NCBI GenBank assembly: GCA_937862565.1
Contig: CALMFT010000032.1
Coordinates: forward strand, 3,175 to 67,174
Reading direction: 5' to 3'
From: an uncultured bacterium
GTDB taxonomy: Bacteria > Patescibacteriota > Gracilibacteria > Absconditabacterales > Absconditicoccaceae
DNA: 64,000 bases
Translations under genes and position numbers: made by a program
Notes under the pieces: model-generated
Databases searched by the model: none
The model's input: the letters and a program-made list of their open reading frames with translations, nothing else
What the model was told of the DNA's origin: nothing
Part shown: positions 1 to 64,000 of the stretch, piece after piece
How positions within the stretch are numbered: the stretch's first letter is position 1
Layout of the letters: each line of letters begins with the position of its first letter

Positions 1-120
1 TTCATAACATCCGGTAAGTTCCACATTTGAACTTGCAGATGCAGAGCTAGGAAGTAAAAGAATTCATAATCAGAAGACTGTTAATGCGCTAGCGATATAC
101 GTTTTGTTTGTAAATTTCAT
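1..120 (-). CDS. secreted/membrane protein, N-terminal fragment (gene runs off the left edge)
   Basis: ATG at 120-118. MKFTNKTYIASALTVF[TGA]L[TGA]ILLLPSSASA looks like a signal peptide when TGA is read as Gly. Confidence 0.4.
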
Positions 121-270
121 AATAAACTACTAATAATTTAAATATTTTTAGTCTAGTATAAAAGTAACTATTTGGAAGTTCATTGCAAATTTGGAGGAAA
201 TTGCAGTCAGAAAGGTGAGAAGAATAGATTTTCGCTTTTTTTCCGTCTTCAAATTATTACTACATAGAAT

Positions 271-2418
271 ATGTTGAATGAAAAATATAACTATTGTTTT
301 CTAGATTTTGAAACTACTTGATTGAGTCACGAAAGAGATGATATTATCCAAGTAGGTTTGATCATTAGCAATCATCAATTGCAAATCCAAGAACATTTCA
401 CGAGCTTTATCAATCCTGGTTATGAAATTGAGAAGTTGAAGACTATTGTTTCCTATACCACAGGAATTACTACGGATCAAATTCAGTCAGGTATAAGTAT
501 TGAAGATTTCAAAAATCAGTTTATTTCTATTACTTCAAAGTTTGAAAAACCTCTCGTGTTTATTGGTCACAATGTAAACTTTGATATCAAATTTCTCAAT
601 AAGTACTTCAATGAAGATTCTACAAATTTTGGAGAGCTTTTCATAGATACTATGGAGCGATCTAAAGTTTTTATTCATTATCCGCCTAGTTTTAGTTTGG
701 ATATTCTCTATCCATTGGTAAGAGAACAGATGGGTGCGGGATATTTTCAATCTTTATCAAAAAAAGTAGATCTTGAAGATATTCAGAATCATGATGCTTT
801 ATCGGATTGCCTGATTTGTATAGGTATTATACAATATTGCCTGACTAAAATTCATTCTGTAACTGCAAGTTTTCCAATTGCTTCCAAGATTCTTGCTAAA
901 GCAGATATGTGGTTCTTAAGCCAAGAACATTATAAGAATGTTAGTACAAGTTCTGAAAAAGTTCCTCTTCTAGATTTTCCTAAAAAGCCACAATCTACCA
1001 ATATTGTAGATACGGAAGGAGATTTTGATAAATTTGCAAATGGCGCTAAACTCTATTATGGTAATCTTCCTCTCGAGCAAGTTATCAGAAAATCAACAGC
1101 TCTCGGGAAAACGATTATCTGTACCAACTCCAATCAAAAGCTCAATATTATAAAAACAAAGGCAAAAATAATGGGATTGCATGATATTAGTTTTATGAAA
1201 GAACAACAACAAGTAGATAAAAATAAACTGAATAAGGTATTTAGCAAGGAGAAGCTGGAACTTACTGAAGTATGGTTTTTCATCAAATATTGTTCTCACA
1301 AACTGCAAGGATTGGGCTTATTGGATCTCAATACGCCTATGGATTATAAGATATACAACTATATTAGAGAGGATGTTAAAACCTCAAAATCTTCATTGAT
1401 TTTAGCGACTCATGCTGCTTTGTTTTCTCTTTTGGAATCATGAGAGTATGCAGATTATAAAATATTATTCTTGGATTATGAACGACGATATACTTCTTAT
1501 ATCAAATATAAAAGTACTGCTTGGGATCCGGTTAATTTTGCAAGAGTATTGGATAACTATCTTTATAAATTTACACACGATGAAGAGAATGAAAAAAGAG
1601 AATTCATTCAAGTGCTGGTAAGTAAGGTAGACATGTTCTGCTCATTTTTATTCATGGAGACGAGTAAATATATTATTAATGTAAAACAAGATGGGCAGGG
1701 GAAGCATGATTTGTGAGTAATAGAAGGAAAAAATGAATTTTCTAAATCTCTGAGTCTGTATGAATCAATTGGAATTTTATTTGAAGAGAAAAAAGAGATT
1801 CTTTCTCCAGAAGATAGCCTGATTATTCACAATCAAATTGAAAAGATAAAACTTACTATCGAAAATATTAGCTATGCTAGACTCAACTCTTATTCAGAAT
1901 ATATTCAATATACCTACGCACTCAGTAATAACTACGTAGATTATAGTGAGTTTATGCATCTATTTAAAGATCGTCATTATTACTTCCTTTCCAATCGGAA
2001 TACTACTTTTGAAATATTGGAAGAAAAATTAGATTCTATACACTGAGAAAACAGATCTGATGTTGTTGAAATAGAGAAAGTGGAAGAACTTGATAGTTTG
2101 AAAATCCAAGATACTGTGTTTATTCTCAATAATAATCCCACCAAAGCAAAGAAGATATTTGAGCATCTGCAAGGAGAACAAACATCCAAAACTCATAAAA
2201 TCCTTGTAGAGAATGTTACAGGCGGAAGAGGCAAAAATATCAGTATGGTTAAAAGAAATAATCAGTGGATATTGGTAGGGGGTTATGATCTGATTCTGCA
2301 ATGTATCCATGAGAGAATATATCCTCAGAAGATTGTGATATTTGAAACTCTGGGTCTATTACACCAACAAATTATTAGTGATATCACCTATCGAATGAAA
2401 CAAGGAGTTCACAATTAA
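271..2418 (+). CDS. DnaQ-like 3'-5' exonuclease domain fused to a DinG-like C-terminal region
   Basis: Track pieces 322-1443, 1471-1716 and 2080-2418 share one frame and join through in-frame TGA. The N-terminus FLDFETT[TGA]LSHERDDIIQVG matches the DEDD ExoI motif DxETTGL, and HDALSD is ExoIII-like. The C-terminal ~450 aa are only weakly helicase-like. Stop TAA at 2416. Confidence 0.55.
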
Positions 2419-2498
2419 TAGTATTTGATTTTTTATCTAGGATGCTTATTATGCCTAATAATTAATCTCTCATCAGTTTATATTTCATATTCCTCACC

Positions 2499-3392
2499 AT
2501 GAAGCTTCAAATAGATATTCCTCAAAGATATGCAAAACAAAGAGCACATACTGCTACTCATATTTTACATAGTGAATTAGCGAGTATTTTTCCTCAAACA
2601 AAACAAGCTGGATCACTCGTGGATGAAGATATGCTAAGATTTGATTTTTACGCAGATAGATTATTGGATGAAGATGAAATAAGCAGAATAGAACAACATA
2701 TCAATGCAGTAATTTATGAAGGACATGAAGTAGTGGTGCAAGAAATGAAAAAAACTGATGCTGAAAATCTAGGAGCAAAGATGTTTTTTGAAGATAAATA
2801 CGGAGACATAGTAAGAGTAGTACAGATCAAAGATTATAAAAGTATTGAATTGTGTGGGGGAACACACGTGGCTAATACCAAAGAAATCTGATCATGTATT
2901 ATAATCTGACAACAGGCGGTGGCAAGTGGTATCAAAAGAATCACAGCATATACAGGGCCAAAATGCTTACTCGCACTTCAAGAAAAAAATGCAGTACTCA
3001 AACTTGTAGCAGACAAACTCTCATGTAAGGTTCCTCAGATTGAGGAAAGAATTGAAAAAACTCTCAAGGAACTCAAAGATAGTAAAATCGCCATTGGCAT
3101 GATTCAAGATAATTTAATAGGAGGTTTAAAATTTGAAAAAATAACTAAAGATAATATCTCATACAATCACTGTATTATAGATTCTGATACACTTTTCGGA
3201 ATCTTCTTGAGTCCAAGTATCCTTACAGAAGCACTCAACAAATCGAAAGCTGATCGACCAGAAAACTATGTCTTCCAGTTTGATCAAGGATTCTTGATTT
3301 ATTCTAACCCAGGACAAGCAAAGCTTTTGATGCAAGCTTTCGGATGGAAGGGTGGTGGTAATGAGCAACTCTGCCAAGGTAAGATCTCATAA
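2499..3392 (+). CDS. stand-alone alanyl-tRNA editing protein (AlaX-L-like: editing plus C-Ala-like domains)
   Basis: HTATHILH and CGGTHV are the HxxxH/CxxxH zinc motifs of the AlaRS/AlaX editing domain. Pieces 2499-2891 and 2919-3392 are in the same frame, joined through TGA at 2889. No aminoacylation domain lies upstream. Confidence 0.65.
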
Positions 3393-3630
3393 AGTACAAA
3401 ATGTAAAGTTTATTATAGCTTGAAAACAATATTTACATAAGTATGGTTAAGATACTTCAGGTTTGGTGAGCCCTTTATAAATCCTAACACTTTTTGTAGG
3501 AGTTGGATAATATTTCTACGCAAGTAGGGAACAATACTCCATTATTACATTCTTAGGTTATTTGTACTTGGTTCCACGGATTTGGGGTTTTTTTTATTGA
3601 TAGTGAATTTTAAATAGTTACTAAGATAAT

Positions 3631-4584
3631 ATGATTAAGAAAATACTCATCCATTCCTATCTTCAGATTATTAATAATGGTAGATTAACAAAACTTATCT
3701 TGTTCACTCTTTTTGCACATAGTTTTATTTTTGTACTCACGATTCTTTACAATGTTTATTTTTACGTGGAGAATGAATTTACGCTCAACACATCAAGTGA
3801 GGTTATCAACTATATTTTCAATTTATTAAACTTTGATAACATAGGTATTACAGCTGTAATCGTGTTGATAGTTCTTTTCCTATGATACTTTGTAATTGGT
3901 CCGATTGGTGAGTGCGCTATTGTACATTATCTTCATCACAAACATAAACTTTCTCAGTCTCTGGCATTTGGATTCAATAACTTCCATCATGTTGCAAAAT
4001 TTGAAGGAATGACTTTTGTTTTCAATATTGTGATGTTTTTAAATATCTTGAGTAAAGTTTTTATCTATGAAATGGATAATAGCTTCGTATTGAGCCTTAT
4101 GTTTCTATGGTTTTTGATGGTAGTTTTTGTGACTTTCTTCTTTCAGTATACCAAGACCATCATTCTTATAGAAGAAATTCCTGTGTTTGATGCTATAAAA
4201 AAATCTATGCGTTTGAGCGTAGAAAATATTTGAACAACTGTAAAGCTAGTAGGTATTAGTTTGATTTTCAGTATGAGGCTGATTTTTAATATTCTATTTA
4301 TAGTCTGAATTCCGCTCGCTGCAATCTTCTTATTGCAAATGTTTAATATAGTGGGGTGATTCGCCGATGGTTTGGTCTACTTTATCTTCTTTAGTTTACT
4401 GCTTTTCCTAGCATACGTGAATACACTTATTGAATGATATTTCAGAGTATTTTGGTACCTTGCGTATCAGTATATTATGGGCAATGAAGATCAGCTCCAC
4501 AAACTTGGGCTGTATAATTCTCCATCGGGAGGTTTATTTGACGATCAAGATCTAGAACAAGCTCAGGAAAAAGATTTTAACTAA
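3631..4584 (+). CDS. integral membrane protein, unknown function
   Basis: Pieces 3631-3885 and 4009-4233 plus downstream sequence share a frame through several TGA codons. Multiple hydrophobic segments. Stop TAA at 4582. Confidence 0.5.
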
Positions 4585-4597
4585 ATTTTATGGCCCA

Positions 4598-5413
4598 CTA
4601 ACTTTTAAATCCATATCTTGAATCAAAATTTTCTTTGTGAGTCATTCTATCTCCAAAATTTTGTATAATATCCGAAAGTTTATTTTTGATACTATGTGAC
4701 TTTTCATTGTGTTTATCAAAGTTTCCAATAGCTTCTTGCCGTCATGTTTTAGCAAAACTAGCATATGCTTTTATCATCGTGTATGAGTTTTTTTGCCAAA
4801 GATATACAAAATTTTCAGAACCAAATAAATTATCAAGTTCCGTTTTATAGATATCTAAATAATTTCGGCTAACCTTTTTGTTGCCAGTTCTTTGCATGAT
4901 AAGTTCTCCAGCTTTAATTCCTTTCAATAGATGCGCTCCAACGTGCTTATCTTTTTCTAATAAATTTTTTAAAGAGTCATAAAAGGTGCTATTATTGAGA
5001 GTTGTGTTAAATAAATCCTCTGTTCGTGTAGAGCAAGAAAATATCTGTTTGTAATCATCCATTACGTATAATAGTGTTTCTTGTAGCTGTTTTTTTACTT
5101 CTTTAATATTTATATTATTTTTCAGAGTTGGTGTGGTGTTTATTACTTTTATCAATGATTCCGTGTGAGCTTTACAACCCAATAAAGTAAACATATAGAG
5201 TAAAGAATTTTCCTTAAATTGTGAATGAGGGAGAATAAATTCTTCATCTTCATTGATATCATATATCTTTTGATAAGCTATTTTTTCGTAAGCTGAAACA
5301 ACTGATTGCGCTCTTACTACTAATTCTTTACCAAAAAAGCTTAGTTTATCTGCAGCAACTTTGTCCACTAGTCAGTAGGGGGATTTAAATATATTATTTG
5401 GCTTTCAATTCAT
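4598..5413 (-). CDS. hypothetical protein
   Basis: Track ORF 4742-5368 extends through TGA at 4742 to TAG at 4598 and upstream to ATG at 5413. I recognise no motif. Confidence 0.45.
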
Positions 5414-5507
5414 TTTGCTTTTATACGATTATAAAGTCAATATTTTATAGGAAAAAAATATCATTTTGCAATGATATCTTTAGGAAAATAATACAATTTA
5501 AAGGAGT

Positions 5508-6884
5508 CTAATCTTTCTTTGGTGCCGAGTATCCAAGCCACAATCCGTAAAATAACATCAATGGTCGGATTACCATTTTGTCAGCCAATGAATGCAGTAC
5601 TAATCCACATATAGCGAGAGCAAGAAGTCAGATATTGCAAGATAAGAGAACAAGTCTTTGGTTATCTCGGTGTAGTACTTGAGTATCTTGGAAATATGTT
5701 CTTGCTTTATTCCAGCCTCCACGAATGAATCCATTAACAGTAAGATAAACATAACCCACTAATCGTGCAAGGAAACCAAAAATACCATATTCTATCCATA
5801 TTTGAAGGTACTGATTTTCAGGGTTGAAACCAATTCCAAGTTGATGACTTGCTGGTCCAGCCGATCATGCTCCGAGTCATGAGATCCAAGTAGTTTTGAG
5901 GATTTCTAGTGATTCATAGAAAGCATTGATATGCCCAGTATTACTAAAGCTTCTTCCAGACCCAAAGATTTCATAATAAAACTTTCGTCCCACAAGTGCT
6001 CCAAGTCCCACTACAGGAATCAGAATATATTTTAAATATTTTAATGCAAATTTACCATATAGCAATGCTGCCAAAAGTGTCGTTTCTAATATCCATACTC
6101 ACCATGCTGATCTTGAGAATGTAGAGAAGATATTGAGAACGTATAATATTCAGAAAAATATTGCTTCCGATTTTGAAGCTTTTCTCAAATAGAGTAAGAA
6201 GAAGAATGGCCAGAAAGCAATAAGGTAAAAACCGTAGAAGATAGGCCTTTCCCATAAAAATTGATTTCTTGGTGCTCCATGATCCAATGCAGCATAATAT
6301 ACCGCTGGTGGCTTTTCTCCTAGTGCTCATTCATATACGTTCTTATCATAACCAACCAATTTTAAAGCTCATGGGATGCTGCTTATCACAAAATATCGTA
6401 TAAGTCCTATTCATACCAACCATTTTATAATTTGGAGATAGGTTTTAGTAATTTTTTTGATCTCTGCTGCAGGAATTATTTTAGCAATTTGATAGGCTAA
6501 AAGTAGGAGGACAACCCATACAAAGTCATATCTAAAAGCAATGATATAATGACCAAGCGAGCTACTAAATGCACTAGCTATAAGTGTTACTGCGATAATT
6601 ATTCAGAAACCTTTCAGTAAGCGCATGAAGTATGTATCTTTTTTGAGGATTCTTAGCCAGCCTTTGAATCCATAGCTTGCAATGTTATAATATATGACTC
6701 ATATGATAAGTAAAAATATCATAATTTCTTTCCACAATGCTAATACACTAATCCATGGTTTTCCTATTCCTACAACGAACTGCAAGAAATTTATTCCAAT
6801 AAAGTGGATAATGAGACCAAAAATAAGAATACTGACTCCGTAGCTCAGGAATTTTGGTATTTTGTTTAGTAACTTAGTAGACAT
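5508..6884 (-). CDS. O-antigen ligase / Wzy_C-like polytopic membrane protein
   Basis: Pieces 6699-6884 and 5877-6074 share a frame, and I checked the stretch between them codon by codon (only TGA interrupts it). The protein is polytopic, with FSRSAWG and GLGAGSAG motifs typical of the O-antigen ligase family. Stop TAG at 5508. Confidence 0.6.
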
Positions 6885-6909
6885 CCAATACTATTAGTAA
6901 ATTAATAAA

Positions 6910-7572
6910 TTATGAATTTAGATTATTGTCACCTTCTTTTTCATTATTCAGTTTATTCTTGTTTCTCTTCCATATAATCCAGGCTATCAAAGCTATACCT
7001 AATATTACTACTAAGGGAAGCATGATATGTTCATATTCTTTTAGATACTTGGTAATACCTTCCCATCTTTCTCAAAGTCGATAACCAATAACCACCAAAA
7101 ATACAGTCCATACGGCAGTACCACTGAGCGTATACCAAAAAAATAACCAAAAATTCATTCTTGCACTTCATGCTGGTATTCCGATAAATGCCCTTGCGCC
7201 TGGAACAAATCTTCAAAAAAATACGATATGCTTATCATTTTTTTCAAATACTTCATAGAGATCTTCGATATATTCGGGTTTCATAAAAAAATATTTCCCA
7301 TATTTAGCTACAATGGTAGTGAGTTTTTTTTTACTCAAATATCTTCCCAACCAGTAATAAGGCAGATTTCCAAGTGTACTACCTAGAGAACAAACTATGA
7401 TAACCAAGAATAAATTAAGTTTCCCAGTTCCTGCAAGAAATCCTCCAAGTGGCATTATTAATTCACTAGGAATAGGAGGAATAAGATTTTCCAAAAAGGA
7501 TGCGAAAAACAAACCACCGTATCCAAATTGATAAATAAGATCTATAAGCTGATTTCATAACGTCTCAAACAT
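6910..7572 (-). CDS. DedA/SNARE-associated family membrane protein
   Basis: FASFLENLIPPIPSELIMPLGGFLAG ... [TGA]RFVPGARAFIGIPAG is the DedA signature. The piece 7213-7512 extends in both directions through TGA. ATG at 7572, TAA at 6910. Confidence 0.7.
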
Positions 7573-7619
7573 AATATTGTAGGAAAAATGATTAAATTTT
7601 TGGAGAATAAATAATTATA

Positions 7620-8816
7620 TTATATATTTATACATTCTTTGTAAAGAGTTAGAGTAGTGTTTATTTCAACTCACTTATCAAATAATTTTACTCTTTGCGT
7701 TCATGCATTCTTTAACTCTTCTTGTATATCAACATTTTTACTTACTCCTTGAATCAACTCACTCATATTTTCAATACTATTAGGATCAAAATAAAGTGCT
7801 GCACCAGCACCAACTTCGAGAAAAACATTGATATGTGAGCATACTACTGCACATTTTCCAGCCCACGCCTCCAAGATTGGTATCCCAAATCCTTCTGCCA
7901 AACTAGGATATACAAAACAAGCCGCTTTCTCAAATAAGTAATATTTTAATGATTCATCGCCGCTCATTTGGTGAATAAAGTTCTCAATATTTAGCTCCTT
8001 ATGCAGATTCTTTTCACTTTCACTGAAACTTTCATGACCAAGACAAATACACTGTAACTCTTCTCCCAAGAGGGGAGCAACTGCTTGCACAAAAGCTTTA
8101 AAGTTCTTATAATCAGCAGCCCTTTTCCCAATAAAGAGCATAAATTTCTTTATATTGAGCTTCTCAAGCAGATTATCAGTTTCTTGTTTATGAATACTTT
8201 CGTTTTGTAATTGAGAAATATGAGAGATATCTACAGAATGATAGATTACTTTTATCTTATTTTCATCCAGAGTAGGGTAGTATTGCAAGAGATCGCTCTT
8301 TGTTTTTTTGGAAACACATATGATGGAGTTTGCTTTTTCTCATAAGGATTGAATGCCATGTTCAGCATAGTCACACAATTGGAGATTGAGGAAACCAGAT
8401 TTGAGATTTTGAGTCTTATGATTGAGGTCATAGACATTGAATACAAAAGGGATATTCTTCTTCTTAAGGATATCTATGAGATAAGGATCGAACAAGGTAA
8501 TGTGCACAAGATCTACTCCCTCAAGGATTTTATCCACATTATTCAAAAATCTATATTTATTGCACCAAAAAACTAAGTTTTGTCTGCCTTTGAAAGGCGT
8601 ATCTTTAAGAAAAGTCGATACGTTTCTTTTTTCTGATCATAAAATATCTATCCCAGTCTTGAGAGTTTGTAGCAGATAATAGTTGTGAGTTCGCCATACA
8701 GGAACTATTACTTCATGCCCTTCCTGCACAAGATGAGTCATGAGTTCTGTGTAGTATTTGCTCATCCCTCCCATTACCTCAAGAGAAAAAACTTGATGAT
8801 CAAAAAGTATTTTCAT
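7620..8816 (-). CDS. glycosyltransferase family 1 (GT4-type)
   Basis: Pieces 7701-8288, 8340-8546 and 8637-8894 share one frame. MKILFDHQVF...GG(M)SKYY at the N-terminus and YPSLAEGFGIPILEAWAGKCAVV (the E-x7-E region) are typical of GT4. I chose the start MKILF at 8816. Confidence 0.7.
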
Positions 8817-8917
8817 AAGATCTAATAAATAATCTGAATAATGGCTTAAATTACTAGTATTTACTATATAAAATGACATTCCAATTACAATCAAAATTAT
8901 TATACTAAGCTCATATT

Positions 8918-10312
8918 ATGACTTCACAATCTTTAAAAACTACTATTGATTCTTCGGACTCAATTCAATATGCAGTATACTTGCAAGGACTTACAGAAGA
9001 AACAGTAAGAAAGATTTCTTCTGATATTGGAGAACCAGAATGGATGCTGGAACACAGACTCAAATGTCTGGATATTTTTCATGCTAAAGAATTGCCTTCA
9101 CGAGGTCCTGATCTCAGTGGATTAGACTTAAATACTATCGTATACTATGCAAGACCAGAAAAAGGATACACAGGATATACAGATTCTCGAGAGAAAGTAC
9201 CACAAGATATCAAAGATAAATTCGCAAGACTGGGCATTCCTGAGGCTGAAAAGAATTATTTAGCATGAGCGGGAGGTCAGTATGATGCGGAAATGGTCTA
9301 TCATAAACTTAAAGAAAAATATGCCGATCAGGGAGTAATTTTTGATGATATGAGTAATGCTTTGAGAGAACATGGAGAATTGGTACGTAAATATTTTATG
9401 AAGTTGGTTCCTGGTACCGATCATAAGTTTGCTGCTCTTCATGGTGCAGTATGGTCAGGAGGAACTTTCATTTATGTTCCCAAAGGAGTGAAGGTGAGTG
9501 AACCTTTACAGGCATATTTCCGTATGAATATGATGGGCGGTGGGCAATTTGAGCATACTCTGATCATTATTGAGGACGAAGCAAGCTGCGATTACATAGA
9601 AGGATGTAGCGCTCCAAAATATGATAATAAGTCTATTCATGCAGGTTTGGTAGAAATATATGTAGCTAAAAACTCAAGAATGAGATATAGCAGTGTAGAA
9701 AATCGAAGTCTCAATACCTACAATCTCAATACTAAGCGCGCTATCGTGGATGATGATAGTGTTATGGAATGGATTGGGGGAAACATGGGTTCAGGAACTA
9801 CGATGTTGTATCCTTGTACTATTCTCAAATGAGCGAGAAGTAAAGCAGATCATATTGGGGTAGCAGTAGCTGCAGCAGGACAAAATCAGGACGTAGGTTC
9901 CAAAATTATTCATATTGGACCCTATTCTAGCTCTACTATTATTTCTAAGTCTATTTCTAAAGATGGAGGAATAAATACCTATCGTGGCATTGTGGATATC
10001 AAATCTACTGCCATAGGGGCGACCAACAGCACGGAGTGCGATGCTTTACTTATGGATGATCGTAGTATTTCTACTACTATACCAGTGATCAAGGTGAACA
10101 ACACTGACTCTACTGTTGCGCACGAAGCTTCAGCAGGTAAAGTAGATGAGCTCATGATATTTTATCTAATGAGCAGAGGAATTAGTGAGGAAAAGGCGCT
10201 TGCTATGATAGTAAACGGCTTCATTTCTCCGGTTATTAAGAAACTCCCTCTAGAATATGCATGAGAATTAAATAAACTGATTGAAATGGAAATGGAATGA
10301 AGTATAGGTTAG
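8918..10312 (+). CDS. sufB: Fe-S cluster assembly protein SufB
   Basis: Pieces 8918-9268, 9293-9832 and 9992-10264 share one frame. YLA[TGA]AGGQYDAEMVYH, KIIHIGPYSSSTIISKSIS and the C-terminus LIEMEME[TGA]SIG* match the SufB consensus (...MEGSVG). Confidence 0.9.
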
Positions 10313-10341
10313 GAAGCACTTTATATCACTAATATAGCAAT

Positions 10342-11526
10342 TTGGACAACTGTTATGGCTCTCTAGCCCAAAAGAAGCTTGATAAGCAGATCATGAGAAT
10401 CGCTGAAAGATCAGATATTCTCAAATTTCTTGATCCTACAAATAAGTTTGAAGAACTTCAAAAATTTATAGACGCAAAAGGGGATTACAATCCTCAGTTC
10501 ACATACAGTACAGACCATGTAAAAATACTCGAGGAAGTAGGTTTATATATCAACAAACTCAAAGCTAAAACTCTCAAACTCAGGGAAAACAATGAAATCA
10601 AACAACTCATGCTCGACAAGTGCGATGAGATTTTGTGTAAGTTTGATCTTTTACAAGCCTACCACGATCAAGATTATGATGCTATTCTTACTCTCAATAC
10701 TCAACTTTTCGGAACAATAAAAAACTACACTACACTTCCTACAGATTATGCAGCGCTCGAAAAGCGTTTCTGATTATCTTATCAATCATTATTTGAAAAT
10801 ACTGGAATAAACCCTGTAGAGACTTTGAGTCAAAAACAAGTTAAGGAATTAGTGATCTATCATATTCAATCAGTAGGATTTAGTTCCTATAGTATACAAT
10901 TTGGGAACTTTGGTAATACTAACATGCAAGTAAGAATTGGTCCTAAACCTGTAATGTACATCCACAAGAAGGAAACCTACAAAGCCTTTGATGTGTGTGT
11001 GAGTATCTTACATGAAGTATACGGCCATCTTGCTAGATATAAGAATGGAATCAATTCAGACTATCATATCCTCCAATGAGGTACTGCTTATTACCTGAGT
11101 ACGGAAGAAGGATTGGCTGTGTTTCAAGCTGCCAGAGTAGAATGATTTCAGAAAACTCGAGAAAGATTACAAAAATCTTACCAATACTTAGCTCAAACAG
11201 CTGATCATAACTGGAAACAACTTACTCAGATCTATTTTAAGAACGGTCGAACTAATCTGGAAACTATATTTTGGAGTATACTCAGACTCAAAAGAGGTAT
11301 ACAAGATACGAGTATTATCCATCCTGGGACAGTTTTTTACAAGGATAAGGTTTATAGTGATGGATATTATCACATTCTCTCCTATTTTGCCGATCAAGTC
11401 AATAATAATGATTTGAAGTGAAACTCTTCTACTAAGCTCGCTTTGGATGATATTATTATGATCTGAAGGATAAAAGTGGAGGATATCCAAAAAATCCCTT
11501 GTATTTTGGGTGCAAGTCAACTATAA
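10342..11526 (+). CDS. DUF1704 / QEGLA-motif (MATCAP-like) putative metallocarboxypeptidase
   Basis: Pieces 10342-10773 and 10825-11079 plus downstream sequence share a frame. ILHEVYGHLARY (HExxxH) and TEEGLAVF (QEGLA-like motif) are present. The start is uncertain (TTG at 10342 or ATG at 10393). TAA at 11524. Confidence 0.55.
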
Positions 11527-11577
11527 TGCAGTGATGTAATTATATGCATCGTATTTATCCTGTATGATATTACACTC

Positions 11578-11727
<150 letters not shown>

Positions 11728-11773
11728 TCGAGAAATTGTCGCTGAATAATGAGCCATAATATTTTCTATTGTA

Positions 11774-11799
11774 AAACCCAGAGCAATCTGGGTTTTATA
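11774..11799 (+). terminator. rho-independent terminator-like hairpin
   Basis: AAACCCAG-agcaat-CTGGGTTT followed by a T/A-rich tail. Confidence 0.5.
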
Positions 11800-11915
11800 T
11801 TATAGCTAATTACCCTCTTAGCCTATATATGCTGAGTTTACTAAGAATGTGTTGAAATTAACTCCTATTAATATAATAGTAAAAGTATCATCTTCGTTGA
11901 TGTTACTAATTATTG

Positions 11916-11989
11916 CGGGGTAGAGCAGTTCGGTAGCTCGCCGGGCTCATAACCCGGAGGTCAGTGGTTCAAATCCATTCTCCGCAATA
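11916..11989 (+). tRNA. tRNA-Met (CAU), initiator-like
   Basis: The cloverleaf can be drawn by hand. The anticodon loop is CTCATAA on a GGG/CCC anticodon stem. The sequence is close to bacterial tRNA-fMet (GCGGGGT.GAGCAG...GGGCTCATAACCCG...TTCAAATCC). No CCA is encoded. Confidence 0.85.
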
Positions 11990-12020
11990 TTGTAATCTCC
12001 TATTATCTTATATACTATAA

Positions 12021-12046
12021 AACTCGTATCACTTACGAGTTTTTAT
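12021..12046 (+). terminator. rho-independent terminator after tRNA-Met
   Basis: AACTCGTA-tcact-TACGAGTT followed by TTTAT. Confidence 0.6.
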
Positions 12047-12074
12047 ATTGTTTAAATAATTAAATAATCTGATG

Positions 12075-12401
12075 TTAGAGTTTAGTCACCGTATTGAACT
12101 GTATTTCTATATTTTTACCCACTACCAACCCCTCTACAAGCTTTCTAAGTGCCTTTTGTACTATATTTCCCATCAAAGACTTAGATATTCCCATGAGATC
12201 AGCAGCCTCGAGGAGCTGTAGACCATCGACAAACCTCAGTCTCAAAGCCTCAACTTCATCATAATCAAGGCTAATTCTATCATCATGATCAGATCATCCT
12301 TCTATTTTTCGAATATTGAGGAGGGGAGCGCTACTAATATTTCTTGGTTTAGGATTTCTACCTCTACCAGTATAACTTATTTTTTCTTTTATAAATTTCA
12401 T
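12075..12401 (-). CDS. DUF134/UPF0251-family small DNA-binding protein
   Basis: MKFIKEKISYTGRGRNPKPRNISSAPLLNIRKIEG[TGA]SDHDDRISLDYDEVEALRLRFVDGLQLLEAADLMGISKSLMGNIVQKALRKLVEGLVVGKNIEI matches the DUF134 pattern (sigma-70 region-4-like HTH). It is missing from the ORF track because TGA splits it. Confidence 0.6.
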
Positions 12402-12446
12402 AACAGTCACAAATAAAATAAAAATAAATTTTAAATAAAAAATCAT

Positions 12447-12459
12447 CTGATAAAGAGTG
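12447..12459. repeat. left arm of a perfect 13-bp inverted repeat (CTGATAAAGAGTG)
   Basis: Its exact reverse complement lies at 12730-12742, so the arms enclose 270 bp. Confidence 0.8.
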
Positions 12460-12729
12460 TCTGACACATTTATTTATGGAGTATTCCATAAATTAAACAT
12501 ATTATATCATAAATCAAATGATTCGTATTGTGGCGCTAACTATTATATCTCTACTTTGCGCAAGATAGATTATGCAAAGTAGCTTTAATGTTTTAACACG
12601 ATATTTTATAACTCCAGCGATTAGTTTACCCTGCCAATATATGTATTATATGGCTAATAAGCCTTAGTTGGATTTCTTCTTTTAGATATATTTATTCTCA
12701 TTTAAAATACAAAATAAAAATTATTATAC

Positions 12730-12742
12730 CACTCTTTATCAG
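12730..12742. repeat. right arm of the 13-bp inverted repeat (CACTCTTTATCAG)
   Basis: Exact reverse complement of 12447-12459. On the minus strand it abuts an extended -10-like TGgTATAAT. Confidence 0.8.
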
Positions 12743-12959
12743 CTTATATCAGAAACTTATTACTGATAAGATGTCAACTATGTGTCCGGAGAGATAAAGT
12801 GACAGGGGACTACCCTACCATAATTATTGAAAGTGGCTTATAGACAGTGTTTTGTTTGTCTAAGCAGTTGTAATTGTAATTTAATACTCAATTATATGTT
12901 AAGTTAGTGCTTATTAAGCCACTACTACCCTTTCAATATATTACGCATTGTTTTTATTA

Positions 12960-13880
12960 TTAATAATTAGCGATTCTGTAGAGCATTAAAGCCATTTCTC
13001 TTCTTGTAATGTTTACTTTATCTAGAGTGTTATAATCAAAGTTTAGTCCTCCTACTACACCATAATCTAAAGCCTTATTATAATATCCTTCATATCGTTT
13101 CTTACCTGATTCATCTAGGGATCAATCTTTAGTTCTTATCAATACTGCTATAGCTTGAGCTCTTGTAAGTTTATTCTGTGGATAAAATTTCCCTCCATCT
13201 CCTTTAAATATACCTAGACTTAAAGCTAAGAGTACATTTCCTTTTAAGGATTCAGAGATTTGTTTCAAATCACTAGGAGCCAATATTGAACCTTCATCCA
13301 TATCTCTTTGTAATATTTTAAGAGCAAATTGAGTAAAGAATTTAGCTGCTTGTTCTCTTGTTAATTGTCCATCTCCATTAAAGTCATAAGCATTTTGAAA
13401 ATCTGTTAAACTATTGTTATACATCCACAATACAGCTCTTTGAGTTTCAGAGTAAGATAGTCTCTTACCATTAAAGTACATGGTATTTCAATTCACATCA
13501 GTATAGTAACCATTCTCTTTACTAGCTCTTTCATCTACTTCAGTGGAATCTTTTAAGTATTTATTGTAAGTATTTATTCTATTTTGTGCAGAAGTTAATT
13601 TTCTTTCATAACTACTATATAGTAATTCCATTTCATTACTTTGTGCATTTGTTCTTATTAAAGGTAGTCAAGAAAAGGCTAATTTAAGTTTGTATTGTAA
13701 GTTTTCTAATTCTTCATTGGTTTTTACTTGATCTAGTTCATCAAGCACTTCTCTCATTTGAGTAAGAGCTACTGTAGCTCTTTGAACACTGTTTGTAATT
13801 TCTTGATCTGTTAAGGCATTTGTTTTAATTCACACTACCAATAAACAAAGTAGTACGCTGGCAACGAGTAATTTTTGCAT
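12960..13880 (-). CDS. secreted protein with C-terminal SLH-like repeats
   Basis: ATG at 13880. The signal peptide is MQKLLVASVLLCLLVV. Two repeats (QLTREQAAKFFTQFA and KLTRAQAIAVLIR) look like S-layer-homology motifs. The piece 13122-13481 is extended through TGA to TAA at 12960. Confidence 0.5.
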
Positions 13881-14052
13881 TGGGTTAAAAAAAGTATAAA
13901 TAAATTATATTATCTATAATTGTTATAACTATAATATCAAGACCCTCAAGTTACACTACTACCCTCTTATTATATAATATAATAAAAAACACACCAAATG
14001 GCATGTTTTTTAGTTATTTTGAGTAATGAAAGTCAGTTTATAGGCTTTAAAA

Positions 14053-14388
14053 CTAGTCTTTCGCGTTTCCGAATACTCCTTGAACCAATCCAAGAATTAC
14101 AGCGAAAATAATAGCATTCCAGATTCCATTTACATCAAATCCTGTTACAAGACTATCAGTCAATAAAATCATCAATACTGTGATAACGAATCCAACTAAA
14201 CCAAAAGTTATGAAGTTAATTGGGAAGCTAAGTACGCGTAATAACATTCCTACTGTAGCATTAACCAATGACAATACGAGTCCAGCAATAATAGCTGTTC
14301 GGATACCATCTACCACAACTCCAGGAACAATTCGTGATGCTACTGCGAATAAGATACCTCCAATGAGAACGTTCAACAAGAATTTCAT
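14053..14388 (-). CDS. DUF360 / phage-holin-4_2 family small membrane protein
   Basis: 111 aa with four hydrophobic helices. The pattern GGILFAVASRIVPGVVVDG...ITFGLVGFVI matches DUF360. True TAG stop. Confidence 0.55.
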   Translation of the reverse strand: MKFLLNVLIGGILFAVASRIVPGVVVDGIRTAIIAGLVLSLVNATVGMLLRVLSFPINFITFGLVGFVITVLMILLTDSLVTGFDVNGIWNAIIFAVILGLVQGVFGNAKD

Positions 14389-14493
14389 AAGGATTAATAT
14401 AACAATATAAATGATAACTTCCTATTATGGTATATTTTTTATTTTAAAATAAAAGTATTTTTTGCACTTTTTGGGCAGATTATAGTACTATTT

Positions 14494-15390
14494 TTAATTC
14501 ATAAGATCATGAATTCCTTTGAGGTATTTATCATCCACGTGAGTATAAATTTGGGTAGTGGTAATACTACTGTGACCTAACAAAGTCTGTACTGACCTAA
14601 TGTCTGCGCCTTTCTTGATGAGTGTGGTTGCAAAACTATGCCTGAGAGTATGAGGTGTTACTTTCTTATCAATAGATTGCAACTTTGCATAATGCCTTAC
14701 CATATCTTCGATAGCATTGCGTGAAAGTGGCTTATTACCTGCAAATGATTTCTGATTATTAGAAATTCCAGAGAAGATGTACTCCCCTTCTCAGATTCTG
14801 ATAGCCAACCAAGCTTGTAAGGCTTCCAAAGCAGATTTAGTCATGAATACAGCTCTGAGTTTTCTACCTTTACCTACTACTGAGAATTGATTTGAATCTA
14901 CTTGAATGTCTGTAAGTTTGAGGTTACAAAGCTCTGAAACTCTCAGTCAAGAACCGTAAAGTATCTGTATGATGGCATTATCTCTAATTCTTTTTTTAGC
15001 AGCTTTTTCTCGTTCATCAGGAGCTTGGAGAATCTTTTCGATTTCTTCATCATTGAGAAAATGAACCTCTCTAGGAGGGGTTTTACTAATTTCTAGCTTA
15101 TCAGGCGAAATACAAGGAATATCATGTCTGATACAGAACTTCAAGAAAGCTCTGATAGCGATAATATGATAGTTGATAGTCTTTATATTGAGATGAAGAT
15201 CATCAATGAGATGTTTACGATAGTCCATAATCTGCATAGGATGTATACTATTTACATCTATATCTCCAACAAAACCTAAAAACCTTCTCAACCACAAGCT
15301 ATAATTGCTAATGGTATTGGGACTTGCATTCTTGGTATTTCCCAAATAAGAAATATACAGTTCAATTAACTTTGCAAGGGTTGTACTCAT
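14494..15390 (-). CDS. tyrosine site-specific recombinase, XerC/XerD-like
   Basis: Pieces 14947-15390 and 14494-14703 share a frame. YGS[TGA]LRVSEL (box I Arg), HTLRHSFAT and [15 protein letters not shown] (catalytic Tyr) are present. Confidence 0.85.
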
Positions 15391-15417
15391 GGACTCATTA
15401 TGTGAAATAATAAGATA

Positions 15418-17220
15418 CTAGGTAAGTTTTTGATGTGTATAACTTGTTTTACCTTTGAGGGCATATGGAACGATAATATGTCTTTTACTATTATAATCCG
15501 ATTGAACCCAGAGAATATCTCCAATTTTTACACCTGCTTTATTAAACCATTTATGTAAACCTTGTTGTTTCATTACTCTCCAGAACCATTCTTCAGCCAA
15601 AACCTTTCACCAAGGCAATTGATAACCCAATCTAGAAAGATCTTTCTCGTATACTCTAAACAACTTCTTGGGAGCTATTACTTCTTGTACTTCATCCTCA
15701 AGATCCAACTGCTCATCGTCTTCCATAATCAGATTATATTCTTTTTGAATCTCTTCACTTGTCCAATCCTGGATTTGATATCCCATCTCCAAAAGAAGAT
15801 TACGAATTTCCTTAGTATCTACCGTTCCTATCATCTCAATAGACCTCTCTATTTGTTTATTCTCTGCTGAAACTGGATCAAAATGTAGTATATAAGCTGA
15901 AATAATCTGAAGTTTATTGTACATGAACTGTAATAATGGTTTTTTGAATTGATCAAAGATTATACTGTAAACAAATACTTGTTCTGCAATAACATCATCA
16001 GGGATAGTATTTTTAATTTTAAATTTTGAACCTACAAATGTTTTTGAAATATGCTCTATAAGCTGTTTTTTGTATTCGTTGATAATTTCTGCATCTACAA
16101 TCTCTCCTTCCATCACCTCATCGACTTTATTGATAATTCGTACAATCCCCTTTTGAAGCAATAATCTACCTTCTTGGTCGTGAATATTGAGTACAATGCT
16201 TTTTTCTTTATTGCTTTCATGCGTTTTTACTTCCATTTCAAAATTGATATCCTCAATCTCAAAACCGAATTCTTCAGATCATATAAATCTTGTTTGTATA
16301 TAGGTTAAGATTTCATTTCGTAGTTTCCCAAATTCCAAAATACCCTGATCCCATCTTGAGATATCTACTACAAAAGCAAAAAGTCTTGCCTTGAGTACAT
16401 GTCTCAAAAACTCGTTCCCAAGTCCTTTTCCTTCACTTGCTCACTCCACCAATCCAGGAATATCAATAATATTCCAGCTCTGATCATTGTAGATTACAGA
16501 TCACAAATTTGGTACCAAGGTCGTAAAATGATACTCTGCTACCTTAGCTTTGGAGTTGGATATAGAATTGATGATTGAAGACTTACCTACCGATGGCACA
16601 CCTATCAAACCCACATCTGCCAAGAGTTGAAGCTCGATTTCGATTGTTTTCTTTTGTCCAGGCTCTCCTCCGAGACTAAAATCAGGAAATTGAACAGTAG
16701 AATTTTTGAAATGCATATTCCCTGCTCCTCCTATTCCTCCCTTACAGATTACAAACTGCTCACCATGTTCTGTAAAATGATAGACAATTTTACTTGTTTT
16801 TACTTCTGGCGTAACAAGATTTTCTTCCTCACTTTCGACTTCGTCAGTATCTTGAAGCAATCCATTATGATCAAATTCATAGTGAGTTTCCATTTCTTCC
16901 TCATCCCCTTCTGATACAACATGCACTATCTTAATAATACTTCCTACAGGAACAGGAATAACTAAATCTTCTGCAGACTTTCCGTATTTATCTGCTGATT
17001 CACCAGGAAACCCATGATGTGCTGTTCGTTCTTTTTGAAATCTGAGATGGAGTAAGGTGTTGTAGTTACTATCAGCTTGGAAAATTACTGATCCACCATG
17101 TCCACCGTTACCTCCATTTGGTCCTCCATAAGGCACTCATGCTTCACGTCTTGCACTTGTGGCACCGTCTCATCATTTTCATGATATGCAAATAATCTGA
17201 ACTTTATCGTAAAATTTCAT
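15418..17220 (-). CDS. obg: GTPase Obg/CgtA with unusual insertions (600 aa)
   Basis: Pieces 16501-17136, 15607-16236 and 15418-15600 share one frame. The N-terminus MKFYDKVQIICIS[TGA]K[TGA][TGA]DGATSARREA[TGA]VPYGGPNGGNGGHGG gives the Obg glycine-rich fold only if TGA is Gly. G1 is GVPSVGKS, G3 is DIPGLVEGA and G4 is NKVD. The C-terminus AGVKIGDILWV is OCT-like. Confidence 0.85.
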
Positions 17221-17373
17221 AGGGTTAATATCGTATTATAAGGGCAAAACTATATATAGTATCATACTCAATATGCCTCCCAAATCAAGAAGGAAACTCT
17301 TTTCTTAAAAATACTTGACAATAATCTGATTATAAGTATTAAATGATCCTCCAAATACAAATACGGAGATATT

Positions 17374-17571
17374 ATGAGATTGTTAATTTTTTTGTTATTA
17401 TGTGCTGTTGCCGCCATATCAATCATTAGTTTTAAATCTTTCGATAACGGAAAAGATGAGATTGTGCATGTTATATGTATAATTTTAATAGTTTTGTTTT
17501 CGTTTTTTGCGGGGTTTTTATCAAGCAGCACAAAAACAAGATATGGAAGTCGTTGATTTCCTAATCTTTAA
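17374..17571 (+). CDS. small membrane protein (65 aa), hypothetical
   Basis: Two hydrophobic helices, one TGA read-through, and a strong terminator directly after it. Confidence 0.35.
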
Positions 17572-17572
17572 T

Positions 17573-17606
17573 CCATAGCAGTGCTTTCATTGCTATGGTT
17601 TTTTTT
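17573..17606 (+). terminator. rho-independent terminator
   Basis: CCATAGCA-gtgctttcat-TGCTATGG followed by T8. Confidence 0.75.
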
Positions 17607-17607
17607 A

Positions 17608-18747
17608 TTAGAAATCTCTTCTTACTGCCATATATTCAGCAATCCCCTCTAGATAATCGAGAACTTCTGTGTTAAATACACCATCTTTATCATTTTCAGC
17701 AATTTCTTGAATGACTTTTTGTGCTTGGAGAGCAAATTCTGTAGCTTTCTTGTAGCTGTAATCAAGCGCTCCAGAGTTTTTAACTACACTTCTTACAAAT
17801 TCAGCTTGTTCTGCTGTCAGATCTCCTCTCCCCCAGAGTTCTGTAATAATTTCTCTTTCTTGTGGAGTACACAGTTCAATAGTCTTAAGCATAAGAAGAG
17901 TTTTTTTACCTTCTTTGATATCACTATAAGCAGATTTTCCTGTCTTCTCTTCGTCTCCAAAAAGTCCTATTACATCATCTTGTAACTGAAATGCAATCCC
18001 ACAAGGCAAAGCAAATTCTATCAGTTTATTTTTTATTTTTTCAGAACCTCCAGCAAGAGTTATTCACACCAATAAAGGTGTAAGATAGGTGTATATTCAG
18101 GTTTTGCTATGATGGAGATCATAAATATCTTGTTCTGTAAAGGTTTCAGAATTTTCAAGGATAATATCAAAAGATTGTCCATACAATGTCTGACTGATGC
18201 CCTGGAACAAATAATCCAAAGCCTCAATAGTCACAAGAGGATCAAATCCTGACTTGAGAAGTGTTTGATAACCCAAAGTCAGTGCGTAATCTCCTACATT
18301 GATAGCCATACTTGCTCCAAAATGTTCTTTATATTCAGATTTTAGATTCTTATCGTGATAATTTTCGTAATGTTTATGCGTAGTAGCTTTCCCTCTTCTG
18401 ATACTATCTTGATCTTGAAAATCATCATGGATGAGTAAGCCAGTATGTACAAATTCAATACTACTACTTGCTATAAGTAGCTTATCTTCATCTATCTGAT
18501 TATGGGGAGCAATAAGTTTGTATCCATAATATATCAAAGATGCTCTCAGTCTTTTTGCAGCACGTGTGTTGTGCTCCATGAGATGATCCAATAATTCTTC
18601 TCCAATAGAACTGATCCTTGCAGACTTAGTAAAAAGTGGATGATTGATGCTCGAAGGTATATGATCGTACCATATTTTTAAAATTTCTTTATCTAACTTA
18701 TCTACAAAAGTAGTTAGAGTTTCTCTGGCGAACAACACTTTATTCAT
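17608..18747 (-). CDS. polyprenyl (geranylgeranyl/farnesyl) diphosphate synthase
   Basis: Pieces 18097-18747 and 17608-18009 share a frame. The first Asp-rich motif is LLIHDDFQD and the second is FQLQDDVIG. Confidence 0.8.
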
Positions 18748-18750
18748 AAT

Positions 18751-19446
18751 TTACGCAACATACAAATATAAATCTCCAATCATGCTTTGGAAGGCAACTT
18801 TTTTAACACTACGTTTGAGGTTTTTACATATCCAATCAAATACTAGACCTCATCAAATATCTCTGGACTCATCTTGCTCTTCATCACCTATGACAATCAC
18901 CGCCATCTTATTTTTCTTCAAGAAAATGGAAAGGTTATTTTGATAGTCATTATTAGCTTCAAGACTACTTTTCAACCCTTCCACGCTGATTTTCAGAATA
19001 TAGAAATTTTTTAATGCACTGATAATCTGAGAGACGCATACCAAAGTATCTACTTTAAATTCAGATTGATAGTCTTCACTATTTTTATCTTTACTTACAG
19101 AAACTAAAGAACTAACGGCAAATGGAGATTGTAGTTTAGCTGCATTGATATTTTTATAATCTGAATAAACTGTATCGTAATCGCAGCTTATTATGCAGAT
19201 ACTGTCATAACCTTGTTGAAGCAGTAAAGAAAGATAGAGTATAATAAATCGTACATCCAATACATCACCTGAAAGTGCCAAATATCCTAATTGAAGTTTA
19301 TCTTTATGAATTTTGGCTAACTTTGGCATTTTTATTTTTTGTGCTTCTTGAACTGACTGAAGTACAGCTTCATGAAAATCCCTAGGATCGGTATACCGTT
19401 CAGGAAAATCTATATAATGAGTATTCTGATTATCTTTTTTATCCAT
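18751..19446 (-). CDS. hypothetical protein
   Basis: The piece 18853-19446 is extended through TGA to TAA at 18751. It ends 4 nt before the synthase start, which suggests an operon. Confidence 0.4.
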
Positions 19447-19470
19447 ATGATTATAAGACTAGATATAAGT

Positions 19471-20919
19471 TTATTGACTTCCACAGTTCACTTGAGTATT
19501 GAGGTTGGTACAAAATGCAAGACATCCTTGTACACTATTGGCATTGAGTTCTTTCACTGTTCCTTTTGTTTTATAAACTAATTTACTCAATTCCGGAAAG
19601 TATAATGTAGTGGAGAGAGGTAGAGCAATTGTGGAGAGTGAATTATCATAGTCTTCCATATTCATGACTTTTGTAAGTGTGTTATTCATCGTAGTACTTA
19701 GTAATACAGCTTTTGCTTCTTCTGCTTCTGTCACATTTCATGCAGATTTACTAAGATAAGGCGCTCTTACCTGACAGGGAATAATTCACATTCTTTGGAT
19801 TGAATACAATTTGTATTGTTCTGTATTGATGTTTTCTCCTTTTATAGTACAGTCTGCCAATATCTTAAGTGCCAAACTTTTACGTTCTTCAAAACTTTGT
19901 ATGATTTCTTTTTTGGTAGGTAAGTTTAAATCTTGAACTGTAGTTCCACGATACTGTACTCATCGCGTAGATCAGTATTCATTAGAAACACCTTTAGATT
20001 TAAGTTTGGAAAGTTTTTCAAATGAAGTTTTGAATTTATTGAGTGTAGTTTTGAGTTCTTTTCCTGTGCTTTTACCAAATTCCTTTCGTAAAGATGTTGT
20101 CTTACCAAAAGTTGCATTGCAGGCAGTTCACAGATTAGCGGTAGCACAAGCGTAAGCGTCATCCAATGTCTTCCCTCGATTTGATCTAATGCTATATCCT
20201 ACTTTCTCATTGGATTCAAATTTAAAATCATTTTTTGGTCTTATTACTATATGATTCTTTACCGCTCTTTGAGTGAAGTTCAACCATCCAATCATCTGTT
20301 TGTAGCTAATTCATGGAGAGAATAATTCTCAATTATTTCATCCCGTCTGAAAAATATCACTATAATTACTGAATACTATTTTTAGATTCTCAACTTGTTT
20401 AACAGGTATTGGATCTGAATATACAAAATTATTGATATGAATTATTGTTTCTTTATCTATTGAATCATCTATTGTTTCTAGCAAATCTTCATCTCTAGTT
20501 AGTACAGATGATCTAGCTCAAGCTACACTTTGCCTGAAAAAATCAGCTATAAAATCTCTACTTACAGCTTTGGTAGTCTGAAGCGATGCTCATTGAATCT
20601 GTCCTCAGATTATTCTTCATTCTCTTTTAAAAACTCATAAATAACTATCAGTTATTTGTTTTAAATAATCTACAAGTAGATTGGTGTTGGCTTGTTTTGT
20701 TCAAGTGGCAATCTTTGAATAATCAACCTTTGAAGTAGATTGTAGAGTGTCGAGAATTGATCTTACAAATTTTGTATATCTGACTAATTCTGGTGGCGTT
20801 AAACTACATGCTTCGCAATCAGTCTTTGTTTCTGAAGGAGTTTCTTGAGCATAAGAAAAAGTCGCTCACCATACTTGTGTCAACAGTAACATAAGAGTAA
20901 ATATGATTTTCCTTTGCAT
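19471..20919 (-). CDS. secreted Cys-containing hypothetical protein (482 aa)
   Basis: I followed one frame codon by codon from ATG at 20919 (MQRKIIFTLMLLLTQVW[TGA]ATFSYAQE, a signal peptide) to TAA at 19471, with many in-frame TGA codons. Track ORF 19926-20162 is out of frame and spurious. Confidence 0.5.
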
Positions 20920-20992
20920 TGATAGGCAATATAATCAAATAATAAGAAAAAGCAAATACTTAGCCCCTGTTTATTCTTGTTGACTACCACTT

Positions 20993-21439
20993 ATGAAACC
21001 TTGTATTGACTATGCTCTCGATTATATCTATCGTTATCCCAAAACTGAAAAAGAACTTCGCATTCAGCTTATCAAAAAATGATACACAGAAGAAGAAGCA
21101 CACTATACCATGATTGATTTGGTAAAAAGAGGTTATGTGGATGATAGAAATTTTGCTACGATGTATATTGAGTCTGAGCTTATTCATAAAGGAAAACCAC
21201 GTGCTACGATCATGTCTAAACTCCTTCTCAAAGGAATTGACAAGGATCTTTTGAAGGAACTTATGACTAAGTTTGAAAACGAAGCTAGTGAAAGTATCAA
21301 CGTGAGAATTAGGAAAGAAATAGATAAGCTGAAAGAAAGAAAAGTAGAAGGAGTTGCGCTTATCCAAAAACTGATGATGAGAGGCTACACTTTGCAAGAA
21401 ATAAAAAAGTGTATTAAAGCTAATACACCCGATGAATAA
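20993..21439 (+). CDS. recX: RecA regulator RecX
   Basis: MKPCIDYALDYIYRYPKTEKELRIQLIKK[TGA]YTEEEAHYTMIDLVKRGYVDDRNFA contains the three-repeat RecX pattern. Confidence 0.7.
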
Positions 21440-21462
21440 TTAAATTTTAATACTGAAAAATA

Positions 21463-22146
21463 TTATAATCCAACTCTTGTAAATAACTTATCAAGCTTTA
21501 TATTAGTTCTAGGAGTAGCTGTTTGAAGACTAGAAATGTCAGCTAAGGTATTAAGTTTATATTTGAGTAAAGCTATATCTGAGATCTCACGACTATATTC
21601 TTGATATTCTTTTACATCAGTGTCCGTTTGAAATCCTAGATTTCTCAAAGTTTTAAACATCCATCCCCATGCGTATCTTTCTCTCTTAGATTTTTCTGGA
21701 AAAGAACGTTCTTCACAATAATCTAATAAAACATCATTAGTAGTGCTTCATACAGGTGTCACCAAATCATCATATATATTTTTTAATTTTTTTACACTTT
21801 CCTGAAAATTAGGATCGTTCGCATGTCCTAATTCATGTAACAAGAAAGCTAATCCTCCATTTTTTGATAAAACTTCCTTAGACATACATACTATATTTTC
21901 TTCAGGATCAAAAAAACAAGCTTGTGGACCATAAAGATCTAAATATTTTTCTTTATCTCTAAAGTTTTCAAAGCTATAAATTTTCACCCCCGAGGGAATA
22001 AATTTATCTAAATAAATTTTCTTATCTTTGATAATTAAAGAAAGTTGAGTTAACTCACCATCTATGGATTCTTCATAGTTAATTTTTCCTAAAGATATAT
22101 TCCAATTCAGCATTTCATCTTGATATTGATCAAATTTTTCACTCAT
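21463..22146 (-). CDS. putative zinc metallopeptidase (HEXXH)
   Basis: Pieces 21748-22146 and 21463-21660 share a frame through TGA at 21748. The motif is FLLHELGHAND. The start could lie upstream at a non-ATG codon, because the frame stays open to 22323. Confidence 0.4.
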
Positions 22147-22394
22147 CTCATCAAGATAATCTAACTCATTTTCACAATATTTATCATAATAATATCAATG
22201 TTGACGTATATTTTCCAACACTATGGAAATATATTTATTAATAATTATTTTATCTAAAGTGTTAATTTGTTTATAGAAGTAATCTCTTTCTCATTCAAAG
22301 TATCAGAAATCTCTTCAGTTTGTTTATTTCATACTGATTTATTTTCTTTAGATTCAGGAGAAAGTGGGTTTATTTCTGACATTAATTAAAATAT

Positions 22395-24230
22395 TTATTT
22401 AAATCAATTTCTTTTTCTCATAGCTTCTAATTGTTCCACTGTTTTATCAAAAACCTTACCCAGTAATTCGTACCAAGCATCGTCTTTATATAAATCATTT
22501 CGTTTTTCTCTTCTGATATTGAATATTGTGTGCAAAGCTAAGGTGCCAATATCTTTATTATCATGTGAAATTTTGAATGACGTCATTCTCCATTCTGTGC
22601 CCTTGAACAATAAATACTCTAAAGCTTGTTGTGGATCAGGCGTATTGTCTACGGTTCAGTAGGTTTTTATAAGTAATTCTTTGTAAGTATTTTGTAGTCT
22701 ATTTTTTTCTTTTTCTTCAAGATACTTTATTTTGGTATTTAATTCTTCTTGAGTGAGGTTAAAAACCTTACCCAGTAATTCGTACCAAGCATCGTCTTTA
22801 TATAAATCATTTTTTCTCTCTCTTCTGATATTGAATATTGTGTGCAAAGCTATGATGCCAATATCTTTATTATCATGTGAAATTTTGAATGACGTCATTC
22901 TCCATTCTGTGCCCTTGAACAATAAATACTCTAAAGCTTGTTGTGGATCAGGCGTATTGTCTACGGTTCAGTAGGTTTTAATGATTAATGTTTTACAAAT
23001 ATTTCTTACTAATTCTGAAATTTGTTCCACTGTTTTATCAAAAACCTTACCCAGTAATTCGTACCAAGCATCGTCTTTATATAAATCATTTCGTTTTTCT
23101 CTTCTGATATTGAATATTGTGTGCAAAGCTAAGGTGCCAATATCTTTATTATCATGTGAAATTTTGAATGACGTCATTCTCCATTCTGTGCCCTTGAACA
23201 ATAAATACTCTAAAGCTTGTTGTGGATTTGGTATGTTACCTTCATTATTTCCATATTTATTAATTACCAATTCTCTAGCAATCTCACTTGTTAATTTAAT
23301 TCTTTTAAGAGAGTTAGTTTTTTCTTTCTTTGTTTTTGATTCTTTATTTTTTTCGCGTGACATATCTTCTTGTGTTTCAGGACGATTCTCTTGAGTAAGG
23401 TAATTCAAAATAACAGTTTTTCGATCTGTAAGTCCTTGAGGATTAAGTTCTAGAGGATCTTTATAGGAGAAAAATTTCACTCTTGGATGGTTTACTGCAC
23501 GGTGATCTGATTTTTTGTAGGTGGTAAGTTCTTTTTTTGTGAGATGTCCCTCAGTGATATAACTTGCTTGTCCATAAAGATTATTGATATATAGAGTTTT
23601 GGGATAGGGAGTAGTAAGTTTGAAAACAATATATGATTTTTTTCTCATACTACGAGGATCTACTTTACCCTGTAGTGGACGATCTATGAGTTGTATATGA
23701 GGGTTTTCTTTGAGGATTTGTAGTACTAAAGAATATTTATCAAATTCTCTGGTATGTTGTTCTGGATTTCGATTTCAGTTAGCAAATCCTGTTTGGGGTT
23801 TTATTTCATCAGGAGGAAGTATAATGTCATCAATAAATTCTATTTCAGGGGAAATATTTTCTCATACTGATACTGATGATTGATCTTTCTTGCTAATGTT
23901 CTGTAAAAAGAGCTTTAAAGTATGGAAATTTAAGTTCTCTTCAGGAATTTGTAGGTTATTATCCTTGTTTGCTTGAATGAGTAATGCATGTTCTATGTTC
24001 ATAAGATTTCTTCCTATTTCTGAGGATATTGAATAACTTGTAGTAGAATTTTTTCGATCTTGCTTTATCACTTCTAGATATTCCATAATGAAAGATGTTC
24101 CTAGTTCGGGGTGACGTAGAAAGTCTTTTATGGAGTCTGATATTTGTTGTTGGGTGGTGTATAAAAGATCCATTGAATTAGTAGAGTGATTATTTCAGTT
24201 TTCTAATGAAGATAATTTTTGTTTATCCAT
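22395..24230 (-). CDS. tandem-repeat protein A (611 aa), paralog of 31720-33885, directly downstream of pilC
   Basis: Pieces 23862-24173, 22968-23648, 22656-22922 and 22404-22610 all share one frame and join through TGA. The C-terminal half is 3 copies of a ~100-aa module: PQQALEYLLFKGTEWRMTSFKISHDNKDIG..ALHTIFNIRRE..NDLYKDDAWYELLGKVF. Confidence 0.6.
22404..23232. repeat. near-identical tandem DNA repeats (period 312 bp, about 2.7 copies) inside gene 22395-24230
   Basis: Stretches of about 200 nt are identical by eye between 22438-22636 and 23032-23230. The junction string ...cttgttgtggatcaggcgtattgtctacggttcagtaggtttt occurs at both about 22605-22668 and about 22917-22980. Confidence 0.85.
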
Positions 24231-24257
24231 AAATCAGCTTATTTATTAATAAATATC

Positions 24258-25352
24258 CTATCCTCCCAAACTTGCACTGTCAATTACTGATCCGATCATC
24301 CCAAATACTGAAACTACGATCATCATAATCACGAAACCTACGAATATAATAAGGATTGGCTCGATAACCTTACCAAGATCATTGAGTCCTTTTTCTAAAT
24401 CTTGTTGGTACAGTGTAACGATGTTGGTAATAGCAGCCGGAAGATTAGCTGTACTTTCACCCACCTTGAGGAGAAGCAACGAATCTGCAGGTATAATATT
24501 GGTATGGAAGGACATATTCTGATACATGGTTTCACCCTTCTTCACACCTTTGAGAACATCATCAATCATATCCTGATATTGTGGCACTTTCATAATAGTT
24601 TTCATAAACTGAAGAACTTCTACATAGTTCATTCCAGATTGGAGAAGAAGCCTCATATAACGGAAAAATCTAATCATATGATAGTATTTTACCATCTTTC
24701 CAAAAGCAGGAGCATCGAGAATAAACTCATATCGCTTTTTCTTTCCAAAATCTGTTGAGAAAAAGAGAACAGCAGCAACTACAAAGAGCATAAATGTTAT
24801 GATGATTCATTGAGCATTATTACTTATGAAGTTGGTCATACTCATGATAGCTTGTGTATACCAAGGGATTACTACGTCAAAATCTTCTACAAGACTAAAA
24901 ATTTGTGGAAGTGCATATATAAACAGGAAAAACACTGCTACAATTGATAAAGTGAGAAGAATTACTGGATAAATCATTGCTGAAGTATACTTACCTTTGA
25001 TAGTACTTAAGAATTCATACTCTTCTGAAAGAAATCTCAATACACTCACTACCTCACCACTACCCTCTCCTGATCTGATAACATTCACATCACTATCATC
25101 AAAATACTGAGGATGTCTCATCATACCACGACTCAAACTTTCACCGGCCTTTAGATTATCATATAAGTTAGCTGATACCTTTTTTACTGCAAAGTTTGGG
25201 GAAGTATCTCCAATAGTCTGTATTGCTTCTACGATACTCACTCCACCATCCAGTAAATAAGCCAATTCTTTGAAGAAGAAAATCTTATCCTTGGTACTAA
25301 AGCTGGATACGTCGCGAGAATTGATAAATCTGAGAATAATCTGATCAAACAT
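24258..25352 (-). CDS. pilC: type IV pilus / T2SS platform protein PilC/GspF
   Basis: Pieces 24807-25352 and 24258-24791 share a frame. Two T2SSF repeats are present (FFFKELAYLLDGGVSIVEAI and RFFRYMRLLLQSGMNYVEVL), and the C-terminus is EPILIIFVGFVIMMIVVSVFGMI. Confidence 0.85.
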
Positions 25353-25383
25353 TATACTCTAAGTATATTGAAAACACTTTTGT

Positions 25384-26208
25384 ATGTCAAATACTATTTT
25401 TTTGACAAATCCAAGTCATATAGATATAATATACTATGTTTATTTTATAAATAAATGCATCTTGGAAACACTAGATACCAATCAACAGCCTATTAACTCA
25501 GATATCGTTAGTCAACAAGCGAATTTTATCCAAAAGCAAAATAAAGTTGCTGAGATAAAATACAAAATTTTTGCGTTTGTACTCTTGATTCTGTGTATTT
25601 GGTTTTGGGGATCGCTTGAATCCAAAATAGCCGAAGTAGATGCGCTTCATACCAATATTTCTGATATTAAAAATACAAATCAACTCTTAGATATCAAAAT
25701 CAAAAGTGATCAAACAAATAAAAAAATAATCTGATTAGCTAAAGAACAGTACGATCTTATCGTAAACTGTATTAATAAAAGAATCTGTAGTGGTATTACT
25801 ACTAACAAAGAAATCAGTTCCAATCTCGATAATCTCAGAACATTCTATCTTACTAATAAACTTGAAGGTACGAAAATGTCTATCGATCAAAAGCTTGTAC
25901 TCAAGGCAATCGATGATTATCTCCTCAAGAAAGACGGTAATAGTATTGGTCAAATTCAATCCATTACCTATGGTGAACAAGTAACGGTAAACGAAGAAAA
26001 AGGAATATTTAAACTCCCTATCAATGTACAAATTGAATTCTTTAATAAAGAAGAGTTTGTTAATTATATTCTGAATACTGAAAAATATCTTGATCCAGCA
26101 CTAAAATATCGTGTTTTCTTCAAGATTGTGAGCATGAATTATAATATTGCCAACTATGAAAGTCTTCAAAAAGTAACCATGCTTATGGAAGTGTACTATT
26201 ATAGGTAA
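25384..26208 (+). CDS. membrane-anchored coiled-coil protein, possibly a pilus-assembly (PilO-like) component
   Basis: Pieces 25384-25734 and 25876-26208 share a frame. It has a single TM helix (KIFAFVLLILCIWFW) followed by a coiled coil. The start is uncertain because a consensus promoter lies inside the 5' end. It is divergent from pilC. Confidence 0.35.
25402..25430 (+). promoter_or_regulatory. sigma-70-like promoter (TTGACA-17 nt-TATAAT)
   Basis: Perfect hexamers at 25402-25407 and 25425-25430 with a 17-nt spacer. Confidence 0.5.
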
Positions 26209-26328
26209 TCATTGTATGCTTAATATTTTTCAGAAAAATAAATTATATTACTAATAGTTATCTTACAATAATTGTATAATTCAACTTTTTATTTATAAAG
26301 ATAATATATTATCTTTTCACTGCCTAAT

Positions 26329-27096
26329 ATGAAATTATTAAACTTAATTACAGTACTCTATGAAGAGGACCCCAATCAATATAAGCTCGACATCGAAACC
26401 AATAAAAATCCTACTGAAGAAAAAGACTCGTCTAATGATAAACTCGATCGTGGAGAAGAACTAATAAAAGCTTTACAGGTTGAGCAAGAAACATCAAATA
26501 CTATAGATATAGAAGATTATGTTAAAAAAGGTAAAATCCTTACGTGTGATCAAACATGCACAGAGGAAAAAATTTTGTATTATTGTAGAATCCCAAAATT
26601 AAATCTTGATCTCACAAATATTCTTCAGACTATAAAAGATAAAATAGTGGAAGTAGAATGAAATCTTATTGATTTGTGAGTCTCATATTCTTATATGAAT
26701 CTTACTACCATTGGTGGGCATGCAATATTTACTGAACTTACAAATGCAAAATGACTTAAAGCGCTCAATTTTATTGTTAAAGATGCTAATTTTCGAAGAC
26801 TCCCAAATGCTGACGGGCTAGATGTTCTTAATTATATAGGCAAGCATGCAAATTTTCGAATTCTTAAAAATTCAAAGGGTTTAAAATCATTGTCTATTAT
26901 TGGTGGCAGTGCAGCTTTTTATGAGCTTCCCTTTTCAGAAGGATTAGAATCATTGTGATTTATTCGTAAGCATGCACATTTTAACGAACTTACCAATGGC
27001 GGTGGTTTGAGATCACTAAGTCATATTGGTAATGAAAGATTTTTTGCTAAACTCACTTACGAAGAAAAACAAAAAATCCCTGTTTTGAGAATTTAA
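26329..27096 (+). CDS. leucine-rich-repeat (BspA/LRR_5-like) protein
   Basis: The piece 26329-26661 is extended through 4 TGA codons. It carries ~23-aa repeats such as L.SL..IGG.A.F.EL....GL. Confidence 0.5.
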
Positions 27097-27164
27097 TTTG
27101 TTAATTTCTTTCTATTAACATCTTAAAATAAAAAATGTTGAATGATTATGAGCAAAAAAATTAC

Positions 27165-27200
27165 AAAAACACTGCCCTGTTATAGGACAGTGTTTTTTTC
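27165..27200. terminator. bidirectional terminator between convergent genes
   Basis: A5-ACACTGCC...GGACAGTGT-T7. Confidence 0.6.
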
Positions 27201-27216
27201 TTAATGGAAATTCAGA

Positions 27217-29772
27217 TTATTTTTTCTTCATCTTAAACTTACTATTTGGTACAGCTGCAGATTCTCCGTCTTTCTTCTCTTCCCAAGGTCTATATACCAT
27301 AACAATGTTGTTGTTGGTAATCTGAGCGAGTGTTGCCTCTGGTTCATCAAGTTTCATAGTATCGTTGTGTAAGGTCTTGAGTTCTTCATTATCGAGTTTG
27401 ACACGGATATTTCCTTCATTGATTGGTAAGGCTCCAAGCATTGATTCAGTACGTTTTATGGTTGCACTGAGTTGCCCTGTTTTCGCTCTACGAGATTTTT
27501 TGAGATCATCTACATTGAGTAAGAGAGCAGAGTTATTTGAGTATACTAAGATAAATTCTTCATCTGTATATCTAAACATACTTGCTATGCTATCATCGCC
27601 TTTGAGATCAATTGCTTTTACTCCTGCGGCACCTTTTCACATTGGTCTGAGTTCTCCTTCTGGGAATAATAACAATTGTCCTTGTTTAGAGATAATACCA
27701 AGATGTTCTTTATCCTTGGTAGGCACTACAGATATAATGTGTTCATCTTTCTCCAATCCCATTACTACTGTTGGGAATTTTTTGAAACTCAATAAGAGAT
27801 CTTTTTTAATCTTCTTGAGTGTATTATTATTACTGAGCATACACAGGTAATCATAGTCATCTTCCATAGTCTCACATAATACTACTTTACCTTTGAGTCC
27901 TCGGAATTTAACAGGATCAAGCGGGTCTGACTTTGGAGTATGAGATGGTAAATCTTTAAGTCTATGAATTACGAGCTCTCCAATATCTGTGATAACTATT
28001 AGTTTATCTTGATTGTTTGTATAGACCATATGCACTGTTTCTTCTGCAATGTTCATAATTCTTGTTTGATATACTATTTTTACCTTACTTTCATTATCAA
28101 TGAGACAAATTACATCTTCTTTTTTGAGATCTTGGAGTTTGATGAGTTTCTTGAAATCTCCAGACATATTTCCTACATCATCACTGATTTCAGTTCTTCT
28201 AGGATCAGCAAATTTATTTTTCACTTCTTCAAGTTCCTGAGTAACTACTTCATCGAGTTTAGCAGGATTATTAATAATATTTCTAAGTTCTTCCACGAGA
28301 GCTTTTTTCTCTCCCATTTCATCAAGTACTTTCTGGATTTCTAATCCTACCAATCTACCCAAAGTAAGCTTGAGGATAAAGTCAGCTTGAACATCAGTAA
28401 AATCAAACTCTTTTATCAATCTTTCTTTTGCTTCATCAGTAGTTTGACTAGACCTGATTATAACAATAATAGCATCAATGATATCAATCGCTCTTTGTAG
28501 ACCTTCAAGAATATGTAATCTATCTTCAGCTTTTGCTAATTGGAATTTTGATCTTCTTAGTACTACAATTCTTCTAAAATCAATAAACTCTTGTAATAGA
28601 TCCTTGATATTAAGGAGTTTTGGTTGACTTGCATCTTCTACTAAGGTTACATTATTTACTGAGAAAGTAGTTTGTAAGCTTGTATATTTATATATTTGTA
28701 ATAATATTTCCTGTGGATCAAATCCTTTCTTCACTTCAATGCTCACTCTGATAATAGTATTTGCTGATTCATCAATAATATCTGTGATACCTTCTATCTT
28801 TTTATCACCTACGAGTTCTCCTATTTTTTCCACTATGGTAGCTTTATTGGCTTGATAAGGAATCTCATCAATAATAATAAATACGCCATTTTTACCTTCT
28901 TCAATATGTGTTTTTCCTCTTACGATAATACTTCCTTTTCCTTTTCTATAAATTTCTTTAATATTCTGACTATCAAACATTATTCCTCCGGTTGGAAAAT
29001 CTGGACCCTTAATGACATTCATGATTTCATCTATAGACAGCTCACCACTTTTTTCAGTTATTTCTTCTTCTATTATTTCTTCTTCTCCAGCTTCATTGAG
29101 GATGGTAGAGGTTTTGGTTTTTGTAATTTCAATTGGGTTTCTTGCTCTTTCCATCATCAAAAGCATAGTTTCAATGACTTCACCAAGATTGTGAGGAGGC
29201 ATATTTGTCGCCATTCCTACTGCAATACCCATGGTACCATTACAGAGGTGATTTGGGAATCTAGTAGGTAAATATCTCGGTTCTTTAGTGCTATTATCGT
29301 AATTATTTCTTCGATCTACTGTATCTTCATTGATATTTTCTAACATATATTCTGAAAGCTTAGTCATTTTTACCTCCGTATATCTTGAGGCAGCTGCACC
29401 ATCTCCATCGATACTACCAAAGTTACCTTGTCCATCCACCAACGGATATCTCATTGAAAAATCCTGTGCAAATCTAACCATTGCTTCATAAATAGAACTA
29501 TCACCATGTGGATGATATTTACCCATAGTTTCTCCTACAACAGTAGCTGATTTTCTATATTTACCAGCAGAACCAACTCCCATATCATACATAGAGTACA
29601 AAATTCTTCTATGTACAGGTTTGAGACCATCTCTGGTATCAGGTAAGGCTCTCATCACAATAACCGACATCGCATAATCTACGAACGATTGAGAAATTTC
29701 AGATTCAATAGGTTGATTAATAATATTTTTGTCTTCTGGCGTGAAAAGATCCTTTCAAGAAGCTTGAGTCAT
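27217..29772 (-). CDS. gyrA: DNA gyrase subunit A
   Basis: Pieces 27637-29670 and 27217-27579 share a frame. RALPDTRDGLKPVHRRILY, GKYHPHGDSSIYEAMVR and the beta-pinwheel RPM[TGA]KGAAGV are present. ATG at 29772. Confidence 0.92.
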
Positions 29773-29916
29773 AGCAAATAATCTGTATAATTAAATGGGT
29801 TAAACGGTTTGATAAGCTCAATAGATAATTATTATATTTGATTTTGCAAAAGCTTATAGACTGATAAATGCACTATCTATTTACAAATAAATTTTTGAAA
29901 TGGTTTTATTTTGTAT

Positions 29917-31707
29917 TTATTCTCTTTCGGCAAGTTCAAACCATCTTTTTTCTTTTTGTTCTCCAAGCTTCACCAACTCACTCAGCTCTTTACTGAGTAA
30001 TACAATTTTATCAGAATCCAAATCTTCTTGAAAAGCAGCATTTATCTCATCTTTTCTCATATCCAATGTGGCTATTTCATTACCGAGTTGTTCAAATTCA
30101 CGTTGCTCATGATAGCTCAGTTTCTTAGGGATTATCTTCTCTTTTTTGATTTCTTCCTGTATATCTACTTCCTCATCTTTCTGATTATTTTTTTTCTTTG
30201 ATTTCACAATTTCAGTCTTATTATTTTTATAATCACTATAATTACCTCGATAATCTCAGATTTTACCTTCTCATTCAAACACCAAAACGTGCTCTACAAG
30301 CTTATCTAAGAAATATCTATCATGAGAAATTATCAATAAACATCCAGCATACTTCATCAAGAAATCTTCCAAAATCGTCATGGTTTCTATGTCTAGATCA
30401 TTGGTTGGCTCATCCAAAACGAGAACATTAGGATTTTTGATGAGGGTAATACACAGTTGAAGACGCTTGCGCTCTCCCCCACTCAATCCAAACACCTTAG
30501 ATTGTTGCTGTCTAGGATCAAAAAGGAAATTTTCCAATAACAAGGAAGCTGATATTCTTTTGTTTCAGATAATCATCGCTTCTGCAAACTGTTTGATATA
30601 TTCTATAATAGTCAGGTTCGTATCTTCAATCTGCTCAGATTGACGGTAATAACCGAGAGTTACAGTAGGACCAAATTGCACATCCCCGCTATCATAAGGT
30701 TCCAGCCCAGCAATGATATTTACCAGCGTAGATTTCCCCATTCCATTGTCTCCCAATATTCCGATACGCTCGCCCTGTTGCAGATTATAGGTAAAATCTT
30801 TAATAATAATCTGATCTCCAAATGCTTTATTGAGCTTATTAATCTTGATAATTTTACCTCCCAGTCTTCTTTCTTCCACTGAAAGTTCAATCTTCTTGGA
30901 TTGCTTGAACTGTATATCTTTCTTCTCATAAAAGTCAGTTTTGATCTCTTTGAAGTCTGCTATTCTATCCACTTTTTTAGTTTGTCTTCCACTTGGAGCT
31001 CTTTTCATCCATGCAAGTTCCGCTGTATACAGCTGTTTGAGCTTATGTAACTGAGTAATTTCCATCTCTTCACGCTCAGATTTTTTGTACAAATATTTTT
31101 GATAGTTACCCTCATATTGATGGAGTTTTCCTTTGTTGAGCTCTCGAATGTCTGTACAGACACGTTCCAGAAAATACCTATCATGGGTAATCATAAACAC
31201 GGTGATATGTGACCTTTTGAGATAGTTTTCCAATCGATTGATCATATCAATATCCAGATGATTGGTCGGTTCATCAAGCAGTAAAAACTGCGGTTCATGC
31301 ATCAAAGCTTTCGCCAACTCCACGCGTTTACGCTCTCCTCCTGACAATATATTGATTGATTTCTCTAGCAAAGGCTTCAGATTCAGAATATTTATCATTT
31401 TATTAATCTTCACTTCATGCTCTCGATCTTCTTGTGTTATAGATTTTAAATATTCAGACACTAATTCGCTGCTGGCATTTTCGCTTTGTTGTGCTAAGAA
31501 AGTAATTTCTATACTCTTATTGAAAAGAATATCTCCATCATCAACTTGTTCAAGCCCTTGGAGTAATCTAAATAAAGTAGATTTCCCTGCTCCATTCTTT
31601 GCTACCAAAGCAACCTTTTGTCCTTTTGTAATAGCAAAATCTACCCCGTTGAGTAGAGGTTTTAGTCCATATGATTTATGTAAGTTTTTTACTTGGAGAT
31701 AATGCAT
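29917..31707 (-). CDS. ABC-F family ATPase (Uup/EttA-like)
   Basis: Pieces 30565-31707, 30271-30543 and 29917-30207 share one frame. Two NBDs are present (GAGKSTL...LSGGERKR...LLLDEPTNHLD and GMGKSTL...LSGGERKR...LVLDEPTNDLD), followed by a C-terminal coiled coil. Confidence 0.85.
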
Positions 31708-31719
31708 AATTACGTACTA

Positions 31720-33885
31720 CTATACTTTTCTTTTCTTTGATTTCAATTGTTTGATTTCTGCAATATCTTTATCAAAGATTTTAGCGAGCAATTGGAATCG
31801 TGTTTCTTCAATAAAATAATCATTATTATCAGACTTGTGAATACCACATTTGCCAGCTAAAAATGTTAATGCTTTTATTTTTTTATTTAACATTATCTTG
31901 AATTCTTTTGTTCTTCGTATTATACCTTGAACAGCTAAAAATTCTAAAGTTTTTTGTTCTGTTCCTTTTCCAAAATCTTCCATGACTCTTTGTTTAATAA
32001 GTTCGGGAGTAATAATATCCATTTCGATAGGAGTATCAAAAATTTTAGCCAGTAATTCATACCAAACATCTTCTTTATAATATTCCCCATTTTTCTCTCT
32101 GAATATTCAATATGTCTTAGCCATAACTATTACTGACATTGTTTCATCTTGTCATTCTGGAGTAATTTTGAAGATTTCTTTTATCCAAGTTAAGTTTTTG
32201 AGAAGCAAAAAATTTAGAGCCTTCTGTCCGGTGGGTTTTCATTCTTTTGAAGTTCCATACTTTTCAATGATAGCTTTTTTTATGAACGTCTGTTTTCTTT
32301 TGATAATATATTCTTTATTTAAGCCGAAAAATTTACTTAAAAATTCTTCTCGTGCACCTTGAGTATAGTAATCATTACTTTTCTCTCTATGCACGTCAAA
32401 TAAAGTATAAAGAGCCATAAGTTTTATTTCTTGGTGTCAATATTCTATTTTAAATTGGCTTTTTGATCGAGAGGATTCTTTAGACATTAGAAAATCTTGA
32501 GTTTTTTGAATATCTCCATCACCATACGTTTCAATTATCTTTTTTCTTGCGATATCAGGAGTTAGTATTTCAGTATGAAATTCTTTATCAAAAATTTTTC
32601 ATAAAAGTTCATACCATGCACTATCTTTAAAATATTCTGAAGAAGATTTTTTTTGTATTCAAAAGAGTTTTGCAATCCTAACAGTACCTATATTTTCACC
32701 ATTATAAACTATTCTAAAATTAGCCACTCTCCATGCATGACCATGAGAAAGCAAGAATTCTTCTGATTTTTGTACGCTAATACTTCCATCTTCAAGCTTT
32801 CCGAAGGTTTCTAGGATATTTTCTTTTACTGCTTTTAATACAAAAGCATCCGGCTTTAATGTTTTTTTCTTTCCAGTATGAGAGCTAGTGCTTGTTTTTT
32901 TAGTAATTTTTTCGAATGGTTCAACTTTACATTCAAAAATTTTACCTAATAATTCAAATCGAGCACTATCTGCATAAAGTTCATGGAAATCTTCTCTATA
33001 AACCTTATATTGTTTTGCAAAAAATACTAAAGGTTTCCATGCTCCATTTATCGATACTTTGAAAAATTCCTTTCTCCATCTAATAGTTTGTTTATGTAAA
33101 AATCCCAAAACTTCTTCTTGCGTAAGATGAATTCAATCTTTATTAGAAAATTTCTGAATAATAGCTTTTTTAAGACTATTCTTATCCAAGTATACGATAT
33201 CATTTTTTATTCTTATTTTTTTTCACTGAGTATTTTTGGTTTTTGTATTATGCTGTCGAGCACTATCTTCTAAAGATTGAGCTAATTTATGTGTATATAA
33301 TGCGGAAAGTGGTTTTACAACTTCTTCAGAAGCAACTTCTGGAAGTATATTTAGATTTTGTAGTGATTTAGATGTTGTTCGTTCATTCATTCGTTCTTCT
33401 TTGGTTTTTCCTTCTCAGCTTGATTGAGATCCACTACTTTTATTTAGATTATTTTTGCTAATCTCTCTTAGTTTTTGTTTGAGTCTAAATATACTGAGAT
33501 CTTGTGGCCAAATTCCAAGTTGATTATCTACGTTAGCAAGACCTAGTAAAGACTGATCGATACTTACAAGTTTTTGTGCTACTTCATGTATATTAGGAAT
33601 TTTCAAAGTGCTTATGTTTCCCAAGTGATTACCTCTATCAAGAGTTTCAATAACATCTACTTTTGTACGTGCTTTACTTTTCCAGCTTATTTTTATCTCT
33701 TCTATTATTTCGATAACTTCATCAAGTCCCATTACACCATATTGTAAAAAATCTTTAATAATCTGAGAAATATCTTCTTGAGCTTTTTGTAAAAAATCCA
33801 CTGAAGCATTTTTACTTTGTAATTGATTTTTCAGTTGTACATGATTTCTCGGGAGAGAAAGACTTGGATTTGTATCTTGAGACAT
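31720..33885 (-). CDS. tandem-repeat protein B (721 aa), paralog of 22395-24230, directly downstream of pilB
   Basis: Pieces 33415-33885, 32659-33108 and 31720-32022 share one frame and are bridged by TGA-containing sequence. There are 5 diverged copies of the same ~95-aa module (...EFLL.....W......FKI......IG......F.REK...Y..D.WYELL.KIFD). The N-terminus ISQIIKDFLQYG resembles ISDSIKDFLRHP of protein A. Confidence 0.55.
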
Positions 33886-33915
33886 ATACTAAAATATCAA
33901 TTTAAATACCTTCTT

Positions 33916-35481
33916 TTATACTACTCTTCTTACTTCATCCATCGTAGTCATACCTTTATATACTTTGATAAGAGCATCATCAAGCATGGTAACATATCAT
34001 TTCTCTCTCAGACCATCAATCATATCCAATCCGAGTTTTCCTTCGAGAATCATTTTACGATCTTCTTCCGTAGGTTCAAAAATTTCAGACACTGCTACTC
34101 TTCCGCTAAATCATTCACCTTTCATATTGGGTTCAAAAATTGTCGGTTTACCATCAATATAGTCTGGATAATGTTTATGAACATATTCTAATTCTTCATC
34201 AAGTTCAGAATCTTCAAATTTAAAGTTTTTAACAGGAATCTTATCATCAGCAAGTTTTCTCATCAATCTTTGACCGATAATCATATTGAGAGCTGGAGCC
34301 AATAAGTAAGGTTTTACACCCAAGTTGAGTAATCTAGAAATAGTGTCCAAAGCATTGTTGGTATGGAGAGTAGAAAATACCAAATGCCCTGTAAGTGCAG
34401 CATTTATGGCAGCGTTGGCAGTGTCTAAATCTCTAATTTCTCATACAAGAATAATGTCAGGGTCATGTCTAAGTACTGCTCTTACTCCATCTGCAAAATT
34501 ATATCATTGATCTTCATGAATTTGAGATTGTTGAATACCAGGAATTTCATATTCCACTGGGTCTTCGAGAGTTACTATTTTTACATCTGGATTATTGAGG
34601 TAAGCCAACATACTATACAATGTTGTAGTTTTACCACTTCCAGTAGGACCCGTTACGAGAATAAGTCCTGTATTTTTTTCTATATTACGTGTCAATACTG
34701 GTATATGATAGGGAGCAAAGCCAATATCACTAAAGGTCATGATAGATTTTCCACTATCCAAAAATCTAATTACTACAGATTCTCCCCTCAATCCAGGCAT
34801 AAACGAGACTCTGGCATCAATTTTTCTAGGGTTTTTATCTGTTCGTACTTGAAAATCAAACCTTCCATCTTGTGGTACTTCAGATACATTCATCTTTACT
34901 CAGGACATATATTTTATCTTCATAAGATAGACTGCAAATTCTTGATGAGTCAAAGAAGCTACTGTTTCCAATATACCATTTCTTCTGAGCCTCAGCATTA
35001 CCGCTTGTTGTTCACCTTGTAAGTGCATATCACTCGCTCCAGATTGAAAAGATAATCTTACCAATTCTGTGATGAGATCTACTTCAGAAAATTCTCCTCT
35101 GTGTTCTAGGGTTTTTTTGATCTCTTCCACTGCTTTTTCACCTACTACTTCAAGTCTATAATCCTTTCTCAATTCAAGTTGTTTTTCATAATCTAACATC
35201 TGATCATATCGACCCAATGCAATTTTAAATCCTACATCGTCAGTATAATATACATCTACAATATAATTCTTTTTTTGAAGACTAGAAATAATCTGATCTA
35301 CTTTATCGGCTACATTATTAGTAGTAAGAAGCGATAATTGTTGACCTTGTACTCATTTTTTCTCCCATACCAATACCTGATCTTGTATTGCTTGTTCCTT
35401 AGGAATAAGTTTCAAAACGTCAAAATTGGCTTTCAATCAAGCAATATCAGTAGGCTGAAGGATACGATTTTCTGAGTTCAA
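33916..35481 (-). CDS. pilB: type IV pilus / T2SS assembly ATPase PilB/GspE
   Basis: Pieces 34900-35217, 34504-34893 and 34111-34383 share one frame. Walker A is [10 protein letters not shown], the Asp box is [15 protein letters not shown] is present, and there is an N-terminal GSPII_E_N-like domain. The start is uncertain (TTG at 35481 is consistent with the promoter at 35515-35543). TAA at 33916. Confidence 0.85.
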
Positions 35482-35514
35482 AGCACTAATGAGGAGTAAT
35501 AAAAATATCACTCA

Positions 35515-35543
35515 ATTATACCCAACAAGCTTGAAAAAGTCAA
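35515..35543 (-). promoter_or_regulatory. sigma-70-like promoter for pilB (TTGACT-17 nt-TATAAT on the minus strand)
   Basis: -35 at 35543-35538 and -10 at 35520-35515, with a 17-nt spacer. Confidence 0.5.
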
Positions 35544-35623
35544 ATACTTGTGGGCGGAATTGCTTGATTTTGAAATTGAAGAGTTTATAATAAAAAAATA
35601 TATTCTTGAGCACTCATTTTTTC

Positions 35624-37018
35624 ATGAAATCCCAAACTACCAATGATTTTCTCAATTCTTTGGGCTTTACTCCAGCGCCTTTTTTTCATGAATATTGAAG
35701 TATAAATGAAGTAATTGCTAGCTGCATGGACCAAAAAGTAAAAAATGATCTCGATAATCTTGATATAGAATTTGATGGATTGGTTATCAAAGTAAATGAT
35801 AATAATCTGAGAGAATTACTGGGTTCTACTAATCATCATCCTAGACGAGCAATTGCCTACAAATATCCTGCTAAACAAGCTAGAACAATCATAAATACCA
35901 TAGAACGACAGGTAGGAAGAACAGGGATTCTTACTCCTGTAGCCAATATTCAGCCTGTTTCACTTTCTGGAGTAACTATTTCAAGAGTAGCTCTCCACAA
36001 TCCAGATTTCATCAGAGAGAAGGATATTCACATTGGTGATAATGTCATCATCCAAAGATCAGGGGAAGTAATTCCTTACATTGTGTGCACAATACCTGAA
36101 TTGCGCGATGGTAGTGAGACTGAAGTCACTAAACCCGAATTTTGCCCTGTATGTAAAGAATCAATACATGAACATATTGCCGAATCAGGTAATACAAGCT
36201 ATTATTGTCTCAATATTATATGTCCAGCAAGTGTAAAAGAGAAAATCAAACACTTCGTAAGTCGTGATATGATGGATATAGAAGGAATGGGAGATGCGAT
36301 TATTGATGCAATGGTAGATCATCAGATTATCAGTACTTATGCAGACCTATACCTCCTTCCTCAACCTCAAATCAGGATGGTAGTAAAAAATATTCCTGGG
36401 ATGGGAGATAAAAAAATAGACTGAATTATCAAAGGATTAGAAAATTCCAAAACAAAAGATCTTCACAAAATAATCTACGCTCTTGGTATCCCTCAAGTGG
36501 GAGAAAAAACCGCTAAGATACTGGTAGATCATATCAAAAAAGACTCCAATTTTCATACTCGAGAGATAAATCCACTTGATAAACTTATACATTATCTAAG
36601 TGATCAAGAATTTCTTAGCTCAATACATTCTGTTTGACCTCAAACTATAGAGAACATGATTGACTGGATGAAACATCAAGGAAATATTGAGATTCTGAAA
36701 AAACTTGAGACTTATGGAGTGCAGTTTGGGAACTTTGAAGAAGAGAGAGTTGGCTCTCAAAGACTACAATATCTCAGATTTGCAGTAAGCGGAATATTTC
36801 CAATAAGCAGAGATCAGATTATTTCTACTTTCGTAAAACAAGGTGCTGTATACAATCCAAATATCACCAAAAATACCAATCTGGTTATCGCTGGACTCAA
36901 TCCTTCTAGCAAGATACAAAAAGCTCAAAAGCAGGATATAGAAATATCAGATGATCTCAAAGCTCTCGAATCAAGGTATGAAGTAGATTTTGGGATAGAA
37001 TCAGTGGGATTGTTTTAG
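35624..37018 (+). CDS. ligA: NAD-dependent DNA ligase LigA, N-terminally truncated (lacks domain Ia and the KxDG adenylation motif)
   Basis: Pieces 35726-36424 and 36656-37018 share a frame. The protein starts near motif IV (EFDGLVIKVN) and carries PR[CGA]AIAYKYP, the OB fold, a 4-Cys Zn finger (CPVC...C..IC), HhH and BRCT. An in-frame TAA at 35588 blocks any further N-terminal extension, and pilB occupies the upstream DNA. Confidence 0.75.
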
Positions 37019-37045
37019 ACTTCAAAATAATTATTATAAAGGGAT

Positions 37046-38905
37046 ATGTTAGAAAACACTTTTTCACCTACTCATCAGATTATCATTAAACTTTATGAAT
37101 TAGAAAATCCTAATTTGGATGATTTATTGGAAATCAGAAAAGCAGTTTCTGGTAAAGCAGGACTTGCACATATGCCTGGTAATGCAGACATTCTCAAGAC
37201 TTATTTTCAACTCGTAGCGCAAGAAAAAATCATAAGAAATAAACAAATTGAGCTTACACTGCGCAAAAGAGCAATCAGATCTCAGTCAGGAATTGTACCA
37301 GTACAAGTACTTACTAAGCCTTTTTGGTGTCCATGAGAATGTATTTTCTGCCCAAATGATGCGACTATGCCAAAATCGTATATCAACACAGAACCTGGTG
37401 CGCAAAGAGCTTTACTCAACAATTTTGATCCTTATAAGCAGGTTTTCAATAGACTTTTGAGTTTGACTTTGACAGGACATGAGACTGATAAGATAGAAAT
37501 GATTGTATTGGGAGGAACTCGAGATGTATATCCTAAGCAGTATAAAATTGACTTTGTGAAAGGACTGTATGATGCTTGTAATGCTTTCGAAAAGTTTTTC
37601 GAATGATATATTGAAGGAAGTATCAAAGTAGAAAATACCAAGAGTATCGAATATGAAACACTAGATATAGAATTTCCTAAGTCGATTGCTGAGTCCATTT
37701 CGCTCAATGAGAAAGCAATGTGTAGAATAATCTGATTGACTATAGAGACGAGACCTGAATATGTAACTGATGAAAACTGTCAGTTGTGGAGAGATTTGGG
37801 AGTAACGAGAATAGAGATGGGAATACAAAATATGTTTGATGATGTACTTGATGCCAACAAAAGAGGTCATAGCGTAGAGCAATGTCGTGAGGCTATGTTT
37901 AAGCTCAGACAGTATGGTTTCAAGATTTCTGTACATCTCATGCCTGGACTGTATAAATCAAACAAACAAAAAGATATTGATACTTTCCGCATTGCATTTG
38001 AAGATCCTGCTTTCCGTCCTGATGAACTCAAGTTTTACCCTACTGCTATTATTCCTAACACGGAACTTTTCAACCTCTACAAAAGATGAGAATATAAAGC
38101 ACTCACGCTCCAAGAAAATAAAGACATCATTAAAGAAGTACTCGTGAATTTTATACCACCCTACACCAGAATCAAAAGACTTATTCGTGATATTCCAGCT
38201 GAAGAAACAGTTGCTACAGACTATGTAACGAATCTCAGACAACTCGTAGAAAACGAGCTTACGAAAGAATATCAAGCCAAAACAGATCAGGAAAGATCTA
38301 CATATTACCAAAAAATGTACAATGATCTGACTTTTGTAAGTAACGAAGAAGAAATGTTAGAAAAAATAAATCACTTCACTCAGAATTCTTCAGATTATAA
38401 TTCATTTATAACTCTTGTGCCAAAAGATACTCAATTAGATTTTACAAGTACAAGAAATTTTATTTGTTTTGATACCAGAAGTAGAGAGATTAGAAATCAA
38501 GCGAAAAGTGTTGTATTGATTCCAGTTATCCGTATCTATAATAGTACGAACGGTGTGCAGTTATTTATGAGTTTTGAAGATGAACTCGGTTATCTGTACT
38601 GATTTACAAGACTACAACTTGGTAGTTCTGAGCTCAATAGTACGTACGCAGGACTCGGAGAAAACTCAGCTATCATAAGGGAACTTCATGTGTATGGACA
38701 AGTTGCTAAGATTAAAACTTCTGACGAAGAAGATAAAACTCAGCATCAAGGAATAGGAACTCAGCTCATGGAATTATCTTCCAAAATTGCCACTCATTGT
38801 GGCTATGATAAACTTTCAGTAATTAGCGGAGTAGGAGTAAGAAAATATTATGAGAAACTAGGTTACCATTTGGTATGAACATATCTCGTGAAGAATTTAA
38901 CTTAA
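37046..38905 (+). CDS. bacterial Elp3-like radical-SAM/GNAT tRNA-modification enzyme
   Basis: Five track pieces (37046, 37367, 37736, 38144 and 38690) share one frame. The radical-SAM cluster motif is CP[TGA]ECIFCP. TIETRPEY...GVTRIEMGIQ is present, and the C-terminal GNAT region is HQGIGTQLME. Confidence 0.75.
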
Positions 38906-38956
38906 TTACCAATCATACTAATACAGAATATAATTTCATTTCCTCAATTTCATCAC

Positions 38957-40360
38957 ATGGCAAGTATTAAAAAAGCTAGTAATAAAAAGGTAGAAAGCCT
39001 CATCTCCAATGCCAATAGTTATTCAGAACAAATCGTTCTCAGAGGAGTAAATACGAACAATCTGAATAATATCGATATCACTCTTCCCAAAAATAAAATA
39101 ATCACTATTACGGGAGTAAGTGGTAGTGGAAAATCTTCACTCGCGTTTGATACTATCTACAAAGAAGGTCAGTTTCGTTATATTGAATCTTTGAGTAGTT
39201 ACCTCAGACAATTTTTCAACCTTGGAGAAAAACCAGACATTGAATATAGTAGTGGTTTGAGTCCAGCAATCGCTATTGAACAAAATAAGAGAGTGGCAAA
39301 TATCAGATCGACTGTAGGAACACTTACAGAAATCGACGACTACCTCAGATTATTATATGCTAAATTGGGTAAAGCATATTGCTACAATTGTGGAGATGAA
39401 ATCAAAGCACAGTCTGTAGACAGTATTATAGAACAGATTATAGCACTTTTCAATCAAGATAAAGTATATGTTATTTCTGAAATTGATACCTTTACAGAAG
39501 CTCCCGAGTTTCTCAAGTTTATTAAAAAAAATAGAAATAAAATGGATAAAGGAGATGGATTTACCAGATTCTTAGTGCTCTTCGACAATGAAGAAAACAC
39601 TCAATGCGTGGAATATTTCTATCTAGAATCACCGAACATTCCTGAAAAATACCTTCCTTATACGGTATATGGAATTTATGATAGAATTACTTTGGTGGAC
39701 GAAAATATCGAAAGACTCAAGGAAGATATTGTAAAAATGCTCAACGAACATAGCAAGTTTGGACTCTATCATACGTCTGCAAATGATAATATTGATGATA
39801 GTCTGAGTTTATCTGTGGGTAAAGACGTACACAATTCTGACCATACCATCAAGTGGTTTACAGATAAGATTTTCTGTCCAAAATGTAATATCACCTATCC
39901 AGAATTTACGACTCAACATTTCTCAAGCAATAGAACTGAATGAGCTTGTACAGTCTGTCATGGTCTGGGAGAGATTCTTGATGTTCAGCTTGAACAAGTG
40001 CTTGACCCTACTCAGCCACTTCTCAAAGCAATCATCCCTTGGCAGAACAATACCCTCGGTCAACAAATTCTCAGTAAGTTTGCTTCAAAATATGATATTG
40101 ATCCCAATAAAGTACGACACACGCTTCCCGCATATTTTAAAGAAATCCTCATCAATGGAGACAAAGAGCTTATGAAGGTAGGCGCCATGGGAAAACGACA
40201 TAGTTTTTACTACAATGGTTTGGTGGATATGCTTACGACTCAGTACAACAAAGGTATCCTCGGTACGGAATTTCAATCACTGTTCGGTATGAAACAATGT
40301 GACGCTTGTCATGGAGCAAAACTCAAACCTGAAAGTCTGAGTGTGAAAATAGAGGTATAG
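38957..40360 (+). CDS. uvrA: excinuclease ABC subunit A, N-terminal half only (truncated at about 467 aa)
   Basis: GVNTNNLNNIDITLPKNKIITITGVSGSGKSSLAFDTIY (Walker A of site I), LSPAIAIEQ, and Zn modules CYNCGD...CPKC and [TGA]ACTVCHGLGE are present. It ends ...CDACHGAKLKPESLSVKIEV followed by TAG at 40358. The Walker B of site I and all of NBD-II are absent, and a convergent gene follows. Confidence 0.75.
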
Positions 40361-40387
40361 TTTTCTAAGAAAAAATATTCTGAATTA

Positions 40388-40843
40388 TTAAGATTGAAGA
40401 GCAAAGAAAATAGCGTCTTTATGCCATTGTGGCGTTTGTGCGTGTTCTTTAAAGAAATTTAAAGATTTTTCTAGCCATTGTGTAATATCTTGAATATTTT
40501 GAGTGACGCTATCTGGATCTGGATCAAAAATATAATTTTCAGAACGTGGGTCCAAATATCCAGTACTTTTTGCGAGAACAAAGTCTTGTCCATCATAGAG
40601 TAATTCAAACTGAGTGCGCTCATTGGCTTGATGATAATGTGTATCACTTTTTGCTGACTCATAGTCAAAATCCAGAGCAAAATTAAGAGTTCCTAACTTA
40701 CTAATCCACATCTTTTGAGCAGGATTTCCTCCTCACAAAGATACAGCCAAGCCTTCTTTCCCAAGGATATCTTTAGCATCTTCCATCAAGTGAATTAATT
40801 TGTGCGTATCATTGCTTTCCACGCTTCTTATCTGATTATTCAT
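40388..40843 (-). CDS. hypothetical protein (151 aa)
   Basis: The piece 40388-40711 is extended upstream through TGA to ATG at 40843. I recognise no motif. Confidence 0.4.
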
Positions 40844-40923
40844 ACTATTTATCAAAAGAAATAAATCTTATATTACTAGTATTCATAATCTTTATAATAA
40901 GTTTGTCAATATTTTTGTAGTAC

Positions 40924-40954
40924 AAAAAAGTCTCCTCATATAAAACAAGGAGAC
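40924..40954 (-). terminator. rho-independent terminator (minus strand)
   Basis: GTCTCCT-tgttttatatg-AGGAGAC followed by T6 on the minus strand. Confidence 0.6.
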
Positions 40955-41206
40955 CGTTGATTAATAATAATGAGTTTCCTCATTAGCTACTTTATTAATG
41001 GTGATATCAGATTACTGCCCTCGGGTATGTTATCCAATATCATTGCTAATCCATTTTTTTTGAAACAAGATTTGTCCGCTCAGTAGTTGGACTTTTTGTT
41101 TTTATTTTTTCAAAGAACTACAATTAATGTTAAATTTTCTTGTCTCCTTAATTCCTCAAGATAAACCAGAGTCACCAGTGAGTAGCATCACTAAAATAGT
41201 ACAAGC
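40924..41206 (-). ncRNA. candidate ~280-nt small RNA (class unknown)
   Basis: It is bracketed by a consensus promoter (41213-41241) and a terminator (40924-40954). It contains an AATGAG-GAAA-CTCATT tetraloop hairpin. The largest ORF I could read is only about 28 aa. Confidence 0.3.
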
Positions 41207-41212
41207 TCTACT

Positions 41213-41241
41213 ATGATACACAAAAGCTTCTCATTTGTCAA
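41213..41241 (-). promoter_or_regulatory. sigma-70-like promoter (TTGACA-17 nt-TATCAT on the minus strand)
   Basis: -35 at 41241-41236 and -10 at 41218-41213. Confidence 0.45.
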
Positions 41242-41305
41242 AATTATCCTTATATTTTCTTGATATTCGTGAGAAGTTTATTATTAGTTTCCTATAACAA
41301 TTTCT

Positions 41306-41380
41306 GCCCGTATCGTCTAATGGTTAGGACACGGGACTTTCAATCCTGCAATCGGGGTTCAATTCCCCGTACGGGTACCA
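41306..41380 (+). tRNA. tRNA-Glu (UUC)
   Basis: Cloverleaf drawn by hand. The anticodon loop is CTTTCAA, the T-loop is TTCAATT, and the 3' CCA is encoded. Confidence 0.85.
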
Positions 41381-41435
41381 CCTTTGATGTATACAGTAGA
41401 TAATTGTGAGAATAAAATAATCTGAATAAAGTTGG

Positions 41436-41513
41436 GGGCGATTAGCTCAGCTGGCCGAGAGCATCTCGTTTACACCGAGAGGGTCGTAGGTTCGAATCCT
41501 TCATCGCCCACCA
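41436..41513 (+). tRNA. tRNA-Val (UAC)
   Basis: GGGCGATTAGCTCAG...TCTCG-TTTACAC-CGAGA...GGTTCGAATCC...ATCGCCCACCA, with the CCA encoded. Confidence 0.85.
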
Positions 41514-41636
41514 TTAAAAACTCCGCGTATGCAGAGATTTTTTTTATATTTGAAATATATCTTGCAAAAAAGATGATAATTTTGATACTTGATCGTATAC
41601 TATTCCGATTATTTTTATATTTATAACCTCAAACAC

Positions 41637-42099
41637 ATGGATAAATATTCTCACTGAGCTTTTGAAATAACAGGCTATAAGGTCACTATTCACAATCCAC
41701 AAGAAGAGAAAGAAGTAATCTGATCTGCTTGGACAAAATTTCAATCTGAAAAGATAGGTGATCTCATAATAGGTAAAGGACATGATTCACTCCACGCAGT
41801 ATATTACAATTATCACAATCCCAAAGATTTGGATAAAAAAGGTTATGATATGCTGATAGGATATTAAAACTAATGTTGGTGTCGTGCAAACTGATCCCCT
41901 ACTCACTACGGTAAAAATACCTGCACAGGATTACAGATATGTATCTGTCAAAGAAGATGTGCAAAATAATCTGATAAAGAATTGGAAGGAAATAAATGCT
42001 ATGCCTGATACAGAACTCACTAGGTCATTTGGTTATGATCTTGATATGTACAATGCTAATGGAACTGAAGTAACTGTTGCAGTTTCCGTTAAAGAATAA
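41637..42099 (+). pseudogene. GyrI-like/AraC-effector-domain small-molecule-binding protein, frameshifted
   Basis: The N-terminal part (ATG at 41637 ...GYDMLIGY, then TAA at 41865) and the C-terminal part (frame +1, DIKTNVGVVQTDPLLTTVKIPAQDYRYVSV..., track ORF 41884-42099) together make one GyrI-like fold. The frames switch near 41858-41862. Confidence 0.5.
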
Positions 42100-42115
42100 T
42101 TTACATAAAATGAAA

Positions 42116-42147
42116 CCTCCGACAGTAATCCGTCGGAGGTTTTTTTT
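42116..42147 (+). terminator. rho-independent terminator (copy 1 of a duplicated hairpin element)
   Basis: CCTCCGAC-agtaatcc-GTCGGAGG followed by T8. Confidence 0.75.
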
Positions 42148-42149
42148 CA

Positions 42150-42632
42150 TTAATTAGTTTCACTAGCTGGGTAAAAAACATGCATAGCATATTCATGTTC
42201 CAGTTGTTTTAGCAATGCTCTGTGATTTTCCACTCTCATTTCTTCCGTCAATTGACGGTTTTCCATCAGTATCTCAGTGAGAAATTTATAATTCATTTCA
42301 GTCGTAAAACCACTGATTGCTACATAGCAGTTTAGAGCTCTTATAGCCAATGTTCCTTTGAGATGCATTGAAAAGCAAATCTTTTCTTCAGTGCGTAAAA
42401 GGTGTAAAACTTCTTCATCAGTTTCAATCCTTTTCATCAAAAGATTCTTCACTGACTCTTTAGCGTCTGTACGTTCATGTATATCTAGTTCTCTAAAGAT
42501 ACTCTTATATGTATCTGTATTTACAACCATAATATAAACACTTGCTGTCATAGCCATTTCAAAAGCTTCCGAATTGGTTCTTAAAAACTCCTGGAATCTT
42601 TTTTGTGCAGTCTCAATAATCACATTCTTCAT
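42150..42632 (-). CDS. hypothetical protein (160 aa), cassette cargo 1
   Basis: Intact ORF with a TAA stop, preceded by the duplicated leader. I recognise no motif. Confidence 0.45.
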   Translation of the reverse strand: MKNVIIETAQKRFQEFLRTNSEAFEMAMTASVYIMVVNTDTYKSIFRELDIHERTDAKESVKNLLMKRIETDEEVLHLLRTEEKICFSMHLKGTLAIRALNCYVAISGFTTEMNYKFLTEILMENRQLTEEMRVENHRALLKQLEHEYAMHVFYPASETN

Positions 42633-42732
42633 TTTTTTGTTATTTTGTTTGTTAATGAATATTTCAAAAAATCATAAGCAGATGCTACCTTTGTAGTAAA
42701 ACTGTTAATGAACTTCCCAAGAAAACATGAGA
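42633..42732. repeat. duplicated ~100-bp leader/promoter element, copy A
   Basis: The core CAGATGCTACCTTTgTAGTAAAACTGTTAATGAACTTCCCAAGAAAACATGAGA aligns with 43613-43667, and the TTTGTTTGTT.ATGAATATTT block also aligns. Confidence 0.8.
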
Positions 42733-42769
42733 GAGCTTATAGTTATTATTTGAGACCATTTGTCAATAA

Positions 42770-42778
42770 GGGGGGGGG
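42770..42778. repeat. G9 (C9 on the minus strand) homopolymer tract
   Basis: It is the only long G/C run I saw in the window. On the minus strand it sits directly 5' of a TTGACA hexamer, upstream of leader copy A. Confidence 0.9.
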
Positions 42779-42797
42779 AAAATTAAGCTAAATGAAA

Positions 42798-42830
42798 CCT
42801 CCGAGCTGCGATCAGTCGGAGGTATTTTTT
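42798..42830 (+). terminator. hairpin element, copy 2 (CCTCCGA...TCGGAGG followed by a T-run)
   Basis: Its flanks are also similar to those of copy 1 (AAATGAAACCTCCGA...TCGGAGGT.TTTTTTCATT...AGTTT.ACTAG). Confidence 0.6.
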
Positions 42831-42932
42831 CATTTTCAGTTTTACTAGTATCTAAGTAGTCGATAAGACATCAAATTGGATTAAACTTAGATTTACTTCA
42901 TGAATTTGTTGCGCAAATTGATTTCGTCTTTT

Positions 42933-43088
42933 TTATAAATGCTTTAAATAAGCATCTACATTTTCTGATTTCTCAAATAAACTTTGTAGTTTATTAATTA
43001 ATCTTGTAATTCTCTCCCCTCTATATTGAAGGGATTTTCTTTTTCTCAAGAGATTTGATATCTCTGGAACAGGTTTAGTCTTTTTCAT
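42933..43088 (-). CDS. 51-aa basic micro-ORF, hypothetical
   Basis: Its ATG at 43088 abuts the stop of the upstream gene (43089). The sequence is MKKTKPVPEISNLLRKRKSLQYRGERITRLINKLQSLFEKSENVDAYLKHL*. Confidence 0.25.
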   Translation of the reverse strand: MKKTKPVPEISNLLRKRKSLQYRGERITRLINKLQSLFEKSENVDAYLKHL

Positions 43089-43559
43089 TTAATTTTTTCT
43101 TTTGACGATGTTATAGATTTTTTCAGCAGTTTTTGGAACACTCAAGTCTTGTTCAAATACAATGTAAGTTAAACAGCATAGTACGCATAAGAAGTTTTTG
43201 ATACTACTTTCACTTTCTAGATTTTTAATTGTTACTACAAGAATTCCTGTAATACATATTACAATCAATACTCGAAGTAAGTAACAAGCTACAGAGTTTG
43301 ATAGTCCTTTAAAAAAGTCGTAATGTACCCATGAAGGTTCAATTATATAAGTGCTTGGTATACAGCGTATTCTCACAATAGTGTAGATAAAATTCTTATC
43401 AAAATCTGGTATATGCTGTTCCCAGCTATCCGCTTGAAATCTAGGTCCAATCGGTGTCGGTTTCTCACCATGTTTACATTGCATAAACTGGTAAGTTTTG
43501 TTCTTTTTTAATGTAATTTCTCTGAACCAAGGTTCTTTACTCGCAGTAATTTTTCTCAT
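43089..43559 (-). CDS. hypothetical membrane protein (156 aa), cassette cargo 2
   Basis: Intact ORF with two C-terminal hydrophobic helices, preceded by leader copy B. Confidence 0.45.
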   Translation of the reverse strand: MRKITASKEPWFREITLKKNKTYQFMQCKHGEKPTPIGPRFQADSWEQHIPDFDKNFIYTIVRIRCIPSTYIIEPSWVHYDFFKGLSNSVACYLLRVLIVICITGILVVTIKNLESESSIKNFLCVLCCLTYIVFEQDLSVPKTAEKIYNIVKRKN

Positions 43560-43667
43560 TTTTTTAATTTTTTGTTTGTTTGTTATGAATATTTTTTATG
43601 AAAAATCAAAAACAGATGCTACCTTTATAGTAAAACTGTTAATGAACTTTCCCAAGGAAACTTGAGA
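43560..43667. repeat. duplicated ~100-bp leader/promoter element, copy B
   Basis: See 42633-42732. Confidence 0.8.
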
Positions 43668-43735
43668 ACTGAAAATAATTATTTTTTAGAGTGTTTTATC
43701 AAGAGAAGCTGATGCACATAGATTTGCGATAGAAA

Positions 43736-44359
43736 TTATTCTTTATTTTTTTTTGGTCTAGCCCACTCGGGTAATCTAATAATAAAGAGCTCCTTATCTA
43801 TCTCACGGATAGTTTTTTGTTGATTCTTGCTCCTTTTTGCGATTTCTAAAATCAAAAGTGGATAAAAAGTTTGGATAGTATTGGTTTTAATTTGTCTGGC
43901 TCAGTCAATATCATCTTTTACTACTAAATTTAAATTCATCAGCACTCTTCTATCTAAGATAGGGATTAAATTAGGAAAATAGGAACTCAAAAGGGCAGAA
44001 AGATATGAGACACTAAAACCGTCAATTTTAGTATTTGTGTCTTTATGAGTTAAGTTGCATATAATATTAACTTTTGAGATAAGTTCCATTATTTCTTCAT
44101 TGGATAATTGTGATAACTCTTTTAGATTAAAAGCGTCCTCTATAGCTTTTAACAAAATACTATAAGAAATTAATTTTTGATTAACACTAATTTCTTTTTC
44201 ATTAATTGTTGAATTTCCGCCTTTAAAATTTGAAATATACAAAAGATCTATAAGTTTGAGATCAAATCTTTCTCTTTTTTGTTTTATATAAATTTGATAA
44301 TTATCATAGCTAACTAATGATTTATTCCATTTTGAAATCGCTGCATTGTTATGTTTCAT
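43736..44359 (-). CDS. hypothetical protein (207 aa)
   Basis: The piece 43901-44359 is extended through TGA to TAA at 43736. It lies 30 nt downstream of the helicase gene. The motif SYLSALLSSYFPNLIPILDRRV faintly resembles OGG-fold/DUF-type proteins. Confidence 0.35.
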
Positions 44360-44389
44360 ATTTTTACTTTTACCAATAAACTAAATAAT

Positions 44390-46144
44390 TTAAATAAACA
44401 ACAAACACATCTTGATCTCAGGATAGGTCAAAGCACCGCGAAGCTGGATATAGATTGCTTTGGAATTTCGGGATCCATCTGGATTGAGGTGTTGGGAGTT
44501 TTCATCAAATGACTGTATTGCTCACTGGATGAGTCACATGAGATGCTCACTCGGTCTGAGATAGCTAAAATCTACATCAGGGTGAAGAGGTTTGAGTTTG
44601 GTAACATGATCCATGATAGTAGTAGCCACCAATCAGCGTTCTTCAGCGATTTGTGAGATAGACTTGTTTTCTTTGACGAGATCGAGAGTTTGCAACAGTG
44701 TATTGGAAGCAACTTTTGCTTTTGGTGCAGACTTTTTTTTCACTTCAGTATTCCGATTATTTAGATCATTTTCATCATGATATGTTCCGCCAATCATCTT
44801 CATAAAAGCCTTATGTAAGGTTTCTAGTTCATCCTTAGTATAAGATTCATACTCTTCAGCCATGATTTGTGACTGCTCTTGAAAATACTTGTCCGCTCTG
44901 AGAACGAGAGGATGAGCGTTGAGACCTGAGGTATTGAGCCCCAACAATGAAAGTCCTTCAAGTGTTCTCAGTCTTGAAAGTGCCACGTACGCCTGCCCTG
45001 GTTCAAAAACTTTGGAAAGGTCTATTTCTGCAGCATCAAGTGTCATACCCTGTGATTTATGTACAGTAATAGCTCGCGCAAGCTTGAGAGGAATTTGAGA
45101 CACGGTAGCAAGCACCGAATCTCCATTTTCTATACTCCATATTTCAGGCTCTACTCTAATTTTTTCACCTGATTTCAACTCCACTACAGGCAGATTATCA
45201 TATCATTCAAAAGAGATTACTATTCCTGTGGTTCCATTATTGTATCATTTTACTCCATTATTTTTGAGAAATATCACTTGTGCACCTAGTTTGAGGGTCA
45301 AAACTTCCATAGCCAACATCCCTTTTTTGATGACCTCCAGAAGTTTTTTGTCTCCACTTCCTTTGTAAGAATAGCTATATTGGGTGGTATCAAGAAGCTC
45401 GAGTTGCTCATGATTGATACGATCTACATCGATATTGTGCGTATAGAGTCTTACTAAAGTAGGATGATCTATATTCTGATTCATTCTCGTGTGAAGCAGC
45501 GAGATACTTTGGTCGCTTATATCCCCCGTTCTGAGTTCATCCAAAATTGTAGAAAATAAACCTTCTGATTGTCTATGCTGAGTCTCGAGATAACAGATTG
45601 CAAACTCTGCTGTCTTTCGAGCGTGCGAAGCAAAGGCAAATCTTTTCTTGTCTGCTCCATTATTGAGTCCAAGCAAGAGTTGATCAGTATCTTCAGCTAC
45701 ATATCTTACTACTGGAGGGAGCTGAAAAAAATCTCCACACAGTATTACCTGTAAACCACCAAAAGGACGATTGTTTCGTCTGACTTGTTGGCATACCTTG
45801 TCTATCATGTCTATCAGGTTGGCGCTGAGCATAGAGATTTCATCTATAATCAGAACTTTTGCTTTGGTTATGTTTTTGAAAATATTTTCTTTTTGAATAA
45901 TGAGTTCGATATCATGGTCTGTAAGGTAGTCTTTGATTCCTATTCCACTTCGACTATGGATGGTTACTCAGCCAATGTGAGTTGCAGCAATTCCTGTGGA
46001 AGCAGTCACCGCTACCACTACCTCACTATTCCACAGATGCTGAATATACTGATTGATAAGATAGGTTTTTCCACTTCCCGCTTGCCCAGTCAAAAATACA
46101 TTTTTACCGGATTTCAGGATATCTAAAGCAGTGGATTGTTTCAT
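44390..46144 (-). CDS. Pif1/RecD-family helicase with a C-terminal HTH domain
   Basis: Pieces 45245-45832 and 44633-45184 share a frame. Walker A is LTGQAGSGKT, Walker B is LIIDEISM, and PFGGLQVILCGDFFQLPPV and AITVHKSQGMTLD are present. The C-terminus is SISQIAEER[TGA]LVATTIMDHV. Confidence 0.8.
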
Positions 46145-46215
46145 AAGAGAAGCTTGTATATAAGTACTCTATTTACAATAATCTAGCTCTAAAATCAAGA
46201 CTCTTTTCAGATTAT

Positions 46216-49200
46216 TTATTCTTCATTATACAAAGTGTAAGTTATCGTAAATGTATATGTTCAAATACTTGTATAGGCTGGGATAAGAAGTTTGATATTC
46301 AACTTAGCGCCATATACTCAAGGAATATTATTGTTTATTCCACTTGGGCGATAGATAAAGTTGTATATACTATCTCATGGCTGATATGTTGCCAATCCTG
46401 TGTTGAGTAAAACATTTGGGTTTGGGAATCAAGAAATATTTTGTAGTCATCCAGTAGTTTGGACTTGTATATTAGAGTTACTCAAAACGTTAGCATTTGA
46501 TCATGATAGATCAGTAAATTCTAAGGTAGTGTAATATCAAGTATCACTAGCTTTTTCGTCATTCAGTTCAAAATAATCTGTATCAAAACTAATCTCTTGA
46601 TCGTAACCATGCGCTTGTATAACTCCACTATAGATAAAATCTGGTGCTGTAATACATAGCTTGTCTGCCGGTGTGTATTGGATATTGATATATCAAGTTG
46701 CGATATTGGACATTCCTCAACTTCCATCTGTTACTTGGTAGGTAAAACTATCCATCCCGATAAATCCAGTATTCGGTGTATATAAGAATCATCAACTACT
46801 ATAAAGAGTTATAGTTCCTGAAAGCGTTCACAGCACAAGCGAGACAGTATAAGGTCAGTTTATAATTTTTCAGCTTATATAGTCTATATCTATATCATTT
46901 GAAGCTACTCCAGAAAGCACAGATATCAATAATCAGGTGTTTGGTTCGCCATAATAATTATCATTAATTGCTGTTGGCAAATCATTGATACATGTTACTG
47001 TAATCTGCACAGTGCCTGTGTTTGAATGAGAAAAATCATCATATGCTACATAAGAAAAGTTATCCACTCCACAATAGTCGGGATCAGGTTCATACAATAT
47101 TCCAGTTGTTCAATAAAACGATATTGTACCATGAAGTGGGGAACCAAAAGTTTCTATTGGTCATAGATAGAGCGGATCTCAATCAGGATCATAATCATTT
47201 GCCAAGATATATACTACTCAAGTTCCATCCTCATTGATAGTTCAAGTATCATTAACAGCAACTGGAGATGTATTTGGACAAAGGACGGTGACAGAAACTG
47301 TTGCTGGAGATATACTTAACTTCCCACTAGAGTCCACTAGAGAATAGGTAAAATTATCAATTCCACATCCTGTTCATGTTGGTACATATCGATTATTACC
47401 TCAGCTCATTATAATTGTTCCCAGACTTGGAGTACTCATTCCTGTAAAGGTAAATGATTGACCTGTGTTTGGGTCATAATCATTTCAAGTAAGTTGAAGT
47501 GAAACAGGAATGGCGTTTGGTGTTGAGAAAGAATCATTTATTGCGACAGGAGCAAGATTACTACAAGGAACAGTAATCGTAACCACTCATGTATTTGATA
47601 TATAAGTTCCAGTCGATCAATCAGTAGGTGTTTGTCATACATATTGAACAAAAGGTGTTCTCAAAGATCTAGTTGTTGTAAGAGTAGTTAAAACATTTCA
47701 TCCACGAGATAAACTATTTACTGGAGAAACATAACCATAAAATGTATTTAAACTATAAGCCGCTGGATAACTTGTTGTTGTCGTAATAATATTTGATTCT
47801 TTGTATATAAAATAACCTCTTGTGTTTGCAACTGAAGCAACTCAAGTTGATAAGTTTACTCAGGTTGAACCTGTTCCGTAGCCATTGTATAATTTTAATT
47901 GGACCGCTGCTGTTCCATTGGTTTGGAATGAAGCAGCATAAACAAGTTTTCATACAGGTATGGAATTTATACTTGGCTCTACTGTGTTATTGCCAAACGC
48001 AAGAGTAGATAATCAGGTATTTGCTGCGCCATACAAGCTTACTTGAGACATAGCAGTTATATCATTATATTCACTTTGTGTAATTGATACCCACGTTTTA
48101 GTTCCTGCACTATTATAGTTTGTCAAACTTGAACTCAATTTTGAAGCTGCCGCCTCATTTCATTTATAGAAATAGTCATCCTCTATTTTATATGTAAAAC
48201 TTGTAGTTCCACAAAATCATGGTTCAGGTACAAATTTTACTTTGTTTCAGGATATAGTTACACTACCACTCAGTGGTTGAGATAGTCAGGTTATTGTTGC
48301 TCATGAACTTAAATTTACATCATTATTTAGAACAGATATCAAACCTGAAGTGTTTTCTGCCACTGAACCAGTATCGTCAAGAGCTGTCGGTTTATCACAG
48401 TTTACGGTAATACTAATTGTTCCTGTATTTGAGATATAACTAGCTATCGATGAATCACTCGTTGCCAAGCCCTGTAGTTTGAATAGATACGGGTATAAAT
48501 TTGATACGCTTGTAGTGTTTCATGGGCTGTATCTACTCCATGATTGTGGCGACCCAACTAAACTCGACGCAGCAACCATATTGGAATTTTGATACATACC
48601 TAGTGCTCAATTCGTAGCGATATTCTTATCAGCTCATTTAAGAATATAATAAGCATCTTGACCAACGCCTGTAGAGACTAATCATGGTAATTGATTTCAA
48701 ATAGTCTGACCAGAAGTGTATGCAGAATTAAATAATTTAACTAATGATCAGCTAGTGTAAGTTTTAACTGCTTGTGTTTTAAATCTTATAGCATAAATAT
48801 AATTATTTGCTGGCACTGCAAATCCCTGATAGCTTGAAATGCTACCTGATCACAAAGCCATCGTATATCAAACCGCTCATCGTGCATATTGTGAAGCATT
48901 CATAATATCGGCATTAGCTCCTACAGTAACAGTATTGGTAACTCATGTTGATAATGAATTATACTCTGAAAATGTGATTTGTACCCAGTCTCACACGCTT
49001 GCATTTCTATATCAAGTCTTACTACTTACCAAAGAATTTTCAATCGTTCACGGTTCATTTTGTAATTGGTAGTTTATCTTTTCTGTCCCACAGAATCCTT
49101 TAGATGGTTGATAGCTAACATTTCTTCATGATAAGCTCATAATTCAATTTTGAGCACCAGTCAAATTTATAATTTTTGTACCCGTAATAACCAATAAATC

Positions 49201-52200
49201 ATTTACTGTAGGATCAAAGTTGAAAATTTGATTTTCTGTCCCGCTTAATAAATCATCAACCGCAACTGGTTTACAAACCACAAGCACATCTACTGTGCCT
49301 GTATTGGACAAAAAGGTTCAATCAGTCACTCGGTACTTGAAAGTATCCAGACCACAAAATCAAGAATTTGGAGTATATTCAATACCGGTTCAAATTACTG
49401 TCAAAGTTCAGCCACTTCAAGCTATAAATCAAGAAATAGATAAGGTATCCCCAACATTGTAATCAAAATCATTATTTAATACTTTTATTATGGAGCTTTG
49501 AGTTGATCAAATTGTTACATTGTCATTTATGGCGACAGGAGCAACATTAACAAGAGCACATGATTTAATGCTATTGCTTGTCGTGAATCCTGTAACTAAA
49601 ACTGGTGTTGGTCTATTGATAAGGGTGCCGTCACCAATTTCTCCGTAAGTATTTCTTCCTCGGCAAGCCAATTGTCAGTCAGAGGTTACGCCACAAGTAT
49701 GAAGAGTTCCTACGCTTATCTTAGAAAAACGAAGAGTAGTATTTACAGAGACAAGACCAGTGCTACTCAATGCCGTGCCACCTCCAAGCTGATTATTGGT
49801 TCATAATCCTCGACAATATGCTTTTCAAGTTTTTGTAAGAGCACAGGTATAATTATTTCATGCCTGTATATCCATAATGCCTGTTAAACCTAGAACAGAA
49901 GTAGATACTGGACTTGTTTGAGTAATAGTATTACCATTTCATAAAGCTCCATTGGTATTTGCTCATCGACATTTTGCGGTGCCATTGTTTAGCAATACAC
50001 AACTATGTGTGTTTCATACAGATAAAGAAATTGCATTGTTTATTCCAGTGACCTGCGTAGGTAAAGCATTGGATGCGGTTACAGGAGTTCCATCACCTCT
50101 CATTCAGTTAGCATCACTACCCTGACATCGAACAGTGCCACTAAAAGTAAGAGCACACGCAAAAGCTGAACCAGCTTGGACTTTTTTTATCATTCCAATT
50201 CAAGTGAAAACGTCTATAGGTATTCATGTATCGGCTGCTGTATTCTGTCTAATTATATAGTTTGCTCCTTCTCACCAGCATTTTGCAGCACCATTGTTAA
50301 AAATACCACAAAAAGTCTGAGATAATGAGCTAGAAGAAAGATCAAAAATATTGTTCCCAGATACTATACCTACAGGTGTTGACTTTACAACATTGGTGTT
50401 ATCTCAAAGCTGTCTGTTAGCATTATATCACCAAGACTTACCTATTCCACTATTCGAAATGGCAACACTAGAACGATAATTCATAGCTATTTCAAAAATT
50501 CATGACGTCAGACCAATTGTCTGAGTAGGTACCGATTTGGATGTAGATCAGCCATCTCCGATAGCAGGATATGCTGCAGTTTCATATCATCGACATTTTG
50601 TACTTCAAGATGAAGTAATTGCACAAGTATTATATTGTGCGAGACTTACGCTATCGATTTCTTTACAGTCATTGTAAGTGTTTTCACAAGGAACATATAC
50701 CTGTATTGATCCTGTGTTAGATATAAATCAGCTTTTATAAAGTATTTTATAATTAAAATTGTCAGTGCCACAGAATCAAATATTTGGAGTGTAAGTAATT
50801 AATCATTGATTGTTGTAAGTAATGTTACCATTTGAAGGTCATACAATTCAGGTGAAAATAATATTTCCAGAAATAGCTGATATATTACCTGATTTCACAA
50901 TCTGCAAGGTTGTTGCTGTGTTTTGATGAGTATAGATATAATCATTAAAAACATAACCAGATAATATAGGCGGAGTATAGTTAGTATTTCTAGCCCAAAG
51001 ATTAAACGGTCTAATTTGAGCTTGGTTAAATTTTAAAGTTGCAGATGATCATGGAATCCAATAAGCTCAGTTCGCATTACCACAGAGTTGGACTATAGCA
51101 TTATTGAGTCTCGGTACTGCAGTGTTACAGGTTGCTCATACAAAACTAGTCATAATTGCTGCTGCGCCAGTCCATGCAGCATTATCCAAAAGTCATCTAT
51201 GTACTGGTGCATAATTACGAAAGTTTGTCAGAACAGTGGGATTAGTAGTCGTTACAGACCATCAACTATTTGTCTCATTTATCATGAGTTGACTGAGATC
51301 AAATTGACTAGTCACTCAAGATGATATTATTTTATCAGATTGCAAAGTCATTCATGTGACTATACCATATACAACCCCGGTCCCATTTAAATTATTCTCT
51401 GAAGCAACCAATAGCCATCATCCTGGAATTACTATACTATCAAAACTCTTACCGCTAAGATTGAAATAATATGTTCAAGTTGTTGTTACTCAAGAAGCAG
51501 CATACAGTGAGGTAAATGGATTTCCTAAACTACCATCTCCAAAGAATGAAGGAAAGTATGAAAAAGTAAAAGTAGAAGCGCCACAGGTATAAAATGTAAT
51601 TTTATGATTCAATACTTTTACACTATCTATCTGGTCTACTGAGCTTACTGATCAATTTTGATTACAGTTGGCTTCAGGATTGGCAGTTAATCAAACTATA
51701 CCAGGATCTGATTCTCACTCATGTTGTACTTTTAGATCTACAACCGCTCCTTCCATACCTTCATCAACATCAAAATTGATTATTACTGGTTTTGAGAATA
51801 TAAGATGTTCACCCTCAATACCAAATTCAAAACTATAAGAAAACGCACTATCAATTTGATCAGAGTTTAGTTTAATTAATACATCTTTTGTTAATTTTAA
51901 TGCTTTCAAATCAACTGCTTCATCCAATTGAGATTCTTCAATATTAATACCAAATTTTTCAAGCTCAAGTTTATTTGTACTTTTGGTATCAATTTCTAAA
52001 TCTCAAGGTAATGTTATAGATAAATGTTCATCATCGCTAGACAATTCAATTTCCTTATTTGTATGAAGCGAATCAATATCATTTTTTTGAACTGATCAAT
52101 CTTTAGAATACTTTATTAAATCTCACTTAATTTGTTTAATAAACTGCTTACTATCTATTTTCACCTTATATTCTCAGATTATTTTTAATTGTTCATTATT

Positions 52201-53106
52201 TTTCAAATACTGTTCTCTATACTCATCTAGACTAAGTTTATTTTTACTTACTATACGCACTCCATCAACTACATATCGTTTGTCATCATCTCACTTTAAA
52301 ATTGTAAATCTATGTCCTTGATATGCAATTTCCTTATATTTAGCCTCTTTAAAAGCTATAATATCAAAAACAGTATTATCATTTTTATTATAACTTTCAT
52401 CCAATGCAGAAATAAATTTTTCAGGGTTTTCTTTTACTGAATCATAATTTACTAAATCAGTATATTGAGCCCAAAGATCTATCGCATCTCATCTGGGTAT
52501 ATTTTTTAATCAAGTTACTTTACTAATATACAAATATGTATCATATGAACAAAAAGTCATAGAATTATTTTCCCTATAAGTTCTGAATGGAAATACAGAC
52601 GATAGATTAACTTTCCCATTTTCATCAAAACGTGTATTTATAAATGGTTTGATGGTAACTATCTTTCAAGAAATTTCTTCATCTGTTCATGAAATGGATC
52701 AAAATTCTCATATGCTTTCTTCACTTATTCAGTCATTATTATTAGTTTTACTATCATTTTCACTTCAAGTTTGTGTCATTTGAAAATTATATAATACTCA
52801 AATTCACTGATTTACTTGATTCAAGATTTCTCAATTCATCAATACACTTTCTGAGTTTATTTTTGTTTCTTCACTTGTCTTAATTTTATCTCACAAGTTT
52901 TCTGATTGTTGCTCAAGTTGTGAATCAAATAGCGCTCAAGATGGCTCAGTTGTTTTTTGTATATCAGAAAAACTATTTTGCTGTTTATATGCTTCTATCT
53001 CAGCATCATTTAAATATATATCTAAATAATCTGAAAAAATAGGAGTATAATTGAAACAGTTTATCGTAAACAAAAAAACAAACATAAAGTTGAGTTTCTT
53101 GAACAT
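46216..53106 (-). CDS. giant secreted surface protein (2296 aa): signal peptide, ~900-aa N-terminal region without recognised domains, RCC1-like repeats, cadherin-like/Ig-like domains
   Basis: I translated it codon by codon in one frame from ATG at 53106 (MFKKLNFMFVFLFTINC...) to TAA at 46216, with no TAA/TAG and more than 100 in-frame TGA codons. The RCC1-like repeats (about 49600-50650) read C[W/CGA]G.N..GQLGDG....P. At least 5 modules read NDxxDP.G....GT...YTP..GFCG.D.F.Y.V.D...SNTG.V.I.V.C. Only track ORF 51715-51927 overlaps it. Confidence 0.75.
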
Positions 53107-53273
53107 TATTATATTACAAGTGTTAGAACATTAAATTGCATTCCAGTTTATAGTATATAGGAAATTTCTTAATAAGCTAAAAAATACGCTACAATAGAGT
53201 ATTGTGATTTACTATTATTTGACAAAATAAAAATTTATAAACATAATACTGCTATATTAAACTCGCTAAATCA

Positions 53274-53310
53274 TAAATAAAAAAAACGCCATAGAATTTA
53301 TCTATAGCGT
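53274..53310 (-). terminator. rho-independent terminator after the M23 peptidase gene
   Basis: On the minus strand: ACGCTATAG-ataaatt-CTATGGCGT followed by a T-run. Confidence 0.65.
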
Positions 53311-53338
53311 ATTTTGATAATTTGAAAATATAATTAAA

Positions 53339-54610
53339 TTATGATTTTACCGAAGTTTGATGGATCCCGATTGTTTCATTTCCAAGTTTTACAGTAATAA
53401 CATCATCTCCAACTTTATCGCCATACAAAATTACTGTTTTTTCTCCTCATTCTACATAATCTATAAGTCCTCCTCCTATTCAGACTATCTTATTTTTACT
53501 AACAAAAGATAGCTCTTTATTTAGGTAACCTTCATATGGTTTACCATCTTTACTTACCGCGATAGTAATATACGCTTTACCTTCATAAGCTATTGATTCC
53601 TTCTCATCTCTTTGTAAATCAACAATTTTAATTACATACGGACTTTCATCAATTTCAAATATTTTCTGATTTATGATACGATCCGCATTTTTTTGAGCAG
53701 TTGCGACGTAGATCAAAGGTTGTGGATTCTGTTTAACTTCAACAGGAATATCTTGTTTTGTAGTAAGATCTTTATTTATCTCTTTTACTTCTTTTGTGGG
53801 TTCAGAAGGTTTAGTACTGTTTGTGGAAGCTAAAAGAGCACTTCAGATTATTGCTTATTTTTTGGCAACTGCTGCTCTCGCTATCTCCATAGATTTGTCT
53901 AAATTTCAATTCAATTCTATAAATAAAATCGGATCAATGGTATTTTTTGCTAAAAGATCTCTACATACACCATTTTGAACAGCACTCATATATCCTGATT
54001 TACAATCAGAATATGCATATGGATAATTTTTTTGCTTAGTAGTAGTAATAGCAAAATCAAGATGATAACCAAATGGTCAGATCGTGAAACCTGATTTACC
54101 AACTTCTCCAATGAGTTGTTTTTCTTTTACTGTATCACCTTTTTGTATTAATATTTTACTCAAATGAGAGTAGGAGCTCCATATTTTTTTACCGTTTCAT
54201 AAATCATGTTCTACAGTCACAGAATTTCCATATCCTGCTAATTCTCCAGCAAATATTACTTTACCTTCTCAAATAGCAGTAACAGGAGTACCTTCGGCAG
54301 TAGCAATATCAGTGCTAGGCGCACCACCATTATTGAGATCCCAGCCATCATTGTATGAACCACCCCAAATATCAGAATAGATTACTTGCGTGTTCCAATC
54401 CTTAGCATAATTCGCATAATTTGCTTGCGCTATAATAGGTAAATTCATCTTACAATCATCATTGAGCGTAGACCAATTTACTGATTTACATTCAGCTCTA
54501 GGCTTTGTAACTTGATCAAGAGGGTAACTCCAACCTTGCGAAACTGAAGTTCCTACAAGTAAGGCTACAGCACAAGACAATACAACTGTTTTCTTAAATC
54601 ATAATACCAT
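53339..54610 (-). CDS. secreted M23/LytM-family peptidoglycan metalloendopeptidase
   Basis: Pieces 54269-54580 and 53480-53716 share a frame. A signal peptide is present, as are DIATAEGTPVTAI[TGA]EGKV...YGNSVTVEH...SYSHLS...GEVGKSGFTI[TGA]PFGYHLDF (the HxxxD/HxH-type M23 motifs). Confidence 0.8.
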
Positions 54611-54754
54611 AATAAGATGATAATTTATAAAATGTCAATAATAACTCTAATATAATACATATAATTTATGTATTTGTCAAGTATTTTAATGACTTTTATT
54701 CAATAATCGAAATAAATGCCCTGTAAATGTCTCAATTATTAAGTAAAATAGGCT

Positions 54755-56146
54755 ATGAAAAGACATTCTTGCAAATCTAATCGATGAGAAAATGAAGTAC
54801 TTGGTGAGGTAGATTTAACTTCTCCAGAAGAACTTATTTCGATTCTCAAAAAATCTAAAAAGGCATTTACAATATGGTCGACAGTTAGTACATGAGAAAG
54901 AGTTCAGACTATTTCATCTTTTTTGGAAATATACAAGGATAATGCTTCAAAATTGGCGATAAATATCTCCAAAGAAATAGGAAAACCATTGTCGCAAGCC
55001 ATGAGTGATATAGATTATGATATTGCATACTTACAACGACATATTGATAATGCAGAAAAAATACTCGACTGTGAGATAGTATTTGAAGATGATACGAGCA
55101 AACATATCCAGTATTTTGAGCCAAAAGGAGTTGCAGCAGTCATTTCTCCACGAAATTTTCCAAGTTCTCAATTTATATGGCAGGTCATTCCTCCACTCTT
55201 AGCTGGTAACACTATTATTTATAAACCTGCTTCCGCTTGTATGCGATCAGCTAAGTTGATAAGTGATTTATTGATATCAGTTTTACCGACCAATACATTT
55301 CAATTGGTACTCGGAGATTCTGAATTGGGTAATAGTCTGGTGCAATTGGAAACAGATATGACAATATTTACAGGATCAAGCGATGTTGGTCACAAAATAT
55401 CTAACATAAACGGAAACTCCATGAAACCTTCTTATCTAGAGCTATGAGGAAACGCTCCTGGTATAGTATTATCTGACGCAATCATAGATAATCAGATGAT
55501 GAATACACTTGATCAGTTTAGAATACAGCATTCAGGACAAATCTGCGATGGGCTGAAAAGACTGTTTGTCCATAGATCAAGATATCATGAGCTTATAGAT
55601 AAGATTAAAATTACATTTTCTGATTATAATATAGGAAATCCTTTAGATAAGAATACTCATATTGGATGCCTCATCAATACTACTGCTTATGATAAGATTC
55701 AAAAATCTTTGGATGATGTCAGTATGCAGTGAGTAGATATAATATCCTTATGAAAATATGATAATACTGTTGGTCCATTTATTCCTTTTGCATTATTATT
55801 AAATCCTGAAAATAATGATGTCTTGAGTAAAAGTGTATTTATGATGGAGGAAATATTTGCTCCTATTCTTCCTATCATTGCGTTTGACACTATAGAAGAG
55901 GCTATACAAATGGCAAATGATAGTAAATTTGGTTTGGGATGATATGTTCGATGATCAGATAATCAGATTATTAATTCACTTTGCAAACAACTACGTACAT
56001 GAAATATCAATATAAATAACACAAATTATGTATTACCTCAGATACCTTTTGGCGGATACACGAGGATGTCAGGTAATTTTAGAGAGCATGGAAAGACAGG
56101 ATTGAGAGATTATACAGAAACCAAAATCCTTAGTATGCCAAAATAA
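54755..56146 (+). CDS. NAD(P)-dependent aldehyde dehydrogenase
   Basis: Pieces 54923-55447 and 55496-55732 share a frame. ISP[CGA]NFP (consensus PWNFP), LEL[TGA]GNAP (ELGGNAP), the catalytic GQICDG, EEIFAPIL and FGLG[TGA]YV are present. Confidence 0.85.
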
Positions 56147-56180
56147 ATCACTAATCAATTTAATTTAAACAATCAAAATA

Positions 56181-57491
56181 ATGCAATATCATAATCATCG
56201 AGAGACTACCCTATTAGAAAACCCTATCCCTCTTAGCCCAATCTTAGACAAAGATATTCATTGTGATTTTTTAATAGTCTGAGGAGGTGTGGCGGGTTTA
56301 CACAGTGCTTTAGAGCTTATCAAGCAATGAGTTGATGCAAGTAGCATCGTGTTGGTAGAAAAAACAATCTGTGGCGGCGGTATGTCTGGTAGAAGTGGAT
56401 GATTCTTGACTCCAGATAGCGAGCTTGGTTTGAGAGCTTTAGAAAAGAGATTTGGAGATATGGTTGCCAAGAAAATTTGGGATTTTGGTTCCAAAGGTGA
56501 AGAAAGCATTGTCAATAATGTTCATAATCTCAAACTGCATTGTGATCTGAGAAACCAAGATAGTATGTTATTGTGAGTAGGTATGATGGGAAAAGATGCA
56601 TGCAAAGAAGAAGATGAAGGAAGAAAAAAGTTTGGCTTTGATAGTGATTTTATCAAGTCTTCAAAAGATTTAAAAAAATATATAAGCTGAAAAAATTATA
56701 CAGCGGGAGTGAGATATGAGAATAGTTTTGGTATTTCAGCTTTCCAATACTGCCAATGACTCAAAGCCCATCTTATATCTTTATGAGTAAATATTTATGA
56801 ACAGACGCATATAGATACTATCAATGATAAAACAGCCTTAACAGATACGAACACCATAAGCTTCAAACAATCTTTTTTATGCCCAGGGAAAGTCACTAAA
56901 GAACTCTCTGCTTCAAAATCAAAATTATTGTATGGCGTAGTAAACTTTATCTGTGTGAGTGAGCCTTTGAGCGAGGAACAAATACAAGAAATGATGCCAA
57001 ACGGCGAACTTATGTGTCGAGATACCAAACTTGTTTTCAATTACTATAGACTTATAGAGTGAAATAGAATTATTTTGGGATGAGGAAATCCAATAAGTTC
57101 ATTTTTACCTTGGGATGTACACTACGAAAGTTCTATTCTCTCTACTATAAAAGATTTCAAAAAAACCTTTCCTTGTCTGAAGGAACTTGAGTTTATGGAA
57201 TACTGGTCAGGAAGAATTCAAGTAAGCAAAGATCTTATGCCAATTATTGATCTGTGTCATATCTATGATAATCAGATACGAGTGCTATGATGTGCCGGAT
57301 TACCACGAGCCGCAGCCTGTGGAGAATTTGCTGTAAAAAGATACTTTGGGAATCATGATTCAGATCTTGAAAAAGTATTCTGCGAAAAAAGAAAACGATT
57401 CATTCCACGATTTCCTACTCAGAAAATTCTCAAATCCATCTTCTTTGCTCTTTCCAATGCCTGGAGTATGTTCTTCCAAAAAGGTTATTAA
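56181..57491 (+). CDS. FAD-dependent oxidoreductase (DAO family)
   Basis: It is absent from the ORF track because of many TGA codons. The dinucleotide-binding motif is DFLIV[TGA]GGVAGL. Further motifs are RLIE[TGA]NRIIL[TGA]GG and GCAGLP[CGA]AAACG. Confidence 0.65.
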
Positions 57492-57506
57492 TTCAAATCT
57501 CTACTC

Positions 57507-58016
57507 ATGCAAACCAAGATTATCACCGTAAATGATAAGATGCAAACTAACTATATTTATGAATGCACCGAGACCATGGGTAAAAACTTTGATGAAAGGT
57601 TCCACCCCGATCTTAGCCCTGCACAGATGCTGGAAGCAGGCGTGTTTTGAGGTAAATACATGACAGATTGCCAGAATGAATTTCCAGCAGATCGGTTTAC
57701 CAATGCTAAACTTTCCCCACTCAAGAAAAACCCCAAGCTCAATTTCTTTGGGGTAAATGCTTCCATGTCTCTTCGTGATTGGAAGAAAAAATGACGAATA
57801 TATGCAGATGATCCCAGAGGTCGATTTCAATGGTATTGTAGATATTATATGGGTCGTAGAATACCTGATGAAGATAATAGACAGATAAAAAGACGATGAA
57901 ATATGAGAAGGCATACGATGGCTATCATGAAAAACTGCCATCCAATGGATTGGGATTGCAGAAAAAGACAAAGACAGGCAGTCTTACATTGGGGATATGA
58001 TTCTAGAAAGATGTAA
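57507..58016 (+). CDS. conserved hypothetical protein (169 aa; FGGKYMTDC / DPRGWFQWYCRYY family)
   Basis: MLEAGVF[TGA]GKYMTDC...FPAD[CGG]F...KK[TGA][CGA]IYADDPRG[CGA]FQWYCRYYMGRR...IKR[CGA]. From memory, it resembles a widespread uncharacterised family that has Trp at the bracketed CGA/CGG positions. Confidence 0.55.
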
Positions 58017-58955
58017 TTACTTAATCCACTCTTTCAAAGATTCTCTGATTTTCTTTATCTTAGGGTCAATCACAATCTGACAATAAGGTTTGCTGCTATT
58101 CTGATTATAAAAATCTTGATGATATCCTTCTGCTATCCAGAAATTTTCAGCAGCTTTGATGTGAGTAACAATAGCCTCTTCATAGGTATCTTTATTGAGT
58201 TGAGTTACTTTTGTATCAATAGTTTTCTTTTGTTCAGGAGTGGTATAGAAAATCACTGATCTATATTGTTCACCGCTATCACCGCCCTGTTTATCCATAC
58301 TTGTAGGATCGTGACTAATGAAAAATCCATCCAATAAGATATCTAATGGAATAATCTGAGGATTGTAAGTGACTTGAACTACTTCTATATGTCCAGAAAC
58401 TCCAGTACTCACCTGCTCATAACTAGGATATTCTCTTTTCCCGCCCATATATCCAGATTTTACCTCTATTACTCCTAGAAATTGTTGGAATACTGCTTCA
58501 ATACACCAGAAACATCCACCTCAAAAGTAAATAGTTTCACGTGGAGCGTGTAGATCTTGAGCAATTGGGTTAGCTTCAAAAAACTCTTTTTCCTTTTCTT
58601 GAGCTACAAATCTCATGCTCAGAGAGTTTACACAATGACGTGTATTTTGTTCCGTCATGCGTTCTCCCACAAACACGTGTCCAAGATGACCTTCACAGTT
58701 GTGGCAAGTAATCTCCGTTCTATGACCATCTTTATCCGTAGTCCAATCTACTGCTCCAGGGATTGCTTGATCAAAGCTTGGTCGCCCACATCCACTGTCA
58801 AACTTGCTTCCACTATTATACAAGGGAGCATTACATCTACGACATATGAAAATTCCTTCTCTTTTTTCATTCAAGAGTTCTCCTGTTCCTGCACGTTCTG
58901 TACCTTTATCACGAATAATATGTTCTTCTTCCTCTGTGAGTTTATTTCGAGTCAT
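58017..58955 (-). CDS. msrAB: bifunctional methionine sulfoxide reductase MsrB-MsrA fusion
   Basis: Pieces 58521-58955 (MsrB: CxxC...CG[CGA]PSF...RHCVNS) and 58017-58448 (MsrA: [TGA]GGCFWCIE...GYHQDFY) share a frame, joined by TGA at 58521. Confidence 0.85.
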
Positions 58956-59010
58956 AGTATATCTGTAAGAAAATAAATATATCTAGTAACTCAATAATCA
59001 GATTATATTT

Positions 59011-60168
59011 TTATTTTACAAGTGGTTTTTTCATATCAAATACTACTTTTTCTCCTTTACTTACTTTCTCATACCCGAGCTGACCACAGGCTCCTTTGAT
59101 TTTACGTCCACGATTGATACGTGCTGTTACAGTCAATCAAGCACTTTCCAAGATATCTCTAAATTTGAGAATAGACTCTGTAGAAGATTCTTCAAGGTCT
59201 GGCATAGCAGGATTGGGATTGTAAGGAATAAGATTGACATGTGCGCTACGATCTTGGAGTAATCTTCCTAGTTCGTATGCCAAATCTGGGGAGTCTGTCA
59301 TATCTTTGATCATGATGTATTCATAGAAAATTCTGTTTCCCGTAGCATCTGTGTATCTATCTATTGCTGCCATTAGCTTCTCTAAGGTATAATTTTTGGC
59401 AATAGTAGGAATAAGTTTTTCTCTAAGACCTTGATTTGGAGCATGTAAACTCAGAGCCAACGCACAATCAATACCATCTTCTATCAGTTTATCAATACCT
59501 GGAATAATACCTGAAGTACTAATCGTCACATGCCTTTTACCTAGGCTGAGATATTCTTGTTTGAGCATAAAATCGAGACTTGTTTTAACATTATCATAAT
59601 TGAGTAATGGTTCTCCCATACCCATAAATACTACATTTCTAATCTTTCGCCAAGTACCATCTTCTTTCTTACCAAGTTTTGTCTTCAGATAATTATTCAC
59701 CCAGATTATCTGAGCTATCATCTCAGAATACGATAGATTTTTTCAAAATCCAAGCTTTCCTGTTACACAAAAGATACATCCTACCGGACATCCCACTTGA
59801 GAACTAATACAAATAGTCACTCTGTTGAGGTATTTTACCTTTTCTGGTTTTCCTTCGACTTCTTTCTTGTGATAATGATACATCACTACTGTTTCTAAGA
59901 TACTTCAATTGGATAATCTGAATCCTATTTTTGTACTTTCTGGGTTTTCATGTACGCTATCTACTTCAAAAGGCAATATCTCAAATTCTTCTGATAATTT
60001 ATTTCTCAAATCGATCGATAAGGTTGTCATTTCTTGGAAATCAATAACAGAATTCGTAAAAATCTCTGTAAGTATCTGTTTTTGACGAAACGATGGAAGT
60101 TTTTCTTCCTTCATCCAAGCTACCAATGCTTCTTGATCAAATATTGATTTTTTTACTTTTAGGTCCAA
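59011..60168 (-). CDS. rlmN: 23S rRNA/tRNA adenine-C2 methyltransferase RlmN (radical SAM)
   Basis: Pieces 59905-60168 and 59137-59721 share a frame. SFRQKQI, the cluster motif [23 protein letters not shown] and the C-terminus GACGQL are present. TTG start at 60168. Confidence 0.85.
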
Positions 60169-60290
60169 AATCTTTAAACTAACAATATAAATTTACAAAT
60201 CGGAAAATACGTTCTTGTAATGAATTGTAATAAAGATAGTTATTTAAGTTAGTTATTCAATATTATTCATATCGTACGCTAATTTTCAAA

Positions 60291-61532
60291 ATGTTTAAAA
60301 AAATTTTGCTGACCATCGGGATTATTTGAGCTTGTTTCTCTTTCAGCTCTCTTGCAAAAGCTTATACTCTATGATTATACTCTCAGTCAAAAACAGTTCA
60401 AGAAGTCAAAGATGTTGAAGATAAAATTTCTCCATATACCTTACAAGTTTCAGCATTTATTTTTGATAGATATAGTGGCCAAGGAAGTAATGCAATTAAA
60501 GAAATTGTGAATAAACTAGGAACATGAAATAGGATATATCATATTACTCTTTCTCCAGATCATCTCACTGCTATTCAAGTTGCGTCAGGATATTTTGATG
60601 ATGAATATAAAGCATTTTTTGAAGATATAAAAAAATATAAGATAAAAGTAATTTTTCGTACTATGCATGAGATGAATGGAGGTTGGTACGCACGATGAAG
60701 TGACCCAACTTCATTCAAAAAAGCATGGAAAAGGATATACGCGCTTTCTAGGAAGGTCGGACTCGACAAATCCAATATCCAATTTGATTTTTCTTTCAAT
60801 CGACATGATATGCCATTAGATCGAAGTAAAGTTTCAGACACTAATGGATATGTACCAAATCAATCTAGTCCGCTTATTACTTGCAATTTAGAACAAAAAG
60901 AAAAAACAAACTGTCTTACTCGAGAAGATTATTATCCAGGTTATCAATATGTAGATATAATCTGATTTTCAGTATATAATTGGTGAAAAGCTACTAGCAA
61001 TCGTCAATGGCTGAGCTTTAAAGATATTATTTTTGATAGTGCTCGAAATAATCGAGCAAGAATACTTACCATAAAGAAACCAATTTATATTGACGAGGTA
61101 GGGACTACGGCAATCTATTACAATCAATTTTTCAATTGGTTAAAATCTCAAAAAATGTTTACATCTGCGAAAGACGATAAGAGTAAATGGCTGAGCGATC
61201 TTGCAGAATTTATTGATAATACCCCTGAGGTAATAGGTTTAAACTATTTCAATGTGGATTATACTTACTGACTTTTGCAGCACATTATGGGAGAAGCAGA
61301 TTGGAAAATTATTGATCCAGAAAAATGAATTTTGTATGATGGAGTTCATGAACTTCTGAAAAGAAATGACAACCTCGATGCAAGTTTATTATTTGAAACG
61401 GTAAAAAAACCGAGCCCTACTAAAAATACTACAAATAAACCAACAACAAAAACTAGCAATCTTAATACTGGGTCAACTACTACTATAAAAACAGGCACAA
61501 CAATAAGAAAAATACTAACCTTACCTTATTAA
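60291..61532 (+). CDS. secreted GH26-like glycoside hydrolase
   Basis: A signal peptide is present. FRTMHEMNGGWYA[CGA][TGA]SDP corresponds to the GH26 motif HEMNG.W..WG. The C-terminal tail is Thr/Lys-rich. Only track ORF 61332-61532 overlaps it. Confidence 0.6.
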
Positions 61533-63217
61533 TCTTTAGTTAAATATCTGAATATTTTTTCTTTATTATTTCTTTTTGGGGCATCTTCCAAAACCCGTAC
61601 AAACGCTTTTTTGATTAATACTCATACTTCAGGAGAAGGAGATAATTCGAAGCGTTTCATAATATCGTCACCATTCACAAGCATCTTATCGATAGTAAAC
61701 TGACCTTCAGAATTTTTGAGATCATCAAGAATCTCGTACAGAGCATTTACATTATCAATTTGAGGTTTTTGAACTGGATTGTAGTGACCAGCGCGGTCCC
61801 CTCTCGTAATATCAAATAGATTGAACACTTGCTCATAGCCTACTTCAGAATATAGTTCTCTTATTTTTTTCTTCCAAGAATCTGATTTTGACATCAATAT
61901 TTCTCCAGGCTTCATATGATTTTTGATATACCACTTTATTTCAGAAATTTCTTTATTTGTAAATCCTATTCTCAATAAATCTTCTTCCGCAAGATCCTGG
62001 CCACAGTTAACATGGTTGAGCCAACCTGAATAGATAAAAGGTCTTTCTTCTTCTCCGAGATTAAAACTATGAGAGTGATATTGTTCTAATTTACCACAAT
62101 CGTGATAGAGCATAGCCATTCTCACGAGGTAGTTTTCATTGATGGTCTGTAAGAAATTGAGAGCCAACAAACTATGAGTGTAGACATCAAATGGATGATA
62201 TCTCACAGGTTGAGGTAGATATTTTATAGCATGAATTGCTGGAAACAAAGACTTGAGTAAGTTGAGTTCATCAAGAATTGCGATATAAGCAAATGGATTT
62301 GGTCCAGAAAATACTTTTTTGAGTTCATCGTGAATACGTTCTTTGCTGAGATTTTTTACAAGAAAATAATGTTTTTTCATACTCTTCCAAGTATTTTTTT
62401 CGTAATCAAAATCAGTATCTAGAAGACTATCAAAGTTTAGCGTATTTTGAAATCTTACTGCTCTGAGTATTCTGAGAGCATCTTCAGTAAATCTGAGATC
62501 AGGCTTGCCTACTGCTCTAATCTTACCATCTACGATATCTTGAATTCATAAATAAGGATCTCGAATGATTCAGATTATTTTTTCTAATTCTATTTTTTGT
62601 TCTTTACAAAATTTCTCAAATTCATTTTTATCTAAGTTACCTTTTGGTAATAAGATATCAATAACTTGATGATCTTGCAGAAGAAGAATACAGTCTATCA
62701 CTATAAATTTATGATCTTTGAGATATTGTAAGATGTATTCATCAGTATGTGTATTTTTTGAAATTACTTTTTTGTCAGATTGTTGTAATTGAGTATAATA
62801 TAGAGCATTAATGGTAAAATCTCTTCTTCCTGCGTCTAATACAAGACTATCAGACCGTTGTATCTCATCCGGATGACGCGAATCAGTATAAGAACCTTCT
62901 TCACGGAAAGGAGTAATCTCATAGTAGAGTGAGCTTTCAGGGTTCTTCTTAACAATAGTAATCGTACCAAATTTTTCTGTACGAAACAATGAAACATCTT
63001 CTAGTTTATCTTTCTTGACTTTGGCGTTGAGAGTACTTCGTAGATCGTCTGGATCAGCACACATAGTGAGGTCTACGTCTATAATATCTTTATTTTTTCA
63101 GATTATACAATCTCTTACTACACCTCCAACAATGAAAAAATCCTTCAATCCCATGGTTTCTTCTAGAAAATGGATATGAGAGTCTAATTGGGTAAGTGTG
63201 ATGAAATTAAGATGCAT
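61529..63217 (-). CDS. cca: CCA-adding enzyme / tRNA nucleotidyltransferase with HD domain
   Basis: Pieces 63098-63313, 62570-63064 and 61622-62380 share one frame. FIVGGVVRD, GRRDFTINALYY, FTEDALRILRAVRF and HD (LYHDCGK) are present. The start is uncertain (ATG at 63217 or the Met of MGLKDF near 63165). Confidence 0.8.
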
Positions 63218-63767
63218 GATTGAGGGTTTGAGTAATTTCGATTCCGTACTGTTTTTGTTTCTCTTCTCGACGTTCTTTGAGTACAGGTTGTTTAAGATAA
63301 TCTGTAAATTCACTTTCCATCATATGCTGAGTAGTTCTATCTTTGAGCGCTGGGTGTTCCAAATCACTACCATAACTCTTATATAATGCCATCCCTCTAT
63401 AAGTTTTATATCGTTTTATAATCTGATATTGTTCTTCTTTTGTAAAGTCTTCATTTTCAAGAAAATATAATTCACAGGCTGCTTTATATATTTTAAGTTT
63501 TTCAAATTCGTTATTGATAGGCCTATTATATTCATTTACTATCTTATTTACTCCATATATTACTTTCATAATTTTTGTAAAATATTCAGGAGAGTTTTTA
63601 TATTCAAAATATCCTAATACTTTCATAAGATCAAGAATATATTTTCTTTCTTCATAGTCTCGTTTTTTAAAGTTCTCATGTGTTACTTTATTATTAGTTT
63701 GATTCCTCAATAATATATTTTCTGCTTTTTTCTGAGTTTCTTCTCGTGATTGATTCAGTATGTCCAT
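63207..63767 (-). CDS. hypothetical protein (186 aa)
   Basis: Intact ORF with a TAA stop that overlaps the cca start by 11 nt. Confidence 0.45.
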   Translation of the reverse strand: MDILNQSREETQKKAENILLRNQTNNKVTHENFKKRDYEERKYILDLMKVLGYFEYKNSPEYFTKIMKVIYGVNKIVNEYNRPINNEFEKLKIYKAACELYFLENEDFTKEEQYQIIKRYKTYRGMALYKSYGSDLEHPALKDRTTQHMMESEFTDYLKQPVLKERREEKQKQYGIEITQTLNHAS

Positions 63768-63800
63768 AATGCAATAATTAGGAAATAAAGTACTACTCTC

Positions 63801-64000
63801 CTAGGATAAGTGTGACAATGCATGAGCTACTTGTTCTTTCAATTCAGGTCTTTTTCGAATATCATTGCAAATAGTATCAATACATCTTTTCATATTTATC
63901 TTATCATCAAACTGATAAGACGAATACGTCAATATATTACTGATATAATGATTTAAATTAGCACCATATTTATACAATGAATCTCTCCAGCAATCTTTAT
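63801..64000 (-). CDS. hypothetical protein, C-terminal fragment (gene enters from the right edge)
   Basis: The frame is open to TAG at 63801 (...KRPELKEQVAHALSHLS*). Confidence 0.35.
   Translation of the reverse strand, partial: KDCWRDSLYKYGANLNHYISNILTYSSYQFDDKINMKRCIDTICNDIRKRPELKEQVAHALSHLS

Follow-up and report, generated by a model that had tools for sequence, protein, structure and literature searches.

The window analysed here, a 64,000-nucleotide stretch of DNA from an uncultured bacterium, is very probably translated with a code in which three codons have a non-standard meaning: UGA is read as glycine, CGA as tryptophan and, on thinner evidence, CGG also as tryptophan, with UAA and UAG kept as stops. 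The source genome comprises 1.27 Mb with 33% GC, in an assembly that is 93% complete. The original prediction had called it a table-25 genome. Its glycine and stop assignments held up, but it did not anticipate the tryptophan reading of CGA and probably of CGG, nor the Trp-type tRNA(UCG) and tRNA(CCG). The code itself is already known from Absconditabacteria, and the prediction is a correct detection of a known code.

In-frame TGA interrupts the genes of the window

We measured coverage of the window as the union of all open frames with 150 or more codons. Under table 11 the coverage was 38.8%, and the largest ORF was 677 aa. Opening TGA raised coverage to 90.5%, compared with 42.5% when TAG and 52.1% when TAA was opened, and a standard-code relative under table 11 reached 89.9%. 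Fragmentation of the ORFs by TGA was thus found as predicted, and gene calling with table 25 fused the fragments to full length, yielding GyrA of 851 aa and another ORF of 2296 aa (Table 1).

Under the recoded code, 42 of 45 window genes contained in-frame TGA; the 289 TGA codons made up 23% of glycine codons, and TGA occurred about 143 times per 10,000 codons genome-wide. The window also held 101 CGA, 7 CGG and 142 TGG codons. Genes ended in TAA (36) or TAG (9) and none in TGA, and the homology-confirmed matches (gyrA, prfA, elp3, sufB and P0001) contained no internal TAA or TAG, their internal stops being TGA throughout. Because all 45 genes end in TAA or TAG, RF1 is present and neither codon lies inside a homology-confirmed gene, both still terminate translation, in agreement with the earlier claim.

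Table 1. Recoded codons in selected genes of the window (positions in the window; G027, standard-code reference relative)
Feature	Position	Strand	Recoded codons	Remarks
Exonuclease, RNase_T/DnaQ-like	271-2418	+	TGA 319..321	DFETT[G]L; Gly in G027; Pfam RNase_T
SufB	8918..10312	+	TGA 9266, 9830, 10262, 10298; CGA 9101, 9188, 9704	TIGR01980, 641 bits
Xer-type tyrosine recombinase	14494-15390	-	TGA 14947..14949	YGS[G]LRVSEL; Gly in G027
Obg	15418-17220	-	TGA 17170, 17173, 17179 (17170..17181)	Gly-rich N-terminal motif S[G]K[G][G]DG; Obg family matches
GyrA	27217..29772	-	TGA 27637, 29755; CGA 29311, 27901	851 aa after TGA readthrough
Elp3-type tRNA U34 modification enzyme	37046..38905	+	6 TGA; 1 CGA (37520)	CGA opposite Trp
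Surface-type protein	46216..53106	-	111 TGA (48% of its Gly codons); 9 CGA	2296 aa; RCC1 repeats, Big_9, cadherin-like domains
Seven RCC1-like repeats	49654..50592	-		Pfam RCC1, RCC1_2, WD40_RLD
Aldehyde dehydrogenase (ALDH)	54755..56146	+	TGA 55445; CGA 55151, 55949	EL[G]GN; P[W]NFP; GGxV[W]G; alignment to PDB 8yen
P0001	57507..58016	+	TGA 57648, 57792, 57897; CGG 57693; CGA 57795, 57822, 57894	169 aa, highly conserved
MsrB-MsrA fusion	58017..58955	-	TGA 58521; CGA 58782	TGA at Gly of GG[G]CFW, catalytic Cys not affected; CGA at GCG[W]PSF

TGA is decoded as glycine

To tally the residues opposite each codon, we aligned the genome with G027, a complete standard-code relative (346 HSPs, mean identity 36%). 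TGA columns carried glycine in 367 of 937 cases (39.2%) against a background of 6.9% (excess P ~1e-173), and tryptophan in 9 (1.0%). The glycine model was the best for these columns by a margin of about 470 nats. A leave-one-out check of the codon inference returned the standard amino acid for 58 of 61 sense codons, among them CGG with n = 34 at a stage when neither masking nor contig filtering had been applied; besides CGA, the misses were TGG and ATG, which are artefacts of single-codon amino acids. As judged from these columns, TGA is a glycine sense codon and not a tryptophan codon, as the original prediction held in dismissing table 4.

GGN codons aligned to glycine at 56-59%, and TGA columns were less conserved than GGN columns (40% versus 55-60% Gly); with equal masking, glycine occupied 54.7% of GGT columns versus 40.5% of TGA columns. 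CGA columns were likewise less conserved than TGG columns (19-21% versus 29% Trp). The weaker signal probably reflects captured codons sitting at less constrained sites.

Individual genes gave a similar picture. All nine TGA codons cited earlier (319, 9266, 10298, 14947, 17170, 17173, 17179, 27637 and 55445) were in frame, in the contexts described. They had been placed on invariant glycines, and seven of them did align to glycine, including GyrA 27637 and all three in Obg, which lie opposite the glycines of AGKGGDG in G027. The two exceptions are in SufB, where the E. coli protein has a gap at 9266 and His at 10298. Among 15 standard-code relatives, SufB sites 9266 and 9830 were glycine in 15/15 and 10298 in 12/15, so that invariance fails at the last, and TGA 10262 corresponded to Val in 15/15. 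In 120 homologues of P0001, TGA columns 48 and 96 were glycine in 116-117.

CGA and probably CGG are read as tryptophan

The CGA columns (n = 384) contained Trp at 18.8%, Phe at 11.7%, Leu at 10.7% and Arg at 6.8%, a profile resembling that of TGG. With a Trp background of 0.95%, the excess has P ~1e-68, and the Trp model was 107 nats ahead of Tyr, its lead over Arg being far larger. Genuine Arg codons aligned to Arg at 42-52%; were CGA Arg-like, observing at most 26 Arg among 384 columns would have P ~1e-62. These column data argue clearly for the decoding of CGA as tryptophan.

CGG evidence in the source genome comes from few columns (25-36). On the core contigs, 5 of 25 CGG columns were Trp (P ~4e-6) and at most 1 of 25 was Arg, which fell outside the six commonest residues; before odd contigs were removed, Arg was the commonest residue (19% of 36 columns). 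CGG and CGA codons that aligned to Arg clustered on a few contigs (C10, C46 and C30, plus one case on C14), of which C10 and C46 were also weak in glycine signal at TGA columns. Restriction to core contigs likewise removed most of the residual Arg at CGA columns. CGG is therefore probably decoded as Trp too, with thinner evidence than for CGA.

Invariant Trp positions were encoded by CGA in SufB, ALDH, MsrB, P0001 and the RCC1 repeats. The three SufB CGA sites were Trp in 14-15 of the 15 standard-code relatives, and among the P0001 homologues Trp occupied the CGG column in 119/120 and each of the CGA columns in 117-118/120. Across 17 members of the order, the 7 invariant Trp columns of P0001 used CGA 74 times, TGG 38 times and CGG 6 times, and no other Arg codon. 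The seven RCC1-like repeats of the surface-type protein allow both reassignments to be tested on internal paralogues: their signature Trp was CGA in five and TGG in two, and the next glycine, in six repeats, was TGA in four and GGA in two.

tRNAs and release factors

We searched the genome for tRNAs, and the tRNA-Gly(UCA) called for by the original prediction was found. The bin contains two tRNA(UCA) genes of Gly identity, on contigs C14 and C33. The chromosomal C14 copy (88695-88768) combines GCG...CGC with U73, the bacterial GlyRS identity set (G1:C72, C2:G71, G3:C70, U73). This type is kept in 56 of 61 genomes of the order, and its anticodon was intact in 30 of 30 loci examined. The tRNA(UCA) has a normal 7-bp acceptor stem and a short variable arm, and Rfam matched it to tRNA rather than tRNA-Sec. 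ARAGORN labels the tRNA(UCA) genes 'tRNA-SeC'. tRNA-Trp(CCA) is encoded by a separate gene.

The tRNA(UCG) and tRNA(CCG) share the Trp-like features A1:U72, G73 and U20 with tRNA-Trp, and the UCG anticodon is preserved among relatives. The Arg tRNAs (GCG, UCU and CCU) carry A20 and A73, and among the tRNAs recovered from the genome none of the Arg type had a UCG, CCG or ACG anticodon. Judging from identity elements, GlyRS would charge tRNA(UCA) despite A36, and the single TrpRS would charge both tRNA(UCG) and tRNA(CCG). Modification of U34 would hold tRNA-Gly(UCA) off UGG and tRNA-Trp(UCG) off CGU/CGC. The Elp3-type U34 enzyme is not specific to recoded lineages, since it is widespread in the class. 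Low GC may first have made UGA, CGA and CGG rare, with capture of these codons afterwards.

The only gene with a PCRF domain in the genome was RF1 (prfA score 424.5, cut-off 423.25; prfB score 229.6, cut-off 370). RF2 was not found in the source genome, leaving RF1, which reads UAA and UAG, as the sole class-I release factor. RF2 was also absent from 11 of 11 sampled members of the genome's family, single-contig genomes among them, and from every genome sampled in families f1, f22, f25, f29 and f30, which are exactly those with in-frame TGA in gyrA, elp3 or sufB; of 121 genomes of the class, 93 had an RF2 scoring above the cut-off. As the assembly is 93% complete, its loss in the source genome rests mainly on the absence in all relatives. 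These results agree with the earlier expectation that RF2 had been lost.

Alternative readings of the three codons

That TGA alone has changed and CGA and CGG stay Arg, as in unmodified NCBI table 25, is a very unlikely reading. It accounts fully for TGA = Gly and could appeal to the sparse CGG columns and the Arg majority there before filtering. Against it stand the near threefold preponderance of Trp over Arg at CGA columns when true Arg codons give 42-52% Arg, the invariant Trp positions encoded by CGA or CGG across five protein families, tRNA(UCG) and tRNA(CCG) with G73 and A1:U72 and without A20, and the confinement of most Arg-aligned cases to C10, C46 and C30. It is just as improbable that decoding is ambiguous or transitional, with UGA, CGA or CGG read two ways (Gly/stop or Trp/Arg) through near-cognate tRNAs. 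Lower conservation of TGA and CGA than of GGN and TGG columns, the residual 6.8% Arg at CGA and the potential of U34 tRNAs to wobble onto UGG or CGU/CGC, also raised in PMC8629427, would fit such decoding. However, the codons occupy invariant, critical Gly and Trp sites (ALDH ELGG and PWNFP, MsrB GCGWPSF, the Obg Gly-rich motif), there is no RF2 to compete at UGA, and the CGA Arg residue largely disappears on core contigs in a genome where the search recovered no Arg-type UCG, CCG or ACG tRNA.

A code of the table 4 type, in which TGA means Trp as it does in Mycoplasmatales and a number of insect endosymbionts, has RF2 loss and low GC in common with this genome, and one window protein was translated that way in its database copy. 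We nevertheless consider it to have a negligible chance of being correct: if TGA behaved like TGG, the tally of 9 Trp and 367 Gly would have P ~1e-122, and the acceptor identity of tRNA(UCA) is that of Gly rather than Trp (U73, G1:C72), alongside a separate tRNA-Trp(CCA). Equally far-fetched is the suggestion that TGA is no general sense codon and that the interruptions are due to selenocysteine, to pseudogenes, to errors in sequencing or to programmed readthrough. The ARAGORN name would favour selenocysteine; yet Cys occupied 26 of the 937 TGA columns, the MsrA TGA falls on Gly and not on the catalytic Cys, and the tRNA has the stem, arm and Rfam match of an ordinary tRNA. Frames are broken by TGA alone, never by TAA or TAG, and in 42 of 45 genes, and all genomes of five related families show the same TGA pattern.

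Comparison with known codes and placement of the organism

We compared the three-codon code with described ones. Shulgina & Eddy 2021 (eLife 10:e71402, PMC8629427) reported UGA = Gly and CGA and CGG = Trp in Absconditabacteria, the same three reassignments, and we found no qualitative difference. Their tRNA-Gly(UCA) has the same G1:C72, C2:G71, G3:C70 and U73, and their tRNA(UCG) and tRNA(CCG) have G73 and lack A20; both cases have tRNA-Arg(GCG) for CGU/CGC and no tRNA(ACG), low GC, AGA as the main Arg codon, and CGG rare with CGA commoner. Counted in BLAST alignments to one relative, usage here was 38.6 CGA and 3.5 CGG per 10,000 aligned codons; for CGA this matches or slightly exceeds the top of the range in that study (<37 per 10,000 Pfam-aligned codons), although usage was measured somewhat differently there.

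Table 25 (Candidate Division SR1 and Gracilibacteria) goes back to Campbell et al. 2013 and Rinke et al. 2013, cited in PMC8629427 and PMC13695967. The source genome shares with it UGA = Gly, UAA/UAG stops, RF2 loss and a tRNA-Gly(UCA), but reassigns CGA and CGG, which are Arg there. The TGA-recoded families f22 and f29 fit table 25 better, using TGG alone at the Trp columns tested, where members of f1 use CGA or CGG. As with table 4, a small AT-rich genome lost RF2 and captured the UGA stop as a sense codon; the amino acid, Gly rather than Trp, and the identity of tRNA(UCA) differ. Reassignment of a rare GC-rich Arg codon in a low-GC genome also recalls CGG = Trp in Anaerococcus and RFN20 Bacilli and CGG = Gln in Peptacetobacter (PMC8629427), but those lineages changed only CGG and have no tRNA(UCG), whereas CGA is the chief reassigned codon in this genome, which does have a tRNA(UCG), with Trp features.

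The original prediction had named Absconditabacteria (SR1) or Gracilibacteria. The group was right, and the CGA/CGG change and the named relatives resolve it: the GTDB order of the genome contains a single family (f1), relatives bear the names Candidatus Absconditabacterales (at 70% GyrA identity) and Absconditicoccaceae, and at the Trp columns compared f1 used CGA/CGG where f22 and f29 had TGG alone. By these signs, the source organism is a member of Absconditabacterales (SR1) rather than of BD1-5/Gracilibacteria.

Phage contigs in the bin

Contig C33, at least 66 kb long, is a phage contig that carries genes for portal, terminase, tail-collar and baseplate proteins. Its TGA sense-codon density was 212 per 10,000 codons versus 143 in the host, and it terminates in a tRNA array with its own, sequence-divergent tRNA(UCA) bearing the full Gly identity set; contig C44 (14 tRNAs) may continue this array. 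Another phage contig, C23, is TGA-free and compatible with code 11, and its CGA codons lie in Arg-like contexts. Phages of recoded hosts might bring the recoding tRNA themselves, a tentative idea with the corollary that CGA/CGG = Trp would be a translation barrier to TGA-free phages like C23. A 2023 mBio study of SR1/Gracilibacteria phages (PMC10746230) makes no mention of CGA or of phage-borne tRNA-Gly.

Consequences for annotation

Table 11 gene calls on this contig are badly fragmented, with 39% in long frames versus 91% with TGA open, and table 4 would turn every TGA-encoded Gly into Trp. Since CGA and probably CGG encode Trp, table 25 would mistranslate about 108 window codons (CGA 101, CGG 7), giving Arg at about 0.6% of window codons, often at an invariant, functionally important Trp. 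The effect is visible in databases. In the database copy of a window protein, the two conserved TGA columns are filled with Trp and the four CGA/CGG columns with Arg, and an NCBI Absconditicoccaceae record has Arg at three invariant Trp columns. In practice, public protein records from this clade show Arg where an invariant Trp belongs. The window introduces no new principle; it is a further clean case of stop-codon capture together with sense-codon reassignment.

Fragmentation of the reading frames by TGA

With translation table 11, the window broke up into 69 ORFs of 100 aa or more, the largest measuring 677 aa. Re-calling with table 25 merged these fragments into normal genes, including GyrA (851 aa), SufB (464 aa) and a 2296-aa ORF with 111 TGA codons. 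The nine TGA codons on which the original prediction had based its reading (TGA as Gly in a table-25 genome) were all found in the places and contexts it described. Opening TGA alone brought the share of the window in open frames of 150 codons or longer from 38.8% to 90.5%; it was 42.5% with TAG opened and 52.1% with TAA opened, and a standard-code relative read with table 11 reached 89.9%. TGA was present in 42 of 45 window genes, its 289 codons making up 23% of the Gly codons, and TAA and TAG still terminated as predicted, ending 36 and 9 of the 45 genes, respectively, with no other stop among them. The coverage gain on opening only TGA, together with gene ends limited to TAA and TAG, demonstrated that the fragmentation is real, systematic and TGA-specific. 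Selenocysteine, pseudogenes and sequencing errors were rejected as its cause.

Assignment of TGA to Gly

The window occupies C32:3175-67174 of the assembly. We aligned all TAA/TAG-delimited frames of the genome (1.27 Mb, 46 contigs, 33% GC) to the ORFs of G027, a same-class relative with a complete, standard-code genome (962 kb), with TGA masked as X, and obtained 346 HSPs with a mean identity of 36%. The 937 TGA columns faced Gly in 367 cases (39.2%, P ~1e-173 against a Gly background of 6.9%), Arg in 27, Cys in 26 and Trp in 9, and the Gly model led the runner-up amino acid by some 470 nats, in agreement with the Gly reading. Table 4, in which TGA is Trp, was rejected on the 9 Trp against 367 Gly columns, as had been expected from the window. 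GGN codons fell on Gly in 56-59% of their columns, and with equal masking the Gly share was 54.7% for GGT and 40.5% for TGA. On these alignments, TGA sites are somewhat less conserved Gly positions than GGT ones, yet plainly Gly and not Trp.

Individual sites were also examined. The Obg triplet and the Xer, GyrA and exonuclease TGA sites aligned with Gly in G027, the aldehyde dehydrogenase (ALDH) TGA at 55445 fell on the ELGG motif of PDB 8yen, and in MsrA a TGA occupied a Gly of GGGCFW while the catalytic Cys was not TGA. Two SufB sites had been described as invariant Gly. Among 15 standard-code relatives of the same class, this held for 9266 (Gly in 15/15), but 10298 was Gly in only 12/15. 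The E. coli SufB (PDB 5AWF) has a gap at the former and His at the latter; two of the four SufB TGA sites are non-Gly there, and given the Gly counts in the same-class relatives it was set aside as too distant a yardstick. In P0001, a conserved window protein of 169 aa, two Gly columns across 17 genomes of the order were coded by TGA 23 times and by GGN 11 times.

tRNA(UCA) and release factors

ARAGORN detected two tRNA(UCA) genes, as sought from the original prediction, along with tRNA-Trp(CCA), tRNA-Gly(UCC) and tRNA-Gly(GCC). Both tRNA(UCA) carry G1:C72, C2:G71, G3:C70 and U73, the bacterial Gly identity set also present in the two tRNA-Gly, and both have a normal 7-bp acceptor stem and were classed by Rfam as tRNA, not tRNA-Sec. 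Of the order's 61 genomes, 56 have a counterpart of the chromosomal copy at 85-100% identity, and the UCA anticodon was retained in all 30 loci examined. The identity set suggests that tRNA(UCA) would be charged with Gly; wobble at its U34 would presumably be restricted. Elp3, a tRNA U34-modifying enzyme encoded in the window, was considered as a recoding-specific wobble restrictor and rejected: of 121 class genomes, 102 had an Elp3 above cut-off, with and without recoding alike, so there was no association with recoding.

The genome contained a single PCRF-domain gene, with PET and GGQ motifs, which scored above the prfA equivalog cut-offs and below that of prfB (229.6 vs 370 bits); it is RF1, in line with the anticipated loss of RF2. 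Among the 121 class genomes, RF2 was above cut-off in 93 and was not found in any sampled member of the genome's own family (f1) or of f22, f25, f29 and f30; these five families, and no others, have in-frame TGA in gyrA, elp3 or sufB. As the bin is 93% complete, the call of RF2 loss leans on this absence from all relatives. With f25 (G030, G043), in which RF2 is missing and elp3 contains 20-27 in-frame TGA, the families of the sampled class that share the TGA recoding number at least five.

CGA and CGG at Trp positions

The same codon-column tally against G027 flagged CGA. Its 384 columns contained Trp (18.8%), Phe (11.7%), Leu (10.7%) and Arg (6.8%), a profile to be set beside that of TGG (Trp 35%, Phe 12.5%, Leu 7%), and the CGT, CGC, AGA and AGG columns were 42-52% Arg. 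The Trp model was ahead of Tyr by 107 nats and of Arg by far more. With equal masking, Trp accounted for 29.4% of TGG and 19.4% of CGA columns, or 21.1% of CGA columns on the core contigs (those left after odd contigs were taken out). For CGG on core contigs, Trp took 5 of 25 columns and Arg was outside the six commonest residues; from these few columns, CGG is probably Trp as well. Arg-aligned CGA and CGG columns might be taken as decoding ambiguity, but they cluster on three contigs (C10, C46 and C30) and largely disappear on core contigs; being so confined, they were read as bin heterogeneity.

Conserved Trp sites coded by CGA or CGG are listed in the table. At the seven invariant Trp columns of P0001, the 17 order genomes used CGA 74 times, TGG 38 times, CGG 6 times and TTT once, and never AGA or CGT. 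The seven RCC1-like repeats of the 2296-aa protein provide an internal test of the code: their signature Trp is CGA in five and TGG in two, and the Gly that follows it in six repeats is TGA in four and GGA in two. The genome's tRNA(GCG), tRNA(UCU) and tRNA(CCU) have A20 and A73, the Arg type, and the features of tRNA(UCG) and tRNA(CCG) (table) point to charging with Trp. A second TrpRS for these tRNAs was ruled out, as the genome has a single trpS, at C20:74243-75217.

Features of the window and of the recoding tRNAs
Feature	Position (window, or contig:position)	Strand	Observation
ALDH CGA	55151		Trp of P[W]NFP
ALDH CGA	55949		Trp of GGxV[W]G
MsrB CGA	58782		Trp of GCG[W]PSF
SufB CGA	9101, 9188, 9704		Trp in 14-15/15 standard-code relatives
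P0001, 169 aa	57507-58016		CGG column Trp in 119/120 homologues; three CGA columns Trp in 117-118/120
2296-aa protein	46216-53106	-	RCC1-like repeats, many Big_9 and cadherin-like domains
LigA-match ORF	35606-37018	+	Profile positions 232-659 of 664 only, without adenylation domain
UvrA-match ORF, 467 aa	38957-40360	+	UvrA DNA-binding domain only
Obg ORF, 600 aa	15418-17220	-	Obg and GTPase domains to about residue 310
Type IV pilus or T2SS	among 24258-25352, 33916-35790, 14053-14388	-	PilC-like T2SSF, PilB-like T2SSE ATPase
Holin-family membrane protein	among 24258-25352, 33916-35790, 14053-14388	-	Phage_holin_4_2
tRNA(UCG)	C38:16079-16152		A1:U72, G73, U20, as in tRNA-Trp(CCA)
tRNA(CCG)	C32:106183-106257		A1:U72, G73, U20, as in tRNA-Trp(CCA)
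tRNA(UCA), chromosomal	C14:88695-88768		Gly identity set

Other window genes

TGA accounted for 48% of the Gly codons of the 2296-aa protein, vs about 13% in conserved aligned genes, which suggests that captured codons build up in weakly constrained surface proteins. The LigA- and UvrA-match ORFs look truncated or split, and the former shares part of its span with the pilB-like gene, which runs on the other strand. The Trp-rich C-terminal extension of Obg (about 260 aa) had no family match.

Phage and other contigs of the bin

The bin is heterogeneous. Outside the window, the phage contig C33 (66,494 bp; L074-L077) encodes a P22/SU10-type portal, terminase, tail collar, Gp10 baseplate and helicase; in composition it stands apart from the core genome, and sense TGA occurs 212 times per 10,000 codons. 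At its end lies a 7-tRNA array. The last gene of the array is the second of the two tRNA(UCA), divergent in sequence; it encodes its CCA, carries the complete Gly identity set and looks like a phage-borne recoding tRNA. An IMG/VR scan with the C33 portal protein found no relatives. The 3,997-bp contig C44 (L078; 39% GC, unlike the core) packs 14 tRNA genes, tRNA-Ile(UAU) among them, into about 1.7 kb and may continue this array. On the 8,371-bp contig C41 (23% GC), TGA occurred about 491 times per 10,000 codons vs about 99 for all GGN, making it the dominant Gly codon (~83%) of this very AT-rich contig.

Contig C23 (37,199 bp; L072-L073), with phage major head and tail proteins, reads well in the standard code: none of its seven large ORFs contains an in-frame TGA, its stops are mostly TAA/TAG, and its CGA codons are in Arg-like contexts. 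As evidence for a second code in the organism C23 was rejected; it is a standard-code phage contig, most likely mis-binned or a code-11-compatible phage, and C22 was grouped with it. PMC10746230 describes both code-25 phages and TGA-free code-11-compatible ones for these hosts and mentions neither CGA nor a phage-borne tRNA-Gly. Should C23 infect this host, Trp would be inserted in error at its CGA codons.

Placement and consequences for annotation

Shulgina & Eddy (2021) inferred UGA as Gly and CGA and CGG as Trp in Absconditabacteria (PMC8629427), with the same tRNA criteria, low GC and AGA-dominated Arg usage as here; UGA as Gly, which is NCBI table 25, goes back to Campbell 2013 and Rinke 2013. 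The code of this genome is a case of that described code. The original prediction had left the choice between SR1 and Gracilibacteria. At SufB Trp columns, f22 and f29 used only TGG and f1 members mixed TGG, CGA and CGG; the genome's GTDB order holds f1 only, and relatives bear the names Candidatus Absconditabacterales and Absconditicoccaceae. This places the genome in SR1/Absconditabacterales, and Gracilibacteria was dropped as an alternative.

The table-25 label stands for TGA but falls short for CGA, and on few columns CGG, which table 25 keeps as Arg. In the database copy of P0001, the two conserved TGA columns appear as Trp and each of the four CGA/CGG columns as Arg, and two relatives' records of this protein (one from NCBI) have Arg at invariant Trp columns. 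The Arg-for-Trp (CGA/CGG) and one Trp-for-Gly (TGA, table 4) replacements in database proteins P0003, P0004 and P0092 are annotation errors caused by the code. With 101 CGA and 7 CGG codons in the window, table 25 is not enough to translate it.

Follow-up and report, generated by a model that had tools for sequence, protein, structure and literature searches.

A short, dispersed DNA word as the probable DNA uptake signal of one code-25 Absconditabacteria (SR1) clade

Two other bacterial families, the Neisseriaceae and the Pasteurellaceae, recognise their own DNA by tags, DUS and USS respectively, which are enriched in intergenic DNA, avoid stop-containing frames and form dialects around an invariant CTG core (PMC3630211; bioRxiv 10.1101/2025.10.24.684340). 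An initial annotation of 64,000 nt from an uncultured SR1/Absconditabacteria genome (the whole stretch is called the window here) likened the pattern of an over-represented 9-mer, ATAATCTGA, to that of these tags. The comparison is supported: like DUS and USS, ATAATCTGA is denser in non-coding DNA, avoids stop frames and shows dialect-like variation, and it extends through a clade with a second, related word elsewhere. In contrast, about half of known DUS and USS copies lie in inverted-repeat terminators, a habit that ATAATCTGA does not have; the anticipated inverted terminator pairs are absent, which counts against an uptake function. Overall, we consider ATAATCTGA most likely to be a DNA uptake signal of one code-25 Absconditabacteria clade, analogous to DUS and USS.

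Searching the window for exact matches returned 50 copies of the 8-mer ATAATCTG or its complement CAGATTAT (26 on the plus strand, 24 on the minus strand) and 38 of the 9-mer (Table 1). Both counts given by the initial annotation were reproduced exactly, and its coordinates were correct with one exception, a typo: the 9-mer begins at 62570 and the 8-mer at 62571 (minus strand). Dinucleotide-preserving shuffles predict 5.8 ± 2.2 8-mers (maximum 15) and 2.1 ± 1.4 9-mers, and an order-4 Markov simulation gives 4.4 9-mers (maximum 10), showing that a higher-order null, named at the outset as a possible refutation, falls far below the observed number. In an unbiased scan against Markov order-1 and order-3 nulls, the word and its extensions ranked top at each k from 7 to 12, the extension AATAATCTGA occurring 26 times compared to about one expected, while each one-mismatch variant of the 9-mer has between 0 and 16 copies. 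The fuller form is [A/G]ATAA[T>G]CTGA. The 9-mer is found at about one per kb (0.6–1 copy per kb) on both strands, whatever the DNA encodes. Apart from a favoured A directly 5′ of the word and an A at position 9, the flanks are nearly information-free and share no similarity, so this is a short word rather than the repeat family or element that would have undone the claim.

Table 1. Copies of the word and pilus-related genes in the window
Feature	Position	Strand	Location	Orientation and reading
8-mer	1451..1458	-	DnaQ-like exonuclease fusion gene (271-2418 +)	antisense, A-D-Y
9-mer	2901..2909	+	tRNA_SAD-domain gene (2499-3392 +)	sense, I-I-G (TGA=Gly)
9-mer	3663..3671	-	membrane-protein gene (3631-4584 +)	antisense, Q-I-I
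8-mer	8169..8176	-	glycosyltransferase gene (7620-8879 -)	sense, D-N-L
9-mer	8829..8837	+	glycosyltransferase gene (7620-8879 -)	antisense, S-D-Y
8-mer	10742..10749	-	MATCAP-family gene (10393-11526 +)	antisense, T-D-Y
9-mer	12064..12072	+	non-coding; 3 nt past DUF134 gene stop (12075-12446 -), 76 nt after tRNA-Met	
8-mer	14476..14483	-	non-coding; 11 nt downstream of XerC/D-type integrase gene stop	
8-mer	15227..15234	+	integrase gene (14494-15390 -)	antisense, Q-I-M
9-mer	15729..15737	-	Obg (15418-17220 -)	sense, Y-N-L
9-mer	15902..15910	+	Obg (15418-17220 -)	antisense, Q-I-I
9-mer	17192..17200	+	Obg (15418-17220 -)	antisense, Q-I-I
9-mer	17321..17329	+	94-aa ORF (17250-17531 -)	antisense, I-R-L
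9-mer	19022..19030	+	232-aa hypothetical gene (18751-19446 -)	antisense, Q-I-I
9-mer	19156..19164	+	232-aa hypothetical gene (18751-19446 -)	antisense, S-D-Y
9-mer	20605..20613	-	483-aa hypothetical gene (19471-20919 -)	sense, I-I-G
PilC-type platform protein (T2SSF)	24258..25352	-	context gene	
9-mer	25336..25344	+	PilC/T2SSF (24258-25352 -)	antisense, Q-I-I
9-mer	25726..25734	+	275-aa hypothetical gene (25384-26208 +)	sense, I-I-G; conserved in L021, L022
9-mer	27212..27220	-	gyrA (27217-29772 -)	internal TAA = stop codon
8-mer	29778..29785	+	non-coding; 6 nt upstream of gyrA start codon	antisense to gyrA
8-mer	30781..30788	-	ABC-F ATPase gene (29917-31707 -)	sense, Y-N-L
9-mer	30806..30814	+	ABC-F ATPase gene (29917-31707 -)	antisense, Q-I-I
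9-mer	33758..33766	+	repeat protein g27 (31720-33885 -)	antisense, Q-I-I
PilB-type pilus assembly ATPase (T2SSE)	33916..35511	-	531 aa in database; longer ORF reaches 35727	
9-mer	35288..35296	+	PilB/T2SSE	antisense, Q-I-I; conserved in L021, L022, L023
9-mer	35802..35810	+	NAD-dependent DNA ligase (35726-37018 +)	sense, N-N-L
9-mer	36322..36330	-	NAD-dependent DNA ligase	antisense, Q-I-I; conserved in L022, L023
9-mer	36814..36822	-	NAD-dependent DNA ligase	antisense, Q-I-I
9-mer	37075..37083	-	radical-SAM gene (37046-38905 +)	antisense, Q-I-I
9-mer	37727..37735	+	radical-SAM gene	sense, I-I-G; conserved in L021, L022, L023
9-mer	38390..38398	-	radical-SAM gene	antisense, S-D-Y
9-mer	39345..39353	-	468-aa gene, weak UvrA_DNA-bind match (38957-40360 +)	antisense, L-R-L
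8-mer	39434..39441	-	468-aa gene (38957-40360 +)	antisense, Q-I-I
9-mer	41417..41425	+	non-coding; spacer tRNA-Glu (41306-41380) / tRNA-Val (41436-41513)	
9-mer	41966..41974	+	84-aa ORF (41899-42150 -)	antisense, Q-I-I
8-mer	45191..45198	-	PIF1/RecD-like helicase gene (44390-46144 -)	sense, D-N-L
9-mer	46207..46215	-	non-coding; starts 1 nt after 2297-aa surface-protein gene stop	
8-mer	46573..46580	+	giant surface-protein gene (46216-53106 -)	antisense, T-D-Y
9-mer	52174..52182	-	giant surface-protein gene (46216-53106 -)	sense, I-I-G
9-mer	53026..53034	+	giant surface-protein gene (46216-53106 -)	antisense, S-D-Y
9-mer	53843..53851	-	non-coding; 4 nt after stop of gene 53855-54610 (-)	
9-mer	55963..55971	-	gene 54755-56146 (+)	antisense, Q-I-I
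9-mer	58351..58359	+	gene 58017-58955 (-)	antisense, Q-I-I
9-mer	58998..59006	-	non-coding; 5 nt after stop of gene 59011-60114 (-); palindromic extension ATAATCTGATTAT	
8-mer	59702..59709	-	gene 59011-60114 (-)	sense, I-I-W
9-mer	59913..59921	+	gene 59011-60114 (-)	antisense, F-R-L
9-mer	60957..60965	+	gene 60291-61532 (+)	sense, I-I-G
9-mer	62570..62578	-	gene 61529-63373 (-)	sense, I-I-G
9-mer	63098..63106	-	gene 61529-63373 (-)	sense, I-I-G
8-mer	63297..63304	+	gene 61529-63373 (-)	antisense, Q-I-I
9-mer	63418..63426	+	non-coding; 45 nt upstream of start of gene 61529-63373 (-)	

A compositional or coding artefact (codon-pair bias, the context of recoded TGA, or a dispersed repeat family) might be suspected in an AT-rich genome in which TGA is a glycine codon (code 25) and the word itself ends in TGA. 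However, shuffling synonymous codons within genes gives 18.3 ± 2.8 8-mers, including roughly 10 non-coding copies left unshuffled, so that about 8 coding copies are expected compared to about 40 observed, a shortfall of about 5-fold. Codon choice agrees with this codon-aware null: Q-I-[I/M] tripeptides are encoded with CAG-ATT in 17 of 22 cases (2.6 expected, p = 3e-12), although the preferred Gln codon is CAA, and I-I-G tripeptides use ATA-ATC-TGA in 9 of 15 (0.25 expected, p = 4e-13), with the QII tripeptide itself over-represented 3.3-fold. Each of the five stop-free frame/orientation classes is represented among the 41 coding copies in the window; the sixth is used only once, where the internal TAA is the gyrA stop codon. 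Furthermore, antisense copies make up two thirds of the coding set, the TGA serves as a codon in only 15 of 62 coding copies pooled over the window's clade (clade A), TCTGA by itself is not enriched, and other code-25 clades are without the word. The dissimilar flanks, the codon-aware null, the behaviour of TCTGA and the synonymous-codon choice effectively refute an artefact, which we regard as extremely improbable. Selection acts on the DNA word and not on the protein, as had been proposed from its occurrence in several reading frames, in both orientations and abutting stop codons, all of which hold.

The word is symmetric between strands. Pooled clade A copies number 43 on the plus strand and 47 on the minus strand, sense copies (24, with 2.2 expected from the codon-aware null) and antisense copies (38, with 5.0 expected) are enriched to a similar fold, and the 38:52 split between G-rich and C-rich strands (p = 0.17) indicates no polarity relative to GC skew, by which alone replichores were assigned. 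This bears on a Chi-like role, Chi sites being lineage-specific, over-represented 5–8-mers. A helicase–nuclease meeting the word on linear DNA would switch from degradation to RecA loading, marking the DNA of the cell or its kin for repair while foreign food DNA is degraded. Genes for a PIF1/RecD-like helicase and a RecX-like protein lie in the window, and a self-marker would be useful to Absconditabacteria, which are believed to take up host DNA and break it down. However, signals of the Chi and KOPS type strongly follow the direction of replication, and the symmetry in the window and in the pooled set disfavours the polar signal that the initial annotation had raised as an alternative. About one copy per kb also exceeds typical Chi density, and no gene for RecBCD or AddAB came to light in the DNA examined; a Chi-like role therefore appears unlikely.

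The intervals between copies are Poisson-like (CV 0.97), the copies do not cluster, close or inverted pairs are not in excess, and the DNA around the copies is slightly less structured than that of random windows. Genes hold 82% of the window copies, yet density is twofold higher in non-coding than in coding DNA (1.47 vs 0.72 per kb), and across clade A the approximately 10% of sequence that is non-coding holds 31% of copies. Neither distance nor orientation relative to gene starts or stops takes a consistent value.

We then compared the window with its relatives, labelled Absconditabacterales, of which 13–64 kb per genome was examined. Uncultured SR1/Absconditabacteria of at least six related species carry the word, the window's included. 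In the five clade A relatives (GyrA identity 88–66%, GC 30–40%) its density is 0.47–0.82 per kb; de novo ranking puts it first in L021, L022, L023 and L025, and L034 is also enriched in it. The initial annotation had called for a check of conservation in relatives and held that absence of enrichment elsewhere would refute the signal; enrichment extends to all five species and to non-syntenic DNA. Most copies in relatives occupy positions other than those in the window. Single copies are conserved above average 8-mers yet are turning over, and the same few sites recur among the conserved ones, so protein constraint may lie behind part of this positional conservation, a point against the uptake reading. 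ATAAGCTGA is co-enriched with ATAATCTGA and is equally frequent in L034, the base favoured just 5′ of the word is A or G depending on species, and the peripheral positions drift between species as [A/G]ATAA[T/G]CTGA. The more distant clade D has a different sharp word, AAAA[A/G/T]TCTGA, at 0.56–1.11 per kb in three species, each clade's word being at background level in the other. In clade D, most copies run in the same direction as the gene (27:4 compared to 4.9:1.9 under the null), which argues against uptake and is explained only partly by A-rich sense strands. No comparably strong word was found in the intermediate clades B, C and E.

A clade-specific, conserved word with some copies near gene starts or ends could also be where an abundant DNA-binding protein with sequence specificity attaches, for example one that acts in segregation, global regulation or the organisation of the nucleoid; the initial annotation had listed nucleoid-protein sites and methylation-related words among its alternatives. 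Known sites of chromosome organisation, unlike this word, occur in much smaller numbers per genome and have palindromic or polar sequences. The mostly intragenic location, positions that mostly differ between species, random spacing and lack of a fixed relation to gene starts and stops do not favour a binding site either, and the lack of such a word in three intermediate clades would be odd for a housekeeping function. We judge this reading very unlikely.

The analysis itself shows the statistics of the word, its action at the level of DNA and its distribution over clades; from these we infer that its function is sequence-biased DNA uptake, that a receptor exists and that recombination is the driver. 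On the cell surface, a DNA receptor belonging to the type IV pilus/Com machinery, most plausibly a minor pilin or ComEA-like protein, would bind double-stranded DNA preferentially when the word is present, in either orientation, and fragments from relatives would be imported and recombined more often. Such a bias would act as molecular drive, whether or not kin-restricted transformation is also selected for, fixing new copies over time wherever the cost is small, and co-evolution of receptor and word could lead to the peripheral drift between species and the distinct word of clade D. Uptake drive would explain the density, strand symmetry, random spacing and doubled non-coding density, together with the use of all stop-free frames, the forced synonymous codons and the mildly distorted peptide composition.

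ComEC, ComEA and type IV pili have been reported in Absconditabacteria (PMC8080830), and another Patescibacteria lineage has been shown to undergo natural transformation that depends on comEC (PMC10633639). The window does encode PilB and PilC, as first annotated, and both are presumed to be part of the DNA-uptake machinery. On the other side, the 64-kb window contains no prepilin-like protein and offers no receptor candidate, which speaks against uptake, and ComEA, ComEC and DprA were not seen in any fetched locus (13–64 kb per genome). Strain-variable segments hold 3 copies compared to 4.3 expected, a non-significant depletion of low power that also weighs against uptake. Finally, imported bulk DNA is believed to serve Absconditabacteria as a source of nucleotides (PMC8080830), and an organism living in this way would have no obvious need to be selective.

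Biased repair or gene conversion, in which an intracellular sequence-specific repair system turns near-cognates into the word, which builds up as a by-product with no role in uptake, would likewise leave a word that is sharp, symmetric between strands, randomly spaced and present in all frames, with synonymous codons forced, and clades with different enzymes could differ in their words. Very-short-patch repair by E. coli Vsr/Dcm is an analogue. The known cases, however, act on short palindromic methylation sites rather than a 9–10-nt non-palindrome, the window showed no methyltransferase or endonuclease that would match, and the twofold non-coding density is predicted no better than by uptake drive, so we think this origin improbable. 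If the preferred reading of ATAATCTGA as an uptake signal is true, it would be the first uptake tag of such kind outside the Proteobacteria.

The initial annotation had counted 50 copies of the 8-mer ATAATCTG or its complement CAGATTAT, and a pattern search of the window returned exactly this number, 26 on the plus strand and 24 on the minus strand. The coordinates it listed are correct with one exception on the minus strand, 62570, which is the start of the 9-mer, the 8-mer itself starting at 62571. Dinucleotide-preserving shuffles of the window yield 5.8 ± 2.2 copies of the 8-mer and 2.1 ± 1.4 of the 9-mer ATAATCTGA (hereafter the word), which occurs 38 times. In an unbiased scan of all k-mers against order-1 and order-3 Markov nulls, the word or one of its extensions comes top at every k from 7 to 12, with 26 copies of AATAATCTGA in the window (about 1 expected) and 8 of AAATAATCTGAA (0.1 expected). 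In order-4 simulation the 9-mer is expected 4.4 times and never exceeds 10 copies, and each of its one-mismatch variants is present in the window in only 0–16 copies. The maximal-order Markov null that had been proposed was also run and proved uninformative, because sub-words of the word are enriched themselves; orders 1–4 and codon shuffles were used in its place. The sequence flanking the word carries only 0–0.3 bits at any position between −14 and +23. This marks the signal as a short word rather than a dispersed repeat, and such uninformative flanks exclude a REP- or MITE-like repeat family as its source.

The word is a non-palindromic 9–10-mer, and its near-palindromic extension ATAATCTGATTAT is a minority feature. 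HIP1 (GCGATCGC) of cyanobacteria is an octamer that occurs about once per kb genome-wide in all frames, and its function is debated. The word resembles HIP1 in its octamer scale, its density of about one per kb and its use of frames, but HIP1 is a palindrome with a methylation site. A HIP1-like or methylation-linked palindrome was therefore rejected, the word being non-palindromic and only 4 of its 38 copies carrying the palindromic extension.

The window (1–64000) uses genetic code 25, with TGA read as Gly. ORFs of at least 150 aa cover 39% of it under table 11 and 91% when TGA is a sense codon, no such rise being seen in the window when TAG or TAA is freed, and five of the six in-frame TGA codons of Obg align to Gly and none to Trp in the B. 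subtilis protein (1lnz). The same jump in ORF coverage was found in every relative fetched. Table-11 gene calls were dropped because TGA is a sense codon, and genes were called as our own code-25 ORFs, corrected by database calls where these exist; the ORFs g29, g30, g34 and g35 turned out to be spurious, actually representing LigA and the Glu/Val tRNA pair. The nearest named GyrA relatives come from MAGs labelled Candidatus Absconditabacterales, candidate division SR1, Gracilibacteria and Peribacteria, and the same species is found in many ENA metagenome assemblies at 93–99.9% nucleotide identity, on contigs of up to 324 kb. The window is ordinary chromosome, with gyrA, obg, sufB, ligA, xerC/D, an ABC-F ATPase, a 2297-aa surface protein and three tRNAs among its genes. 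TGA accounts for 23% of Gly codons in the whole window, 111 of 232 (48%) in the surface protein, which has Big_9/cadherin repeats, and 15 of 29 in a secreted-looking protein of 483 aa.

Coordinates of the genes, word copies and repeats discussed in the text
Feature	Locus	Position	Strand
tRNA-Met(CAT)	window	11913-11988	
Secreted-looking protein	window	19471-20919	
g21	window	22395-24230	-
Palindrome (G)AATGACGTCATT(C), first copy	window	22576-22587	
Palindrome, second copy	window	22888-22899	
Palindrome, third copy	window	23167-23178	
PilC (T2SSF)	window	24258-25352	-
Word at gyrA stop codon	window	27212-27220	
Copy upstream of gyrA start	window	29778-29785	
Copy upstream of gyrA start	L021	9983	
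g27	window	31720-33885	-
PilB (T2SSE)	window	33916-35511	-
tRNA-Glu(TTC)	window	41306-41380	
tRNA-Val(TAC)	window	41436-41513	
Surface protein	window	46216-53106	-
Intergenic copies centring the inverted repeat	L025	5044, 18450, 19771 (also 8894, 21821)	

With the corrected annotation of the window, 41 copies lie within genes; the other 9 are outside coding sequence or overlap a stop codon. The initial annotation had described several reading frames and both orientations, and five of the six frame and orientation classes are indeed in use: the 14 sense copies encode I-I-G/W (nine) and x-N-L (five), and the 27 antisense copies Q-I-[I/M] (17), x-D-Y (seven) and x-R-L (three). The sixth frame, in which A-TAA gives a stop, has a single copy, whose TAA ends gyrA. 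It had also been claimed that selection acts on the DNA word and not on a peptide, and this was borne out by a codon-aware null and by the choice of synonymous codons. When synonymous codons are shuffled within each gene, leaving proteins and codon usage unchanged, about 8 coding 8-mers are predicted in the window, compared to about 40 observed. The same shuffle applied to 9-mers pooled from five clade-A species (the clade of the window, described below) gives 24 sense copies against 2.2 predicted and 38 antisense copies against 5.0; as the two orientations are thus each enriched about 8–11-fold, the raw antisense excess is background.

Codon choice is the most direct evidence for a DNA-level signal. 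CAG-ATT is the spelling used in 17 of the 22 Q-I-[I/M] tripeptides (2.6 expected, p = 3e-12), despite CAA making up 74% of Gln codons, and ATA-ATC-TGA that used in nine of the 15 I-I-G tripeptides (0.25 expected, p = 4e-13). The word distorts protein composition as well, the QII tripeptide occurring 20 times where amino-acid composition predicts 6.0 (3.3-fold). Only 15 of the 62 coding copies pooled from clade A have the word's TGA in frame as a codon, so the word is not a recoding-context signal. A codon or compositional artefact is excluded by the codon-aware null, by this codon choice and by TCTGA alone, which is not enriched.

Copies are spaced along the window much as in random placement (CV 0.97; largest gap 5.6 kb, with 5.7 kb expected), and their density is 0.72 per kb in coding and 1.47 per kb in non-coding DNA. 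In the pooled clade-A loci, 31% of copies fall in the approximately 10% of sequence that is non-coding, where they flank genes on the 3′ as well as the 5′ side, in either orientation and at no fixed distance. One copy sits within the 55-nt spacer between tRNA-Glu and tRNA-Val. Another lies 6–10 nt upstream of the gyrA start in the window and again in the relative L021, in opposite orientations, at the position expected for the ribosome-binding site. The inverted pairs at terminators for which the initial annotation had suggested looking did not appear: no association with hairpins or terminators was found, close pairs (<150 nt) are not in excess in the window (5 versus 5.4 expected), the orientations of adjacent copies are random with no habit of inverted pairs, and the 61-nt folding energy at copies averages −6.8 kcal/mol against −8.4 kcal/mol in random windows, that is, slightly less structured. 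Nor was a significant depletion of the word seen in strain-variable DNA.

Strand skew was checked as well, and the word is strand-symmetric, at 26:24 in the window and 43:47 in pooled clade A. With replichores inferred from local GC skew, the G-rich strand carries 38 copies and the C-rich strand 52 (p = 0.17). These results bear on a polar signal of the Chi or KOPS type, which would likewise be an over-represented, lineage-specific 8–9-mer within genes. Such signals show a strong leading-strand skew, whereas the word is denser and has no skew of any sort, be it with respect to strand, genes or GC skew, and this reading is disfavoured. An intracellular self-marker that has no need of polarity and a sequence-specific, biased repair process that makes the word are each improbable but conceivable readings.

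To place the word in a wider context, we used 64 kb of this genome and 13–23 kb from each relative, several of the relatives being syntenic with parts of the window. GyrA homologs resolve five clades. Clade A (six species, GC 30–40%) unites the window with relatives whose GyrA identity to it falls as low as 66%, and conservation in related MAGs, another check that had been proposed, held in all five clade-A relatives examined. In a de novo search, ATAATCTGA ranks first in L021 (14 copies, 17 kb), L022 (14, 21 kb), L023 (10, 13 kb) and L025 (14, 22 kb); in L034 it is enriched (9 copies, 19 kb). Densities across the six species are 0.47–0.82 per kb, or 0.7–1.05 when the G variant ATAAGCTGA is included. 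Since only 3.5 kb of L025 can be aligned to the window, and the majority of copies in L022 and in L023 occupy positions that the window does not share, these are independent enrichments. Orthologous copies are kept more often than average 8-mers, with 10 of 16 window copies conserved in L021 (fraction for all 8-mers 0.38, p 0.04), four of nine in L022 (0.085, p 0.005) and three of five in L023 (0.084, p 0.005); the same few sites recur, and these may be under protein constraint.

The G variant is co-enriched, with 8 copies against 1.4 expected in the window, 4 against 0.3 in L021, 7 against 0.35 in L022 and 11 against 0.6 in L034, where its frequency equals that of the T form. Immediately before the word, the window, L021 and L022 favour A, and L023 and L034 favour G. 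The consensus for the six clade-A species is [A/G]ATAA[T/G]CTGA, with drift at the peripheral positions. In L025, several intergenic copies centre a longer AT-rich inverted repeat, atataaaATAAT-CTG-ATTATctttatat, possibly a hairpin element with the word at its core; this context is limited to some of the L025 intergenic copies and is no general feature of the window.

Clade D (L029, L030 and L031), a very abundant group in ENA whose GyrA is about 56% identical to that of the window, carries a word of its own, AAAA[A/G/T]TCTGA, with 25 copies in 22.6 kb, 10 in 13.8 kb and 9 in 15.9 kb, respectively. Its order-4 expectation is 0.8–1.4 and its one-mismatch neighbours have 0–2 copies, so that it is as sharp as the word of clade A, and each of the two words is at background in the other clade. 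The coding copies in the three clade-D loci comprise 27 sense and 4 antisense (codon-shuffle expectations 4.9 and 1.9); the antisense copies are barely enriched, unlike those of clade A, and the sense excess could come from A-rich sense strands or from a real strand preference. TCTGA was rejected as stand-alone evidence, since it is common (3–5 per kb) and enriched in no locus, and the 3′ part shared by clades A and D is therefore not counted as evidence in itself.

A de novo scan of clades B, C and E (L026, L027, L028, L033 and L032) gave no comparably strong word. L026, of clade B, has a weakly enriched near-palindrome, TGTC[A/T]GACA (5 + 5 copies in 22.5 kb), and TCTGACT(T) is weakly enriched in L027 and L028, of clade C, and not in L033; being weak and not reproduced in L033, these words were rejected as dialects. 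A binding site for an abundant chromosomal protein is hard to reconcile with copies that are mostly intragenic, non-orthologous and randomly spaced, and with three intermediate clades that have no word.

The genomic signature of the uptake sequences DUS and USS has been described (PMC3630211; bioRxiv 10.1101/2025.10.24.684340), and the initial annotation had recognised their pattern here. Density, symmetry, frames, non-coding excess and dialects agree with that assignment, and the absence of inverted-repeat terminators does not. As in the Neisseriaceae DUS, the word is short and non-palindromic, occurs about once per kb equally in both orientations, in coding and, in excess, non-coding DNA, with stop-containing frames excluded, in a host with type IV pilus genes, and it has peripheral dialects round an invariant core, CTGA here and CTG in Neisseriaceae (PMC3630211). 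In contrast, the Neisseriaceae word is ATGCCGTCTGAA, with only the 3′ TCTGA(A) similar, it forms inverted-repeat pairs and is associated with terminators, and it is recognised by the minor pilin ComP, while the host here is a code-25 lineage of Patescibacteria. This lineage is presumably monoderm. Because only the 3′ TCTGA(A) is common to both, we rejected the word as a dialect of AT-GCCGTCTGAA, the Neisseriaceae DUS proper; on a comparison of the sequences, the resemblance would at most be convergent.

The Pasteurellaceae USS exists in two types, Hin-type AAGTGCGGT and Apl-type ACAAGCGGT. Both it and the word have a 9-nt core at about 0.7–1 per kb, are strand-symmetric, evenly scattered and mostly intragenic in frames giving tolerable peptides, and come in two clade-specific types differing at few positions; molecular drive from biased uptake would apply equally as an explanation. 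The sequences are unrelated, however, and the word has neither terminator pairs nor helically phased AT-rich flank tracts, only the preceding A or G; the receptor predicted in Pasteurellaceae is ComN/PpdA. The word belongs to neither family because word, host and presumed receptor differ, and by analogy it appears to work like DUS and USS.

PilB and PilC had been claimed for the window, and the T2SSE and T2SSF genes were found. Neither ComEC nor ComEA was seen in the clade-A DNA examined (64 kb plus 13–23 kb per relative). ComEC, ComEA and many pilus genes have been reported in Vampirococcus, a member of the Absconditabacteria (PMC8080830), and Saccharibacteria have been shown to undergo natural transformation that depends on comEC (PMC10633639). 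Judging from gene content, the lineage would thus have the right machinery in outline. The minor pilin that had been suggested as a source of specificity was sought among all ORFs of the window, and none has a prepilin-type N-terminus.

Two unannotated repeat proteins, g21 and g27, are encoded directly downstream of PilC and PilB, respectively. They have a common N-terminal region followed by three to five copies of a module of about 75 aa ending in AWYELLGK[IV]FD, and they are strain-variable, with shorter proteins at their place in other strains (L011 and L002). No Pfam, PHROG or PDB sequence match was obtained for them, and AF2 gave an all-helical model (pLDDT 76 for the best, 46–60 for the remaining four) with no Foldseek match; lacking a sequence or structure match, they were dropped as DNA-binding receptors. 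The second most enriched word of the window, GAATGACGTCATTC, belongs to a palindrome with three copies about 300 nt apart, all inside g21. It was rejected as an independent signal, as it is the DNA of the g21 protein repeat (…RMTSF…).

A sharp word that occurs about once per kb, symmetric and scattered, overrides codon choice and is conserved in a clade with dialects, in a lineage with the machinery in outline, is most likely explained by biased uptake. We hold with moderate confidence that biased DNA uptake followed by recombination (molecular drive) is the most likely mechanism behind it. DNA carrying the word would be taken up preferentially by way of a putative receptor, and the imported DNA would then be recombined, the word spreading by molecular drive. 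The lack of inverted-repeat terminators, of demonstrable depletion in strain-variable DNA and of a receptor candidate in the window, together with the co-orientation in clade D, are misfits to this uptake mechanism. The broader proposal, that Absconditabacteria independently evolved a system of uptake signals comprising two or more dialects (ATAA[T/G]CTGA and AAAA[A/G/T]TCTGA), the first outside Proteobacteria and in Patescibacteria, appears to us evenly poised.

Sequence-specific DNA uptake has been documented only in Neisseriaceae and Pasteurellaceae (PMC3630211; bioRxiv 10.1101/2025.10.24.684340). Our literature search returned nothing linking uptake sequences with Absconditabacteria, Gracilibacteria or Patescibacteria, and mentions of the word solely in unrelated primers. 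Even without uptake, an explanation is needed for a 9-mer that, in six species, prevails over codon preference about once in every kb. Absconditabacteria are uncultured, genome-reduced epibionts or predators with code 25. If the uptake reading is true, the tag would let DNA of kin be recognised and recombined in a cell thought to eat foreign DNA, offering a testable answer to how DNA-scavenging, genome-reduced epibionts keep exchange within species. The word would also provide a practical handle for transforming SR1 bacteria, when added to donor DNA, and a natural experiment on the co-evolution of word and receptor, in which two dialects and the wordless intermediate clades could pinpoint the receptor through its phyletic pattern. 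As a third independent system, in the candidate phyla radiation, it would mean that transformation favouring kin has arisen more than once, and in cells with very different envelopes.

Follow-up and report, generated by a model that had tools for sequence, protein, structure and literature searches.

Tandem-module proteins encoded directly behind pilB and pilC in a TGA-recoded bacterium look like fast-changing accessory genes

Two paralogous genes in a 64-kb window (the whole stretch of DNA analysed here), one directly behind the pilus platform gene pilC (gene A) and the other directly behind the extension ATPase gene pilB (gene B), look like fast-changing accessory genes and not like parts of the pilus. 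On the best reading of their sequences, the encoded proteins belong to a very small undescribed family restricted to TGA-recoded candidate-phyla bacteria of the Absconditabacteria/Gracilibacteria type. Adjacency to pilB and pilC is a real pattern in this genome, since two paralogs directly behind the only two pilus genes would be expected by chance with a probability of the order of 1e-3 (an estimate, based on roughly 50 genes), but its generality fails: linkage of the family to pilus genes was seen in one genus-level clade only.

Results

Genetic code and gene content

Standard translation (table 11) produced fragmented reading frames; genetic code 25 restored intact ones, and the extents and lengths given for both genes in an earlier note on this DNA (Table 1) proved exact under this code. 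No tRNA-Gly(UCA) was found within the 64-kb window, so the code was tested through PilB alignments instead. The five TGA codons of pilB aligned to glycine (4/5 in solved PilB, 5/5 in PilF), including those within the motifs GEIRD and G[YF]xGR, which verified TGA = Gly.

The window carries roughly 50 genes, among which pilB and pilC are the only pilus genes. The pilB product was closest to PilB/PilF extension ATPases (E = 7e-75); the start of the gene is uncertain (35481, 35511 or 35727), and 35511 is the one taken by public gene calls. As described previously, gyrA and an ABC-F gene separate the pilC–A and pilB–B pairs. Each paralog lies on the same strand as the pilus gene before it, with a spacer of 30 nt from the pilB stop to the B start, in agreement with the earlier value, and of 27 nt from the pilC stop to the A start, where 28 had been given. 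Promoter-like sites scoring 11/12 were present upstream of both pilB and pilC, and a further one precedes the A start codon by 25 nt. Neither the pilB–B spacer nor the pilC–A spacer contained a terminator-like hairpin.

Table 1 Coordinates of genes, protein regions and sequence signals in the window
Feature	Position	Strand	Remarks
Gene A, 611 aa, 6 TGA=Gly codons	22395..24230	-	code-25 ORF
A N-terminal region, aa ~20-120	23871..24173	-	common to A, B, C1; motifs ISDxI..FL...EYL.VIK; ALL..AN..N.L.I
A middle domain, aa ~153-285	23376..23774	-	A-type proteins only
A module 1, aa 313-413	22992..23294	-	sequence modelled by AlphaFold
A module 2, aa 414-517	22680..22991	-	module profile match
A module 3, aa 518-611	22398..22679	-	module profile match
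Gene B, 721 aa, 9 TGA=Gly codons	31720..33885	-	code-25 ORF
B N-terminal region, aa ~28-150	33436..33804	-	homologous to A and C1 N-terminal regions
B module array, five modules	31723..33189	-	module profile matches
B module, aa 233-334	32884-33189		
B module, aa 335-440	32566-32883		
B module, aa 441-528	32302-32565		
B module, aa 529-624	32014-32301		
B module, aa 625-721	31723-32013		
pilC (T2SSF platform protein)	24258..25352	-	two T2SSF stretches, E=1e-38; directly upstream of A
pilB (T2SSE extension ATPase)	33916..35511	-	T2SSE E=9e-97; directly upstream of B
Promoter-like site TTGACA-17-TAGGAT (10/12)	24255..24283	-	consensus match only; inside pilC 3' end
Terminator-like hairpin	27165..27197	-	only strong one in pilB-B-ABC-F-gyrA string; after gyrA
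Variable HELGH gene downstream of A	21463..22394	-	227-aa HELGH-motif ORF (21463-22146) + degraded 5' part

Architecture of proteins A and B

Protein A consists, in order, of an N-terminal helical region, a conserved middle domain, a Lys/Glu-rich linker and three tandem modules, while protein B comprises an N-terminal region, a disordered linker and five diverged modules, with no middle domain. The two are paralogs, aligning with 29% identity over ~600 aa (E = 3e-64), and their N-terminal regions alone were 32% identical over 117 aa (E = 3e-8), which substantiates the shared N-terminus proposed before. B was 99% identical to the database cluster P0001, present on nine contigs. A has no transmembrane segment and no signal peptide, and no hydrophobic segment was found in either protein; because they lack one, both are predicted to be soluble and cytoplasmic.

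The N-terminal region is predicted to be helical in a low-confidence model, and the AlphaFold model of a whole A-type protein had a pLDDT of 40.5, too low to assign the N-terminal and middle domains. The middle domain matched no known family and contains the strongly conserved motif SMR..SY.V..L.TPYPK.[IL]Y[IV]NN.YGQA[ST]YI..GHL...EL..Y.K.D...F.YKDP; a GIY-YIG or PD-(D/E)xK reading of its motifs, made by eye, was dropped for want of profile support. A, B and the related protein C1 had no match in Pfam or NCBIfam, known pilus and competence families (PilM/N/O/Z, ComE/ComF etc.) included.

The repeated module

Individual modules of A and B were detected with i-Evalues of 1e-25 to 1e-47, and no further copies were present outside A and B in the 64-kb window. 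The earlier description of ~95–104-aa modules, three near-identical in A and five diverged in B, was reproduced: those of A were 87–91% mutually identical at the DNA level, those of B 25–35% at the protein level. The core reads W[RK]...FKI, a beta-hairpin, IF and then WYELL.KIF, and forms an alpha+beta domain, for which AlphaFold returned a confident model of A module 1 (pLDDT 89.9, pTM 0.82). A Foldseek search with this single-module model, a check that the earlier note had proposed, gave no significant match in PDB or BFVD (best E = 2.4 and 0.98, respectively; TM<=0.31), and the module sequence had no match in Pfam, NCBIfam, PHROGs, PADLOC or PDB sequences, in keeping with the suggestion that the family is undescribed. 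Judged from the predicted structure, the module apparently represents a previously undescribed, new fold.

Resemblance of the module to Bro-N/KilA-N DNA-binding domains had also been raised. The likeness is one of similar size and of a W/F-rich motif by eye only, and it found no backing in searches: none of 23 modules matched PF02498 or PF04383 at E<=5, whole proteins gave no match at E<=1, and Bro-N appeared once among the Foldseek matches (rank 21, E = 3.9, TM 0.23). Homeodomain, XRE, C-protein and TetR structures recurred among the top Foldseek matches, all of them small targets with E>2, probability <=0.11 and TM<=0.45; no helix-turn-helix family of Pfam matched the 23 modules at E<=5, nor was there a significant HTH or winged-helix fold match. 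A weak match of P0012 to DUF7833 (E = 5e-4, below cut-off) did not recur in the 23-module scan and was discarded. Module pI ranged from 6.9 to 9.8, which is neutral to mildly basic only.

Family size and members elsewhere

HMMER, run exhaustively against 1.84 billion representative proteins, recovered only six relatives, all of which carried tryptophan at TGA sites and are therefore taken to originate from TGA-recoded bacteria. In databases, proteins from recoded genomes are cut at TGA codons or have Trp in their place, and word-indexed searches gave only self matches or table-11 fragments. One locus was returned by a motif-limited scan of 185,579 species genomes. Among phages, no PHROG match and no tblastn match in 50,697 phage genomes were obtained. 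IMG/VR held no true match, the degenerate DNA pattern for W-Y-x-L-L-G-K-I-F giving 31 chance matches, and the same pattern in metagenomes gave chance matches only, among the matches listed. An alignment search of metagenomes and viral contigs for the N-terminal and middle domains, which used poor patterns, returned nothing.

Four architectures were distinguished: A-type (N-terminal region, middle domain, modules), B-type (N-terminal region, modules), module-only and helicase fusion. A and C1 share long invariant motifs and aligned with 39% identity over 307 aa. PADLOC gave no meaningful match for B (P0001), the A orthologue (P0013) or P0010. The only fusion with a known domain was P0015, a single protein on a single 2.9-kb contig, in which ResIII and Helicase_C are followed by four modules of a shortened, distant variant (E = 1e-7). 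Its motor was nearest to type I R subunits, a Dnd restriction enzyme, PDB 7clg and the PADLOC type IV mREase profile, and the helicase part alone matched the mREase_IV, PbeA and REase_I motors in PADLOC; no nuclease domain was found on this partial contig.

Gain, loss and neighbourhood among strains and lineages

The order pilC–A recurred in L001, L007 and L170, and pilB–B in L001–L006. L002 was ~99% identical to the window from pilB to pilC, yet lacked A, and in the sister lineage L007 pilB was followed directly by the ABC-F gene, so that B was missing; pilB and pilC stayed intact in both. In the L008 lineage (ABC-F 91% identical at the amino acid level), the slot of B held a family member 24–34% identical to B's modules. 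L015–L017 carried an A-type gene and a module-only gene (C1/C2) between a P-type ATPase and a Na/Pi cotransporter, and no T2SSE or T2SSF gene occurred within 7–10 kb of the family members of L015–L017 and L167. The A-type gene of L167 was a pseudogene with three in-frame TAA codons and a frameshift, identical in three samples, and had no pilus genes within 10 kb on either side. Gene neighbourhoods differed completely among the window, L015 and L167, with no conserved partner. The earlier note had proposed a pilus or competence accessory family and had named homologs unlinked to pilus genes as the observation that would speak against it; A was missing in L002 and B in L007, and L015–L017 and L167 had family members away from pilus genes, so that the proposal is not supported. 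Adjacency is the only positive evidence for a functional tie to the pilus within the clade.

Module number in A was one in L170, two in L007 and three in the window and L001, these counts coming from short-read assemblies that may be collapsed. Every L008–L013 contig breaks off within the array, and the array of L007 is interrupted by a 100-N gap. A position-by-position correspondence between the five modules of B and the arrays of C2 or L008 was considered and rejected. Collectively, the A and B genes are dispensable and turn over fast, as shown by their presence or absence in near-identical strains, the variable module number and the concerted evolution of A's modules, and also by the mosaic structure of the A locus described below, the pseudogene in one lineage and the unrelated neighbourhoods of distant members.

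Recombination and selection at the A locus

In the comparison with L007, dS was 0.74–0.91 in pilB, ABC-F and gyrA, 0.011 in A codons 1–300, 0.015 in the HELGH gene and ~1.0 in the last module of A. The drop in A and the HELGH gene relative to the flanks indicates that the A locus is a recombination mosaic. Both genes sit in the same near-identical segment, which also takes in the last ~150 nt of pilC (~100% identical to L007) and the promoter-like site upstream of A. Given the 100-N gap in the L007 array, the mosaic in that lineage could partly be a strain-chimeric co-assembly. Site-specific insertion was rejected, as the junctions shared no sequence beyond shuffle expectation and showed no target-site duplication.

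The last module of A had an omega of 0.16, corresponding to purifying selection; an arms-race sensor should show overt diversifying selection, and its lack here is an observation against the explanation preferred below. In the HELGH gene, alternative C-termini follow a conserved ~40-aa N-terminus: L007 and L170 have the intact gene (311 aa), and in L002 an unrelated 199-aa C-terminus replaces it. No HELGH-type neighbour was present beside B, C1/C2 or the L167 gene.

Discussion

The explanation that we prefer for these data as a whole, with a confidence somewhat short of even, is a lineage-restricted family of dispensable cytoplasmic array proteins, possibly engaged in nucleic-acid or target recognition and not part of the pilus machinery. 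The slot behind pilB and pilC would be specific to one genus-level clade, with A and B occupying permissive operon-end positions behind strongly promoted genes; such slots would be maintained and exchanged by flank-mediated homologous recombination, and the proteins would have no mechanistic role in the pilus machine. The module array may serve as a target-recognition array, most likely binding nucleic acid, which we propose because the P0015 array sits C-terminal to a restriction-type SF2 helicase motor; this fusion is the only functional clue for the module. On this view the effector or catalytic function would fall to the middle domain of A-type proteins, and the family would act in genetic conflict or foreign-DNA handling instead of pilus assembly. 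Slot occupation accounts only loosely for the double pilus adjacency, and no shared junction sequence was found. The modest module charge, the lack of a significant HTH or winged-helix match and the distant, shortened form of the helicase-fused modules speak against nucleic-acid binding.

Rather unlikely, in our estimation, is a role for A and B as accessory factors of the pilus or of competence in this clade, in which they would be co-transcribed with pilC and pilB, their shared N-terminal region would bind or regulate the platform and the ATPase, and their arrays would act as scaffolds or binders of incoming DNA. The close same-strand spacing behind the only two pilus genes with no terminator between, the recurrence of both gene orders, the low chance expectation and a cytoplasmic location compatible with contact to PilB or the cytoplasmic domains of PilC all speak for such a role. 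However, A is missing from a ~99%-identical strain and B from a sister lineage, both of which retain intact pilB and pilC, A-type genes of L015–L017 and L167 lie away from pilus genes, one of them has decayed to a pseudogene, and the recombined segment brings its own promoter-like site upstream of A. There is also no similarity to a known pilus protein or PilB cofactor family: PilB cofactors and pilus-operon accessories (PilZ, FimX, PlzR, PilM) are likewise cytoplasmic, encoded directly beside pilB/pilC and probably co-transcribed, whereas PilZ, GGDEF/EAL and actin-like domains are absent from A and B, which are much larger and repeat-built and show no conserved co-occurrence with pilus genes.

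We give a similarly low probability to protein-binding arrays acting in inter-bacterial or phage conflict, in which each module would bind a protein target and not nucleic acid, in the manner of tandem immunity or sensor repeats, and which could tie to the polymorphic HExxH gene downstream of A. Strain-level presence and absence, allele replacement at fixed slots and concerted evolution would fit, as would the modest module charge, the location of A and the HELGH gene in one near-identical segment and the alternative C-termini of the latter behind a conserved N-terminus. The classical gene order of such systems is toxin, then immunity, whereas here the array lies upstream of the putative toxin; moreover, B, C1/C2 and L167 lack a HELGH-type neighbour, A and B match nothing in PADLOC or among known immunity and toxin families, and the helicase fusion fits DNA targeting better. 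That the genes are non-functional junk, or an artefact of gene calling in a recoded genome or of repeat assembly, is very improbable and already largely refuted. Although one lineage holds a pseudogene, no function can be assigned and the repeats do break assemblies (the L008–L013 contig ends, the L007 gap), intact ORFs of 500–720 aa occur in several lineages, the conservation between A and C1 and the omega of the module indicate constraint, B is identical or near-identical on nine independent contigs, the fold prediction is confident and TGA = Gly is verified.

Returning to the recognition arrays that we prefer, nucleic-acid-reading repeat proteins are built from TALE 34-aa, PUF 36-aa or PPR 35-aa repeats. 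Like them, A and B repeat a single type of module in tandem, in numbers that vary between alleles, and their arrays show concerted evolution or recombination. Their module differs in being three times longer and a self-contained alpha+beta unit with a beta-hairpin, in contrast to a helical hairpin, and has no sequence or fold similarity to these repeats and no evident RVD-like hypervariable positions. In type I and type IV restriction enzymes, recognition or assembly domains lie C-terminal to the motor, and the P0015 array follows a ResIII + Helicase_C motor nearest to type I HsdR, type IV SauUSI-like enzymes and PDB 7clg; unlike these, A and B have no helicase, the P0015 modules are shortened with no nuclease domain on the partial contig, and the modules are not similar to SRA-like or HsdR C-terminal domains. 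A hypervariable Gracilibacterium gene encodes an extracellular protein with PTD tripeptide repeats, 3-aa repeats in a coil region (PMC6851277). Like A and B, this gene contains repeats, varies between strains, belongs to a TGA-recoded CPR genome and breaks up assemblies, but A and B are predicted to be cytoplasmic, have folded modules of ~100 aa and are unrelated in sequence.

A more specific possibility, which we regard as unlikely, is that the module is a new fold serving as the programmable recognition unit of a recoded-CPR-specific system that senses foreign nucleic acid, for example DNA entering via the competence pilus, with arrays that stand alone, are joined to an effector-like middle domain or extend a restriction-type helicase. 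If true, recognition of DNA from the competence pilus would explain why two family members lie behind pilB and pilC.

A gene is not a pilus component just because it neighbours pilB and pilC in one genome, and a tempting guilt-by-association call is corrected here. Absconditabacteria and Gracilibacteria are uncultivated, recoded and host-dependent, and a large share of their genes is without assignable function. One such family is now defined: its domain architectures are described, one module has been modelled with confidence, and in populations the genes are gained and lost, change in copy number and recombine at fixed slots. Should the module turn out to be a new recognition fold, it would add a new type of modular binding array and also point to how bacteria with tiny genomes handle foreign DNA or conflict.

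Genetic code and gene organisation

With translation table 11, TGA interrupts every long gene of the region. Under code 25, in which TGA is read as glycine, long open reading frames were recovered across the window, and those of pilC, pilB and the two proteins A and B downstream of them coincided exactly with the ORFs of the earlier note. The reassignment was verified, at the level of sequence, by alignment of pilB (nearest to the extension ATPases PilB/PilF, E = 7e-75; PilT, 4e-39) to solved PilB and PilF: its five TGA codons stood opposite glycine in four of five cases in PilB and in all five in PilF, including the invariant glycines of GEIRD and G[YF]xGR. Code 25 should be accompanied by a suppressor-like tRNA-Gly(UCA), but none was found within the 64 kb. 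Spacers measured 27 nt from the pilC stop to the A start and 30 nt from the pilB stop to the B start, with recX located beyond A and ligA beyond pilB. A giant-protein ORF (2296 aa) was also present at 46216-53106 (-).

Coordinates of features in the window (unless another contig is named) and parts of A-type proteins
Feature	Position	Strand	Remark
A	22395-24230	-	611 aa, code 25
B	31720-33885	-	721 aa, code 25
pilC	24258-25352	-	two T2SSF stretches, E = 1e-38
pilB	end at 33916		T2SSE, E = 9e-97
ABC-F	29917-31707		between pilB-B and pilC-A pairs
gyrA	27217-29772		between pilB-B and pilC-A pairs
tRNA-Met(CAT), tRNA-Glu(TTC), tRNA-Val(TAC)	11913-11988, 41306-41513		only tRNA genes of the window
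Promoter-like site, 11/12	35543-35515	-	upstream of pilB
Promoter-like site, 11/12	25390-25362	-	upstream of pilC
Promoter-like site, 10/12	24283-24255	-	inside pilC 3' end, 25 nt before A start codon
Terminator-like hairpin	27197-27165	-	only strong one; after gyrA
Zone 1 (sliding windows)	24410-23283		~100% identity to L007; last ~150 nt of pilC through A middle domain
Zone 2 (sliding windows)	23282-22160		67-92%; module array, spacer, 5' part of HELGH gene
Zone 3 (sliding windows)	beyond zone 2 to contig end		97-100%
Polymorphic gene 3' of A	21463-22394	-	window copy
Polymorphic gene 3' of A	L007 10301-11236
Polymorphic gene 3' of A	L002 15815-16414
Putative A-type pseudogene	L167 9009-10513		also L168, L169
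A-type part 1	aa ~20-120		N-terminal helical region
A-type part 2			short conserved linker, IILPPD.xI[KR]P
A-type part 3	aa ~153-285		middle domain, long invariant stretches
A-type part 4			linker rich in Lys/Glu
A-type part 5			module array

Architecture and novelty of the family

The paralogy and arrays proposed earlier were borne out: A and B aligned over ~600 aa (29% identity, E = 3e-64), and a module HMM detected three modules in A, five in B and no further copy in the 64 kb. Copies within A shared 87-91% DNA identity, those within B 25-35% protein identity. The middle domain of A-type proteins carries the motif SMR..SY.V..L.TPYPK.[IL]Y[IV]NN.YGQA[ST]YI..GHL...EL..Y.K.D...F.YKDP; B has an N-terminal region related to that of A (32% identity, E = 3e-8) and its five modules, without the middle domain. 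Transmembrane segments and signal peptides were absent from both proteins, which are cytoplasmic.

Modules (pI 6.9-9.8) share the core I..xYG, A..xL, W[RK]...FKI, IG, IF, D..WYELL.KIF. AlphaFold2 modelling of A module 1, using the remaining modules as the alignment, gave a confident prediction (pLDDT 89.9, pTM 0.82) with the predicted topology helix, helix, short helix, beta-hairpin, four helices, while a full A-type model was of low confidence (pLDDT 40.5). In Foldseek, a check suggested in the earlier note, the best module matches were E = 2.4 in PDB and 0.98 in BFVD (query-normalised TM ≤ 0.31), leaving the predicted fold unmatched in these databases; the non-significant matches repeatedly include small HTH proteins, a lead rather than a result. 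Neither the whole proteins nor 23 individual modules at E ≤ 5 matched Pfam, so the suggested Bro-N/KilA-N resemblance found no support. PHROGs, NCBIfam and PADLOC gave no match, nor did PDB sequence profiles for the modules or the N-terminal/middle region. By its distance from known families the family is categorically new (the earlier note had called it possibly undescribed), with no sequence relative and no fold relative in PDB or BFVD.

Among 1.84 billion representative proteins, searched exhaustively with the module profile (HMMER), there were six matches; in all of them Trp occupies the positions of TGA-encoded Gly in A and B, so all stem from TGA-recoded genomes called with code 4. In 185,579 species genomes a motif-limited scan yielded one locus (L007), and relatives were absent from the 50,697 phage genomes and from IMG/VR. 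These few relatives point to a very small, lineage-restricted family, bearing in mind that gene calls are fragmented in recoded genomes and that, among the matches listed, the last metagenome scan had only chance hits; it is new, tiny and confined to recoded CPR bacteria, phyla in which orphan families are common.

Synteny across lineages

Five contigs of the same species (L001, L003-L006) repeated the window layout identically. A further contig, L002, matched the window at ~99% identity over the pilB-pilC stretch and at ~90% farther on, with an unrelated 199-aa ORF in place of A and the 227-aa gene. The sister lineage L007 (amino acid identity 91% in ABC-F, 88% in GyrA) kept pilC-A, with two modules in A; its ABC-F begins 73 nt after pilB, and hence B is missing. 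L007 (CAYVXG010000015.1) is labelled 'Candidatus Peribacteria' (Peregrinibacteriota); code 25 doubles its coding content and its nucleotide identity to the window is ~84-92%, rising to about 100% in the segment of the A/HELGH exchange, which makes the label doubtful and a TGA=Gly lineage more likely. A third, roughly equidistant lineage (L008-L013; ABC-F 91-93% amino acid identity) had a family member upstream of ABC-F with modules 24-34% identical to those of B and nearer those of A; these contigs stop inside the array, so that pilB is out of view. The low-coverage contig L170 showed the order pilC-A-HELGH with one module.

In a distant lineage (L015-L017), an A-type orthologue with two modules (C1; E = 7e-62, 39% identical along 307 aa) is followed by a module-only protein with five (C2). 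The pair has a P-type ATPase on one side and a Na/Pi cotransporter on the other, and the retrieved flanks, of about 6-7 kb in L015 to 10 kb in L016, contained neither T2SSE nor T2SSF. In another (L167-L169), an A-type gene was read as a fixed pseudogene: it has three in-frame TAA codons and a frameshift, with 100% identity among three independent samples; no pilus genes occurred within 10 kb either side. One of the TAA codons adjoins a module's conserved YG loop.

Taken together, these contexts reveal homologues unlinked to pilus genes, an outcome that the earlier note had named as refuting its idea. Adjacency to pilB/pilC is limited to one clade, A and B are both dispensable while pilB and pilC are intact, and the family genes are copy-number variable and recombining. 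The earlier interpretation thus holds in part: the family is undescribed, yet it is not a conserved pilus or competence accessory.

Recombination and variable neighbours

Between the window and L007, dS was 0.74-0.91 for pilB/ABC-F/gyrA (omega 0.06-0.08), 0.011 for A codons 1-300, 0.015 for the HELGH gene downstream of A (named for its HExxH motif), and ~1.0 for the last module of A (omega 0.16). The pattern is that of a recent exchange of the A+HELGH cassette by recombination between diverged lineages, with the array evolving separately or swapped; since the L007 scaffold comes from a co-assembly and its array is interrupted by a 100-N gap, strain chimerism may underlie the mosaic. The A and B junctions had no sequence in common and no target-site duplication, which disfavours a site-specific mobile element and argues for flank-mediated homologous recombination.

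The gene 3' of A is intact in L007 and L170 (311 aa, HELGH), whereas in the window its 5' part has decayed, leaving a 227-aa ORF and a remnant; the L002 protein of 199 aa has only the first ~40 residues in common. From sequence, this conserved N-terminus with alternative C-termini resembles a polymorphic toxin-like organisation; the HELGH gene had no Pfam match. Segment 26210-27158, with a 255-aa ORF (26329-27096, +) of ~23-aa leucine-rich-repeat-like units (GLKALNFIVKDANFRRL...) unmatched in Pfam and NCBIfam, is missing from L007 and hence is another strain- or lineage-variable insertion, in the gyrA-pilC interval.

Transcription signals

Promoters and terminators were sought by consensus scans only, which detected no terminator-like hairpin in the pilB-B or the pilC-A spacer. 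The promoter-like site before A falls within the exchanged segment. A conserved hairpin with T-run (ACTACAA...TTGTAGTTTTT) directly upstream of ABC-F in L007 (2212-2284) and L008 (~700-735), lineages without B or with a different family member, respectively, is lost in the window, where 12 nt separate the B stop codon from the ABC-F start codon. At 25362-25430, back-to-back near-perfect sigma-70-like promoters (11/12, -, pilC; 12/12, +) separate pilC from a divergent single-TM ORF (25384-26208, 274 aa); the 12/12 site lies just within the annotated start, so the true start is possibly farther downstream.

Possible function

The one functional clue is a fusion on a single short contig (P0015, locus L014), an SF2 helicase (ResIII + Helicase_C; ATGSGKT, DEGH, TATP, QQFGRGLR) followed by four shortened modules. 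Closest to its motor are the R subunits of type I restriction systems, a Dnd restriction enzyme, the 953-aa 'putative helicase' PDB 7clg (E = 2e-8) and a PADLOC profile for type IV methyl-directed restriction. In restriction enzymes of these classes, the region C-terminal to the motor holds domains for target recognition or assembly, and by position the array is therefore a candidate for recognising DNA or a partner.

A clade-specific pilus regulator seems unlikely: the double adjacency in the window (~1e-3 by chance, by our estimate) is incompletely explained and keeps this reading alive, but the family lacks general linkage to pilus genes, and A and B can be missing beside intact pilB and pilC. 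Arrays that bind protein in conflict or immunity, perhaps in connection with the polymorphic HExxH gene, are likewise improbable, and junk or artefact is highly implausible. We tentatively favour, at somewhat below even confidence, putative target-recognition arrays, probably for nucleic acid, in which the middle domain of A would act as effector in conflict or foreign-DNA handling; the slots 3' of pilB and pilC would then be permissive, well-transcribed operon ends whose occupants are swapped by homologous recombination.

Follow-up and report, generated by a model that had tools for sequence, protein, structure and literature searches.

What is encoded in 6.9 kb of a bacterial contig where conventional gene prediction returns almost nothing? 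The window analyzed here is a 64-kb stretch of DNA from an uncultured bacterium. A sequence-only reading had described an ORF desert at 46.2–53.1 kb, and under translation table 11 the longest ORF on either strand of positions 46216-53106 indeed does not exceed 78 aa. The same reading proposed that the minus strand carries one uninterrupted frame of 2296 aa, and this holds: frame 0 of the minus strand comprises 2,297 codons, with no TAG, 111 TGA and a single TAA, which is the final codon, and the remaining two minus-strand frames contain 128 and 153 TAA/TAG. Calculated from the off-frame stop rate, the probability of 2,296 stop-free codons arising by chance is 6e-58. The segment is one intact gene, encoding a recoded multi-domain protein of an Absconditabacteria (SR1) bacterium with a computed mature mass of ~242 kDa and pI of 4.6. 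Standard gene finders overlook it because it uses TGA for Gly 111 times and CGA for Trp nine times. A 2,296-residue product is called at the equivalent position in public assemblies as well. Upstream, a consensus scan places two promoter-like hexamer pairs ahead of the start codon (53198-53241) and a terminator-like hairpin with a T-run after the preceding gene (53286-53310).

Absconditabacteria are known to use code 25 with CGA/CGG as Trp (Shulgina and Eddy, 2021; PMC8629427), and codon usage at this locus (TGA=Gly, CGA=Trp) matches that code. TGA stands at conserved Gly positions and CGA at conserved Trp positions, both in the giant gene and next to it. Within the ‘CWG’ signatures of an RCC1-like propeller in the giant protein, the Trp is encoded by CGA five times and by TGG twice, and the Gly that follows is TGA four times; TGA also fills the conserved Gly of GFCG motifs in its Big_9 modules. 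The MsrB part of a neighboring MsrAB gene reads GCG[CGA]PSF, aligned with GCGWPSF, and a neighboring aldehyde dehydrogenase reads P[CGA]NFP, LEL[TGA]GN and GLG[TGA]YV[CGA][TGA]SD against PWNFP, LELGGN and GLGGSVWGSD, respectively. The earlier suggestion to re-predict the locus with CGA=Trp is thus borne out by CGA at conserved Trp in the RCC1 blades, MsrB and the aldehyde dehydrogenase. The tRNA genes in the window are those for tRNA-Met, tRNA-Glu and tRNA-Val only.

We give almost no credence to the view that no functional gene is present, the frame being instead an artefact of assembly, a pseudogene in decay or a sequence to be read with TGA as Trp (table 4). Such a view could appeal to the public assemblies, which carry the gene solely as an unnamed TGA=Trp mistranslation (P0150, P0016), and to the non-synonymous strain differences, which fall at TGA codons only. 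It has to contend, however, with 6.9 kb free of TAA and TAG at the chance level given above, with independent assembly of the same sequence from eleven datasets, with TGA at conserved Gly of RCC1 blades, GFCG motifs and housekeeping enzymes, and with Pfam domains that all score well in this frame only. Across eleven public assemblies the gene differs by 0-3 nt over 6.9 kb, and most of these differences are synonymous; selection need not be the cause of this near-identity, as clonality or repeated assembly of related samples may account for it.

The gene had also been described as extremely rich in TGA-Gly codons. The description stands: of its 232 Gly codons, 111 are TGA (48%), whereas the remaining 49 ORFs of the window use TGA for 185 of 1,048 (18%; odds ratio 4.3, p=1.7e-20). 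Shares in neighboring genes run from 6 to 27%, and in three related Absconditabacterales loci (L035-L037) the TGA share of Gly is likewise raised, at 34-36%. Enrichment as a general trait of the window’s secreted proteins was considered and rejected, with just 20-21% in the signal-peptide proteins g10 and g41.

Table 1. Features of the giant gene and its upstream region, in window coordinates.
Feature	Residues	Position	Strand	Remarks
Complete CDS		46216..53106	-	2,296 codons + TAA stop; 111 TGA=Gly, 9 CGA=Trp
Putative signal peptide	1-25	53032..53106	-	inspection, hydropathy, alignment with L036/L037 N-terminus
Acidic polar low-complexity linker	26-150	52657..53031	-	19% D+E
N-terminal conserved region	151-415	51862..52656	-	collinear with Absconditabacterales relatives
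Lineage-specific (FEFG) module	416-515	51562..51861	-	FEFG..HLIFSKPV..H.G..C..FYTCGAS; two invariant Cys
‘B’ domain	516-718	50953..51561	-	uncurated extracellular domain family, ~190 aa
Big_9 / cadherin-like Ig module R0	719-807	50686..50952	-	Cys pair 779/807
Seven-bladed RCC1-like beta-propeller	808-1185	49552..50685	-	Pfam, PDB, blade alignment
Big_9 module R1	1186-1278	49273..49551	-	Cys pair 1251/1278
Big_9 module R2, split by insert 1	1279-1570	48397..49272	-	Cys pair 1339/1570 spans insert
Insert domain 1	1346-1556	48439..49071	-	orphan, Cys-free
Big_9 module R3, split by insert 2	1571-1848	47563..48396	-	Cys pair 1632/1848 spans insert
Insert domain 2	1651-1831	47614..48156	-	insert 1 paralogue
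Big_9 modules R4-R6	1849-2143	46678..47562	-	
C-terminal orphan domain	2144-2296	46219..46677	-	153 aa, ends ..GTYTFTITYTLYNEE
Upstream control region (putative)		53198..53310	-	consensus scan only

The domain map (Table 1) begins, as had been proposed, with a probable signal peptide. By eye and by hydropathy it consists of MFKK, a 14-aa hydrophobic core and a probable cleavage site between ..PIFS and D. These 25 residues, with a hydropathy peak at aa 5-25, are the sole hydrophobic segment of the protein, and no 19-aa window anywhere in it scores above 1.6; a cleavable N-terminal signal of this kind would direct export by the Sec route. In the linker that follows, all 11 Gly codons are TGA, and a Pfam search of the linker gave no match. 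The conserved region beyond it, without a Pfam or PHROG match, carries the motif GHRxxIxxG...WYVxD, the Trp of which is CGA here and W in relatives; overall, blastp aligns the giant with L035-L037 at 23-25% identity over ~535 aa (tblastn and alignment were also used). The stretch collinear with relatives extends over ~365 aa (aa 151-515) and closes with a 100-aa module, named FEFG after its motif, for which Pfam and PDB searches returned nothing.

This module is the hallmark of a Gracilibacteria/Absconditabacterales N-terminal module family that we define in the present analysis. It occurs at 32 loci in Gracilibacteria/Absconditabacterales MAGs (homologues include P0017-P0022), in every case close to the N-terminus of a large protein (500 to >1,600 aa) with a signal peptide, and the giant conforms, with the block in the N-terminal part of a signal-peptide protein. 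The tblastn E-values are 2e-23 to 3e-10 at 31 of the 32 loci; the match at L038 is weaker and partial (E=2e-4). Over 20 aligned sequences, 15 columns are invariant. The sequence-only reading recognized no domains in the first ~900 aa; these are not featureless, for they hold the FEFG module, the B domain and, at aa 719-807, the first of the Big_9 modules.

The B domain follows the pattern PFTS..G.YYFN..F.TYV..GW.LVA..LQSD.IL..W.G..CGN..W.P..LW.R and has 117 homologues at E<=1e-3, 43 of them at E<=1e-10; no Pfam or NCBIfam model covers the domain itself. The homologues, many of them in T9SS cargo and hence in secreted proteins, occur together with T9SS sorting tails or with TIG or ice-binding domains. 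AlphaFold2 yielded a model with pLDDT 82 and pTM 0.81 from a 35-sequence alignment, and an unusable one (pLDDT 32) from the single sequence. A Foldseek search with the alignment-based model found nothing significant in the PDB or among viral models. Its top match, the fibrinogen gamma C-domain 1n73_C, is sub-threshold (E=0.16, probability 0.51, TMq 0.29). Pfam Fibrinogen_C is absent from the 35 family members and FReD from the PDB profile search, and although a fibrinogen-related domain is the best fold match, we do not accept membership.

Inside the Ig-like array sits an RCC1-like beta-propeller. The sequence-only reading recognized it and counted about six blades; the propeller is real, and complete with seven consecutive blades of 50-53 aa that bear the signature C/S-W-G-x-N-x-x-G-x-L-G. 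Three Pfam models exceed their cut-offs (PF00415, RCC1, 81.5 bits vs 21.7; PF13540, RCC1_2, 110.5 vs 22; PF25390, WD40_RLD, 153.8 vs 150), and the PDB matches are UVR8 (E=1.6e-39), HERC2 and RCC1. With these the giant has seven blades and the signature in common, but here a single propeller is set in an Ig-like array, C-x9-C pairs occur in six of the seven blades, and CGA encodes the signature Trp in five of the seven. The propeller is flanked by C814 and C1183. Giant extracellular RCC1 proteins are known from Oscillospiraceae (bioRxiv 10.1101/2023.11.21.568195).

The repeated cadherin-like/Ig-like modules that had been noted are confirmed as Big_9. PF17963 matches seven stretches (E=3.5e-79, 262 bits vs a cut-off of 23.6), most strongly at aa 1945-2036; PF17803 and PF17892 also exceed their cut-offs, and the NCBIfam model for the tandem-95 repeat, NF012211, reaches 179.8 bits (cut-off 90). 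The array consists of repeated modules of ~90-95 aa, with acidic loops of the NDYDP(N/D).(G/D) type in R4 and R5. Two modules are interrupted by domains that had been taken for unique inserts. The inserts exist, but they are paralogous to one another (blastp E=2e-6, 32% identity, with tblastn in agreement) and nested inside Big_9 modules, with insert 1 placed between the last two strands of R2. Insert 1 has no Pfam, PDB or PHROG match and insert 2 no Pfam or PHROG match; when B, the inserts, the C-terminal domain and the Big_9 modules were compared with one another, no relationship between these types was detectable. The cysteine map comprises 15 positionally paired Cys, some pairs bracketing both inserts. 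The giant resembles tandem-95/Big_9/VCBS-type adhesins in its seven high-scoring modules, acidic NDxD loops and repeated GFCG...VxC layout; it differs in that ~200-aa domains are nested between the last two strands of two modules and the array is broken by an RCC1 propeller. VCBS-type proteins have been detected in Gracilibacteria proteomes (PMC11452946).

The C-terminal domain had been put at ~170 aa and described as beta-rich; it is beta-rich, of low charge and without a family, and its length is 153 aa. PDB and PHROG searches gave no match, and in Pfam there were sub-threshold scores only, for WxL (E=0.096, 13.1 bits vs a cut-off of 25) and a K319L-like PKD domain (E=0.12). The WxL cell-wall-binding domain is its top yet weak Pfam match, without profile-sequence support, and we do not accept membership. 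Kinship with the C-terminus of the Gracilibacteria family (..AGDYxGxVxFGLNLTY) likewise found no support: the HMM score is no better than those of 2,000 shuffles, the hhalign probability is <1%, and no relation is detectable. Motif scans, Pfam and hydropathy revealed no LPXTG-like motif, SLH, LysM or transmembrane segment in the giant, and WxL stays sub-threshold; with no recognized wall or membrane anchor, attachment to the cell and the identity of the proximal end are guesses. The paired-Cys pattern and the lack of an internal transmembrane segment would fit an extracellular protein.

A conserved N-terminus, a repeat array and a unique C-terminal domain of ~150 aa are also the layout of polymorphic toxins. 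The protein might accordingly be imagined as released and toxin-like, or as an enzyme-delivery protein, with a C-terminal effector acting on prey and the repeats serving only as a delivery stalk, and the missing anchor motif and a secreted M23 peptidase gene two genes upstream would suit such a role. We hold it to be quite improbable: no part of the protein matches a toxin or enzyme family (the top toxin score, Ntox44 in insert 1, is not significant at E=0.096), a beta-rich domain of low charge is atypical of nuclease or deaminase toxins, and what lies downstream is a PIF1 helicase gene and not a small immunity-like one, so that the protein does not qualify as a polymorphic toxin. With no PHROG match in the giant’s unassigned regions or in small neighboring genes, there is no sign of a prophage context.

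Comparison with relatives separates a constant from a variable part. In the closest relatives the first ~510 aa and a Big_9 array recur, but the middle domains are different. L035-L037 (Absconditabacterales, e.g., MAG SH_SHASGE3bin.15) have in common with the giant the predicted signal peptide, the FEFG module, the preceding ~400 aa and the Big_9 array; a Gracilibacteria family of ~1,300 aa (P0017, ‘hypothetical protein PHY14_02420’) shares the predicted signal peptide and FEFG module. The middle regions in both groups are unrelated to the giant’s, with LamG-like repeats by eye or no Pfam match, and are without RCC1, B or insert domains. A search for homologues and domain shuffling in related MAGs, recommended at the outset, was rewarded with 32 module loci and differing middle domains. 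No orthologue was found with the full-length protein, matches covering RCC1 or Big_9 modules only and <=25% of its length; a query made of the B, insert and C-terminal sequences joined together retrieved nothing but the protein itself. Exact peptide patterns of the giant had no match in GTDB species representatives and JGI metagenomes, nor did a second metagenome scan with the Absconditabacterales N-terminal alignment as query.

The joint best explanation, to which we assign a probability of roughly two in three, is that the giant is a Sec-exported modular surface fibre of Absconditabacteria for recognition of and attachment to a host or prey. After export it would be presented on the outside as a long fibre of many modules, stabilized by disulfides. 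The conserved N-terminal ~500 aa are common to the lineage’s other large secreted proteins, from which we infer the cell-proximal export/anchoring end; the seven Big_9 modules would form the stalk, and five globular candidate binding modules (B, the RCC1 propeller, the two nested domains and the C-terminal domain) would lie along it or at its end. The analysis establishes the ORF, its code, the identity of the domains, the nesting of the inserts, the pattern of paired Cys and the conservation among assemblies; export, orientation, anchoring and adhesion are inferences, and a role in host or prey attachment is plausible from domain content.

Alternatively, the protein might be a structural part of the envelope, for instance a surface coat or an S-layer-associated fibre, giving a fibrous surface or cell-cell stacking without specific host recognition. 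A passive spacer could well consist of Big_9 arrays and an acidic linker, an SLH-domain protein encoded elsewhere in the window suggests an organized wall or S-layer, and the sequence is invariant across assemblies while host-recognition proteins often diversify. Nevertheless, five distinct globular modules, among them a propeller and a T9SS-cargo-type domain, fit a binding protein better than a lattice-forming one, and completely different middle domains in relatives are expected of specificity modules, which makes a purely structural role unlikely in our judgment.

A recognition and attachment fibre would have counterparts in the same lineage. Vampirococcus lugosii, an Absconditabacterium that also uses code 25, encodes surface-predicted proteins of 1,392-4,163 aa, rich in interaction domains, for which host recognition and fixation has been proposed (PMC8080830), and the most likely role of the giant would be the same, to recognize a host or prey cell and attach to its surface. 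Compared by description only, the Vampirococcus giants feature WD40, TPR, PKD, saposin, DUF11, integrin and fibronectin domains; neither RCC1 nor ‘cadherin’ occurs in the text of that report. We rate the present protein as a new example of the known giant CPR surface adhesins.

A bolder, speculative proposal, which we consider doubtful, is that the ~500-aa N-terminus with FEFG..HLIFSKPV..FYTCGAS is an export and envelope-display cassette unique to the UGA=Gly CPR (Gracilibacteria and Absconditabacteria), onto which swappable passenger arrays are grafted, and that the high UGA-Gly density is functional. A functional density of this kind might throttle translation, or it might serve as a firewall, so that organisms outside the recoded lineage could not read these host-interaction genes; the competing account is that it is a mere by-product of AT-biased drift.

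The locus reveals a predicted surface protein of about a quarter of a megadalton, from an SR1 bacterium that has been sampled widely; the protein escapes table-11 gene callers and is mistranslated in databases. The UGA=Gly and CGA=Trp recoding must be applied before functional or structural work on such proteins, and the RCC1 blades offer an unusually clean demonstration, inside one gene, of the CGA=Trp reassignment. Three uncurated domain families are exposed: the N-terminal FEFG module, the B domain, also present in T9SS cargo, and the nested insert domain. From the corrected domain map, specific modules can be put forward as candidate parts of the machinery by which an uncultured epibiont or predator recognizes its host.

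The single intact minus-strand frame that the sequence-only reading had proposed for an apparent ORF desert proved real. The longest ORF at 46.2–53.1 kb is no more than 78 aa under the standard bacterial code. The minus-strand frame comprises 2,297 codons, 111 of them TGA, with no TAG and one TAA, the terminal codon; the other two minus-strand frames hold 128 and 153 TAA or TAG codons. Were stops as frequent here as in those frames, 2,296 consecutive codons would escape them with a probability of ~6e-58. The possibility that the frame is non-functional can effectively be dismissed. With TGA taken as sense, the 2,296-codon frame is restored and the 64-kb window becomes gene-dense (50 ORFs).

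Two reassignments are needed in the window, TGA to Gly and CGA to Trp, and both are demonstrated, as anticipated earlier. The seven RCC1 blades of the giant protein carry a C/S-W-G signature in which Trp is encoded by TGG in two blades and CGA in five, and the following Gly by TGA in four and GGN in three, a clean proof of CGA=Trp inside one gene. Moreover, GCG[CGA]PSF in the neighboring MsrAB gene aligns with GCGWPSF of solved structures, and the aldehyde dehydrogenase gene aligns P[CGA]NFP with PWNFP, LEL[TGA]GN with LELGGN, and GLG[TGA]YV[CGA][TGA]SD with GLGGSVWGSD. This is the code (UGA=Gly plus CGA/CGG=Trp) inferred for Absconditabacteria by Shulgina and Eddy (PMC8629427), and the window GC of 33% is in keeping with that clade; tRNAs decoding TGA as Gly or CGA as Trp are absent from the window. 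Across its 50 ORFs (19,698 codons) there are 106 CGA, 9 CGG, and 144 TGG codons. The resulting CGA rate (~54 per 10,000 codons, vs 73 for TGG) clearly exceeds the <37 per 10,000 reported for Absconditabacteria, a figure obtained from aligned Pfam domains; were the rates comparable, the CGA=Trp reassignment would be at an advanced stage in the source organism.

Features of the giant protein (aa) and of the window (nt)
Feature	Position	Strand	Remarks
Giant gene	46216–53106	-	2,296 aa
Signal peptide	aa 1–25		probable; sole hydrophobic segment
Acidic low-complexity linker	aa 26–150		TGA is 11/11 Gly codons
N-terminal region	aa 151–515		final 100 aa: FEFG..HLIFSKPV..H.G..C..FYTCGAS module
B domain	aa 516–718		
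First Big_9 module (R0)	aa 719–807		
RCC1-like propeller	aa 808–1185		complete, seven blades (Pfam, PDB)
Six more Big_9/tandem-95 modules	aa 1186–2143		
Insert domain in R2	aa 1346–1556		Cys-free, ~180–210 aa class
Insert domain in R3	aa 1651–1831		Cys-free, ~180–210 aa class
Orphan C-terminal domain	aa 2144–2296		
Terminator-like hairpin	53286–53310	-	ten pairs, then T-run; between upstream 125-aa ORF and giant gene
SLH-domain protein	12960–13880	-	signal peptide; E=3.8e-12
g17, orphan	19471–20955	-	494 aa, signal peptide
Repeat paralogue	22395–24230	-	611 aa
Repeat paralogue	31720–33885	-	721 aa

A signal peptide, as recognized from the sequence, is probable. The ~900 N-terminal residues described as lacking recognizable domains are so only in part: aa 151–515 have no match in Pfam, PHROG, or PDB, but the ~900 residues include a lineage module, the B domain, and the first Big_9 module. 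The FEFG..FYTCGAS module is common to the giant and six Gracilibacteria proteins (P0017–P0022), and occurs at 32 loci in Gracilibacteria, Absconditabacterales, and ‘Peribacteria’-labelled MAGs, always near the N-terminus of a large signal-peptide protein. The closest relatives, three Absconditabacterales loci (L035–L037), are collinear with the first ~510 aa of the giant at 23–25% identity; beyond that point their middle domains differ from those of the giant, and a Big_9 array comes after them. The Gracilibacteria MAG loci (L007–L034) encode a conserved family of secreted proteins, ~1,300 aa long, that bear this module. The C-terminus of the family is likewise conserved (..AGDYxGxVxFGLNLTY-COOH), and the signal peptide is often followed closely by an (H/N)SL(D/E)xLP motif; neither the representative L011 nor P0017–P0022 has a Pfam match anywhere.

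The B domain has no model in Pfam or NCBIfam. HMMER against 1.8 billion representatives yields 117 homologues (43 at E<=1e-10), with 1–5 copies per protein. The proteins span 120 to 7,000 aa, and many also bear T9SS C-terminal sorting, TIG, or ice-binding domains. AlphaFold2, given an alignment of 35 sequences, produced a confident model (pLDDT 82, pTM 0.81) that has no significant structural neighbor among PDB and viral models; the best matches, a viral model (E=0.012) and the fibrinogen gamma C-domain (E=0.16, TM 0.29), are non-significant, and any fibrinogen-like resemblance of the model is unproven.

The propeller exceeds the cut-offs of Pfam RCC1, RCC1_2, and WD40_RLD and matches the UVR8 structure (E=1.6e-39); the fold had been identified correctly, with about six blades rather than seven. 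The cadherin-like/Ig-like repeats are indeed a Big_9/tandem-95 array, one module before the propeller and six after. The inserts noted within it are present but not unique: those in R2 and R3 are paralogous (E=2e-6), and each separates the last strand of its host module from the penultimate one. Since the Big_9 Cys pair (GFCG...VxC) is kept across both (C1339/C1570 and C1632/C1848), this shows a nested insertion, later duplicated together with the host module. The C-terminal domain remains without a family and, at 153 aa, is shorter than the ~170 aa claimed.

Of the Gly codons in the giant gene, 48% are TGA, vs 18% in the other ORFs of the window (odds ratio 4.3, p=1.7e-20), confirming its description as extremely TGA-rich; the excess is distributed over all domains, and GC3 is 0.20 vs 0.26 elsewhere. 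The related genes at L035–L037 reach 34–36%, with neighbors mostly at 6–27%. Only one other window gene >100 aa is as TGA-rich, g17 (16/30 Gly codons, 53%; no Pfam match), while two other signal-peptide proteins reach merely 20–21%. The simplest reading is that the giant gene lies nearer AT-biased mutational equilibrium, under weak codon selection and after long residence in a recoded lineage, which also speaks against a recent acquisition from a bacterium using the standard code. A regulatory or ‘firewall’ role for the high UGA density is a less likely alternative.

Several features are evidence for a probable extracellular location. Leaving aside two singletons and the one in the signal peptide, the cysteines form 15 positional pairs: one each in the N-terminal module, the B domain, and the first six Big_9 modules (none in R6), a C-x9-C pair in six of seven blades, and one flanking the propeller. 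The mature product (242 kDa) is acidic, with a pI of 4.6, no internal transmembrane segment was found, and the B homologues are secretion-system cargo. The best-supported reading from sequence is a modular, disulfide-stabilized surface fiber that would be exported via Sec, with the Big_9 stalk displaying several candidate binding modules. The N-terminal ~500 aa may be the cell-proximal export or anchoring end, because relatives share this part yet carry other passenger domains. Of known anchoring devices, no LPXTG, SLH, LysM, or significant WxL match was found in the giant. Two alternatives are less likely: a surface-coat protein with a passive role, and a protein that is released to deliver an effector. 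Host or prey attachment by such a fiber would agree with what has been proposed for giant surface proteins in Vampirococcus, a predatory absconditabacterium (PMC8080830), and more broadly for giant proteins of the extracellular RCC1 and adhesin types. Elsewhere in the window, the SLH-domain protein, encoded in a CPR genome, hints at SLH/secondary-cell-wall-polymer anchoring in the source organism.

The giant gene lies in an ordinary chromosomal neighborhood, in which no phage signal was found. The upstream hairpin suggests a separate promoter for the giant gene; promoter-like hexamers also lie upstream. A PIF1-family helicase gene lies 71 bp downstream and a secreted M23 peptidase gene two genes upstream; a PilB-type T2SSE ATPase, the SLH-domain protein, glycosyltransferases, and GyrA are also encoded. 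The two repeat paralogues carry tandem repeats ~90–115 aa apart ending ..DAWYELLGKVF, with no significant Pfam match; a 323-aa product is called in place of the 721-aa paralogue in ERZ28613981 (L002), so this locus varies between strains.

The giant gene occurs in eleven assemblies (ERZ724546, ERZ724533, ERZ724508, ERZ724556, ERZ724535, ERZ28613981, ERZ22161277, GCA_020054605.1, SRR13208891, SRR5676437, and SRR24208126) with 0–3 nucleotide differences over 6,891 bp, mostly synonymous (TTA to CTA, ATT to ATC). Just two of them alter the protein, at codons 793 (L039) and 2093 (L040); both are TGA to CGA (Gly to Trp) in low-coverage contigs (2.2x and 4.6x); the chance that both fall on TGA codons is about 0.2%, and they could be sequencing error or real. 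Pattern scans, at their sensitivity, did not find the giant in GTDB species representatives or the JGI metagenome collection. Public protein collections hold its product solely as an unnamed TGA=Trp translation; the organism's proteins are stored nameless under table 4 (P0150, P0016, P0140; TGA=Trp, CGA=Arg), giving the database giant 111 false Trp and 9 false Arg residues.

The earlier description was largely right and the finding real, with blade number, N-terminal content, and inserts corrected. The protein is placed in a known kind, the giant surface adhesins with multiple domains found in CPR bacteria. Its interest lies in the within-gene proof of CGA=Trp, the lineage-specific N-terminal module, a B family shared with T9SS cargo and lacking a curated model, domains nested within Big_9 modules, and marked UGA-Gly enrichment.
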